Below are positions 1 to 64,000 of a stretch of DNA of 64,000 bases, piece by piece. The stretch covers positions 51,336,001-51,400,000 of the forward strand of contig OX597815.1 of NCBI GenBank assembly GCA_951406725.2. The letters are read 5' to 3'. A program made the position numbers and the translations under genes. The notes below the pieces were generated by a model, which did no database searches, was not told the origin of the DNA, and was given only the letters and a program-made list of their open reading frames with translations. Numbering within the stretch: the stretch's first letter is position 1; every line of letters starts with the position of its first letter. The stretch comes from Octopus vulgaris (lineage: Eukaryota).

Positions 1-138
1 TGCACATTCATGCACTCACACACATATATACACACATACACACACACACGTGAATAGTCCTCAAACATATGTAGAATATAGGTATATGTACACACTCGAA
101 TGAATGAAGATATGTGTGTATGTATGATTGTGGGTACG

Positions 139-173
<35 letters not shown>

Positions 174-498
174 TCTATATACATACACACACACACAAAC
201 ACCATGTACACACACCCACATAATTATGCATATCTATAAATACACATACACAAACTTAAACACATATTCACAAACACAATATATGAAAAAACACATGTAT
301 CTGTATTTTAATATGTATGCCTTGATTTTGCAGTTAATTCCATTTTGATAATATATTTCATATATCCTTGCTTAAACCTTACCTTAGCCCTACTGAGCCA
401 TTTTTGTTTACTTTGCATGGGATGTAGGTTCTTGATGAATGTGAAGAATATTTGCATACACACAGAAACACATATGTCAGCAGAGATATATACATACT

Positions 499-1000
499 TA
501 TCATCATCATCGTTTAACATCTGTTGTCCATGTTGGTATGGGTTGGACAGTTTGACCAGAGCTGGCATGTTGGAAGGCTGCACCAGGCTCCAATCTGATT
601 TGGCATGGTTTCTATGGGTGGATGCCCTTCCTAATTCCAATCACTTTACAGAGCGTGCTGGGGTACTTTTAAATGGCACTACACAAGCACTTTTGCATGG
701 CACTGCACAGGCGTTTTTATGTGACACCACATAGGGGCTTTTACATGACACAGCCACAAATGTTTTACACCACTACCAGAATTGGTCTTAGCACTTCTGC
801 TGCAGGGTACAGGTGTTGTTGAGTAAGGCCAGGCACCAGGTATCTTGGTCCTTTGTCATCTTGCCTGAAAGGTTCAGCTTCCTGAGGTCATTCTTGAGTA
901 CTTCATCCCATGTTTTCTTGGGTTTCCACTTTGAAAGATCGGCACTTCTTCATGGAGCTGTCGACATCCATCCACATCACATAACCAAACCAACATAGTC
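499..1000 (-). mobile_element. RTE-clade LINE 3' end (C-terminal remnant, 3' UTR, (GAT)n tail)
   Basis: (CAT)n at 499-511 is followed by the family motif CGTTTAAC..TCCATG..GGGTTGGAC that recurs at 2489, 11621, 17645 and 46390. The minus strand near 900-930 reads GKPKKTWDE, similar to the RTE motif GRPRKTW. Confidence 0.7.
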
Positions 1001-1005
1001 TTCTT

Positions 1006-1039
<34 letters not shown>

Positions 1040-1060
1040 CACACACACATGTGTGTGTGA

Positions 1061-1360
1061 AGGCAAGTGGCTTAGTGGTCAGGCTAATGGCACATAATCA
1101 TAAGGTCATGAGTTTGATTCCCAGTAGTGTGTCGTGTCCTTGAGCAAACTGTTTTAATTCTTATTGCTCCAATTCGCTCAGTAGGCAAATATGAATTTTA
1201 CCTGTAATTCAAAGGACCAGCCTTGTCACACTGAATCTTGCTGGGAACTATGCTGTGGGTACATGTGTTTATAGAGTGCTCAGCTAATTGGGCATTAATT
1301 TCACAAGCAGGTTGGTCAAATCAACTGGAATCTTCGTTGTCATAACCAACGAAGTACCAG
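1061..1360 (+). mobile_element. tRNA-derived SINE (family with TGTCCTTGAGCAA core-like segment)
   Basis: A-box-like TGGCTTAGTGG and B-box-like AGTTTGATTCC, then GTGTCCTTGAGCAA. Related copies at ~58478-58640 (+) and ~58770-59078 (-). Confidence 0.65.
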
Positions 1361-1570
1361 GATATACATGTGTGTGTGTGTGAGTGAGTGTGTCTGTGTA
1401 CTCACACACATTCACACCCACATGCTTTATATAGAGAAAATTGTATGTATGTTTTGATAATAGGTTGGGTGTATGATAAGTACACACTATCCACACAGGC
1501 ATAAATTAATAGCAGAAGACAGTAAGATTACTAATCTCAAGGTGAATGTTATATCAAACCAAACCAATGC

Positions 1571-1572
<2 letters not shown>

Positions 1573-1634
<62 letters not shown>
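1573..1634. repeat. (CA)n microsatellite
   Basis: About 30 perfect CA units. Confidence 0.95.
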
Positions 1635-1637
<3 letters not shown>

Positions 1638-2488
1638 AGCTATTCTTTAATTTCCAGTGTTATTTTTGTACAGAAGTTAAGCAGGATGAGTTAGGCAGCA
1701 TGCCAGTGGATAGGAAATGAAGAAAAGAACTCCCAACTGCTCAAGCTGTAAGCCTATACCTCATCCATTTGGTCACTGAGACGCCTCAGAATACATAACA
1801 AAAAGCTAGATATAATAGGAAATTTTTATTCAACTATTCCAGCCAGATTATCAAACACTGTGTTTACCCTTTCGGATAAACTTGTTACAACTTCTAAGAA
1901 TATTCAATAAATGTTACATATATTATATCAAGGGTGTTTTTTAAATTTTTTCTTGCTTTTTATTAAACTATACTGACCAGATTAGCTTAGTAAATTTTGC
2001 TTTTAGCTGACCATTCAGATAAACATGCCATAAATTTTAACATCCTACTTACTATAAATGTTTTATTATTATTTTTTTTTACTTTACGCAATCCGTAACA
2101 GAAATGGTGTTATGTAACAGAAAAAAAAAGAACTTGATTTTTTTTTATCAGGTAAATGAATGCATTTATGTTACATTGTCTATGATATTTTCTATTGAAA
2201 GAGCTGGTTTAATATTTTTATGGCATTTAAAAGAGTATGTAACCTTTTGCTAATGTAATCAGCATACATCACTATTTGGGTAGCTGTCTCAATGCCAAAG
2301 ATATAGTAGATTCATCCTAACTACTAATCTCTGTTGGCTTCTTGAAATATAAGGTCGTTTTAATAGTAAGGAGGTAATTTCTCTGCACTGTTTCTAGTTA
2401 TTGAGTACCAATGACTGAGCTCAACTCAACAAATTTACAACACTAACCCTGACAGTTGTAAGAACATTTAAAGAGTAGACTTACTATT

Positions 2489-2950
2489 CCATCATCATCA
2501 TCATCATCATTGTCGTTTAACGTCCACTTTCCATGCTAGCATGGGTTGGACAATTTGACTGAGGACTGGCGAACCAGATGGCTGCACCAGGCTCTAATCT
2601 TGATTTGGTAGTTTCTACAGCTGGATGCCCTTCCTAACACCAACCATTCCGAGAGTGTAGTGGGTGCTTTTACGTACCACTGGCACGAGGGTCAGTCAGG
2701 CGGTACTGGCAACGGTCCCGGAAATCGTGTTTTATTTTTCTTTTTTTTACGTGTCACCTGCACACCAGCACAAGTGCCAGTAAGGCAATGCTGGTAACGA
2801 TCATGCTCGAATGGTGCTTTTTATGTGCCACCTGCACTAACGCCAGTTAGAAGCTCTGGCAATGACCATGCTCAGATGGTGCTCTTAGTGCTCCACTAGC
2901 ATGGATGCCAGTCATCAAATTTGATTTCGATTCCGATTTCACTTGCCTCA
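2489..2950 (-). mobile_element. RTE-type 3' UTR repeat with (GAT)n tail
   Basis: (CAT)n then GTCGTTTAACGTCCACTTTCCATGCTAGCATGGGTTGGAC, plus internal TGCTTTTACGTGCCAC-like subrepeats. Same family as the tail of the RTE at 11621-12640. Confidence 0.75.
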
Positions 2951-3615
2951 GCATCATGTAGTGATTAATCCAAAGTTTATTGTTGTTTAATATGGCTTTA
3001 TATGCTTTAAAGGGTTTTTAGCTTATTCAGTGCAGGGTAATTTAGACCACTTGAGTTTCAGTAAAGAGACTTAGCTAAGTGTCCACATTTTGGCACAGTA
3101 AGTAAATTAGAAGGGCATCCAGCCACAGAACCTAAGCCAGACATGAAAATTATGAGAAAGATGTGGTTCTCCTAGCCGGCTAGGAGAGCAGTAAATCTGA
3201 TAATGAACTGAATGCAATATGTTCAAGCCACATCAGTATGGAAAGGAAGAGGTGGTGTGATGATGATGATGACAGTTATTTTGTTTATGTATATTTGTAA
3301 GTATAAGCAGCTTCTAAACAGAGACTGATTTTAGGATGGTGCTGTTGATAGAACTTCTTGATGTCTGCTGAACAACACAGCTATCACAAATATATGACTA
3401 TTTTGCTACCCATTAAAAAATTTTTTTTTCTCTGTTAAATAAGTTATTAGTCAAATAGGCAAGTTGTCAATTATTAGGACTCTTTTCTGACCCCTGATAT
3501 GTCTCACCTCTTCTTTATCTCTTCCAGTGCTATTGCAAAAGATCCTGCTCAAATGAACATGTTAATTGTATGCCATCTACATAAACACACATTAACCTTC
3601 ATTTTCTTTCATCAG

Positions 3616-3699
3616 CCTCAGCTGATGTACAAGTCATCTGAAACACTTCACTTAATCATGCTTTCGCTCCAGCAGATATTCAAACTAAGTATCAACAAC
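3616..3699 (+). CDS. candidate internal exon (PQLMYKSSETLHLIMLSLQQIFKLSINN), product unknown
   Basis: Acceptor attttctttcatcag, 84 nt open only in phase 0, donor AAC|gttagt. No homology recognised. Confidence 0.2.
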
Positions 3700-4832
3700 G
3701 TTAGTCACATCAATGCTTTTGTATCCATCCTGTTTAGAAGGTTTTCAGAGGGCTATGGATTTTCTGTTGTTGTAACTGCATAAATTAATGTTGTAACAAT
3801 GAATGACACCTCCCTTATGACTTCATTCATTTAGTTTGGTTTTTTTTTGTAAAATTAATAGATAGGGATGTAGTCTCTTCTGTTGCAGAGATTTCAAGAA
3901 TTGCGACAGAGATGTTGATAGGATAAATATATCAACAGTTTAATTTCTTTACTGTGAACATGAGAAGTTTCAGGTGAAAAACTTCCCAAGCTACTGTTAA
4001 GTCCCCAAAAGATAACCAGAGATCATCTCAACAATATGCTCAAATTTACATCAATTTTATCTAAAGAAAATGCACATATAAGATGCTCAGGATGTTCATT
4101 GGGATATTATATCAACATACTTACTCCTACACATATGGATTAGAACAAATATACACCTGCATCTGAATACAACTAGATTTGTCCATATATGTAAATATAC
4201 ATGCATGCAGATATGCAAATATAAAACTGTGCAGACTATTATACACAGAGTTATACATAGACATATAAATATATTTACAGAATAATTAGACACATACACA
4301 TATATAAGTGTTTTTATGAGTGGTTTATGTAGGAATTACTTAATCTCTAGGTTCTGAAGAAATAAGAAAGATTACAAGTAAGATGGCAGATTATGTTAGT
4401 TTATGAAAATAGATTAACTTATTAAACAAGTAAGGCTGTGGGAGATAAGGTGGTACAACATAGGTGCTTATATACTGGTGAGAATAAATTGAAAGTGGCA
4501 TTTCATGAATGGAAACATATACAACACAAGGGATACATGCTACTCTATATTCTATAGAGGAAAATGCAGAAGTTGATGCATATATGCTATAGTTTTTGAA
4601 GTTGCAGCTTGTGTAAAGATTAAGAGTTATCTGGACACATATAGCATACTTGATAAATTAATTAGTCGTAACTCAGTTGGGTTAAGATTTGTATCAGATC
4701 TCATAATTACTAAATATTAATAAATACTATCAGAAATTAAACTGTCAGGCAGTCTGCTTCTCTCTCACTCACTCTCTCCCTCCTTCTCCCCCTTTCTCTC
4801 TCTCCCCTCTTTCTCCTCCTTTCTCTCTCTCC

Positions 4833-4891
<59 letters not shown>

Positions 4892-4982
4892 TCACATGTA
4901 TGCCTCCATACAAGGCATATATGTGTGTGTGTGTGTTTGTATATACACACACACATGTAAGGCCCAAGCATGACTGTAGACA

Positions 4983-5160
4983 CAAGCATGGTTATGTATG
5001 CAACATTGGGTGGTTTAGAAGTTCATTTCCCAACCACATAGTCCTATGTTCAATTCCACTGCACAACATCTTGAGCATGTGTCTCCTACTAAAACCATGG
5101 GTCAGCCAAAAGCTTGTGAGTGGATTTAGTGGACAGAAACTGACAGAGTGTGTGTATATG
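4983..5160 (+). mobile_element. SINE family A, 5' half
   Basis: Aligns by eye to the head of the copy at 44570 (CCCAACCACAT..CCACTGCA..CTTGTGAGTGGATTT..GAAACTGA). Confidence 0.7.
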
Positions 5161-5547
5161 TCTAACAGCTTATATATATATTTGTGTGTGTGTGTGTGTG
5201 CATGTACATATATATGCATATATATACACTCACACACAGTGTTCTAACAAAGAAGAGTTGTAGTATTAATCAGTCTAAAGTGAGCAAATATTTGAGTTGT
5301 ATGTTGTAATGGAATCATTCAATAACAAAGACAGTCAACTAATCTTCAGTCTTTATATATTCTATTATCCTTAAAATCATATCTGCCAACGTACCATGAG
5401 GAACATCTACAAAGACATAACATAATTAATTAAACATTTATGAACTTCAATTATAAGGGAATATTTACCTTTTCCTACCAATATTGGTAGTCAATTAAAT
5501 CAATGACAAACTGGTATTGTCTCAAACAATTTCTGATGCTCTTGTGA

Positions 5548-5752
5548 TCATGATGCCATCACAACATTCAGTACATGTTGTGTAGTAGCATGTGGGCCCC
5601 ACTGACTCTGAGAGCTAATGGAGTGCAAGCACCTTGCAGGACCTCTTATATTGGAAAGCTAGACTGATATGGCTGACCTCTTCCTAAAGATAAAAATGGG
5701 TTTGCATAAGGCCAACATCCCTACCTAGACGAAAGCAAAGTAACAAAAATAG
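5548..5752 (+). mobile_element. probable 5' part of an RTE-related non-autonomous element
   Basis: GGGTTTGCATAAGGCCAACATCCCTAC resembles RTE 5' UTR motifs. A possible matching 3' part resumes at 8173-8283. Confidence 0.35.
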
Positions 5753-5754
5753 GC

Positions 5755-5931
5755 AGAGGCATGGCTGAGACGTAAGAAGATTGCTTCCCAACCATGTGGT
5801 TCTGGATCCAACTCACTGCATGGCACTTAGAGCAAGTGTCTTCTATTATTGCCTTGGGCTGACCAAAGCTTTGTGAGTGGATTAAGTAGACAGAAACTGA
5901 AAGACGCCTATCATATATATATATATATATT
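5755..5931 (+). mobile_element. SINE family A, 5' half (interrupted by the PLE)
   Basis: Matches 44570-44735 and ends in the internal (TA)n at 5913-5931. Confidence 0.85.
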
Positions 5932-6048
5932 AGATAATAAAACGAATGGTTTACACTTGGTAACTTACTGGTAAAGCACAGTCACTTTCACATGTCGGTT
6001 ATGTATATGGTAAATGAAAGACGGAAGATGGAATATACGAGAATTTAT

Positions 6049-6164
6049 TATTTATCACAACGATCATTTTGACACATCTAGCAGCAATCCCTCACAAGTG
6101 GGACACTTAACTACTGGTTCAGGAGCATCCAGCAGCGCAGATGTGTCTCATCAGGTGATAAATA
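6049..6164 (-). ncRNA. type I hammerhead ribozyme in the PLE pseudo-LTR (degenerate, G12>A)
   Basis: Minus strand: stem I UAUUUAUCAC, CUGAUGA (6154-6148), 9-bp stem II GACACAUCU/AGAUGUGUC around a 59-nt loop, AAAA in place of GAAA, stem III U-GAUC-G, UU, then stem I' GUGAUAAAUA. Confidence 0.8.
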
Positions 6165-6552
6165 GATACACCGCATTAAAATAACAGTTCCGTAATGTAT
6201 CTTCTCATTTCGTAGAAAGAAAAACAGCAAAAGAAAGGAAATATCTTCATTTACATAGAAGATGAAAAATAAAATCACACATGCAAAAAAGAAATGAACA
6301 TGCAATACAACAAGAAAAAGTATTAAAAATAACCGTTAACAAATATGGATGTATAAACATCCTTGCACAAGCTGCATGGCATGTGTACACTCCCACATGC
6401 AAGCATCTGCAAATATGTAAGCATATGCACACATGTGGTTTGGGGCACTCACAATCACAGAGTGAGTTAAATAGTTACTTGGTGTTTATAAGAATGGGGA
6501 GGTTAAAGCTAAACTTAATTCATCCATACCTTAAAGTAAATTATGTTAACGG

Positions 6553-7839
6553 TTACTCAAATTCATTCCCACTGCATTGTATAAAAGTACATTTATATGC
6601 ATGCAGGCATCTTGAGAGTCTTTCAGAAATTCTATTAATGATCTTCTCATTGGTCCACAGAATAGACAGGGGTTCCTTGGAACAGAGTTGGTATCTCCTG
6701 AAAATGATACTGTATGGTTTCACATGCCTTACTATGGACCAAGTTATGTTGTACTTAATTATGGATTCTCTTGAAGCTGGCGACATGGTTACGATAACAA
6801 TTCTTAAATAAATCAGCCATCTGCCCAATGTAAACATACAGCTCCCTCCTTGTGTGCATGGTACATTTATATACAAGATTTATACTCATAAAGGGGTTCA
6901 TCAATGGGCATTTTGATTTATCTTTGTATAAGCATTTGTCATATTTATTTGTATATATGGCAGTTCCAACTCCATTTTCCAATGTTATTACATGTAACTA
7001 TATCATAAGCATTTGTACTATTACAATTTTGGTCATAATTGGTGCTTTACATTGTGGTTTACATCTCCTTTGTTGGTATTTATATGCATAGGTCCACTAG
7101 ATCCAGTAGGTGGGTTATTGAACCTTTGTCGCATTTTACCATTGTTTATGCGGTGCATAAGCTGCTCTAAATTAGCAGAGTTAGCATAGGATACCTTCAT
7201 GGTGTGCCAATTAAAAATAGCATAATATTGATTAGATCTAGGAAAACATTTATCCAAAGTGGCAAAAAATTTTCCAGTAATCTTGGCTGAAACATGCAAA
7301 CCGAAAATTAGGTTGAACCAGAGGACATCATGATTCCTATATCTGTTGTTTGGATTAATGCATCTAATGTGTTGTACAGGATTGGAACAATTAACAGTGT
7401 TACAAGCAGCTGGATTACTATGTTGCATGTGTCTATGAGTTTTCGTTGGTAGTTCATTGTCTTGACCAATTCTTCCTGGCCAGTATTCTCTATCTGAGTG
7501 AGTTCTCATACCATGATGTTGTGATGGTGTACAATGTGCATTACTAGTGGAGGAATTACCAGTGTTGGGTATGCCTGCTTCTTGTATATATTCAATTTTT
7601 TCCTGCTACCCAGCCCTAGCTAAAGCTGCATTATAATAAGTTGCATGTGATATGAAAATTTTATTATTAGCGGATAATCTAGAAATTCTTGTAGAAATAT
7701 TCTTAACTAGTCCCCATATTATGAAGAGTGGATGGTTGGATGCTATATTTATGTACTTAATATGATCATTTGCTTTATGAAATGGTTCAAATAATCCAGT
7801 ATCAAGACAGAAAGTAGTATGAAGAAAATTTACACTATG
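6553..7839 (-). pseudogene. PLE ORF remnant: RT thumb, linker, GIY-YIG endonuclease
   Basis: One frame runs 7839-7033 with a single TAG at 7606-7608. GIY-YIG lies in ORF 6755-6982 and the C-terminus in the frame ending at 6553. Disrupted by stops and frameshifts. Confidence 0.85.
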
Positions 7840-7939
7840 ATGCTAGATGTGTCAAAACAATTATTGTGATAAATAATAAATTCTTGTATATTCCATCTTC
7901 TGACTTTCATTTACTATATATTTTATACATACATACAAA

Positions 7940-8172
7940 CGTGTGTGTGTGTCTTTGTGTTGGTGTTTGTCCTCCACCACCATTTGATAACCAATGTTCG
8001 TGTGTTTTATGTCCCTGTAACTTAGCCGTTCAGCAAAAAAAGACTGATAGAATAAATCCCAGGCTTAAAAAGAAAATAAGTAGTAAGGTCAATTCATTCA
8101 ACTAAAAATTCTTCAAAGCAGTGTCCCAGCATGGCCACAGTCTAATGATTGAAACAAGTAAAAGATAAAAGA
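7940..8172 (+). mobile_element. SINE family A, 3' half
   Basis: GTCCCTGTAACTTAGCCGTTCAGCAAAA..ATGGCCACAGTCTAATGATTGAAACAAGTAAAAGA matches 44775-44982. Continues the copy at 5755. Confidence 0.85.
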
Positions 8173-8283
8173 ATTCAAAACCAACAAGACCTGGGAGAGG
8201 AAAAGCCAGTCTAGAATTGAGAACACTGGTGAAAAGTCATTGATAGCTCATGCTTCATATGGAGTGAAGGGCTTGGTAAGTAA
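8173..8283 (+). mobile_element. RTE-like C-terminus remnant
   Basis: Translates as V*N*EHW*KVIDSSCFIWSEGLGK*, resembling the RTE end AQDR..WR..V..LC....EG. The two TGA stops fit CGA decay. Confidence 0.45.
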
Positions 8284-8336
8284 TGGTCATGATGAGTTTC
8301 AATAAACTACAGAGGTCCAACACTTAACTATGAAGA

Positions 8337-8557
8337 AGGTGGTGAGTTGGCAGAATCATTAGCACACTGGGCAAAATGCTTAGTAGCATTTCAGCTGTCT
8401 TTATGTTCTGAGTTCAAATTCTGCCAAGGTCATCTTTGCCTTTGATCCTTTTGGGGGGGTTGATAAAAATAGGTACCAGTTGAGCACTGGAGTTAGTGTA
8501 ATAGCCTTATTGCCTCCCCTGAAATTACTGACCCTGTGCCAAAATTTGAAACCAAAA
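8337..8557 (+). mobile_element. tRNA-derived SINE family B
   Basis: Head GGTGAGTTGGCAGAATC, B-box GAGTTCAAATTC, central TTTGCCTTT.ATCCTTT.GGGG..GATAAAA.TA.GTACCAG domain (resembles Meta/MESC-type cores, from memory), tail GTGCCAAAATTTGAAAC. Copies at 25258, 48720 and 53375. Confidence 0.8.
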
Positions 8558-10619
8558 CTATGAATTCAAATGTGCTAATTGGATTAGAAGTGAATATCCA
8601 CCTGTATACAATGTCAGTTTATTACATGTCATGTTCTTACAAGAACTGCTAGAAATTTCGCTTGGTTAAGTGAACAGAGAATGTCTCTACTCAGACACAG
8701 AAGGAGACTTATAGCTAATCATTATCCAACATCCTTAGTGATTTCACTTCATTCTACTACAACAATAGACAGCATTAATACTTGCAATCTGATATGTTGA
8801 AGAAAAACAACAATACATCTGTCGGACACTTATTTAATTTTGTCATGATTAATTGTAATATATTTTTCTCATAAATTTAATATAATAGCAAAGCAAGAAT
8901 GTATCAAAATTAGATTTTAAAATATCTAATAAAATTAAGGAATTAAAAAACAAGACAAAATGAAAAAGTGAGAAAATGTCTCATAACCTATATATACTTA
9001 TTGTTTTATCTTACTTGAAAATAAAATTTGGAAAAGTTTTTTTAATTAGTTTTTTTTTTTTTTCTTTTGTAGTTTCAAAATAAAATCTATAATATCTAAA
9101 TCAAAGAGTTATGATATGAATACTGATGTAATATTTAAGGAAAGAAATATTTTTAATCTAGGAAAGGGTGTTAAACTTTGACCAAATATGATTAAACACT
9201 TTCACCTATTACCATGTTGTATTCTACAATATTCAGATAACAATACTGACTTACATTCCAAGTAGTGAAACCATCTTCTAAAAACCATACTTAGAAGGAT
9301 AGAATTGTAATCATTTTCCCATTTTCTTTTGACATGTTTGGGTCAATTGCTCATCTACAGCTTGAAAATGGGAATTGGGCCAAGAATATCAATCACAAAT
9401 TATTCAATATTAATTCTTAATATATCTCACTGATAACTTTTGGAACTCCTTTCCAGTGCATTGTCTCCATGAAACAGTTTTTCTTTTAAGTGTTAAGAAA
9501 TTATATTTTATTTTGTCTTTTGTAAAACACAACTCCAGCTTGTCTTAAAGTCATGCTAATCAGCAAAACCTAAGTCTTTGTAGACTTTTCCTAATGTAAG
9601 TAATTTACAATGAAGAATTATTTTTAATCAATTTCATTCCCAAATGTTCATTTTACTCTATGGATATTTTGTTTGGCTTTTTTCTATTATGGGGAAAAAA
9701 GTTATAGAAGTGGCTGAAGAAAATCTCTTACTTCATTATTTAGACTAAAAATTTTGTTAGATACTAGTGTAAATTTCATCTTTAAAAATGGAGGAAAATA
9801 GACACAGGCATGGGTGTATAGTTAAGAAGTTTGTCTCACAACCATGTGATTTAGGTTTCAATTCTATTGCCTAAAAAAATAAAATAATAGGGACAAGATG
9901 ACAACAGTGGGGACGCCCAAACTTTATAGGTTTGTTCAAACAGGACTGATCTGGAGTTAAATAACAACTCTAACCAGGTAACATGCTTACCCTATCTGCT
10001 TGTAATTCTTTTGTGTTTATATCAATAAAGTCTAAATTGTTTAAGAATCAAATTGTTTTATTAGTAAATCTAAATGTTTTTGTTCACATCTTTGAACTAA
10101 ATGGATTCTTGCAATTTTAAACATAGCAGAGAAAAAACAAGATCTTATCTGTTAATGAGTTTCAACTGAGCAGGGTTGTTTTGTTGTCTTTTTTTTTTTA
10201 TTTCAAATTCATAATGTTTAAAATGCATATAGTTTTAATGATGTAGATAATTCATTATTTGTCAATACATTACAATGATAATATAAATAAGAGACAGTTG
10301 TTACCTACTGTGGAAAGACAGTAAAAGAAAGCAGGTTGGTTCCAAGTTATCAGAGAAGGAAAGGTGAAGGAAGAGGAAGCTGACAAGGAGGAAGAGAAGG
10401 AGGGGGACAGATGTGATAATTCAGTTATCTTGCTCCCAACCAAAGGAAAAGAGGAGTTACACATGTGCAATGACTCTGGAGGACAGTGAAACATCTATCT
10501 TAAAGACACAGGCCTAAGGTCATGAGATTAATGTTCCTTTTTGTTTTTTCTCTAAACATTTCCTGTTAGTATATAGTCTTTATTGAAAACAACAACATGA
10601 AAAAAAACAACATAACAAT

Positions 10620-10642
10620 ACTACTACTACTACTACTACTAC

Positions 10643-10705
<63 letters not shown>

Positions 10706-10731
10706 TGATGATGATGATGATGATGATGATG
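10620..10731. repeat. compound trinucleotide microsatellite (CTA)n(ATA)n(ATG)n
   Basis: Seen directly. Confidence 0.95.
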
Positions 10732-10877
10732 GTAATATATGATAATACAGCCACCAGATTGAATATGTAAAATGTTCATCAAATAGATATGTTTTATTCT
10801 GTGCAGTATCAGATGTTTTAGAAAATAGAATATATTTTTTGGTACGAACTGGAAAAATAATATAAATCAGAGTAAAT

Positions 10878-10918
<41 letters not shown>

Positions 10919-11369
10919 AAGTCACTGGTGGTATATACTGATATAAAATATATGTAACAGAATCAAAGTTGAATGTAAACTACTTTATCATGTTAGCAGT
11001 CTATAGATTTTGTAAGTCCTTGGTAACAATTTTTTTAGGTTTTACCTAACATTTCTTCTTCAATGCTTGCACACACACACACACACAGTTTCAAATAGAA
11101 AGGTAATGGAATGATAAAGAAAGGAAAGAAATTTCACCATTATTTTTCACATCAATGCAAACTTTATTTGAACAGTTCTAAAAATTTCAAGAGTAATTTC
11201 CAATACGGTATAAGAAAGGAACATGAGACTATCTTTTCGGCAAGTGTTTAGGGCCCTCCCCCCCAAGTTAACCACTATCGTGTAGAACATCTTTAAAGTT
11301 GTTCAAGCAATGACCATCTCATTTTGTTTTTTGATAGTCACAATATATCTAGGACTACATTGTTCAATA

Positions 11370-11592
11370 TTCTTTTATCTTTTATTTGTTTCAGTTGTTA
11401 GACTACAACCATGCTGGGGCACTGCCTTGGAGAATTTTTAGTCGAATGAATCAACCTCAGTACTTAAATTTTGTCAAACCTGGTACTTATTTTATAGGGC
11501 TCTTTTACCAAACTGCTAAGTTACAAGGGTGTAAACACACCAACACCAGTTGTCAAGCAATGGTGGTGGGGAAAATACAAAGACAAACAAAC
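11370..11592 (-). mobile_element. SINE family A, 3' part
   Basis: Reverse complement of the family A tail (TTTGTTTCAGTT..CCATGCTGGGGCAC..CTGCTAAGTTAC). Confidence 0.75.
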
Positions 11593-11620
11593 ACACACAC
11601 ACACACACACATATATATAT

Positions 11621-12640
11621 CAACATCATTTAATGCCCGCTTTCCATGCTGTCATGGGTTAAACAGTTTGACTTGAATCGACAAGCTGGAGAGCTGCACC
11701 ATGATCCAGCCTGACTTTGGCATGGTTTCTATAGCTGGATACGTTTCCTAATGCTAATCACTCCAAGAGTGTAGTGGATGACTTTTTTGCGTCACCGGCA
11801 TGGGTGCTTATACATGTCACAGGCACAGATGCTGTTATGTGTCACCAGCACTGGACACAACTAGGATATCATTTGGTTTGACAGGTCTTCTCAAGTACAG
11901 CAAATCACCAAAAGGCTACGGTCACTTGTCATCATCTCCGTGAGACCCCACATTCAAATATCAAGCTTCATCGCCACATCCCATGTCTTCCTGGGTCTAC
12001 CTCCTCTACAGGTTCCCTCCACAAAGATTGGCATTTCTTTATGTAGCTGTCCTCATCTATATGCATCACATGACCATACCAGTGCAGACATCTCTCTTGT
12101 ACACCACATCTGATGTCTCTTATGCCCAATTATTCTCTCTAGACACTCACACTCAGTTATACATGTACACTGACATTGCACATCCAGTTGAGCATACCAG
12201 ATTAATTACTTTCAAGCCTTTACATGCCCTCGTGATCACAGCCTATGTTTCACTGTTGTATAGTATGGCTGTTCACACACAGGCCTCAAACAATCAGGTC
12301 TTCAACTCTGAGGGAAAGGCCTTTTGTTGCCAACAAAGGTAGCAGCTCTCTGAACTTTGCCCAATCTATTCTTTTTCTAGCAGTTATGCTCTCAGAGCAT
12401 CCACTTCCACTGCTGACTTGACCACCTAGATAACAAAAGCTATCAACTACTTCCAGATATCCCCCATGACATCTGATGGAGTCTGTTTATTGTACTTGTG
12501 CATCTGCCACATGCAAAGACTACTTTCCCTGTTAACCTTCCTCTGATATTGCTGCACCTCTTATATGTCCATAGCTTGCACCAGGTAAACCTTATGGAGT
12601 TTCTACCTACACCTTTTCTACATATCAAGCACTGCTCATA
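11621..12640 (-). mobile_element. RTE-clade LINE, decayed 3' fragment
   Basis: Minus strand gives WCKLWTYKRCSNIRGRLTGKVVFACGRC, IRCGVQERCLHWYGHVMH and RGGRPRKTWD, typical of RTE C-terminal regions, followed by the 3' UTR family seen at 2489. Confidence 0.85.
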
Positions 12641-12695
12641 TGTGTGAGCAGTGTACCATTCCAGATATGCTAGCTAAAATATTCATAATATACAG

Positions 12696-12956
12696 CTATG
12701 GTTCTCAACTATTTTTTACCTATGGACCTCTTCAATTCCTATTTTACTCTACTTGACCCCCTATAGCCATTTGATATTTAGATAAAATCCTTTAAATATT
12801 TTCATAACTAAATATTATCAGGAATTGTATAAAGAAAAATTGTTGAAATATTTTGAGCATTGTAGAAATACAACCAATTTTATTGCATGTAAATTTTTAA
12901 AACAAAATCTTATATGGACCCCTAAGGGCCATATAGACCCTGGCTGAGAACCACTG
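12696..12956. mobile_element. hAT (Charlie-like) MITE
   Basis: TIRs CTATGGTTCTCAAC and GCTGAGAACCACTG, with a perfect 8-bp TSD ATATACAG at 12688-12695 and 12957-12964. Confidence 0.85.
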
Positions 12957-13916
12957 ATATACAGTATATTTGTATTTTGCAAAAAATCAAGCAGCTGAAA
13001 GTTCTGGTGATGATGAGGAAACTCAGCTTAGCTGCCTGTCTTGGCATGACATGTTACTAGAGATAGCATGTTGTAAACATGGTACAACATTGTAGGTTTA
13101 TTCTTTTACATTAAAGTATAGCTACATTTGTACAGGGTCTTGTATTTTGGGGACATTGAATGATACTAGATTGTCAGGCTTGACATGGATGTAGGTTTTA
13201 GACCTCGTGAGTCAGACTGGCTGTTCCTGTGCATCTTCCTCACCATCTTCCAGGGCAACACCTTTTCCATTTTTTGTCTTCTGGGACCATAATGGTCTGA
13301 ATTACTTGAAACTGAGAGAATGTAAGTTTTAGAAGTTTCCATTCATAGCAGTTGTCACAAACTAAAACTGCACAAAGGACAGTGTCTAATGTATGCAAAA
13401 CGTGAAGGGTGAGTGTAAGGAAGTGTTGTTTGGATTGAATGAGACTGGAAGTAGCAATAAGTTAGTTGTAAAAGTTAAGAAGGAGGATGGGACAGATTGC
13501 AAACATTTTATGTCAACAATTAGTACTATAAGTGTAATTAGTATTATAATTGAATGGAGCGGAGAGTGCATTTCAAGATTCATGGGTTGTTTATAAATGT
13601 TATCATTATTGTTGATATGCTCAAAGTAAGAAAACTGATGAAAGGATTAGATTAAATGTTCTTCTGAAGGAGTCAGTTACACATAACCACACTGTTACTT
13701 ATAACTAAAATAAACAGAAGCCAAAGAGGGCCTTCATAAAAAGTAGTTTTATCTCCCACATCTAATTATATTTAAAAAAAGGACACACTAGAGAATGTAC
13801 TCATAAATACAAAATATAAAAAAGACAAATATGAGATGGTCACGGCTAGAAAGTCTTTGATCATAGGTTTGCTCAGTCAGGACTGTCTTGGAGCTAAATA
13901 AGAGTTTGTTTTAAAA

Positions 13917-14249
13917 CAGTGATTATCAAGCATTTTTTTAAAAAATCTATGGACCCCTTTGTTTAATATTTTATTCTGGTGGTCTTCTATAGCCACTCTG
14001 TGTTTAAAAACTAGCTTTATATATACTGCATTCAAAATTTCTATTTTGTTTTTCACTCATTCACTATGTAAAACATTAGATAAATAAACCTAGCTATTTC
14101 TTGCAAGTAAATACATCTGAAGCAAATTTTTTCCATGGGCCCTTAAAATACTATTGTGGATTCTCAGTTTACTATTTTGCTTGCATAGATCCCTAAAATC
14201 CTTATATGGTCCCCCCAAAGGTCATACAGACCCCAGTTGAGAACCACTG
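13917..14249. mobile_element. hAT (Charlie-like) MITE
   Basis: CAGTGATTATCAAGC ... GTTGAGAACCACTG. Interior similar to 46713-47016. Confidence 0.75.
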
Positions 14250-15434
14250 CCTTAAAGGAATAATAAAGGCCTTAACATGAGTGACAGATCATACAATGAT
14301 CATTGAAATATAATATCCCCGAACATAATATAATAATAGTATATATATTTAAAGTTTGTTTTATAAAATAGCAGCAACCATGAGTTTAGATGACACTTCA
14401 TTATACTTTATATAAATAAAGACATAAACTAAGTGTAAAACAGGAAAAAAAGTGTCAATAATAATCCTCATAGAATCTAATATCTGTGAAAAGGGATGAC
14501 TTCAGAAATAGGTTTGTATGGGAAAAATGTATAAAAGATAGAAGTGTATAAAAGTGGGTGTCAAGATAAAGATTAAAAGCTAAGCTAGTTCTAAAAGTAA
14601 AGGAACCTTGAATTTAAATAAAAATTAATATCCTAACAACAGAAGTTTCTAATTAGATACTTCTGATTTATACTAAATATTTTAAAATTCATTTTATATC
14701 TGTACTTTAACAATAGCAAGTGTTTTTAATTCAAGCACAAGACCAGCAATTTTTGAAAGAAGGAGATTAGTCAATATTAATAACACCAGTTCTTGACTGG
14801 TATTTTATTTTATCAATCTCAAAAAGATGGATGAAGAAAAATATCATAAGTACAAATTGTAGCAGAACATTGATGGTAATAAAGAAAGGCACAATAATCG
14901 GAAATGTGCAGTTTGTTATCTTCAGATAAACAACAGAAGTCTTTCTTCTCTTCTGCAAGCTCTTCTGTATATCATTTGTTTTATCAACTTACTATGTCAC
15001 CAAATAGCAGTCTCTATGTTATAATATTACAAATAATCTGTCTTTGAAAGCAAGAATTCTTTGAATGAACTTGCAAATGATATGTAAATAAAAGAAAACA
15101 TTCTTATAACCACTAAGTTGACTAGTTTCCAGTGCTGTGTAAACCCTTATACAACAAGACAGAATAATTTGTCTTATCTTGCTTTGTGGTTGTTGTTTTT
15201 TGTACTCTAAGGTTAATTGTTTAACAGCTCAAACATCATTTCTAACTAATATACATTTTACTGTTTGTTCCCCTGCACCATCCCAACCTGTCATGAATTG
15301 AGTGGGTGTGTAACAATGGTCTTTCTTCATATCAACTTTGTAGCTTCTTTGATCTACAGCAAATACCCTCCATCATCAAACTTATGATACTTTTCCACCC
15401 TAACATACGTTTATAATCTATTTTCTTTTTTTTT

Positions 15435-15830
15435 TTCTTTATCTTTTATTTGTTTCAGTTATTGGACTGTGGCCATGCTGGGGCACCACCTTGAAGAATT
15501 TTAATCAAATGTATCAACCCCAGTGCTTATTTTTTAAAGACTGGTATTTATCCTATTAATCTATTTTGCCAAATCGCTAAGTTACAGGGACATAAACACA
15601 CCGGCACTGGTTGCCATTTGGGAGGGGGGGACATGGACACAAAGACAAACACACACATACATGCATATATACATTTTTTTTTTTCATTTTCTATCAACCA
15701 AATCCACTCACAAGGCTTTGGTTGACTTGAGGTGATAGCAGAAGACCTTGCTCAAGATGCCAAGCAGTTGGAATGAACCAGGGACCATGTGGTTGGGAAG
15801 CAAGCTTCTTACCACACAGCCATGCTAGCA
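15435..15830 (-). mobile_element. SINE family A, near full length
   Basis: Collinear with the reverse complement of 44570-44982. Confidence 0.85.
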
Positions 15831-16811
15831 CATATTAGCCAAAAGTTCTCTTGTAATCAACTCTTCTCATAAATGAATGCTGCACATCTAATATGATTTA
15901 GACACAAATTAAAATATTCCTTAAATTTTCATTTTAACTGGTCCCCCACCACTTTTCTTAACCAGACTAATTTGAAATCACTTAAAGACAGAACAACAGC
16001 ACTCCAACTTTTATATACTCATACCTATAATTATTTAGGGAGTTTCTTTCCTCAATATTCCCCCAATTTTTCTTTCTTTTTTTTTTTTTTGCCTCTCTGC
16101 AAAAGACTCTTAACATTTTTCTTTCTTTCTTTCTCTTTTTTTTCAAGACATTAGGAAATATTAAAAGAGACATGACAAATTATGTTTCAGAATTTCAAGC
16201 AAACAACTATTGATTTTTCTGCAGCTAGGAGTGATGCTTGAGAATTGGTTTCTATTTTATGTTAAACAGTCTTAGACTTAAATTATTATGACTTGTAATT
16301 TATTTTATCATACTTTTCTTTCTCCATTTTATATTAACCAACTTCAAAAAATGGGATTTCAACTGCTCTAGCTTAAGACCATGTTCTTTTTCAGAACGTA
16401 GTCTAAAGAATATCAAAGGGGAGATGGGAGAAACTGCATGTAACATCAGAGCTTTCAATGAATGATAGCAAAATCAAAGTTTAGACAGAAGAAGGTTCTT
16501 CTCACAGTCGATGCTTCAAACATATTTTGAATAAAGGGAGGAGTATACATTGAATCCCAAATCAACATTAATGGAAAGAGAATATTACATCACTTGCAAG
16601 AGGGGATTAAACCACTTTCCTGTTCTCTAGAAATAGATAAACAGATTAATGACTTGATTTACATAAGTGTATATAAGTGTATATAATGAATGAACAACAA
16701 ACACCACCACCACCACCTCATGGGCTTCTTGCATGGTATATATACATATATAAATATATATATACACACACACACACACACAAGCGCGTGCGCGCGCGCA
16801 CACACACACAC

Positions 16812-17046
16812 TTTATTATTATCATCAAAGCTGCAAAAACATCTCAAAAATATCAGTATAAACTGCTACTCAGAGATTCACGTTCACGTTCAGCAGGAAT
16901 GGGAATGTGAAACTCTGAGTAGCAGTTTATTATGATATTTTTGTGATGTTTTTGCAGCTTTAATAATAATGCAGCATATTACTCTACCTCCGGTATTCGA
17001 CCACTATTATTTCCTACCATGTTTCATATTTATATGCTTACTTTGG
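16812..17046. mobile_element. inverted pair of short repeats (~74-bp arms), probable PLE pseudo-LTR remnant
   Basis: 16818-16891 is nearly the reverse complement of 16897-16970. Arms carry GAAACTCTGAGTA-like hammerhead 3' halves. Flanked by CA/TA microsatellites. Confidence 0.6.
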
Positions 17047-17057
17047 TGTGTGTGTGA

Positions 17058-17099
<42 letters not shown>

Positions 17100-17100
<1 letters not shown>

Positions 17101-17460
17101 TGCAGGCATGACCCTGTAGTAAGAAGCTTGCTTCCTAGCCATATGATTTCAGGTTCAGTCTCACTGCATGGCACCTTATGTTTGGTAGATGGAAACTGAA
17201 AGAAACCCATTGCAAGTGTGTGTGTGTGTCTGAATGTGTATTTTTGTCAGTGTTAGCCCCCCACCAACATTTGTCAACTTGCGTTGGTGTTTTTATCTCT
17301 CTGTAACTTAGTGGTTTGGCAAAATAGACTAGCAGAATAAGTACCAGGCTTCAAAAAAAAATAAGCACTAGAGTCAATTCTTTTGGTTAGAAATTCTTCA
17401 AGGCAATGCCCCAGCATGACTGCAATCTAATGACTAAAATAAGTAAAAGCTAAAAGAAAG
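17100..17460 (+). mobile_element. SINE family A with internal deletion
   Basis: Head and tail match 44570-44982. Confidence 0.8.
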
Positions 17461-17644
17461 ATATATAAATTGCAATATATACATATATGGTTACATATAT
17501 GTAAAATTCTTTTTTAGAACAGATCTTGAAGAACATATAAAGCTATAAAAAAGTAGCATATAAATATTGAGGAGATATTTGGATAGAAAAAGATGAAGGC
17601 AACCCCTAGAACTTGAACTCACATCACCTGTTGACATATATATA

Positions 17645-18220
17645 TCATCATCATCATCGTTTAATGTCCATTTTCCATGCTGGCATGGGTTGGATGGTTT
17701 GACTGAGGTCTGGAGAGCCAGCAGCTGCATCAGGCTCCAATCTAATCTGGCAATGTTTCTATAGCTGGATGACCTTCCTAACGCCAACCACTCCAAAAAT
17801 GTGGTTACTTTTTATGTGCCACTAGAATGGGAGCCAGTCAGGAGGTACTGGCAGCGGCCACATTCGGATGGTGCTTTTTACATGCCACCAGCAGGGGGAG
17901 GGGACAGTCAGGCGGACCTGGCATCAACCACATTTGGATAGTGTTTTTACATGCCACCAGCATGGGAGCTAGTCAGGGTGCACTGATCACAGCTAGGATT
18001 TTGGTTTTACTTGACTTAACAGGTCTTCTCAAGCATATCATATCACCTGACACATCAAGGGTACTCTTAAATGGGCCAGACATGCAGCACTGGCATCGAC
18101 CATGGATGTGATCTCACTTTAGTTGCCAGGTCTTCTCAATCACAGCATATCTCCAAAGGTTTTGGTCTCCTGTCATTGCCTCTATGAGGCCCAATGCTTG
18201 AAGGTCATGTCCTCATCCAT
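17645..18220 (-). mobile_element. RTE-type 3' end
   Basis: (CAT)n plus the family motif and ATGCCACCAGC subrepeats. The distal part matches 11880-11960. Confidence 0.75.
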
Positions 18221-18233
18221 ATGTATATAGTCA

Positions 18234-18278
<45 letters not shown>

Positions 18279-18613
18279 TTTCTGGTCATTTCATCATGTT
18301 GAACTGTTAATCCTAACACATTTTTTTTCTCTCTCCATTTTTGTCATTCGCTTCCCATATTTTTACCTCTCAATCCTTTCTATTGAAGAGTGTAGGCTTG
18401 AAATAACAAAAAACTTTTTCATTCTTCCTGAGTGTCAAACTTGTTATTCCTTCACCTGACTTCATCTTTTGCTTTCTGTAAATTTGAACTACATGTATGT
18501 ATGCATGTATGTGTCTGTGTACACATGCATTAAATACACATACATAAGTACATAAAATATATACAATAAAATGTCGTGCCTATATGAACTTTGTGGTCAA
18601 GCACTCTGTTATA

Positions 18614-18788
18614 TGAGAAATTATGATAAACACTAATTTACATAATTTGTTCCCAACAAATGTTTCACTGATGTGGTTGTTTGGAATGACAACATTGGAT
18701 GTCCCATGTGCAATTGGATGCTTGATCACAATAGTGGAATGTATACAGGGAACAAATGATATAAACAAGTGTTTATCATAACTTCCCC
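18614..18788. mobile_element. MITE-like element with ~40-bp imperfect TIRs
   Basis: TTATGATAAACACT..ATTTGTTCCC (18621-18654) versus GGGAACAAAT..AGTGTTTATCATAA (18748-18781). TA on both flanks. Confidence 0.6.
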
Positions 18789-19118
18789 TATCATTTGCTC
18801 ATAACCAGTACAGTACATAAGTACAGTACCCGCCAATCCATTGTACTTGAAGCAGACTGGATGGTGGTAAATCTGAGGAGCTCTAAACTAAAACAGTAGC
18901 AGTCATACATCTAATTGTACACACAAGATACAAGATCATCATCATCATCATCATCGTTTAGCGTCCGTTTTCCATTCTGGCATGGGTTGGAAGATATAAA
19001 CACATACACACATATCAAAACAGATAATGAATGAGCAAAACATTTGGCATCATTCTAGAACATTTAAGTAATCATATAAACATAGTGCAGGGTAGTTATA
19101 ATAATTATGTAAAATATG

Positions 19119-19204
19119 TTACAGCTGTTTCTAGAATAGCTAAGCAGGTAGATCATATGTTATCAAGTAAAGAATTTCAGGTAAGCTAAGTATACTGTCA
19201 TCAG
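19119..19204 (-). ncRNA. hammerhead ribozyme remnant (core intact, stems I and II decayed)
   Basis: Minus strand CUGAUGA (19204-19198), 66 nt, then GAAA-CAGCUG-UA (19131-19120). Same 3' core as the motif at 63977. Confidence 0.45.
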
Positions 19205-19227
19205 AGAGAGAGAGAGAAATAAGAAAA

Positions 19228-19275
19228 TATAGAAATGTAGAATATCCTCAAATGAGGATATTCTGCATTTCTATA
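19228..19275. repeat. near-perfect 48-bp palindrome
   Basis: TATAGAAATGTAGAATATCCTCA-AA-TGAGGATATTCTGCATTTCTATA; 22 of 23 pairs are Watson-Crick plus one U-G. Confidence 0.9.
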
Positions 19276-19872
19276 GAATATACAATATCTTTAATTAAGA
19301 ATATTAGTAGTTACCAGTTCTTCAAGAAACCAAAGCATGCTCAGAGTGAAAGATAAATGTGATTGGTGATGAAGGAGTTAATGAAATCCTAAGTAAAAGA
19401 TAATGTCAGCAGTTCCATAGGTGAAGTTTCAAGGATTTTCAGAAAATCTGATTCACTTTCTGTTCAAAGATGGAACTAGTAACTTCCATTATCCTTTGCC
19501 AAGGATTCTCCTTGAAACTCATACCATACCTTATTGTCTTAGATAAGGATAAAGTACATTAGATAATGTTGTTTAAGTAGCTACCTAACAAAATGGGAAG
19601 GTTACAGCTCAAATACCTGTGATCAAAGATCTGTTCTATTAGGGATGAAATAATGCTAAATAATAAGACAAACAAATGGCAATTGAATCGATGAATGTGT
19701 GAATGGAAAGTATATATATTTATGGTGAATAAGTAACTTGTGAAGTTTTAGATTATTGGAAAGGCAGTTTCATGAGGAGATTCCCTACATCTGATTTTCA
19801 GTTAGCTGCTGTTGGCAGAAATGCTTAACAAGGTAAACACATGGATTCTATTACACCAACTGACCTGCTGTG

Positions 19873-19926
<54 letters not shown>

Positions 19927-20524
19927 GAGAGAGATCAATAGAAATAGATAGAAAGACAGATAGGACAAGACAATTTTGTTGGTAAATTGAATTTTCTCAG
20001 CTAATTCTCTCCAGCCTCCCCACATTTTTTCTTTTTTTTTAAAAAAAAATCTGTTTTTCAGGTCACACAAACATCCCTTGTTTTAAGATATCAAATGGTA
20101 GGAATTTGACATTAGATACCAATGAGGTTTTCTTTTTTATTTTTGCAATGGTAATTAGCTGTCCTCACCAAAAAAAAACAAAAAAACCCATGGCCTCTCC
20201 CTACCCCACTGTCATTTCTTCCACTTCCTTTCATCCACCCTCACCTTACTCACTCCACCCCCATCCTAGTACTTTCTGAAGACACTGATGTGGAATTGGA
20301 CCAGGCACAGGGGTGTTGGTGTTGGTGGAGATGGAGTTTGGTGGGTGGGTCAACTGAGGTTGATAACTGAAACAGATGTGTGAAAATGTCACAGGAAAGT
20401 GTTAAACAACATATTGTGTATGTGTGTGTATGTGTGTGTACATGGACATGCATGACTGTAAATACGTGTTGTGTGTGTATATGCATGTGGACAAGTACAC
20501 TGGCTTAACTGTAAATATGTACAT

Positions 20525-20530
20525 GTATGT

Positions 20531-20590
<60 letters not shown>

Positions 20591-20593
20591 ATA

Positions 20594-20639
<46 letters not shown>

Positions 20640-20720
20640 TATCTTTATATATATATACATATATACACACACATACATACCTTTATATATATATACATAT
20701 ATACACACACACACACATAC

Positions 20721-20781
<61 letters not shown>

Positions 20782-20890
20782 CATACATACACACACACAC
20801 ACATATATATATATAGACACATGAATAAATATGTACGTGCATATATGTATATGTAAACAAGTATATATGTATGTGTGTGCGTGCGTGCAT
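20525..20890. repeat. long compound (TA)n/(CA)n microsatellite
   Basis: Seen directly. Source of several spurious YI/HT ORFs. Confidence 0.95.
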
Positions 20891-21718
20891 GAGCACAGTT
20901 ATGTGTCAAACGGTGAGGAAGGACATTTTAGAAAGTCTTAAGTTCCTCCTATCCTTTTAGCACAACATCTGTTGTCATGAAAAGATAACTTCCTTGGAGA
21001 CAACAGCACAAACACATTGCTCTCTGTTCAAGCATTTCCTCTCTTCAACAGACTGGTTCTTCACAAAAACTATCCTCCTTCTTCTGACTCCAGCAATACT
21101 TCCCTCCCCCATCTTTCCACCCTGCCATATACCAAGACTGTACTTAGAACACATATAATCACACATTCAGTGACCCTCAAGCCTCTCTTGCTTTTTTTCT
21201 ATGTTGTGTGTGTGTGTGTGTGTGTGTGTTTTGGTCCTGTCCTAGCTTCTGAAATTTTTGCTTTGATTTTATTTTATTTCTTTACATGTCATTTCATGAC
21301 ACCACCCCTCCATCTCACCCCCCACCCCAGCCCATAATCTTTTTGAAAGAGCCCATGACTCTTTTTCTTTGCAATCCCCCTCACCAACCCACCACCACCA
21401 CCTAAAATGTAGAGATAACCTAGTTGTTGATGTTTAAGGTCCTAGATCAACCTTGATTGAGTTGATCTATAACCAAAAACCATTCCAGCCATGACCATCC
21501 TGTATTTTTAGGTATATATAGGAGAAAAACATCATCTCAAGCCTCCCCACTTCCTTATTTAAGACAGGAGGATGTTTGATTTAAGAGTGACATGGTTGCT
21601 ATTTCTAGCAGCTTGAGTGACTACATAGAGACAGATAACCCAGTTGGGACAGTTGGAGGTGTTGAAAAGAAAGACAGTCCCAGTCTTGCTAATGAAAGAA
21701 GCTAGTGTCATACCCTGC

Positions 21719-21751
<33 letters not shown>

Positions 21752-22829
21752 CCCTTCCCCCCACTCTCACATTCACTCACACACATACATACAATCTCTT
21801 GGAAACTCACACAAAATATTGTGATGCAAGTCACATTTCACTAACACTAATTAAATGTCATGTGTGTGCATGTATCTATATATATATGTGCGTAGGTGTG
21901 TGTATACACACACACAGACAACATGTACCTTATAGGATTGTATGTCTGTGTTTGCACACACATTCACACTTACAACAAACATACACACACTCCTATCTGG
22001 CTTGTGTGTGCTCGTTTGTTCAATTACATCCGACATATAGATTTAGGAAACAGATATTTCTTCAACAGATCATTTTCTGTCTCTCTCTCTCACACACCCA
22101 CACACAGGGCAGATAAGATACTGGTAAGATATTTCACTTCTCTCCCTACTTACATCACACACGCTGGCTGGTCTCCCTAATTTTGCACCTGTCTCCTTTT
22201 CAATTACTGACATGTTACAAATATACAATACCTGATCAGTAAAAATGATAACAAAGAAGAAAAAGTGAGAAAGGTTTAAGCTGCAGCATTGATAATGAAT
22301 AGATGGGGTTGTGTAAGGTGCTTGCTTAGTAACTGAATTTTGGTACCTTGTAACTAGCACTACATCTCTTGGTACTGAAATATTGAATATCAAATATCAA
22401 TAATGTACTGAGATCAATTATGGATTAAATGTAGTAAACATCTTTATACATGTTGCTATTGTTTTCTCATGTTTATCAAAAGAAATATGCAACTTGGATA
22501 TGTATTGAAATATCTTCTGTTCTTCATGATTGTCAGATGAAGAGGGGAGGCATAGTTTTGCAAGTTAGAAGTTTGCTTCCCAACCATATAATTCTATATT
22601 TGATTCCACAGTGTAGCATCATAGGTAAGGGTCTTAGACACTAACTGGAGGTTCTGAGTAGAAATCAGCATATGTAAATCTGTTTGTGTGTGTGCATGCA
22701 CATGCAGTCTGCCAAGTTGCTTCCTTTAATGTCAAAAGATAACTTAGCCAGTGTTTCTCATGTAGGTTGGACAGCTGTGAGGATTGAAAATGGGGCAGAC
22801 AAATTGGTATCTTTTATCTTTCCTTTTTT

Positions 22830-23195
22830 TTTTTTATTTCTTTCAGTCATTAAACTGTGGCCATGCTGTGGCACCACCTTGAAGGGTTTTAGTCAAACAA
22901 ACCAGCTTCAGTACTTTATTTTAAACTCTTATTCTATTAGTCTCTTAGGTTAAACTGTTAAATTACAGGAACATAAACAGACCAAAACATTTTGTCAAGT
23001 GGAGGTGAAGGAGAAAAACAAACAGAAAAACACACATATGATAGGATTCTTTCAGTTTCTGTCTACCAAATCCACTTACAAAGCTTTGATTAGCCTGAGA
23101 CTATAGTAGAAGATATTTGTCCAAGATTCACTGCAATGGAATTGAACTGAGAATCATGTGGTTGGGAAGCAACCTTCTTACCACACAGCCACATC
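22830..23195 (-). mobile_element. SINE family A
   Basis: Collinear with the reverse complement of 44570-44982. Confidence 0.8.
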
Positions 23196-23539
23196 TTTAC
23201 TGGTATACTAGGACTTATATTCTTAATGAAATTAAGATGTTTTGAAACATTTTATTTCACCACTGCTCTAGTTCACTCATTTGTTGAAATGAGTTATGAT
23301 GTCACTGGTGCCAAGCTATATTGGTCTTTGCCTTTCCCTTGGATAACATTAGTGGCTGGTCTTCCATAAACAACCTAGTCCAGATTTGTGCACCAGAGGG
23401 TAACTTTCTAGGTGCAATCAACCCCATGGTTATTCATGACCAAAGGGGGGCCTTTCTACATATGGGTGTAGAATTCATGGAAGAAAAAAAAAAAAATGCC
23501 ATAGTGGCTAGTGATTAAGAAATGATTCCAAACTCCAGA

Positions 23540-24470
23540 AATCCATAAACAGCATGGGAGACCAAACATGCCTTCAGTCAGATCTGTTTGCAATTGTCCA
23601 ATGGGTGGGGGAAAAAAAAAAACAATATGCTTTTAAATGAAGATAAGTTTGATTTGATCCACTTTGGAAAAGAGGCAACTCTGAAATGACCATATGCTCT
23701 TCCCTTGGGCAACTCCCTAGTGTCATCCGACAACATCAGAGACCTTGGAGCAATTGTTGATAACAATCTGGAGTTCGCACATAGACAGCAAAGTTGACTT
23801 GGTCCACAAGATGTGCTCCTGAATTCTGAGAACTTTCCTGTCTAAAGATGCCAACACCATCATCCTTCTCTACTCTACTTTTGTACGACCCCACCTTTAA
23901 TACAGTTGCCCACTGTTGCCCCCCCCCCCATATGAAGCAACTCATTATGAAAGTAGAAGCACTCCAGAAGATAGACTCAAGAAAGATAGACTGCATGAGA
24001 GGCATTGACTATTGGTGTCATCTGAAAAAAACTCAATCTCAACTCTCTCCAATGCTACTTCATTTGTGTTATGTGGAAAATATTCCATTAATATTGCACA
24101 AATGATGTTGGCACCAATTTTAAAATCCATCCAAGACTTGGTCCCTGTGCTATCCGCCCACTACAAAAATTGAACTCAGTACACATAGCAACATTACTTC
24201 ACAATTACTTTAACTCAACCGGTCCAGCTCTCTTTAATACCATACCAAAATACATCAAAACAGAAATGGATTCCATAAAATTCAAATGTTCACTGGACAA
24301 ATTTCTTCAAAAAATCCCCGACCAACCTCCTACACCCAGATATATGTCCAACAATAATAACTCTTTGCTAGAGTGGGCCCCATATATGACTAAAAGACTT
24401 CACCAGGTGGTGCTATTAAGTTAGACATGGCCTGGGCCTATATTGGCCAAAAGTTATCAAAGTTATTACC
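23540..24470 (+). mobile_element. CR1/L2-group LINE, decayed 3' fragment
   Basis: Reads IRDLGAIVDNNL, MCS*ILRTFLSKDANTIILLYSTFVRPHL*YSCP and GPALFNTIPKYIK..FKCSLDKFLQKIPDQP..NSLLEW across frameshifts. Ends in AAGTTATCAAAGTTATT. Confidence 0.85.
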
Positions 24471-24609
24471 AATAACATAATGGATGGGACCAAGTGAAAA
24501 TGAAAGCAATGAGAATCTTGTAGATTTTGAAATGAACTAAACAAAATTACATTCTTTTTCTTTTTAAATTCAATGTTTCAAAACTTTTGTTTTGAACAAT
24601 TCTTTTATT

Positions 24610-24815
24610 CATTTACTTGTTTCAATCATTTGACTGCGGCCATGCTGGAGCACCATCTTGAAGGATTTTAGTCGAAAAAATCAATCCCAGGACTTATTCT
24701 TTGTAAGCCTATTACTTTTTCTTTCAGTTTCTTTTGCCAAACTGCTAAGCTATGGGTACATAAACACACCAGCATTAGTTGTCAAGTGCTGATAGGAGGA
24801 CAAACACACACATAC

Positions 24816-24868
<53 letters not shown>

Positions 24869-25020
24869 ACAGTATTCTTTCAGTTTCCATCTATCAAATC
24901 CACTCATAAGGCTTTGGTCAGCCTGAGGTTATAGAAGAAGACACTTTCCCAAGGTTCCACGCAATAGGACTGAAACCAGAATCATATAATTGGGAAGCAA
25001 GCTTCTTACCACACAACCAC
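24610..25020 (-). mobile_element. SINE family A, full length
   Basis: Collinear with the reverse complement of 44570-44982, including the internal microsatellite. Confidence 0.85.
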
Positions 25021-25257
25021 AACTGAACTCGTGTGGCCTGTTAACAACTAAATTTTAAAGTATCAAATTGAATTACTATTTTAGGAAAAGTTTTCAAACA
25101 TGACTTTTTTTTCTTGACCAAAACTTTACCTTCAATATAAAGGTACATTATATATGCCCCAAAATACAGTAAAAGAGTACCACAAATAAAGTTTGTCTTT
25201 GATAGGTCATTTTGATACAATAAACATCCTACTATTGCAGCTATTACAACAACTGTA

Positions 25258-25440
25258 GCTAAGGCAGCAAGTTGGTATTTCATCCATCTCTAAGTTTTGA
25301 GTTCAAATTCTGCCAAGGCCAACTTTGCCTTTCTCCTCTCAGGGTTGAGAAAATAAGTACCAGTTGAACACTGGGGTCAATGTAATTGAATTATCCCTTC
25401 CTCAAAAACTACTGGCCTCATGCCAAAATTTGAAATCATT
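25258..25440 (+). mobile_element. SINE family B
   Basis: Matches 8337-8557 with a deletion in the head. Confidence 0.75.
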
Positions 25441-25637
25441 ATTACAGCTGTGGCTACAAAATACCAACTATTTCACAAAACAACAGACATCTTGCACACA
25501 GAATACATTATGGGTGTAGTTACTGTTGTTGTTGTTGGCAATGATCTATCCTGATTGAGCAAACTGAAAATCAAAGGTGTTCCAGTGTTCCAGCCATTCC
25601 ATCCCATACCATATTATCTGATGTTTTTTCTTCACAC

Positions 25638-25680
<43 letters not shown>

Positions 25681-27006
25681 GTTAAGACGGTAGAGTATAA
25701 TTTGCAGAAGAATTGGCTGCTAATTCTCACAGGTCAAGCTATCGTGTAAAGGCTCCCTTGATGGCTTATTATTGTCATCCCTGAACAGACACATGAACAA
25801 AGTGATTCTCGCTGTAAATATTATACCAGGTTTTTCAGGCATAAAATGTCAAGAATTACATTATCCAATGTGTCTTTTCCTTTTTAAAACATGATTTGAG
25901 GTAGAGCTAGCAGTTATTTCTTCTAAGTAGAACAACCATGTAGAAGCTCATTTTGGCTTATGCTTATGTTTATTTCTGTTTTTTTAAAGACAATTTATGT
26001 GCTGTTTTAGAGGTGATATAATCCAAGATGAACCTAACTGCTCAACTCTTTCTAAACTAGTGATACTTTTCCCTTATTTTAGCTGAATATTTGACAGACT
26101 GCATAGTCTTTTAACATATTTCAACATCTAACCAAATTTATGTTGGTCTTTCAGATTCTACCCATCCATCAAAACTCACCTTCTACTGAGCTAGTTAAAA
26201 TTTCTCAAAAATTAATCAGCATATTTTTAGTTTTTGTTTTTCTTTTTGGTGGGGGCTTTTTGGTTCTTTTGGTTTTTGTACATCAACAAAATCTTTTAAA
26301 AAGAACTATAGAAGTAAAAATGTAAAAATTAGAATTTTTATGTTAAAATTCAATACCCTATTTTTTTTCTTTTCATTTTCAATCTTTCATTTCTACATTT
26401 AGTGACCTAAAACAAAAACGTTTATATACATTATTATTTGCTTTTCTATTTAATTTTGTTTTTAAATCTTTTTCATTGGATATTTTTTTTTTCCTAAAGA
26501 TAGCTAACACTGTGAAATATTTAATATTATAGAGGCTATTCTTGTTGTTTCTTCTATGCAGCCCAATGTCATGGTGCTAAATAGAAGTTTAATGTACAGC
26601 TGCATTAACAATTGTTCTGGGTCGGTAGATTTTAATGTACAACACAACCTATCAGAATGATGAAAAACTCAAGAAGAAGAAAGGCATGAACTTTCAACAA
26701 TCTCATTATTTTTGCTCCTTAAACTTAAAAGTACTGTCCCTTAATTAACCAATTAATATTTCAATATCCTTTTTGCTTATTTTGATTATATGTACACACA
26801 CAGACAGATAGATAGATAGAGCGAGAGATATTAATATTTAGCAGAAATAACAGTGTGACTCAAGGTCTGAGAGTTTCGTGCATTGGCTAATGCATGAAAC
26901 TTTTGGACTTTGAGTCACTCTGTTACTTTTGCAGAACATTAATGAATATATACATATATTTATATTTTGAGTTCTATTTTTTCTATTTGCATCACTATAA
27001 ATATGC

Positions 27007-27055
<49 letters not shown>

Positions 27056-27070
27056 CATACACACATATAT

Positions 27071-27286
27071 ATAATATTTTTGATACCAACCTGCCTGAAA
27101 CCGCACCTAGTTCTGTGATACAAAGTGTTTTAAGCTAAAACTTTCCATTCAAATTTCATGTTAATTCATGTTCTAAACACCAGCTGAATAATAACAAAAT
27201 TATTTTACTAAATACTTCTTTGCTTTCAAAATCACTTGAAACAAAAGCAGTGTATATCAAGAGAAATATGGTAACAAAAGGGTTAA
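27071..27286. mobile_element. piggyBac-type MITE (second family), left end decayed
   Basis: Right end GGTAACAAAAGGG-TTAA. Left end TTTTGATACC is the matching inverted repeat. Confidence 0.5.
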
Positions 27287-29071
27287 TGCAGAAAATAAAA
27301 GTAAATATATACAGAGGATAATTAAAGGACAACTAAAATTTTAATGTTGAGATAAACTGAGAGTAAATGTTTATACAATTTTATTTTTCAAAATAATTTC
27401 TAGTATAAACTGCAGAATCAATGCCCCAGCATGTTGTTATTAGTCTATCTGTTGTGTAATACATCTAATGTCAAAATTTGTTTCTTCTTTTATGATCTGA
27501 TACTATCAATGGAATTAAAAGCAGTAAACTAAGTCTGTATTCGTTAATATAAAATTTTGCTGATGACTTGACTATGAGCTTAGTAGTAATAATTGTGTTG
27601 CAGTTGATATAGTTATATGACTACTAAACTAATCTCTCTGGACAAATGACAAAGCAGAACTACTTTGTTATTTTGTATTGTAGATTATAAATTTAAACAA
27701 ACACAATTAGGTCTTAGATGTGGTCTGTCAAAAGAACAGTGTTCATACTGATCTAATTAGATTTTAGGGTGAGAATCTAACACTTTATCATTGTTTTTAA
27801 AAACTGGCTTATATTTGATAGATCTTTAACGAGAGAAAAAAAGACAAATGATTGTCTGATATTCTTGAAATTTAAATTAAAAAAGAAAAAATTTATTAAT
27901 CTGTACTTTTCATACTCTGCAATTTCTCAAACATGTGTGTCAATTTTAAAAGTATTGATTAATATTTTAAAATTAAATTTAGAATTCTTAAAACTTTCCT
28001 CAGAGACAACACTCTAGGGTCAACCAGAGTTCAAATACAAAACACTTAATCATTTTTGACAACTTGAATTCATGAAGATATCAAATATCTTGTGTCTTTA
28101 AACTAATATCTAATTCTCTTCTTTGACCAAAGAAGAACTGGCCCTTAAGGGAAACAGTTTTAAAATTCATAAAATAATAAACCAATACACCTTCTTAGTA
28201 CTCACTCTTTGAATTGAACTTACCCAAACTATTTTCCAGTTAAGTATAACCAGTTCTTATGACTTTCATGAGCATATCTCGCAAGTTAGGTTTATCTAAC
28301 CCAAGCACAATCACATACACACAATATACAGAGAGAAACAAATAAACATATACATTTTCAAATGTATGTTTAAGTATTCCAAAACAAACAAATATACATA
28401 TAATACATATACATAGTTACACACAGAACAGGGAAGCTTAAATACATACATACATACATACAGTCTTGCCTTCGTTACTCGTGTGTTTATATATGTGTAT
28501 GTCTGTTTATGTGAATATACACACACATACATAAATGCAATTACACACACACACACACACAAAATAAAAATAAACTGAAAGAAAGCAAGCATTTGTTTTC
28601 ATGCATTTTTAGAACTAATTTGTAAACTGTCGCTGGTTTGGCTTTTGCTGTTTTGTTTTTACAAGAATTGTCTTACTCTCATTAGAAGACATCTTTTCTT
28701 GGCAGTTGTAAACCAGGGCATGTTCTAATATTTTCACCTTTCACCCCTGTACTTAAAACAAACAAACTATCACTCAATCAAGTAAACATTGGCAACAACA
28801 ACAACAAAGACAACAACAATAGTAGTAACAGCAGCTAATGCACCACACTAAGATGGGAACCAAAAATTTACTCGACATGACTGGTGTGAAGCCAAGTGCC
28901 ATGAGCAATCCTCTCTGCTTCTCAAAAGCCTATTAGTAGATTTGCAGAAGGCTGATATAAGAATAAGAGAAGGGTGTGAAGCAAACAGTGATATCAATTG
29001 TTTGGCTAAATCTGCCAGCAGCAAGATTTATAGAGAGCTTCACACTTGAGGATTGTACATTCGGATTTGCC

Positions 29072-29114
29072 ATGCTTTCTTGTCTTGGTAATTGGCTTCT
29101 TCAGATGATATGCA
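29072..29114 (+). CDS. candidate first exon ORF (MLSCLGNWLLQMIC), product unknown
   Basis: GCC-ATG start and donor GCA|gtaagt, in a transposon-poor stretch. Confidence 0.25.
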
Positions 29115-30547
29115 GTAAGTGATTCCAGTTTGTTTTGTTGAGACACTACATTGTTTATGCTGCTTTACTAGTGTCTTCACCTAGTAAACACTGCGCATTA
29201 AAAATTATCTGGTTATCACAACACAAGTTCTGCTATATGTAGTTTCCAGTGTGTGCAGGCATTTTTATCTTAGTATACTTGTGTGTGTGTGTGTATACAT
29301 AGATACATATGTGTGTGCATGTGTAAGTGCGTGTGTATGCATGTGTGTGTGTGTGTATGAATGTGTGTATATATGTATGTGCATGTGATTCCACTTCTGG
29401 TCATGTGCATGACGGGGAGAGAGGGAGATTAAGAAAATTCATTTTGGCAATTCTTATACGTAACAGTAAGGTGAATGGTTAAAAAGAAAGGGCCAAAGTT
29501 TCAAACAAAAGGGCTGAAACCTTTAAATTAATTAGAAGTAGTAACTTGCTGTAGGTTTCAATTAGTATTTCCTTCTCTAAACAATGGCTGCAAACTGTTT
29601 GTCTTGGCAGTTCCTACTTCAAAGGAGTCTGGGGATTAACTTTCACTGAGAACTGAAACTAAGTTGAATTGAACAGAAAGAAAGAAAAAGAGAGACAGTA
29701 AAGAGGGGGTCATAGACAGTCAGAGAGAAAGAGAGAGAGAGTAACAGAAAGAGTCAGCGAGACAAGCAGAGAGAGAGTTAGAAAAACAGAAAGAGAGAGA
29801 GACAGAGAGAGAAGGGTTTCTTTGCAAAGAAATAAAAGTCTGACGGGCTTTTGAATAGGAAACATAAGGAAGTTTGCAGTCCAATCAATATTGATAACAT
29901 ATTTCTAAGGAATCATTTTTGATGACTTCCTCTCCCTGCCAAACCTTGCTGGCCAGTCCTCCACCCCTTCCTCTGCCATATAACTGTGTTTATAGCATCA
30001 CAAGTGAATAAAAGTAACAGATCAGTATTTGAGAAAACATCACTTTTGTTATAACAATATCAGCTCTGTTGGCAAATAGTTGATTACTAATTAGAAAACA
30101 CAGTTTGTGTTTATCACATGTATTAGCATAAGAACAGTGGAGAATGTGTTATCTCAGTCATTGACAAATATGTCATGTTTGAAACAATTTCCACTTTTCT
30201 TAACTAGTAGGGGGCGAAGAACATATAAAGTAGTACTTTTTTCTTCCTTATTTTGTTTTTAATAAGTTAGTCCGAGAAAATGGGTAGTGCTTATGACAGT
30301 TTCAGGTCCACCTCACCATTCCCGGACACTGTTGATACTTAGTTCACTATTATTACTTCACTGTTTGCAGGATAAGTGTAGGTTTATAGTCATGAGAGGA
30401 AACACAGAGTGAGGCATACAGTAGAAAAGAATGAGAGTGACAGAAGAAAAAAATAAACTGATGGGCACGGATAGAGAAGCTATGAAATTAGTTCCCAAGA
30501 GGCTGTTGTAGAAGTGGTTAAAGAGCACAAGTTATGCATTCGTAAGC

Positions 30548-30720
30548 TAGGTATAGCTGTGTGGCTAAGAAGCTTGCATTGCAACCACATGGTTTCTGGT
30601 TCAGTCCTACTGTGCAGTATCTTGGCCTAGCGTATTCTTCTATAGCTCTGGGTCAACCAATGCCTTCTGAGTGAATTTTGTATATGGAAACTGTGTGAGA
30701 GCCTGGTGCGTGTGTGTGTG
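30548..30720 (+). mobile_element. SINE family A, 5' half
   Basis: Matches the family head. Confidence 0.7.
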
Positions 30721-30799
30721 GACTTAGCCATGTAGTTATCATCATCATCATCATCTAAGGCCCGTTTTCACTAGTGCCATCCCATACACACCATTTAAT

Positions 30800-31204
30800 A
30801 GGTGCAGTCATGGGTGTGTTGTAAGAAGCTTGTTTCCCAACCATATGGTTCCAGATTCAGTCCCACTGCAAGACATACTGGGCAAGTGTCTTCTACTACG
30901 GCCTTGGGCCAGCCAAAGCCTTGTGAGTGGATTTAGTAGACGGAAACTGAAAGAAGCCTATTGTGTATATATATATATATTACTTGTTTCAATCTTTTGA
31001 CTATGGCCATGCTGGAGCACTGCTTTTAGTCAAACAAATGGACCCCAGAACTTATTCTTTGTAAACCTAGTACTTATTCTATTGGTCTCTTTTGCTGAAT
31101 TGCTAAGTTACGGGGATGTAAGCAAACCAATATTAGTTGTCAAGCAATAGTGGGGGGACAAACACAGACACACAAATACATACATACATAAATATATATA
31201 TACA

Positions 31205-31254
<50 letters not shown>

Positions 31255-31259
31255 TATAC

Positions 31260-31327
<68 letters not shown>

Positions 31328-31762
31328 ACATATATACATCTTTTAGTTTCCATCTACTAAACCCACTTACAAGGTCTTGGTTGACCCAAGGTTATAGTAG
31401 AAGACACTTACCGAAGGTGCCATGCAGTGAGACTGAACCCAGAACCATGTGATTGGGAACAAACTTCTTACCACACAGCCACTCCTCTGTGTGTGTGTGT
31501 GTGTGTGTGTGAGTGAGTGTGTGTGTGTGCGTGCGTGTGTGTGTGTGTGCACGCGCGCGCGTGCCTGTGTTTTCCCCCAACTACCATTTGACAACTAGTG
31601 CTGGTGTGTTTACCTACCCGTAACCTAGTGGTTTGGCAACAAGAGGCCGACAGAATAAATACTAGGCTTAAAAAAAATAAGTGCTATGGTCAATTTGTTC
31701 GACCAAAAACTGTTCAAGGTGGTGCCCCAAAATGGCCAGTCAAATGATTGGAAAAAGATAAA
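30800..31762 (+). mobile_element. SINE family A split by an antisense copy
   Basis: 5' half at 30800-30963 and 3' half at ~31560-31762. Confidence 0.8.
30981..31486 (-). mobile_element. SINE family A, full length, nested
   Basis: Complete reverse-complement copy with an expanded internal microsatellite. Confidence 0.85.
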
Positions 31763-32297
31763 GGACAAAATGCTTGTTGTCCAGTGTTGGTTTGGGTATA
31801 TCCTTGTAACTTAGCAGTTCTGCAGTAGTGACTCATAATAGAATAAGTACCAGACTTTAAAAACAATGTAAGTATAGGGATTAATTTCTTTGACGTAACC
31901 TTTTTAATGTGATGCCCCAGTATGGCCATGGTGGACTGACTGAAACAAGTAAGAAAGATAATTGTCATGTGGATTTCATTTTCTTTTTTGCTATTCACAT
32001 GAGTAAACTAATCTAACTTCATCTTCATTCCACCAACACGATTCCAAATTATTTAACAAAAATGAAATGGGTTGAAAGGAATTAAAATTTGATAAAATTC
32101 TTTTGCTGTACTTCTTTCTTCTAATATTCTTCCCAATACGTACATAAATAAGAAAAATATCAATAACATTAAACCTGTTTAAATTAGGTAACATATAAAT
32201 CTAAACAGTCATGTACACACACACACATATACATATACAGATATATGTATTTATATATATATATAGATATATGTATTTATTTATCTATCATATATAT

Positions 32298-32336
<39 letters not shown>

Positions 32337-32852
32337 GCAGACAAAATGAATGATACATTATCACCAAGAATATGGCAGAGAAGAGAAAGCCAGCAGAAGA
32401 ATGTACATGCCAAAATCAATAATTACATGATAAGAAAGATCAAGAGATAACAAAAAAAACAAACTAATTTGAACAATTTTTTTATATTCTTTTTAATTAA
32501 TATATCTCTGGTTTCTAAATATACCAGCATTTATAGAGATACAACACATTAACTCTTTAAAAATTACAATGTGTACATTTTGTCTCTTAGATTTCTCAGA
32601 ATTGTAGATATTGTATGGTGTGAAACCAAGCTCAACAGAAATTATGGCAGGCACAGACTATGTTCTGATTACACTGAAAAAGCATACTATAGATATGTAA
32701 CACTTTTTCTTTTCTAATATATATTACACACAAAACAGATATTATTTGTAACTTCTGAGGTGTAATGGATATCAGTTTTGGCGAAGATTATAGATTATTA
32801 GTTCAGTAAAATTTGCATGACAAAGTGAATATTAAAAAATTGGGGAAAAACA

Positions 32853-33075
32853 TTAACCCTTAAGCATTCAGATTAATCTGTCAAATACAATACTGATTTA
32901 TTCACAATGCTTTGAATTAATCATGCATTATCTTTTAGTTTCAAAATTTCAATGATGTAATTCTTTATTTTTAGAATGGCATTGTAGTGTAAGCATGAGA
33001 TGCCAGATCTAGCCAATTTGAACATACAATAGATATTTGGACCAGATATGGCTGGATTAAATACTAATGGGTTAA
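32853..33075. mobile_element. piggyBac-type MITE
   Basis: TTAA-CCCTTAAGCATT ... AATACTAATGGG-TTAA. Confidence 0.8.
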
Positions 33076-34569
33076 AATGCATTCTCCAAAAATATACTTG
33101 GAATAATAATCAATATCACTGTTGCCACCATCATAATTTTAGAATAAATTTCTCCGTGGTTTTGACAGGTAGATAATACAGAATATCTCTATTCACTGAG
33201 GTCCACTGTCTAAAGCCTAACATTCTCAGATGTGATTTCATCACTATCTCTCAAGTCTTTGCAGAATATTCCTTCAACACAGATATTTTCTACTTCTTCA
33301 TGTATAGTACTTTTCCTTTCAAATATTTACCATCTGATTACAGGTCCAGACAACCAAACTAGTTTATTTCTTTTTCCTTAGATTAGCCAATATCTATCTT
33401 ATAGTTTCCACATCTGCATTGTGCTCAGCCTTTCCTACAAATACATTGAACTACATTCAATTTTAATATATCTAATATCAGCACATATTCCTGATCCAAC
33501 ATTCATCAAGGTAGCAATTACCATAAATAAATGGCAATTATCATACACACTTGCTCATACATATGCACATGTGTTTGTATATGTAAATATAGATGCATAC
33601 AAACACACACAGCTGGAATGCCTTGTGGTGTTAAATTACATTCCTTTACTTTCTGTGCTTAAATCCATATGGGTCAACTACTTTTCATCATTCAAGTGGA
33701 ATCAAGAAATACCAGTGAAAATTATACATATATATGTGTGTGTGTATATATATGTATATATACACACACATATACATCATTAGGTAATAATATATATGTA
33801 AAGCTCTAAACAATATTCTAAATTAACCTAAAACAATAGTAAAATCTATAAAAATTTTATAATAAAAAATGCTGCTTGTATTGTTCATTTTAAACATCAT
33901 CTTTGCATAAAACCTACATCTCTGTCTCTCTTTTTCTCTCTCACACACATGCACACTCTCTCTCTCTCTCTTTCTCACACTAGCTTTCATAGACAGTGAT
34001 CACCTCCACTTCTTTTCCCTTTCTCAATCTTACACTCTTCAATCTAACTTATGTTGACATTCATTGTGTTACTGATATTATTATAGCAATTATAATTTTA
34101 AAGAAATGAGGTAAACATTGTTCCTGTATAGTAAGGACAGCAAATCAAAGCACTTTTACATTTCACTGTTTTATAACTTTCAATAATTCTTAAAATGTTT
34201 TGGAGTTATATCTCTTTATTTTGACTTTACTTTTAAATGTTTAAAAATCATTTCCCTAATTTTCCCAAAAATTCAACTCCTTTCATGTTTCAATATTTTG
34301 TTTTGATTTTTCTTTAAAAGTTAGGAATGAAAACACTGGACAATATAATGCTATGTGTGTGTGTGTATGTGTGTGTGTGTGAGTGTGTGCACACAGTACA
34401 CACACACATACATATATACACACACAGAACAATGTGATGTAGTACATACACATTGTATAAACCAGGAGAAAACTTCCTGGAGGGCAGTGTTTCACCTAGT
34501 ATATGTCTATATAAACACACACACATGCACACATATATACACACACAACCACACATACACACACACAAC

Positions 34570-34635
<66 letters not shown>

Positions 34636-35494
34636 ACAAGTATTTCTATTGAGATGTAGATCTTGTATATAGTAAGTCAAAATGCAATTGGGTGTTGCAA
34701 TGGTGACCAGTGAAGACGAACCAGCTGTCTGATTGACAAGGTAATTCATAGATGTCTTGACAAGGTTGGGTCAATGGTTATCTTCTGCAGCTGAAGTCAC
34801 CATACAGTGGTCAATGGTTCAAAGACAGTAAGCTTCATAACCCAGCAATATTCCCAGGCTGCAATATAATTTGATCACTAATATTTGATGTGATGGTAGT
34901 GACAAGTAGTGCTTGCAAGGAATTCATTAGATCCTAAATAACTAACTGGCAGGAAAAGTTTATATTCCTTTTGATGACATGAAAGGAAATATAGTTGCAG
35001 ATAAAGTATAAAACATTGACTTATGAATATGCATGTAATATGGTATAACTGTTTTGCTGTCAAAGATGCACAAAAGGACTGAAAATTATAGCAATAACAA
35101 CAACAATAACAAAAATATGATTTAATCCAAGTAAATGTGAAGTAAATGTGTATGGGGGTGGATGGGAGAGGAGATATAACTGTAGTAAGAAAAATAGATG
35201 TTTAAACTATATTTAGAGTTTCTGAGCATTAATGAGATAAAGAGTAAGAGAGAAAGAAAGAGAGGGAGTAAATGAGAGAAAAAAAAAAACTACTTTTCTC
35301 TCTGTTTTTTGCTTTTGACTTCTTTTTTTTTTTTGCATGCAATCATAAGTTGGATAGATTTATAAATTTAAACATTTGCATATTGTTCAATGAAATTTGT
35401 TTCTGTTGGTTTTTGTTTTGTCAGTAGGAAACCATTTCTTTTATTACTCAATCATAATTGAAACATGATAGAAAACTACTTCCCTCAGATAATG

Positions 35495-35712
35495 TTGTTT
35501 ATATTGTTGTTTAACCCAAGATCAATTTTGATTAAGCAAACCTGTGATCAAAGCATCCAAGCCATGACTATTCTATCTTATTTTCCAGACAATATATTCA
35601 GGACAACCTCATCCAATGTTTCCTTTTTCAAGATGACAAGCCTTGATATGAAGGCAGTTTGACTGTTGTTTCAAGAAAGTTGATCAACCACATACAGGCT
35701 TCCTCATTGGCT
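35495..35712 (+). repeat. unclassified dispersed repeat (GTTGTTTAACCC..GATCAAAG..CCAGCCATGACCATC family)
   Basis: Diverged copies near 11260, 13700 (-), 19490 (-), 21420, 25525, 39270 (-), 54110 (-) and 60490. Confidence 0.55.
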
Positions 35713-36171
35713 CCTTTCCAGACAAAGGAAGACAAGTAAACTTAAGTGCTTGCTCCATCACTACAGCTGAACTATAAAGATTTGAATTCACAATTTTGTG
35801 ATTTGCTGATCAGTTTAATGAGGTTTGCCATACTAGAAATTGCATATATTTCTCGACCTCGAGATAAACATAGGAAAAGAGTTTGTTATTAGCTATTAAA
35901 ATCAGCTTGCTGAATAGACGTGCCTCTCAAAAGCCTGAAGTGAGGTCAGTGGGAAAAGTTATTTAAATAAAAGGGACCCTTGTTAATGAAAAGGCTAGGA
36001 GCCACTGTGACTACACCATATTAAATTGCATTTGTATCTCCAAGTCTATCTCTGTCAACACTGCTTGAAAAAATGGTGCTCTGTGTTTAGCACTTAGTGC
36101 TTCAACAAATAAAGATCAATAACAGAAGTAACAGGCTTATAAATATAAATACTGGGGCTGATTTTAATCAC

Positions 36172-36227
36172 TTAAGGGTTAGAGTTAGGTTAGAATTAGG
36201 TTAGGGCTAGGTTACAGTTAGGTTAGG
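36172..36227 (+). repeat. degenerate TTAGG/TTAGGG array
   Basis: TTAAGGG TTAGAG TTAGG TTAGAA TTAGG TTAGGG CTAGG TTACAG TTAGG TTAGG. Confidence 0.75.
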
Positions 36228-37085
36228 CTATAACAGAAAAGACTTGCCCAAGGAGTTACACTTAAAGATTTAACCCAAAACCTTGTAATTCCAGAGTAAA
36301 CTTCTTAACCACACTGCCATAACAGTTAGAAGCTTCTTACCACACATCCACACCTGTGTCTGTTAATGAAATTCTAATAATGAAACAACAAAAAAGAAGT
36401 AATCAACCACAGTTTCACTATAGCTGCACTATAACAGTGTAGAGAGCAGATTGCTATAGTACAACAAAAACCTTGAGTGACACTGTTGAGGACAGGACTG
36501 ATTCCAGAGCAAAGTATATCTTACTGATAAAATTGAAATCAAAACTACACAATGAACTTACTATCAGAGAGAACACAAAACAGGATGTTGTTACTAAAGT
36601 TTTTAAAATTCCAAGAAATACCCAACCCAGACATTAAACCAGTTTGAGCTTGTACTAAGATTCAAAATATAAAAAAAGTACTTATTTATTACACTTCAAG
36701 AAAGACCTAATTCAATATTTGCATCATGTCTGTCACACTGTTATGGCAGTGTGGTTAAGAAGTTTACTCTGGAATTACAAGGTTTTGGGTTCAAACCTGG
36801 AGCAAGTCTCTTCTAATACATGCTTGAATCAACCAAAACCTTGGGGGATGAAATTTGATAAATTGAAACCGTGTAGAACCTGGCAGAGAGGCTGCTCCTG
36901 CTTTGAAATAGTAGAGTAATTGTCACCTGGCCCATGGGTGCGTTCAGAGGATTTCACTCCATCACAAGCCTTGGAGTCACATCTCAAGTCTGATGATTTC
37001 TTTCTCTATTCATCCAACCAATCTTTGATACCCTGTAAACAGGCATAAGGGATACTCTTCTGTCTCTAAGCCATAAAGAATTTCT

Positions 37086-37313
37086 TTAACCCTTTAGCAT
37101 TCAAATCAGCCATGTCCAACCTAAATATTTTACTTTCTCTATGTTGAAACCAGCCAGATCCAGCCTCTTACACTTACCCTACAATGTCGTTCCTAAAGTG
37201 AAGAGTCACATCATAAAAACCACACAGCTATGAGATAATGTGCAACTAATTTAAAACAATATGAATAAATAAGCATTACAATTGACAGAATAATCTGAAT
37301 ACTAAAGGGTTAA
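37086..37313. mobile_element. piggyBac-type MITE (opposite orientation to 32853)
   Basis: TTAA-CCCTTTAGCATT ... AATACTAAAGGG-TTAA. Confidence 0.85.
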
Positions 37314-37572
37314 AGGAAATTGTGCACCAAGTAATCTCACTGAAAAGTTTCTATCTTACTCTTCTTATGACGGCCTAATCCTCAGACATAACCCAATCAC
37401 TACATCATCTTTTTACCCAACTTATGAACTCAATTGCCATTATCCTCTATATGCATTACAAACATGTACCAGCACAGTATTCTCTCTTGCACACTACATC
37501 TAATTACTCTATTACCCAACTATTCTCTTCTCTCACTTTTACTTCATTGTACACACACACATACATTACCCC

Positions 37573-39240
37573 ATGTGGAAAAACTTTTCATTGAGTAACT
37601 TTACATCAAATTAATTTTCAACAAATGACTTTTTATTGAATGACTTTTTATCAAAGTGAGTTTTCATAAAATAATTTTAAAGATAAATTGAAAATAGAAT
37701 TTCCAACCAAAACTTGAATTTCAGAAAACAGGACTAGATCTTCAAACATTTCTACCTGTAACAATTTCATACATTATGTGCTACAAATTGCAGGTAATTA
37801 ATTATTCAATCATTAACAGCATGATATCCAGATACAATGTTCTTTAGTCATTTGTTTACTGCATTGTAATGTCATTTTCTTGGTAGGTCATCAAAACCAT
37901 CAGCCAGTTGCTCAATAAATACTTTATTTGCACCTTGATTATTTTACATCCAATTTTTCTTTATGTTTTTACACAATAAAAGGTGAGTAATGACAACATG
38001 TTTGCTGAATGCATTCAGACAACCTTCAATGCTGTTATTGGTTCATTACAAGTCATTTTGCATATATTACTATACACTGGAATATCAACCTCATTTTAAA
38101 AGAGGCCTCTTTGTGGCTCAAAGTTCCAGTGAGTTCTTCAAACCTTTATACATCAACTGGAGGCCAAATTTTCAGTGTACCAACTCTGTTGCTATAACAT
38201 GAGAAGTTTACAATAGCAACATTTCCTGAAGTAGTGAGAGAACATTTAAATTTTCTGCAGTTGGGAAATTATTTGAAAATGCATTAAATGTAGCCATTTC
38301 AGAGTTTATAGTCACTGTCTCAATGTAAATTCCAGCTCTTTGTCTTTTGAAACTCAAATGATTTTATTCTAAGTTATATCAGATTCACAACAAGCAGCAG
38401 CATAAACTAAATCATGAATGGTAAAATGCTGATTACAAGCTGGAGCGGGAAAATCAGCTACTAAATTAAACTAGCAAATTTAGATTTTGAGGGATGCAAA
38501 AATATAAAGGCCATTTTTGTCATCCACTTAGAAAATAAATTTTATCTTTTTAGTTGTCTACATGTAGTTAACATTGAAAATATTTTATTGAACTATCCAT
38601 TTGAGGGATGTTACCTTTAAAAGACCATCAATGTCTACTGGTAGAAAGTTCTATTATACATAGGAAGACACTTGATATCTTTTCGTCTGAGTTAACAGTT
38701 CATGCCCACATTCTAAGCTGCCGTCTTTTCCACTTCACTGCATACTGGATCTTGTGAGTGATTGTGATCAGCAGTTCATTTTGAAGTTTCATTTCTCTTA
38801 GATGTTCAGCATTTACATGTCCAAATACTTGTCACATCTCCAGTATATGACATTGTTGACAGTCTTGTTGAAAATGTTTGAAAAGCCATTAAATGTTAGC
38901 TGACATTTCTTTTTCTATTCGACACAAGTTCTATCTCAGCTATGGGCAAAAATAATCGATATCAAGCAGACATGGAAAGACTTAATGAATATTGTACTCT
39001 ATTGTCTGATTGGTTGATCTCCAGTTTCAATGTCCACAAAATTAAATTAAAAAAACAATCATAAATTACATGACTGTTGACAAAAAATATTATTCTAAAA
39101 ATAATATATTTACAAAATCATTCTATGAAAAGTCATATCAATAAAAAATGCGTTTCAATAAAAAAAAAATCATTTTGATGAAAAGATGTGCAATGAAAAG
39201 TTATTTAATGAAAAGTCATTTAATGATGAGTATTGGCACA
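37573..39240 (-). mobile_element. decayed MULE/Mutator DNA transposon with tandem-repeat TIRs
   Basis: Minus-strand remnants in order: DHNH (FLYWCH-like end), LYIFAS, QHFTIH, TVTINSEMATFNAFSNNFPTAE (resembling DFE.A..NA....FP) and TNNSIEGCLNAFSK (resembling RTNNxxEGWHN). Ends carry inverted ~15-bp repeats ATGACTTTT(C)ATTGA and (T)AATGAAAAGTCAT. Confidence 0.75.
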
Positions 39241-40516
39241 ATCACTGCTCTTTGTGAGCCAATGAGTGAGCCCCATAAAATCATCTGACTTCCCAGAAAT
39301 AATAGCTGAGACCCTTTCAAATCACACTTTTATATTTTTAAAATTGGAAGGACATACTGAGCAGTAAAATCTAGGACAAAAAGATGAGATGGTCAAGGCT
39401 AAGAGAACCTTTGAACATAGGTCTGCTAAATCAGGGTTGATTTAGTGTTAAATAAAAATAACAACAGCAAATTTTTATTGATTGATTATTTTCATTTTTT
39501 TTTTTCTCCTGAACACCTTAATGAAAAGATTATTTTAAGGAAATTCATTCCATTTCCAGACAAAATTATTTGTAGCTAAAGTTAAATACTGTTTAGTTAG
39601 AAACTGGTTTCAGGTATAGCGTCTTCTCACCCTTGCCTCTAAGATAGAGTGGAAGATGTAAGGTGTGGGACATCAAGTTAGAAAATTACGATGTTGAGAA
39701 TCCAGTTACAAAATTCTGACATCTCAGTATTGATAAGAAAGAAATGTCAATGACATAAAAGATGGCAATATCAATTAGTTTAAGTTAGATTTCCTCAGCA
39801 AAAATAAGGTACTAGATAAAGAGACAGATTCAAATACACAGGAGGAAGAAGAGTGGGGTAACGTGTGTGTATGTGTGTGCATGCACACACATGTGTGCAA
39901 GTTTTAGTGTATGTGCACTAAAGAAATTAAAACAAATTAAAAAGAAGTATGAAACGTAACAAAACAATTGCCTTGAGTAATCATTAAACATGAAGATAAC
40001 CAGATGAAAAGAAACTCTGTTGATTGCTGGAGCAATCCTGAATTAGTGTGATTGATGAAAGAGATGAGATAAGCAGAAATTAATAGTTATTGTGTTCACA
40101 AAATTGAACCAGTAGGTTTATTAAGATGAAATGGAAGCAAGAAAAGTTCTCTGCAACTTGATTCATTCATTCATTCTATTCTGTACAATATCTAAGCAAA
40201 CTTTGCTTTGTTACAACTGTTTCTGAGAAAACTTAGAGGCATTATGGAAAAAGAAAAAAAAGAGAGAACACCTTATTGAACCAACACTTTATATATACAT
40301 ACATACAACCAACATACAACAGGCACACATGCACAACCAACACATATACATACACCTCAGTATATATGTAATTGTTTATATGTGCACTAAGTTGCTCAAA
40401 TATTCCATTCTCTATCTCCTGTCCTCCAGCTTCTTCAAAACTTTTTCACAGGAAAGTCCACTGTTTTCTCTTTCTTTCCCTCTTTTTTAAAACTTTATTG
40501 CTTCCAATTCTGATAG

Positions 40517-40594
40517 ATATCAATGATAGTTCCACCCAACCAGGAACTGTTGATGATACAAATCGCTAGAGCAAGTCAATTAAAACTAAATCAG
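40517..40594 (+). CDS. candidate exon (ISMIVPPNQELLMIQIARASQLKLNQ), product unknown
   Basis: Long pyrimidine tract ending ..ctgatag, 78 nt open only in phase 0, strong donor CAG|gtgagt. Confidence 0.4.
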
Positions 40595-40789
40595 GTGAGT
40601 ATTGAGTATATACAGTGCAAATATGCAAAGTTAGTATTCTTATTGCAGTGATTCTTGCACAGGTTTGATAAATAGATAACAAACAGCAGAAGTAGCAACA
40701 AGAAGAAGCAAATGACTACTGTTGCTATTACCAATAGTTTATTATACTGATAACTTGCTGTTTGAACAGATGAAAGCTACTGGGAAGAA

Positions 40790-42905
40790 GGATGGATTGG
40801 AACCTGTACCACACTGAACTACAGCACCCAAACTGGCGTGAATTCTACAACTCTGGAGATGTGAATACTATACTCCAGAGTATCCTGGACTCAATATGGG
40901 CAGCATGTGCAGCATCAGTGCCACGTAAACAAAAAAAGAAGAACCGCCCCAAAAGGGCAATTTGGGAAACTTCAGCGGTCCAACTTGCCAGGAAGGAACG
41001 TCGGACTGCTGAACAAGTTGCATAAATCAGACACCAACAGGAAGAAGCGGAATAAATCCTCCAACCATCTCAAGCAAGTGACAAAAAATGCAGTGCTTGA
41101 ATTTGAACAGTGCATAGCAGCCAATCCTGACAGCAAGGTTTTCTGGAAATATGTGCATTCAAAGCAGAGACCTTACTCTCCAGTGGGCCCTCTTCGCAAC
41201 CCTCACACAAACCAGATCACTGACGACCCCAAGGAATGCGCAGAACTCATTGCCGAGTGCTATGCAAACATATTCACTGTTGAAAGTCAAAATGTACCAT
41301 CTTCACCATCACTAACAGCAAACTCCATAACAACTATGGAATTTACACCTGCAATGCTGCGACGTCACCTTCAAAATAAGCGCAACTATGCCTCCCCTGG
41401 TCTCGATGGAGTTACATACCTGCTTCTCAAACGTGGCAGGCACTTCCTTTTACACCAGCTTTCTATTTTCTTCCAGTACTGTCTCAACAATGGTGCTACT
41501 CCGGAGCAGTGGAAAACTGCCAGTGTCATTCCTCTGTTCAAAAAGGGTGACCGCACATCACCTGTCAACTATCGCCCAGTCAGTCTCACTAGCTGTATTG
41601 CAAAACTGATGGAATCGTGTGTCAGAGAAACACTCTGGAACTTCTGGAGCTCTCACAGTCTCATCCGACCCTCACAATATGGATTTGTCCCTAACTCCAG
41701 CTGCAGTGACCAGCTTGTCGAGTTCCTTGAGGACATTACTCAGATCACTGACAGTGGCTCATGGGTGGATGTTGTCTACCTTGACTTTGCTAAGGCTTTC
41801 AACTCTGTGCCACACAAAAGGCTTATGGTGAAACTCTCTGCAATGGGTGTGGGGGATGACCTTTTTAACTGGTTGAAATCCTTCATCCTCAGCCGAAAGG
41901 AGGTAGTCACAGTTCTAGGACAGCACTCTACACCATATGAGATGTCATCGGGTGTACCACAGGGATCTGTCCTTGGTCCCCTCCTGTTTGTGGCATACAT
42001 TAATGACATAGATGCCAATTTAAAGAATGCCACAGTATTGAAATATGCAGACGACATCAAGCTGTACCTTGAAATCAAGAGGACTGATCCTGATGTCTAC
42101 AACTCTTTCCTGCAATCAGACCTAGACACAATGCAGCAATGGATCACAGACTGGCAACTGAAACTGGCTGTGGACAAGTGTACCACCATGCATTTTGGGA
42201 GAAAAAACCCTGCGTCCACATACTCCCTCCACAACACTGATATCAAGAAATCCTCTTGCGAGCGTGACCTAGGCATCACTGTCAGCAGTGATTTGCGTTG
42301 GACAAAGCATATCTCTAAAATTGTCAAGAAGGCCGAGGGTGTCTTGGCATCACTCAGCAAGACTTTTGTTAGCCGCTCTCCAGCCATCTATTTAAAACTG
42401 TATACAGCTATGGTACGACCACACTTGGAATTCGCATCATCAGTTTGGAATCCCTATCTTGCTCAGAACATTGACCTCCTGGAATCTGTCCAGAGACGTG
42501 CAACCAAACGCATACCCTCCATCAGACACCTACCATATTCTGAGCGCCTTGTTTCCCTGGGCATGGATTCACTGAAGCTCCGGCGTCTGGCGACGGACTT
42601 GGTAAACACCCACAAGGTTATCAACCACCTCACCAACAACAATACTGAACACCTTTTTGATCTCCATGTGTCTAACACACGTGGACATGCCTACAAAGTC
42701 AGAAAACAACACAGCTCCCATGACTTTCGGAAGCATTTTTTCACGCTCAGAGTTGCTGAAGCATGGAATAAACTGCCTGCGTCAGTTGTTGACTGCCATG
42801 ACACTGCATCCTTTAAGGCCCTCATGCTTTCCGAAATCCACCAAAACTACACCTGATTATATATACACTTTAGATGAGTTGTAGTGCACCTGAGCACTGT
42901 ACACA

Positions 42906-42947
<42 letters not shown>
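40790..42947 (+). mobile_element. CR1-group LINE, 5'-truncated, young
   Basis: RT ORF, short 3' UTR with a stem-loop at 42881-42900, and a (TTA)n tail at ~42906-42947. No endonuclease domain present. Confidence 0.95.
40907..42856 (+). CDS. LINE ORF2 reverse transcriptase (N-truncated; frameshift near 41015 joins the 40792-41025 frame)
   Basis: SPGLDG, WKTASVIPLFKKGD..NYRPVSLTS, QYGF, VDVVYLDFAKAFNSVPH, SGVPQGSVLGPLLF, YADD (42044-42055), ERDLGI, VRPHLEFASSVWNP, TRGH, FFTLRVAEAWNKLP. Confidence 0.93.
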   Translation: MQHQCHVNKKRRTAPKGQFGKLQRSNLPGRNVGLLNKLHKSDTNRKKRNKSSNHLKQVTKNAVLEFEQCIAANPDSKVFWKYVHSKQRPYSPVGPLRNPHTNQITDDPKECAELIAECYANIFTVESQNVPSSPSLTANSITTMEFTPAMLRRHLQNKRNYASPGLDGVTYLLLKRGRHFLLHQLSIFFQYCLNNGATPEQWKTASVIPLFKKGDRTSPVNYRPVSLTSCIAKLMESCVRETLWNFWSSHSLIRPSQYGFVPNSSCSDQLVEFLEDITQITDSGSWVDVVYLDFAKAFNSVPHKRLMVKLSAMGVGDDLFNWLKSFILSRKEVVTVLGQHSTPYEMSSGVPQGSVLGPLLFVAYINDIDANLKNATVLKYADDIKLYLEIKRTDPDVYNSFLQSDLDTMQQWITDWQLKLAVDKCTTMHFGRKNPASTYSLHNTDIKKSSCERDLGITVSSDLRWTKHISKIVKKAEGVLASLSKTFVSRSPAIYLKLYTAMVRPHLEFASSVWNPYLAQNIDLLESVQRRATKRIPSIRHLPYSERLVSLGMDSLKLRRLATDLVNTHKVINHLTNNNTEHLFDLHVSNTRGHAYKVRKQHSSHDFRKHFFTLRVAEAWNKLPASVVDCHDTASFKALMLSEIHQNYT

Positions 42948-42950
<3 letters not shown>

Positions 42951-43394
42951 TGAAGAAAATTACACACAATATTTCAAACATGTGGTTGCCCTGGTGGTCA
43001 GTTATTATAAGGGAGACAATCACTTTTAGATAAATTTTGGTAGAATTTGAAAATTTTAAACTTGAAGACCAAAGAAGAGGTACAAAAGATACATATTTTT
43101 CTTTTCTTACTTATTATGAAGATCTTAAAATTTCTCATCATAAGTAATCAGGTATAGTGCCATTTCATTCTCATTAGAAATTGTCAGCATAGCATAACAA
43201 GGGATGAATAAATTAAACAGCTTCTAAGGATTATTTAAAGATATTAGAATCATAGATATTGGAATATAGAAGATTATGAAAGAAAGAAAAAATAGTTATC
43301 CTTATATTTCAAACATGTAAACATGAATTATTTTATCCCCTCAAAATGAATGAAATTAAAGTTTTCAATGAATATTAATCCCAGACACAAAACC

Positions 43395-43602
43395 TTAACC
43401 CTTCAGCATTCAAAACAAATGTAATACTGTCATATGCATTGCTTTTTCATTCACATTGGTTTTAATTAACCATGCTTTATTTTGTAGCTTTAAACTTTTG
43501 ATGATGTGATTGTATATTTTTAGAATAGATCTGGTAGATTACAACATAAAACATATAGTATATTTAGGCCGGATATGGCCGGTTTAAATACTAAAGGGTT
43601 AA
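43395..43602. mobile_element. piggyBac-type MITE
   Basis: TTAA-CCCTTCAGCATT ... AATACTAAAGGG-TTAA. Confidence 0.8.
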
Positions 43603-44569
43603 ACTGCCAAAATAATCATTAAGTAAATTAATGGGCTATAATTTCCACCAAAGAAAATAATTAATTAATTACTGTTATTTTCCCCATTCACTATGATCCA
43701 GCCACATGGCTGACTGTTTAACCCCAGGTCATAGTGTTGGATGAAAAACATTTCAATGGATAGGATGTTGATCTATCACATGTATTTCTTTCTAGATGTG
43801 GAACTGGACTTGGTACTGCAAGCTAACAAAATTTTAACAAATAAATAGTGTTGCCATGTGGAGTTCCTAGATTGGGATACCTGTTTAGCAACTAAGAAGC
43901 TTAAGCAATTTGAGATTCAGGTCTGACCTGGTTACAGACAGAATGACATGGTGACAAGGATATGAACCAATAACTTCATGGTTATTTGCCTGTTATCCTA
44001 TTGGACTTGGCATTAGTAATATATCATTGATACATATGTTATTCATACCAAGCTAATTAGAGTTTGAATTCATAAGACATACAGAGCAAATAAATAATAA
44101 ATCAAGATCAGTGTAGCAATTAACTCAGACTTTCTCAAGCTCTTTGATGAAAATGTTTTCACCACAGCATTTTGGTATAGTAAGAATTGACTGGAATTAA
44201 GCAAATGCCCTCTACCATTTTGGTGCTCAAGCAACTGCTGCAAAAGTTGGGGGAGATCAGGAGCATTTTGTTTCAAATGGGACACAGAAAGGTCATGTTA
44301 GCATACACAGTCAATGAGCCTGGCATCTGGATTCTTGCCAAGTGCCCACTGCATTCTACTAGCTGAAAAATGCAATCATTAGTGGATTAGTGGAGGGTAT
44401 GAGAGAAGATACTGTGAGACTAATTCTGAATGTTGATGAGAACAGTCTGAATAACTTCCTCTGGAGGATTTTTATGCTGAGGATTATGTACTTTTAAAAG
44501 TTGTTGACATGGCTATGCAACAGGCAGATAGGCACTTGCCAGTTTGAGATAAACTCAACAGGTGTTGAG

Positions 44570-44982
44570 GCGTAGGAGTGGCTGTGTGGTAAGTAGCTTG
44601 CTTACGAACTACATGGTTCCGGGTTCAGTCCCACTGCATGGCACCTTGGGCAAGTGTTTTCTACTATAGCCTTGGGCCGACCAAAGCTTTGTGAGTGGAT
44701 TTGGTAGACGGAAACTGAAAGAAGCCCGTCGTATATATGTATATGTATATATATATGTATGTGTGTATATATATTTGTGTGTCTGTGTTTGTCCCCCCAA
44801 CATCGCTTGACAACTGATGCTAGTGTGTTTACGTCCCCGTAACTTAGCGGTTCAGCAAAAGAGACTGATAGATTAAGTACTAGGCTTACAAAGAATAAGT
44901 CCTGGAGTCGATGTGCTCGACTAAAGGCGGTGCTCCAGCATGGCCACAGTCAAATAACTGAAACAAGTAAAAGAGTAAAGAG
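44570..44982 (+). mobile_element. SINE family A, best-preserved copy (tRNA head, CORE-like segment, internal TA/TG microsatellite)
   Basis: A-box TGGCTGTGTGG, B-box GGTTCAGTCCC, CORE-like ACCTTGGGCAAGTG, tail GAAACAAGTAAAAGAGTAAAGAG. Many CpGs retained. More than 15 diverged copies in the window. Confidence 0.9.
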
Positions 44983-46084
44983 AGGTGTAGCAATGTCATC
45001 ATCCAAACCTATCCAAGATGCACACAAAGTAATGAAACAATTTTACATGCACTCATTCAATGTCTGAACATTTTTGTTAAGTGGGATCATGTCAAACACT
45101 CAGTTGCAAGATGTGATATGGATCTGGCCAATCAGCAAGGAGGGGAAGTTTTCCTCTGTCTGGTGACTATGACAAAAGAGGTAGGGTAATGAATGAGCTT
45201 GTGAGGATTTAGAACTGACACTTTCCAACTCAACCAAACCTTCAACAAGTTTTTCAACTACCACTTAAAAAAGAAGTTTGAGAATAGGAAAAGGAAGTGC
45301 TACCCCCATATAACATTTTTTGAAAATTGTTTGAGAATGAGGAGTTTGGTATGGTTGGATGATTCCATTCTCACATTTTGTTTGTAATTTCCTGCCATGT
45401 AAAAGACATGTGCCTTTTGGGGGTTAGGGTGATTGTTGCTCTTTTTTATGTTGTTTTTCTTTCCAATGCATATTTTTTTTAGTCAACATAAATTCCACTG
45501 TTCTTATAACCCATCATTGTAATGTAGCTCACTCATCAACCCACAACAGATAAAGAACTAATATCATCATCATCATCATCATTATTATTATTATTATTAC
45601 AGATAGAAGACAAAAAAAGTGTCGAAGTGGTAAGATGTGGTATTTAGTAACATTCTTTATGATTACAGTAAAAATCTCATCAGTGTCAACATTATCTTTA
45701 TTCTCTTCTGAAAGAGTTAATAAAATAAGTACCAGTAATACATTATACCCAATTTAATCAACTGTATCTATCTCCACAAAATCTGTGGCTTTGTACCACT
45801 GTAAAAAAAGAAGAAAAAAAACGTTATTAAGTCAAGAATTATATGGTTAGCTGCAGCTCCTAATACAAACCAATCATCCATGAATTGAGAATGATGTCTC
45901 CCTCATTTTCATTTAATTCGGTTCTCTGAAGCATAGAAAATAATGCCACAGCAGGGTTTGCTAAACATCCCTGTCACTATTCTTCTTTCACAACTTGCTT
46001 CTCATTTTCTTATTTCCTGAATTTTACTTGTATGTATATATGAGCTTTTTCCATGTATATGTACAAGCTTTCTCTCTCTCACTC

Positions 46085-46123
<39 letters not shown>

Positions 46124-46712
46124 GTGCACATGCACATGCAAGTGGAGAGAAAGAGAGAGAGTTTTCTATTCAATAAGGCTATTGACTTTCCATTTACTAA
46201 TCCTGTGAACAATTTGTATTCAGTGTAAGGGAGATGATGACAATGTGAAAACAATTGTCTCAAATAGAAAGAAAAAAGAACTGGAGTAATGTATCCCGAT
46301 AATAATGTGAAACTAAACCTATGTATGAAGTAGTTCACAGCAAAATGCTGAAGACTTAATGAAATAATAACCACAACATACATTGATATCATTATCATCA
46401 TCATTTAACTTCCATTTTCCATGCTCACATAGGTAGGACAGTTTGGCTGGAGTTGGTAAGGCCAGAGAGGAAGGATTCATTGACTCTGCAGTCCAGCACT
46501 TCTTTCAATCATGTATGTATCAGGCCTACCCTAAGGTCAACTGTATTATTACTACCAAAGACTTTCTTGTTCTTCCTTTGCTGCAGGCGCATCCACTATC
46601 AGCATATGAGATGTTTACATGCAAAGTTTTTTCATCCATATCCACAGCAATATAACCACTTCTAAAGAACACAAAACAACACCCTTCACATCATTATATG
46701 CAATACCTAGAT

Positions 46713-47016
46713 CATTGTTTCTCAACCATTTTTTCCCTATGTACCCCTTTGGTGGATCCACAAAGCCATTCAATGTTTGAAAAGTAGTTTTATAGATACT
46801 TTTTTCAAAATTCTTTTTTCACTTTTCATGCATAAACTTGTGGAAGTTGAATTATGTAAAATGTTAGAGAAAGAAATCTTGCTGTTTCTTGCAATAAAGA
46901 CATCTAAAGCAAAATTTTTTCATGGACCCATAATATATTACTGTGGGTCCCCATTTTACTATTTTGCTTGCATGGACCCCACCAAAACTTATATGGAACC
47001 CAGTTGAGAACCACTG
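46713..47016. mobile_element. hAT (Charlie-like) MITE
   Basis: CATTGTTTCTCAACC ... GTTGAGAACCACTG. Flanks ACCTAGAT and ATATAGAC resemble the NTCTAGAN target site. Confidence 0.8.
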
Positions 47017-47721
47017 ATATAGACCATACCCTAAAACACCTGTATAACAAGACAGAAACTCTAAACTCTAAAAGATGAGACCATAGGGATGCAAGAAGCA
47101 CACTTTGTTGCTAAAACAGATCCCAAACCTTACAGTCTCTGCAGATGTGATGGGTTTGTTGACAGTTACATCTAATGGGACACATTTTGTTACTGAATCA
47201 AACTCTAATCCTTACAGTCCCTGTCAAATTCCTGCACAATCACTTCTAAACATCTTCACATAACCGTAACTAAGCAGTCTGGCAAAAGAAACCAACAGAA
47301 TAAGTACCAAGATTAGGAAAAAAAGAAAAGCATTGGGGTCAATTTGGTTGACTAAAAATTCAAGACAGTGCCCCAGCATGGCCATAATCTAATAACTGAA
47401 ACAAGTAAAAGGTAAAAGACATAACCAGACTTACTATTAACCAATGAAAGTCAGGATGTGTAGTTGTAGTTGACAATAGATTTTTTTAGTTACACTTCGA
47501 AATTCAAGGCTACACAACAGTTACATTGAGTGATGCATCCAATGCCTGCTTGCAATTTTTAACTCACATTTATTGTACATATAAATTTCCAGCACTCATC
47601 CGATGGATCCAAGAAGGTACAAATATACAGAAAATTTTACTTAAAATGTTTCATGCAGTACATGAATACTTGGATTGGATTTTATGAGGAATTACAAAGC
47701 TAAAACTGACCTCACCTATAT

Positions 47722-47906
47722 TCATGCCACATTAAAAGCACTCAGTCCACTCTGCTGGATGGTTGATGTTTGGAAGGGCATCCAGTCATAAAAGCCATGT
47801 CAAAACAGACACAGAAGTCTGGTGCAGTCTTCTGCTTGACAAGCTCCTGTGAAGTCATCTAACCCATGCCAGCATAGAAGGCAGATGTTAAACGATGATG
47901 ATGATA
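47722..47906 (+). mobile_element. RTE-type 3' UTR with (GAT)n tail
   Basis: GGAAGGGCATCCAG..AACCCATGCCAGCAT..GTTAAACGATGATGATG. Similar copies at 59395-59597 and 59895-60102. Confidence 0.75.
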
Positions 47907-48039
47907 GTCATCATAGAAAAAACATGAGAAAGATTGGAATTAATTTCTATTTTAAGTTGTGTTAGCAGAACATCAACAGTGATAGACAGCAACTTATGAA
48001 AGGAATCAGTTCTTAGTAATAGCTCTTACTTATCTCTTA

Positions 48040-48340
48040 CTTATCTCTTACTTGTTTCAGTCATTAGACTGTGGCCAAAGTTTTTAGTTGAATGAATCAA
48101 CCCCAGTACTAGTCTTTTAAAGCCTGGTACTTATGATTTCTTTTGCCAAACCACTAAGTTATGAAGTCATAAACACACTAACGCAGACATAAAGACACCT
48201 ATACACACACAAACACACACACACATATACACACAACAGGCTTCTTTCAGTTTCCATCTACCAAATCCACTCACAAGCCTGACACTATAGTAGAAGATAC
48301 TTGCTCAAAGTGCTATGCAGTGAGACTGAACCCAGAAATG
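48040..48340 (-). mobile_element. SINE family A (with deletions)
   Basis: Reverse-complement tail and body match the family. Confidence 0.75.
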
Positions 48341-48719
48341 ATTTCATCAAATTTATTTTGGTAAGTTAGTCACAGAAAGAGGAGAGCAGTGTATATGATC
48401 ATTGCAAGTTTTTTTCCCAAGTCTGGTGAGAATTGGTGTAGTTAATGCTCAGGTTGGACATCTACAGGAAAAAATGTGAATGAAGAGAAAACCAAGGGGT
48501 TTGTCTGAATGCTTAAAACAGCACCCAGAAACTAATGCTGTAGTCTTAAACTGGATAACATGTTAAACTTATAGCCTACTGACTAGGCATACCCGGAGGA
48601 CATCTGTTAAATATTGTGTCCTACATAGAATAAGTAGAAAGTAAACATTTTAGAAAGAAAAGTTTCAAGTAATCAAATCTGGATCAGAGATAATCTCATT
48701 GTCAAACCGAGAAGTAATC

Positions 48720-48950
48720 TTCTTTACTGCCCACAAAGGGCTACACACAGAGGAGGCAAACAAGGACAGACAAACGGATTAAGTTGATTATATCAACTCC
48801 AGTGCATAACTGGTACTTATTTAATTGACCCCAAAAGGATGAAAGGCAAAGTTGACCTCAGTGGAATTTGAACTCAGAACGTAGTGGCAGACAAAATACC
48901 GCCAAGCACTTCGCCCAGCATGCTAATGTTTCTGCCGGCTTGCTGCCTTG
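48720..48950 (-). mobile_element. SINE family B variant with a different 3' tail
   Basis: GGATGAAAGGCAAAGTTGACCTC..GGAATTTGAACTCAGAAC matches the family B head and core. The tail differs from 8337. Confidence 0.8.
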
Positions 48951-50790
48951 TAATCTGAGGAGAATGCTACCTTAACCCATGACTTCACAGTTATTAGACC
49001 AGCATCCTAACATCATATCTGTCTTGATACTTCTAGCCAATAATGGAGTTAGCATGTAACCAACATGATAAAAACTTTGTATCTTGTAAACTCAGAATAC
49101 AACAAACAACAACAACAATGGCTGCAGCAACAGCAACAACAACAACAACAATCCTTCCTAGTAAAGTTTCTATGGGAAATTTTTCCAACATGGACATCAA
49201 AAAAGGCTGGGCAGTGACATTATTCGTTGATTAAACAGGATGTAGGATATGAAACCATTCATAACTATCTAAGAACAGATTGAAGTTGATATGAAAGATC
49301 ACATACTTTCTCAGCACTCTTCCTTTTTATGCTCATTTCAATAAACAATAGAAGTAGAAGGAATTGGAACTGTGATAACAAATTCTTCCACTTTTTCTTC
49401 TTTTTCTTTCTTTTATCTTCCTTTTTTATTGTTGTTGTTATTTAATGAAAACACCAAAATAGTTTCAAGAAGATTGATTCAGAAAATTTCCTTTTCTTGT
49501 CTTTCTTACTATCATTAGAAAATATTTTGTGGTTTTTTTAATTGCTGATTTCTAAAATTAACTTTGTTTCTCTGTTGTTTTCACAACGTTCACAACCCAA
49601 ACATTATTTACATTTTTGTGACAAATATTTTTAACATGATTTGAAAATAAAAAGAGTATTTGTAAAAAGAAAACCTAAAAACTGCATTAAATGACATGCA
49701 ATAGAGTGTTTTAAACTGGAAAGATGAGAAAATTACAGATGTTAGATAATTTGAGGAAGGGAAGAATACATAAAAGTCTGTAATAAAACTGAGCAATAAA
49801 CAAGAGAAAACCCATACTTTAATGTTGTCCACCTACAAAACAATCATATTTACAGTTTCTTTGAAAGTCTTTAAAAGTTTTGTGTTGCTATGATTTTAAC
49901 ATCTCTTAGACACATTAGTAAATTTTTTCATCAAAATAAGCATTATATATGAAGTACATTTGCATAATAAAAGTACTTTCAGCATGAATATGCTAAGAGA
50001 ATTTACAACACATAGACATGTTTTTGTTTTCTTTTTAAGCCTGTACAAACAAAATCATACAGAGGCATACAAGAATTATTTTCAGCAAATTAGGTGAAAC
50101 ATTAACTGAAGACTTCATTGTATAAACAATCAGATATTAAAATATAAACAATAAGATTTTAAAAGGCAAACACTTTGATTTACAAAACAGAATATTGGTG
50201 ATTTGCAAATCAAATCAACTTATGGTGTCCCAAAGTAGGACAGCCAGAAAATTATGCAAATAAACTTCATGTACAAATTTATCATTATTAACGGGTTAAA
50301 ACAAGAAAAAAAATTTGCTTGAATTTAATTTATAATCACCAACAGTCTATCCATATTGCATATCAAGAATTAGAGAAACAATTTGGTTTTTACTGAGATT
50401 TAAACTTGTGTTTTTCTGGGGAAGTGGGGGCCACCCTCAGAATTTTAGAGTCAGAAATGAGTAGAAAAGAGTTTTAAGTAAAACAAGCAAGAAAGAGTGA
50501 GGAAGCTACTGACTTAAGGTTGGAGCCAGTGAACAAAAATAAGAGATAGATTAATAATTACTCTTTTGTATTTTTACACAGACACACTCACACACACACA
50601 TATACACACGGAATTTTACGAGTAATAATGGAAGCTTCAATTGTGTCTATTACATTGTGTTAAGCTTTTCAGAAGCATGGTCTAAAATTGGGAATAGATT
50701 TTATAAGAATTTAAGCTTGAGTCAAGTCTGACTTGAATGCTTACAACAGAGTGAATTTTGCTACAGGCAGTCAAATACCAAGTGACACTG

Positions 50791-51018
50791 TTAACCCTTT
50801 AGCATTCAGATTACTCTGTCAAATGTAATGCTTATTCATTCATATTGTTTTGATTTAATCATATTTCATCTTATACCTTCAATATTTCAATGATGAGATT
50901 GTTTATTTTAAGAATGACATTGTAGGTTAGGTGTGAGATGCCAGATTTAGTCAGTTTGAATATAAAACAAGAGGAATATTTTGGCTGGATATGGCCAGTT
51001 TAAATGCTAAAGAGTTAA
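50791..51018. mobile_element. piggyBac-type MITE
   Basis: TTAA-CCCTTTAGCATT ... AATGCTAAAGAG-TTAA. Confidence 0.85.
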
Positions 51019-52227
51019 ACTGGGTATTGTTTTAGGGCTTACCACTCAATAATGCTGACCCAAGTCACAATATCCTCCCACATTAATTAACTACTACAAC
51101 AGCTAAACACTGTTATTGTGGTGGTTTTCTGCAATAACTGCTTGTTTCTGTAACAAATCAGGCTTTTCATAACCTTACATCAATGATCTGTTGTAAATTG
51201 TTATTAACAGAACAAACTGTGCAAGCATTTTGTACGAAATATTTTCATGCAATGTTTATGCACATACATATAGAGAGACATAGACAACACACACATTCAC
51301 AAAAACATGCACAATAATCCTCAGTTTTATTACATATATCCACACATGGCTGAAAATAAAAGAAGGGGGAAGAGAGATAGGGAGAAAGAGAGAGAGAGGG
51401 GGGAGAATGTGTCTAGCATAAATATTAAAATATAATCAACAACACCTTGGTATTCAATAACCAATTTGAAATTTCAGGTCGAAGTATTTTTACTCTTGGC
51501 AGTACAAAAACATTAACATCATAGTGGATGCTTTCCGAAAAACACAAAAATAGTAAATAAATGCATAAAAAAGAAAACGAACTAATAAATAAATAATAAA
51601 ATAAACTATATATATAAATTATCACTAGTTTGCAAGGTTTTTCCATTTTCTATCTTAATATTCCCTGACAATTTTGTTAATGATACATCCTTAGCTACAT
51701 GATACCTAGTTCATTATAAAGAATTCTTCCCCGTGAATAAACTACTTATTCATTCTTTGTAATTTGCCGGAACTCATTTAGGCTTCCAATGCTAACGCCC
51801 CATTAAAAGCCGGAGTCGTGACTTTATTCAAACAATCTATTTTTGTCAAAGCAGCAAGCATAAATGGCCAATACTGTAAACAACAGAGGCTAGCTATTGA
51901 TCTATTACTTTTTTTCCTTTTTCTTCTTCTTTCCAAAGACAACAACAAAAAAGTTATTAAAGAAATTTTGTAACTCATTTTTAACTGTGAAGATGACTGA
52001 AAGTAAAATTCCATAGCACTTAAAAGCTCTCCTTCATATTTTGCTAAATTTACACATTTCTCTATGAGAACACTTTATGTTCTTCACACAAAGAGCACAC
52101 AACCTTAACTACACAAATGGTTTCATTTGCGTGTCTACACTTGGAAAATATCATTAATATGAACATCTAGTGTTCAAAATTTATTTTCCTTCCTTCTGAA
52201 AGCAATGGAAAAGTAGTACATGAAATT

Positions 52228-52430
52228 AATAATGATGTTGAGGATGAGGACGATAAAGATGATAATGGTGGTGGTGGTAGTGGAAGAGGTGGTGGCAGTG
52301 GTGGAGGTAGTGGTGGCAGTTGTGGAGGTGGTGGTGGCAGTGGTGGTTGTAATGATGCTGATGATGATGACAACAACGAAGTTGATGACGATGCTGCTAA
52401 CAATAACTATGATGATGATGATGATGATAA
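52228..52430. repeat. degenerate (GAT)n/(GGT)n trinucleotide tract
   Basis: Seen directly. Confidence 0.9.
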
Positions 52431-53374
52431 ATGATTTTAAATTCAACCACACATATTTACATCTGCTCTTATTACCACTACCATCATTAATATCAACATC
52501 ATCATCATTAACATTATTTCAGTATCCAATTATCAAAACAGGCATGCTTTTTTGGTTGGATCTACCACATGGCACATCCCTATCTAACTCCTTTGTCATC
52601 TTACCCAATCACCTAACAAGGTGATTAGGTCAGTACCATTTTAACTCTTCACACCCACCCTACTAGTCTTACTCTTCCATAAAAAGAGCCCCACAACTTG
52701 TAGCACCTCTCTACCCAAAAGCTATCCTTAATTTGTGTTACTGTGTTTAAACAATTACAGTCATCTCTACAACACAAAACAACTGATCAAGAAAGAAGCT
52801 TGGCTACTTTCTAGATCTCAGTTTCTTTTACAAGCTATACACACTTAAATAATATTCAAAAACTGCAAATTCTTCACATTCATTTCACATATTTCTCCAC
52901 CATGAAACAACATTTTTGTACATATATCTTAAAAGGTCTGCTTGATTTTGTAAAGAGAAATTATGTTATTTAGATAGAGGCACTGCACCATTTTGTGTTC
53001 TCTGCTACCCACTAATATTTGAATAGACTTTTAGGTCATTTGACATTTAAGTACTATTCAAAATTTCCTTTCATTTCCCTTTTGTTGCTTGTCAAAGAGG
53101 TTATGTAAGAAAACTAGTCTGATCTTGGCATAAGCAAAGTATATTATTCCACTCTGATAACAATATTCATTCCTAAAATTAGCACGAAGTCATACATTTT
53201 GAGGGAGAAAGTATAATCTACTAAATGACATTATTTGACCGGAACTTTATTTTATGGACCCCATAAAGAAAAGAAACAAAGCTGACCTTACATTTCAAAT
53301 ATAAAGAGCTGTAACAAAATATTTTAAAACATTTTGTCCAATACTTAAATGGTTCGGCCAATCCACAATAATAT

Positions 53375-53570
53375 TGATTTCAAATTTTGACACAAGGTCA
53401 GTGATTTTGGGGATAGGGTAAGTAAATTACATTGACCTCAGTGTTCAACTGGTATTTATTTTATCAACTCTGAAAGGATGAGATGCAAAGTCAACCTTGG
53501 CAGAATATGAACTTAGAACATAACGATGGACCAAATACTTCTAAGCATTTCACCTGGAATGCAAACCAAT
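53375..53570 (-). mobile_element. SINE family B
   Basis: Reverse complement of 8337-8557. An older copy lies adjacent at ~53215-53370. Confidence 0.75.
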
Positions 53571-53610
53571 CTACCATAATATTGATAAAGCATCTGTATT
53601 TTAGTAATAG

Positions 53611-53763
53611 TTGACAAGTGGTTCATCATCGGAAAACTTATCTGTAATAGACCCACAGCTTATCCAGCAAGAAAATCATCACTCATCTGCAGATCACTCA
53701 TCAACTGTACGAGTCCTTAGGATCCAGAATGATGTAGCATCTATAGAGCAGTTACAAAGAGAT
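53611..53763 (+). CDS. candidate exon (LTSGSSSENLSVIDPQLIQQENHHSSADHSSTVRVLRIQNDVASIEQLQRD), product unknown
   Basis: Protein-like composition, weak acceptor ttttagtaatag, 153 nt, donor GAT|gtaaga, phase 0-0. Confidence 0.3.
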
Positions 53764-54959
53764 GTAAGATTACTGGCCAGTGATGTCTTGTGCAAGTATA
53801 GAGACTGTTTCTCTTTGTAGCATTAAGCTAGAAGCTGAAAAATAAACTTGCTGTGTAATGTGAACAGAAGTCAATAGATGGTGCTCCCAAAACCCATCAG
53901 AGTAAGGAATGATTATGAATATTTACAGAGAGAACAAGCGGTCTCTCAGAGTTGTTTATGCATCCAATGCAGTGTGTACCGAACAGTAAATATAAATAGC
54001 TAAGAACTGAAAAGTGCTTGAACTGATTTGCTGCAAGATATAGCTCATTAATTTTATTACTTAAACAGACTAAATATCTATTTCTTATACACAAATCAAA
54101 TGAGATGAGCAAACAAAAGAGCCTCTATGTTATTGCTCAACCTGAAATTATATTCTGCTGTTTTAAAATAAAAGTCCTATATACACTACCAGAAAAGAAG
54201 ATAGAGTGGTAAGGCAGAATGCCTCTGAACATAGGTCTTCTCATTCAGAGATCATCTGCAACTGAACAAAGTTAATACATCAGGAGTTTGATAATTCGCT
54301 ATCAGAATTATGTATTGACAACTTGTGTCAACTAATTTAAATGAAATGGATGCTATAACAATTATACCTCTCTGAGGAACACTAACCAGGAAAGGAAAAT
54401 GAGTACAAAATGGGATACACTGCTCAAATTTCTAAGTGCCAAGTTCTCTACTCTGCATGCTCCCAGCTTCAAAATATAAACTGTCAAAAGAATCACTCTG
54501 CTAGTCAAGTGATCAAACTGGTATGAGAAACAAGAGTTAGTGACAGTTTGGTTTATTAGGTGCAAAGTAACTGAAAGATGTGCAAACTGGTGCTTGTGTG
54601 AGTGTTAAAGACATTTTCTTCAAGTGAAAAATAAAAGTGCAATGCTTTATGACAGTGAAATAAGAGTTGTAATTAATATGAAGAAATAAATATAGAGCCT
54701 AGAAATATTGAATTAAGGTAGAGAAAGTGTCAGAATGCAAGTGTGTGTTCACATACATGTGTATGTACCTTTATGGCCAATTTTCTATACTAGCATGGAT
54801 GGAGTGGTATGCTTGTTAAGGTTATTGTTTTCTATAGCAGAGGAAAATACCATGAATGTGTGTGTGTAGGGGGTGCATGTGTGCATGCATGTGAAGCTCA
54901 CTCACACAAATGCCCATGTTCATGCACCCATTTATACAAATACACGCTTTACATTCATT

Positions 54960-55056
54960 AAGCTGAACAAGAATTTTATCAGAGTCTTATGCTCTGTAGA
55001 CAATGGGAAAGTTAGTTGTTGAATGAGACAAGTTAAAATTATGCATGAGAGAGAAG

Positions 55057-55101
<45 letters not shown>

Positions 55102-55236
55102 TGTGTGTGTGTGTGTACACATTGCTTCTGATCACAATTTACATAGGACATTTCTGCAAGTCACAGATACTATGTGTTGCTTTTTTCCAGTTCCATTTGA
55201 ATTACATGTCTACACTCAAGTTCTTTTTGCTATCAT

Positions 55237-55269
<33 letters not shown>

Positions 55270-55300
55270 GAGAGAGAGAAAGAGAGAGACAGGCAAACAG
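54960..55300. repeat. left arm of a diverged inverted duplication
   Basis: Aligns with the reverse complement of ~57030-57350, for example CATTTGAATTACATGTCTA versus TAGACATGTAATTCAAATG. Confidence 0.75.
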
Positions 55301-56059
55301 ACAGAGAGACTTCTGCCACTCGTTAATGTCCATGCAGGAATAACCTTGCTGTAAACAGGATAGGTAATGGTACGAAATTCCAAGTATTTAGAGTATAAAA
55401 AAGTATTCACTTTCCCCATCTTTGGTCATTTAAAAAAACACACATTATGATACATTATGGGAGCTTCTTTCTGTTTATTTTTCTTTTTGAGTTACAGAGA
55501 GAAAATGAGCAGCACCAAATGATATTTGTAGGAATCCACAGATAGACGAAACTTTTGCAATTAATACTAACTTTAAACATCTGTAAGTTTATGGATTGAA
55601 ATAAGAGAAATGTGGATGGAGATGGAATTCTAGTGTTGAAACTCTGGGAATAAGTAAGTTGACAAATATAGGAGAGACATCACAGAGGTGACAAAAGAAG
55701 AGGTGGGTGTCCGATGGAAATTTCAGGAAGAGGCATGTAACTAGCTAATTCAGGCATATTTTGTGAGGTTGACCAGAGGTTGTATGCTGATGGGTGAACC
55801 ATTACCAATCAGTCAGATGGTCTTATTTCAGAGCAAGTCTAATTTGTGTGTGTGTGTGTGTGCACGCACATGCATGCACACACATGCATGTGCATACATG
55901 TTTAGCTGCACCACTATCCAAGATATGCAAACACCATGCCTGTGTAGGCATTATTTGAGCTTAATAAAGAGTCATCAACCAATCAAAGCTGAGATATTTT
56001 TCACTCTGCTGTCAAAGCCAAGCCTTCGGGATGCAATTTCAACAATGTCTAGAGATCAT

Positions 56060-57025
56060 GGGAGATGTGAACTAATATTTGTAGAGTATTTGAAGCTTTA
56101 AGTTGTATTTTGATTATCTACAGATGGTGGAATACAAAAATGCTTGTTTGATATTTGTAGGGACAGAGTCATTGTGCTCTTGAGAGAGAAAAGGCTCTCC
56201 ATGTCCAAAGTGAAGGATATTTAGTAGAACTCTGTTCCTCTTTATATACAGATAAACTGATTTTCATTGCATATTCTGTCAAAGAGCTGCAGAAAAGATT
56301 CCAAGCATGGAAATGAGAGAGAGTCACAGTATGGTAAATATCAAAATACTGACAAGTACTAGATAGTATAAACAGCCAGGACCATCTGAGAAGTGAATTT
56401 GTTGGATATATAGGAAAGATGTGAGCAGGAACACAGTATTGAATACTCAGAGCAAGCAATGGCTGTGGATACACAAAAGATACACAGGATCTTTAGCAAA
56501 CAGACATTGGACTAAGTGTTGAAATGTGACATGAGTCACAGTAGGTTCGTCTATGAAATAAAGTATTTTTTAGCTGCTCTCAGGGTATAGTAGATGATGT
56601 CTGATACCAAAGTGACATGATTAATGCTAGTGAGTTATAATAAACAGTAGCAGAAGTGAGAAAGAGATGGGGTAAGATCAGAGTTTTTCTTCTTTTTTTT
56701 TTTATTATTCATCAATTGGTAACAAATACTCTCTCTTGCAAAGTAAAGAGAAGATATTGTATGAAGCATATATAAGAAATGTGTTTCTGCATGGCACTGA
56801 ATATAAAAGGGTCTTCAGAGGCCGGAGAGAAATGAGTCGAGTAAAATCTATTGGAAGTGTAATATTAACTTGTATTAAAGACAGAGCACAACTGAGGTCA
56901 AAAATTGCTGGACATTAAAAGACATCAGTCAAAATGTGCAAGACAGAAGACTGCATTGATATGAATATATGAAGAGAATGGACAATGGGTGCTGAATGAA
57001 TAAGAGCTGTGTGAAAAGTACCTGA
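56060..57025 (+). mobile_element. RTE-clade LINE, heavily decayed RT fragment
   Basis: LYTDKLIFIAYSVKELQKRFQAWK (resembling LYADDLVLIA..EL) and LSLQSKEKILYEAYIRNVFLHGTE (resembling LY...VR..MLHGSE). Confidence 0.7.
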
Positions 57026-57029
57026 GACA

Positions 57030-57350
57030 GATGTCTCTCTCTCTCTCTCTCTCTCTCTTTTCTCTCTCTTCCTGCTTTTCTGTCTCTCTCTCTCACACAC
57101 ACACAAAAAGACAACTACAACAACATGGGTATAGACATGTAATTCAAATGAAACTGAAAAAACAGCAAAACACACTAACTATGACTTATAGCAGTACCCA
57201 ATATAAATTGCTCTCACAGAGATAATGGGTACATTCTCTGTCTCTTTCTCTTTTTCTCTCTTTCACTCTCATACATTACAGAGTCACATAATGAGAACCA
57301 ACTTTAGCCAAGCATAGAACATGATTGAATTATTGTTTACTTTATTTACT
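57030..57350. repeat. right arm of a diverged inverted duplication
   Basis: See 54960-55300. Confidence 0.75.
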
Positions 57351-58769
57351 TTGGTTGCCTCATTTAACAAATATTCCACAAACATCCCAACTAATTCAAC
57401 AGATAACATCCATTTCTCTTTCATTGATCCGCATATCAATTCTTTAACTCAACATATTACTTTGATCTCCGACTGTAGATAAACAACTCTGAAAATCACA
57501 ACTCTCTACCACCATCACCACCACTGCCAGCACCACTATCACCATCACTACCCTACACTGCCACATTATCCAACAAAGAACAAGCAAAACAACATCCTCA
57601 CTAACCAAAATAACAGAAAAAAAGAAAAACTAAAAAAAAAATACAAAACCTACATACAAAAAAAGTGATGATAATTAAAAACCTCTGACTGCATTCTTTC
57701 TCGCTAATATTTTCAAACATAATAAAATTCTTTGAAAAGCAAAATCAATTTTGTGACTTCCATTTCCAATGTATTTAGAATATTGACTGCTGTTGAAATT
57801 CACAAAAATAGTGTGAAATTATATGGCCTGAGAGGTAGCACGGTTAAATTTCAATGACAATGTTTGTTATTGTACTACAAGCTCAAGTGCTCTGGTAATT
57901 TCAGACAGCTATATTTTGGCTATTCAATAATTTGTCTTTTCGTAAGCAAGTCAATTTGGTAAATAATGTTGTAATTTTTCATGATAATTTATAGTGGCAC
58001 GCATTCGTGTGACAAGAGTACTAAGTAACCCCTTTATACAAAATTAAACAACATAATTTTGTGTAAGTGGAGACCAATACACAGATTTCCGTGAAATTTG
58101 CTTCATTAAATTAATAGAAAAGCAATCTAAAAACTGTTGTGATTTCTGTCTTTTAGTAACTTCATTTTTATTACATTCTTGTTTGCAACTTTCCAAAATT
58201 CCAATAAAGATATAACAATATTTTTTTTTAAATGTTCATACACAAGCTTTGCTATAAAATACAGTATTCTGTCATAGGTTATGAACAAATTTCACTAAAA
58301 TAATGCAATATTCCACCAGTAATCAATATACTCTCTGTTAATATCACTGCCTTTTATATATTTTACTTTTATTTTGTTTCTACCATAGTTTGATAATATT
58401 TATCAATTTTTGGACCACAAATAAATCTCAGTCCAATGTCAGAAACTCAGTCCCCCCCCACACACACACACACGTGTGCAGTCTAGTGGTTAGGATGTTG
58501 TGCTCATGATCATAAGGTCAAGGGTTCAATTCCTGGACAGGGTAGAATGTTATGTCCTTGAGCATGATACTTAATTTCATATTTCTCTGGTCTTTTCTGC
58601 TGAACATGAGTATCAGCCCTATCTCCCTCCAGCTGTCACACAATATATATATATATATATATATGTATGTACACACACACGTATATATAGGCATGGCCAT
58701 GTGGTTAAGAAGTTTGCTTTAAAACCCCATGATTTTGAGTTCAGTCACATTGTGCAGGACTTTGGGCAA

Positions 58770-59078
58770 TGACCATGACATTGCACCTAGAAAGTTCCCC
58801 TCCAAGGCACAAGTCTGGCAAGGTTGTTTATGAAAGACCAGCAGTTGCCCATGCATACTAGCACCCCTCTCCATGCCACTAATGTTATCCAAGGGTAAGG
58901 CAGAGGTCAATACAACTTGGTACCAGTGACGTTGCAACTCAATTCTACAGTTGAACAGGAGCAATGTGAAATAAAGTGTCTTGCTCAAGAACACAACACA
59001 CAGCCCAGTTAGGGAATCAAACTCACAACTTCATGATTATGAGACCAACACTCTAACCACTGAGCCATGCACCTTCAT
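58770..59078 (-). mobile_element. tRNA-derived SINE
   Basis: Minus strand head TGGCTCAGTGGTTAGAG..GAGTTTGATTCC, then GTTCTTGAGCAAGACACTTTATTTCACATTGCTCC. Its tail matches 23305-23450. Confidence 0.8.
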
Positions 59079-59619
59079 GTTGACCAGGAGTTGACCAGGG
59101 CTTTTACTGATGATAGACAGACATTGAGTCATATATAATGCAAAATGTAATCCAATGACAGTTATCTTTCAGCTTTTAGCTTTTACTTGTTTCAGACATT
59201 AGACTGTGGCCAAGTTGGGGCACTGTCTTGAAGAATTTTACTCAAAAAATGAACCAAACCCAGTATTTACTTTTTCTTTAAGCCTGGCACTTATTTTGAC
59301 ATTATTCATTACCCATTACATATGTTACATTTTCCATTTTGGATTACAGATAAATGCAGATGTACTTCAAGAGGACACAGATTAGATTATAACTCTTGCC
59401 TGTGCTGGTTTCATGTAAAAAGCACTCATTCCACTCTGAGGAGTGGTTGGTGTTAGGAAGGGCATCCAGCTGTAAAAACTATGCCAAAACATACAGTGAT
59501 GCATAGTGCAGTCCTCAGGCTTGCCAGCTCCTGTCACACTGTCCAGCCCATTCTATCATGGAAAGTAGATGTTAAATGATGATGATGATGATGATGATAC
59601 ATATAGATATATATATATA

Positions 59620-59780
59620 TAATGGGCTTCTTTCAGTTTTCATCTACCAAATCCACTCACAAGGATTTGATCAGCCTGAGGCTATATTAGGAAACACTTG
59701 CCCAAAGTGCCATGCAGTGGGACTGACCCTGCAACCATTTGGTGGGGAAGCAAACTTCTTACCACATAGCCATGCCTGTG
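59620..59780 (-). mobile_element. SINE family A, 5' half
   Basis: Reverse complement of the family head. Confidence 0.75.
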
Positions 59781-62319
59781 CCAAAGCATTTCATACTGAT
59801 ATCAGTGGAACATATAAGCAATAAAAAATTAAGAACACTAGGTTATTCAGATCATGCACAAAATGAATTGTAATGAATAATTACAGGCATGAAATAATAG
59901 CACCTGTGCCAGTGCTAAGTAAAAATGTATCCATGCTGATGTCACTTAAAAGGACACCTGTACTAATGTCATGTAAAAAAAAGCACCCATGCTGGTGACA
60001 TGTAAAAATCACTCAGTACACTTTGTAAAGTGGTTGGCATTAGGAAGGGCAAAAACAGACGACTGGAACCTGGTGCAACTATCCAGCTTGCCACCTCCTG
60101 TCATATATTTTGAGTTCAAATCTCACAGTGAAAGATATAAGTGGCAGGCTTAATCCAATGCCCAGTTTAATACAACCACCTGAAACCTTGAGCATCTTTA
60201 GCAGACATCACTCTATTGCCTTCATTTAGACCAAGTATTAGGAATACATGCTTCCTTTCCTCCCATCCACCAGTCTCAGAAGCCTACTAAAAAGTCATGG
60301 ATACTATTCATCTCTCTTGACTAAAAAAAAATAAGAATAAAAAAAATGAAAAAAATTATTCTAAACATAACCTAGACTGCTACTGACTGCCAACATTTCT
60401 CCAAGATGTTCTGAAATACAATAGAATGCACAAGAGCACAGGTAAACTGTATATGTACATAAATAGGGATGGAAATAAGTATCAAAAATTTGTTGTTGTT
60501 GTTTAAATTAAGTTTAGCTTTGATTGAACAGATTCCAGCTACGATGATCCATCTTATTTTTTTTTCTTCTTTTCAAACAAATGTATCGAGGTTTATATTA
60601 TACAAAGTGCTGTTCCTTTGTTTAAGATCTTAGATGTGATTCAAAGGAGATATGGCTCCTATTTTAACAGACTAAATAACTACTTATGATGGGTCCTAGA
60701 TGTCCACTATTAGCAACCAGAAGAGAGAGAGAGAGAAAGGTGTATAAAATATAATAGTAACTAATTCGTTCAATAACAACTTTAATAGAACATTTCAATT
60801 AAACAAAATAAATACAATTTAAGAAAAAGTATTCAATAAAAATAATAGCAACAAAAAAAAAAACTTATGAGTTGTGTTCTTATAAGAATTGTTTGGTTTT
60901 AATTGTCTGTGGCAAAAGGTTCCACTCATTAAAGGTCAAGAATATTTGTACAGAATAGCTACTGGAGCAATTGAATAGTTTAGTAACAAATTTTACTACA
61001 TTACAATTCTGATTCATGCAACAGAAAAATATTTGAATAACACACTAAATAAATTTCATCACATAACTACAGCAGTATTTCTTTTTTCTTTTTAGAAACT
61101 TCACTGCTACAGTTGCTATTGCTACCACAATCCTCAGCCTCATCATCATCTTCACTGCCACCACTACTACCACTTCCATCATTATCAGCATCAAGTGCAT
61201 CTAAACACGATACACAATGTTCAGTGTTGATCTGCTTCCAAAGTGCTAGTGATACACACTTCTTCTATAATGAGATCTGTATTTCACCTCGACAATGATG
61301 CCAAAGCTGTCCCTAAGTTGTATATGATGTCGGTCCCAGAAGCCTCTCTACTTCAATGAATTCATTTATCTTCCATCATTTCTTTGTGACAGATGCCAAA
61401 CTTGTTTCACTAAAGAATCTTTCTTGCAGCCCCTTAGGAATACTGTAGGTAAAACTCAAGTTTCTTCTTAATTCATTAGCAAAGAAGCTTAGAGAATCAC
61501 AGTCAATTTTACTATTTTTCACTCAGATATAGGATGAGTGATATAATCTTATGATAGAAAACAGAAAGACAGTTATTATAACCCAGTCTCTGATTTTTGT
61601 TGGATTTTTATTTATCTGTTTTATTTTTTTTGTTCAAGAAGTTATATTATTACCACAAATATATGAAAGAAAAAATTCCCTAGTCAAATTATTTAAAAAT
61701 AAATGAAAAAATATTAAAAAAAAACTATGCAAACTTAATTTGTAATTTAAACCTAAAAACTGCAATTTTAAACCAAATACTCCATCACTTTACACTTTCA
61801 ATAGGAAAATTATATTTTTCTTTAAAAATAAATATATGTCAGAATTTATATATTCCAACACAGATTATTCATACATACCACTCACTGTATGATCTCATTT
61901 TGTGTAACTACATATACTTACAAATGTGTATTTATATGAAATAATGTTGAAATCAATTTTTTATTTTTAAAATAAAAAAAGTTTCTTTCATGGACTCAAG
62001 CATGGTTATGTGGTTAAAAAAGTATTCAACAAACTGGTAGAGTATGGCTTTTGGTTTGATTCCACTGTGTAACTACATCTTAGGCAAGTATTTTGTCCTA
62101 TAGCATCAGGTTGACCTCATGCTCTGGGAGTAATATTTAGGAGTCAGTAACAGTGTTGAAGCACATCATATGTGTGTATAAGCACATACATGTGTGTGTG
62201 TGTGTGATTGTGTGTGTGCATGTGCACATGAAGATGGATCTCCATTAGTTTCAACAATGAGTGTTCACTTATTCTGAATGAACTATTCTTTGAATTAAGT
62301 CACTCAGACATGTGAAACC

Positions 62320-62549
62320 TTAACCATAATAGCATTTAAACCAGCAGTATCTGACATAAAATATTCTACCCATTTTATGTCCAAACCACCTAGATCCAGA
62401 CTTTCTCATCTACCCTGCAATGTTACTCTGAAAATGAACAAACACATAATCAGAATCTTGAAATTTCAAGATAATGCACAATAAATTCAAAACAATGTAA
62501 ATAAATAAGCATTACAATCAACAAAATAGCTTGAATGCTAAAGGATTTA
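62320..62549. mobile_element. piggyBac-type MITE, decayed ends
   Basis: Interior collinear with 37086-37313. Confidence 0.7.
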
Positions 62550-63910
62550 TGTAATTCTCAGGTGGAATCAATGTGACACAGCGTGACTAGGCTGAGCTTT
62601 TGAATAACAAGCACAAATCCTTCCAAATGTTTTCCAAATGTTTCTGTCAATCTAGTTCCACACACAAGGTTTGGGCTAACCCAGGGCTATGATAAAAGAT
62701 ATTTGCTCAAGATGCCATGCAGTGGAACTGAACTTAGAACCTTGTTATTGTAAAGTAGTTTTCTTAGCCATTCAGTCAAGCTGCATCCAAAAGTTACTTA
62801 GAATTAATTTAAACCATGTATATTTAACTCACCAAACAATTATCCCACCAATTATATGAGTGGAAATTGACAAGTCAAGCAGAAAGAACCAGAAGTTCAT
62901 TTTTACTTAAGGTAGATTTAGTTATTTGATAAATAGAAAGTGAGAAAATATGTAACAGATGAAATACTAAGAGTACTTGTAGGTGGTGCCCTCGGGTAGT
63001 TACAGATCAAAGACTGACACTAGTAAAAGAATAAAAGAATATGGTAGGAAAATAGCCAAACTGGTAGAGTATGGGACAAAATATCATATGATACTAGGTT
63101 ACATCCTTTTATATTCTGTGTTCAAATCTTACCCAGGTTCACTTAATTTTCATTCTTCTGAAGCTGTTAAAATAATTTACACACAATAAAAAAAATACTG
63201 GGGATAACATAATTAGCTGTAACCCAGAAGGTAGTACTCCAGTATGACCATTGTCTAATGACTGAAACCAATAAAAGAATTTAAAGTAAATACAATTTAT
63301 AGAATTAGTTTGCATTGTTCACATCACACTTCTCTCGAGGATGAACAAGATGTTCTTCCAATTCTTGCTGAATTATCAACAGATCTGTGGATTACACCTA
63401 ATAATTTGGCCAACTACCTCTCTATTAAATCAGAATTGATCTGGGTTTCAATAACGACAATAACTATTAACATTTTAATTACATATTTATTCTAAGACTG
63501 GTTTCAACATTGATCATTATTGATTTCATTTGACTTTTCAAAATTTCATATCCCTCAACAATTACAATTACTTCCTTTCTATGATCAAATGAAGGTCAAC
63601 TTTTTTGCTGAAAATAAAAATAGCAACCAAGTCTATTTCACATCGCACTCCCTCACTGGCAGTTAATAATGATAGTGCTGACTGAGAGAGGACCTCATTC
63701 AGAGCACTTTGACCTGTCTCAAGCAAATTAATCACCAAATGAATAACGAATCTCTTGTCTATTTGTTCATTAGTTATTTGTATTACAACCACTTCTTGTT
63801 CCCAAACTAATCATGAAGAATAAAGAAGAGAAAATAATAAGGATAATTTATCAAATAAGTGTTTCACAAGATTGTTAAGGTATATAAAAAATATATAAGA
63901 TATAAAGATT

Positions 63911-63994
63911 TTGCTCTGATGAAGCTATAAGGTGCTACATAAACACCCAACTATGAATGCATTGTGTTTTATGCCAGAAACAGCTGTAAGCCAA
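63911..63994 (+). ncRNA. type I hammerhead ribozyme candidate with intact catalytic core
   Basis: GCU (63913-63915), CUGAUGA (63916-63922), 54-nt stem II region, GAAA (63977-63980), C-AGCU-G, UA, AGC (63989-63991). Predicted GUA cleavage after 63988. Confidence 0.65.
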
Positions 63995-64000
63995 TGAAGT

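Follow-up and report, generated by a model that had tools for sequence, protein, structure and literature searches.

The closest described relatives of the RNAs discussed here are the hammerhead ribozymes of Penelope-like elements (PLEs). Dimer cleavage and low rates have been described for these ribozymes (PMC4209133), and a PLE hammerhead is protein-assisted, its cleavage being dispensable for insertion in vitro (PMC11167929). The min-HHR descriptor of PMC4209133 allows a loop 2 of 3–10 nt and a stem II of 3–7 bp (a ceiling of ~26 nt) and requires CUGANGA; long arms and CCGAYGA cores thus lie outside the limits given there.

In a 64,000-nucleotide window of the Octopus vulgaris genome (contig OX597815.1), three loci, A, B, and C, combine a hammerhead core with a much longer stem II. 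By prediction these motifs are RNAs that cut themselves, and a known group of jumping genes is their likely source. The explanation we consider probable is that A, B, and C are dead copies of type I hammerheads, likely from the 3′ ends of Hydra-clade PLEs and from short non-autonomous passengers, in lineages in which stem II has grown to 45–106 nt and kept its base paired. The long-stem-II motif is a real, abundant, and new form of the PLE hammerhead and not a new mobile-RNA system.

Three Damaged Hammerheads

6050..6163, minus strand: locus A type I hammerhead; core CTGATGA 6154-6148, 77-nt stem II domain 6147-6071, AAAA T GATC G TT 6070-6059, stem I 6163-6155 paired with 6058-6050, predicted cut after 6059
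19115..19213, minus strand: locus B hammerhead; core CTGATGA 19204-19198, 66-nt stem II domain, GAAA C AGCT G TA 19131-19120 with AGCU loop, stem I 3′ strand decayed, predicted cut after 19120
63913..63991, plus strand: locus C hammerhead; core CTGATGA 63916-63922, 54-nt stem II domain, GAAA C AGCT G TA 63977-63988 with AGCU loop, predicted cut after 63988

The first-pass annotation had described these loci as sharing one architecture with a 1-bp stem III. The shared architecture holds: its descriptor gives three matches in the window versus 0.067 per dinucleotide shuffle, none of 300 shuffles reaches three, and with G12 required there are two matches versus 0.023. Stem III, for its part, comprises 2 bp, not 1, when A15.1-U16.1 is included.

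All three copies are damaged. Locus A carries G12A and C15.2U, both copy-specific, and because of them its ribozyme is probably inactive; its GAUC loop is also copy-specific, the family A majority being AAUU. Locus B has lost the 3′ strand of stem I. Folded alone, neither the B nor the C copy in the window forms a hammerhead (z +2.2 and +1.3, respectively), whereas the majority sequences of both families form stem II. A search of the window against the Rfam hammerheads at E≤1 returned no match, and a search of 20 loci gave one sub-threshold match, on a short motif, among the matches listed (150 of 351).

The core CUGANGA...GAAA...UH is intact in the majorities of families A and C. The B majority reads CCGAUGA; this U4C change, which is reported to lower hammerhead activity (PMC3088659), is apparently the ancestral state in A and B. 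All seven families folded have a self-complementary stem III arm of 8 nt (ACNNNNGU), and the core-open fold of the majorities lies 1.6–6.1 kcal/mol above the MFE.

Two further short-stem remnants had been pointed out in the window, and both are hammerhead-related:

16845..16970, unstranded: two 3′ halves of a short-stem hammerhead family, arranged head to head and forming a perfect hairpin (z −11); halves at 16909-16921 (plus) and 16879-16867 (minus), without a complete ribozyme
18378..18415, plus strand: degraded copy of an abundant, minimal, hammerhead-like motif whose 5′ core is CUGUNGA

The first, placed at ~16862-16925, is accordingly a pair of facing 3′ halves and not a single remnant. 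The second, at ~18383, is indeed a decayed copy, but of a common motif found at 21 other loci among 338 examined.

Element A and the Hydra Clade

6001..7838, minus strand: 5′-truncated, broken PLE assigned to the Hydra clade, ending in the locus A hammerhead and a ~50-nt tail; RT thumb 7842-7030, linker and GIY-YIG 6991-6559, then 3′ UTR and hammerhead
7839..7920, plus strand: inverted short arm of element A (hammerhead 3′ part and tail), abutting the truncated 5′ end

Family A is assigned to the Hydra-clade PLEs on the basis of its motifs, as defined in PMC8557442, and of the by-eye likeness of its RT to Hydra-1_Obim. Compared by eye, its copies show the CxCX5C linker (CSCREKSKC) and CxxC before E (CxLCSEE); a C-terminal GIY-YIG follows the RT, CCHH is absent, and the CxH motif is seen as RCLH in two copies (L113, L116). 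The N-terminal part of the RT, with the RWK and DKT motifs, is absent from the recovered sequence. The protein of element A matches the Hydra-type protein P0005. The Neptune clade was considered for this element and dropped in favor of Hydra once the motifs were compared. Searches of the PLE fragments with Pfam gave no useful match and word-index protein searches found nothing; two non-PLE SINE peptides were removed from the query set.

With 2607 first-look candidates, 40 of them scored at 83–87% identity, family A is a dispersed repeat family. In 18 of 30 loci picked by the ORF of A, the window included, the hammerhead lies downstream on the same strand. The earlier observation that only locus A is joined to a visible PLE ORF holds, B and C carrying none.

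Families B and C as Probable Passengers

19027..19515, minus strand: family B element; sense arm 19435-19027, inverted arm 19452-19515
from 63913, plus strand: family C element, continuing ~170 nt beyond the window end to a TA repeat

B and C are each a decayed copy of their own dispersed repeat family, and both families have conserved basal pairing. A 24-nt tag of family C occurs in 210 exact copies (control 0). Longer B copies elsewhere continue on their upstream side into hAT-transposase DNA in antisense orientation; the copy in the window stops short of it. Arms in both orientations were seen in 3/30 A, 4/43 B, and 13/45 C loci, with clustered 3′ ends. B and C show a fixed tail, 5′ truncation, an inverted arm, and microsatellite targets, the microsatellite flanks being judged by eye and uncounted. 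Since no PLE ORF assignable to B or C was found beside any copy, we infer their mobilization by Hydra enzymes from this insertion geometry. The core and basal stem of B resemble those of a 49–51 nt family, with a Hydra GIY-YIG 985 bp upstream in copy L255. A link between family C and the GIY-YIG beside locus L167 was rejected: 30 loci of that protein family have a different, short (~31 nt) hammerhead, and a C-like one was found in L187 only.

When a source element is active, two of its hammerheads would pair via their stem III arms, possibly assisted by the element's own protein, and the predicted cut would follow GUC in A and GUA in B and C, 50–170 nt from the end of the RNA. Starting at the tail, the Hydra RT/GIY-YIG would then copy the RNA into TA microsatellites, and B and C would borrow this enzyme. 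Copying of this kind would leave the 3′ end fixed and the 5′ truncation variable, and would produce inverted arms.

Genome-Wide Abundance and Pairing

The core with a 45–106 nt stem II domain has 13,720 matches in the genome versus 517 for the reversed pattern, a 26-fold excess, so that ~4% of the matches are expected from the control. Divided by length, there are 11,293 matches versus 400 at 45–75 nt and 2,427 versus 117 at 76–106 nt. Within the ANNT-tetraloop class, these long forms outnumber the 5,037 with a 9–26 nt spacer, the published length limit.

A sample of 141 long matches fell into 59 BLAST clusters, and cross-cluster partners served as the pairing control. Among features that the pattern leaves free, stem I has 2.86 of 4 pairs versus 1.79±0.11 across clusters (maximum 2.22 in 2000), and the base of stem II 4.44 of 6 versus 3.38±0.11. 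The inner loop III letters, likewise free, are palindromic in 102 of the 141, with four different palindromes. Stem I, the stem II base, and the loop III palindrome are therefore paired within clusters and not between them. Both stems are present in 84 matches, while one or both are missing in 57 through decay or chance. In 14 of 31 well-paired clusters, the base of stem II has one additional nucleotide on each side. Short hammerheads hidden inside the long matches were found in only 2/141.

A same-strand Hydra remnant lies within 2.6 kb of only 13/141 matches and an opposite-strand one beside ~10/141, some of the latter being inverted partners; both are raw counts without a background control. 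Besides A, several other families have a Hydra ORF upstream: GIY-YIG remnants lie 295–487 bp upstream in four copies of family D and 1.1–1.2 kb upstream in two copies of family E.

The first-pass annotation had suspected both that PLE-related families with an enlarged stem II abound and that searches capping its length overlook them. The counts and the many clusters with conserved pairing agree with the first point; as to the second, the published min-HHR descriptor passes 0/141 long matches, by length alone.

Role of the Stem II Arm

A likely reason for the expansion of the distal arm is its orientation away from the core together with its independence of a loop I–loop II contact, and the length of the arm would be mostly tolerated rather than required. 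An unlikely alternative is that the long stem II is a functional domain, serving the Hydra RT-EN protein as a lineage-specific docking site or acting as a tertiary-contact scaffold, and kept by passengers in order to be copied. RNAalifold on decayed B copies gave no structure, and majority sequences were folded instead; copy L042 was removed from the B folding, L237 (wrong strand) from family C, and one 69-nt D match and one 78-nt E match were removed for internal duplications. In the majorities, a basal helix of 6–12 bp leads through an internal loop or junction into a distal hairpin, and the folds are strong relative to shuffles in C (z −8.0), F (−7.7), D (−4.1), and E (−3.6). Two-sided changes are common to several copies (A-U/G-C 14/10 in C; G-C/A-U 6/6 in F). 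Together, these folds and changes speak for more constraint on the arm than pure tolerance. The known protein assistance of a PLE hammerhead also favors a docking role, as does the presence of long forms on at least five deeply diverged GIY-YIG lineages.

Against such a role, the folds of the A, B, and G majorities are weak (z −1.6, −2.4, and −1.9), and single copies, one per cluster, barely out-fold their flanks (median z −1.0 versus −0.35; z below −2 in 15/59 arms versus 13/59 flanks). The arm has no common sequence or length across families, and its length varies within one lineage: 20-nt and 51-nt hammerheads sit on sister GIY-YIGs in one 100/100 clade. Arm–flank pairing or pseudoknots show no excess. 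Moreover, short-stem Hydra families thrive in the same genome. The GIY-YIG tree was built without named Hydra, Neptune, and Poseidon references and its backbone is unresolved, so the number and direction of stem II expansions are not readable from it.

A bolder proposal, offered tentatively and on balance doubtful, is that the Hydra elements here made stem II a family-specific domain of 50–100 nt recognized by their RT-endonuclease. Passengers keeping this domain, including one from captured hAT-transposase antisense DNA, would be copied, and more than 10,000 ribozymes would have gone unseen by length-capped searches.

Retrozymes and Chance

It is improbable that B, C, and similar families are retrozymes moving via hammerhead-cut circular RNAs. 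Animal non-LTR retrozymes (PMC7229834; bioRxiv 10.64898/2026.07.22.740005) are likewise non-coding and PLE-related, with a type I hammerhead, and are proposed as PLE-derived in the preprint; they are defined by tandem units and circular RNAs. Tandem arrays, for which a check had been suggested, do exist in other long-stem families: L168 has a 534-bp unit with three identical hammerheads, an array that fits the non-LTR retrozyme organization, and L170 has a 1.6-kb repeat. A family with a 33-nt domain forms a 548-bp pair in L176. No array turned up at the A, B, or C loci examined, which for B and C were 43 and 45 loci of ~3 kb. In addition, the 5′ ends of B and C are dispersed rather than aligned with the cut site, and the common sequence of C upstream of the core reaches ~110 nt at most. 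In contrast to retrozymes, A is linked to an ORF, and the B and C copies seen were all truncated, either as single or as inverted arms. The separate mobile-RNA system proposed at first is not upheld, as the linked ORFs belong to Hydra-clade PLEs, whose hammerheads are already described.

A search with the L168 unit listed no RNA run. Contigs from presumed-RNA runs cover the L168 unit and family A; they come without ends or strand and were not used as evidence.

In AT-rich DNA, CTGATGA and GAAA motifs might also fall together by chance, as the misfolded B and C copies, the missing Rfam match in the window, and the control's share of matches might suggest. This reading is highly improbable overall: it is refuted for the families by the 26-fold excess, the repeat families, and the cross-cluster covariation, and holds only for some singletons that are clearly noise, such as L288.

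Comparison with Known Systems

We found no description of a 45–100 nt stem II in animal PLE hammerheads in the literature searched; further supplements and studies may hold long examples or wider descriptors. Invertebrate ribozyme counts rest on short-loop-2 descriptors; given that the long forms outnumber those within the limit, such counts may miss much of the ANNT-tetraloop class. Related elements in this genome form a natural series of stem II lengths (~20, 29, 50, and 61–66 nt), which makes the role of the PLE hammerhead testable, given that cleavage is dispensable for insertion in vitro.

A precedent in length is a pair of Selaginella elements, PLE-X1_sMoe and PLE-X1_sTam (PMC8557442 File S2), with a stem II region of ~50 nt (in PLE-X1_sMoe, 9 bp plus a 35-nt loop). 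These are two EN-minus plant elements, flagged as non-canonical there, and not an animal genome-wide class; a plant precedent of ~53 nt counts against a special function of the arm. The minimal metazoan PLE hammerheads (Cervera and De la Pena 2014, PMC4209133) share the dimer-type organization and palindromic loop 3. As described there, their helix II is "larger than usual" (7–8 bp), and they are mostly single truncated copies, as here.

The Hydra-clade hammerheads (Craig et al. 2021, PMC8557442) are likewise type I, sit close to the 3′ end behind a C-terminal GIY-YIG, and have a short palindromic stem III and (TA)n targets; in them, too, the base of stem II commonly has one additional nucleotide on each side. 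Their stem II domain measures 10–24 nt in all 26 Hydra rows of File S2, unlike that of the present families, with 45–106 nt and often internal loops or branches. By predicted structure, the stem II arm described here exceeds that of the published relatives compared by a factor of two to four in length.

Three motifs with a long stem II

The three hammerhead motifs with a long stem II (the stretch between CTGATGA and (G)AAA) claimed in the first-pass annotation were all found in the window, which derives from a 2.8 Gb genome:

6154-6059, minus strand, locus A motif, 77 nt stem II
19204-19120, minus strand, locus B motif, 66 nt stem II
63916-63988, plus strand, locus C motif, 54 nt stem II

The descriptor proposed there (CUGAUGA, 54-77 nt spacer, (G)AAA, short stem III with palindromic tetraloop, UH) matched three times against 0.067 matches per shuffle, and three were reached in 0 of 300 shuffles. 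An Rfam search of the window returned no hammerhead. As single sequences, loci B and C showed no hammerhead fold (z +2.2 and +1.3); locus A folded strongly (z -4.9), yet with its core paired.

Repeat families and their decay

Genome searches gave 2607 (A), 259 (B) and 659 (C) first-look candidates, 40 of which were scored for each; all three loci, those at 19119 (B) and 63911 (C) included, are dispersed repeats. Alignments identify the window copies as decayed family members: A carries G12A, C15.2U and a GATC loop (AATT in most of 30 copies), B has lost stem I, and C is truncated 5' at the core. Stem II closes when the family majority sequences are folded, as a branched arm (A), an interrupted hairpin (B) or 11 bp, then an internal loop capped by a hairpin of 7 bp (C), and a self-complementary ACNNNNGU arm terminates all three. 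Since position 4 is C in 10/30 A and 12/22 B copies while others carry G5A, a CCGA source sequence appears to have decayed through CpG loss in both families. U4C is a natural variant with lower in vitro activity, according to the available part of PMC3088659.

Abundance and pairing

The genome pattern CYGAYGA-N-GAAACANNTGTM (N, variable spacer; exact cores with an ANNT loop only) was counted against its reversed form. Spacers of 45-75 nt and 76-106 nt gave 11,293 and 2,427 matches (control 400 and 117), bearing out the proposed abundance of expanded forms; 14-44 nt gave 7,235 (control 88), and a CTGANGA version with 9-26 nt gave 5,037 (control 48). Long forms outnumber short ones only inside this exact-core, ANNT-loop class, because other short families (16909, 18383) lie outside the counts. 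A very common minimal hammerhead-like motif with 5' core CUGUNGA (A6U) occurs at 18378-18415 and 21 other loci.

The first-listed matches on one contig (C1; nearly all of the 100 listed at 45-75 nt, about 35 at 76-106 nt, and a few short ones) yielded 157 distinct contexts. The 141 long ones among them fell into 59 BLAST clusters (17 multi-member), a clustering that splits B-like and C-like copies too finely. Among the 141, swapping in the partner strand of a different cluster put pairing far below that of the true partner, both for stem I (1.79 against 2.86 of 4) and for the stem II base (3.38 against 4.44 of 6), with 0/2000 controls close in either case; both stems were present in 84, and the inner loop letters were palindromic in 102. 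The stem II base was flush in 15 of 31 well-paired clusters; 14 had one additional nucleotide on each side, and just 2 had it on one side. Arguing against a special function of the arm, its interior showed only a small folding advantage over flanking DNA when each cluster was represented by a single copy (median z -1.0 against -0.35; z < -2 in 15/59 against 13/59). Folding of the majority sequences is strong for C, D, E and F and weak for A, B and G. Among the well-folded arms, that of family F (L099, L102, L170, L172, L180, L321-L323, L326) is the longest at 96-102 nt, its majority sequence reaching z -7.7 with six two-sided changes; no ORF lay upstream of the family's hammerhead in 14 copies.

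Carriers

As first proposed, a Penelope-like element (PLE) ORF is visible only at locus A, where remnants of RT-thumb, linker and GIY-YIG, and an inverted short arm of element A at 7839-7920, lie upstream of the hammerhead; none could be assigned to B or C among their loci. The A hammerhead lies downstream of the ORF in 18 of 30 loci selected by that ORF, and the element's motifs agree with full-length protein P0005 and with the Hydra clade as defined in the available text of PMC8557442. Same-strand Hydra remnants precede 13/141 sampled long matches (8 clusters), with opposite-strand remnants at about 10 (raw counts), and recur at repeated distances in families D and E. In a GIY-YIG tree (23 rows), A, D and E form separate supported groups on an unsettled backbone, the 76-77 nt families a weaker one (90/83), and hammerheads of the 20-nt and 51-nt kinds occur together in a single 100/100 clade.

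Families B and C have clustered 3' ends (in B, +112 in 13/32 arms) and scattered 5' ends, with both arm orientations in 4/43 B and 13/45 C loci. Sequence common to C copies extends at most ~110 nt upstream; a link to GIY-YIG at L167 did not hold up. Upstream, the long copies of B continue into DNA antisense to a hAT transposase (P0001, E 3.7e-21, with PF05699; the Pfam match, E 0.005, is below cutoff), which we read as probable captured cargo; alternatively, they may be a hAT element carrying a PLE end. At L154:534-1892, L144, L148 and L142, the B hammerhead is fused to an internally deleted antisense hAT transposase.

Other loci

At L168:2515-4394 (G000:C1, ~5,011,000-5,012,900), identical 534-bp tandem units lie between microsatellites, three with a 50-nt-stem-II hammerhead; this array is retrozyme-like. 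A 548-bp pair, in which stem II measures 33 nt, is present at L176. At L083:1-1500, an AAT repeat and then a truncated non-LTR RT come after a 49-nt-stem-II hammerhead; the RT is presumably R4/Dong-like and probably a separate insertion. One window feature is unrelated to the hammerheads:

40865-42856, plus strand, open frame of 663 aa with RVT_1, non-LTR retrotransposon fragment, which we take to be CR1-like

Proposed mechanism

Sequence, repeats, pairing and ORF linkage are the observed part. Cleavage would occur near the RNA 3' end, by a dimer or with protein help; the Hydra enzyme would copy the RNA starting from its tail, and stem II could lengthen freely beyond its base. In the accessible parts of the sources, comparable PLE hammerheads cleave weakly and as dimers (PMC4209133; PMC6765202), and one is protein-assisted and not needed for insertion in vitro (PMC11167929).

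Comparison with known hammerheads

Hydra PLE hammerheads have a stem II of 10-24 nt in 26/26 Hydra rows of File S2 (PMC8557442), which also holds two Selaginella PLE-X1 motifs with ~50 nt. The 2014 descriptor for minimal hammerheads, with an upper limit of ~26 nt (PMC4209133), accepts 0/141 long matches (94 with loop 2 <=100), so a search with this cap does miss long forms, as anticipated; of 10 short ones it lets only 2 through, the rest being lost to U4C and decay. Elsewhere, 'long helix II' means 6-8 bp (PMC13725137), a viroid with an unusually long helix II is mentioned with no length in the part available (PMC3705267), squid has 235 Rfam hammerheads (PMC6962438), and PMC10085705, in its available part, concerns permuted forms. 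The literature searched, with incomplete coverage of key papers and supplements, gave no account of a 45-106 nt stem II class in animal PLEs. The long-stem-II motifs, as predicted ribozymes, are real, abundant and a new version of the known ribozyme-retroelement association.
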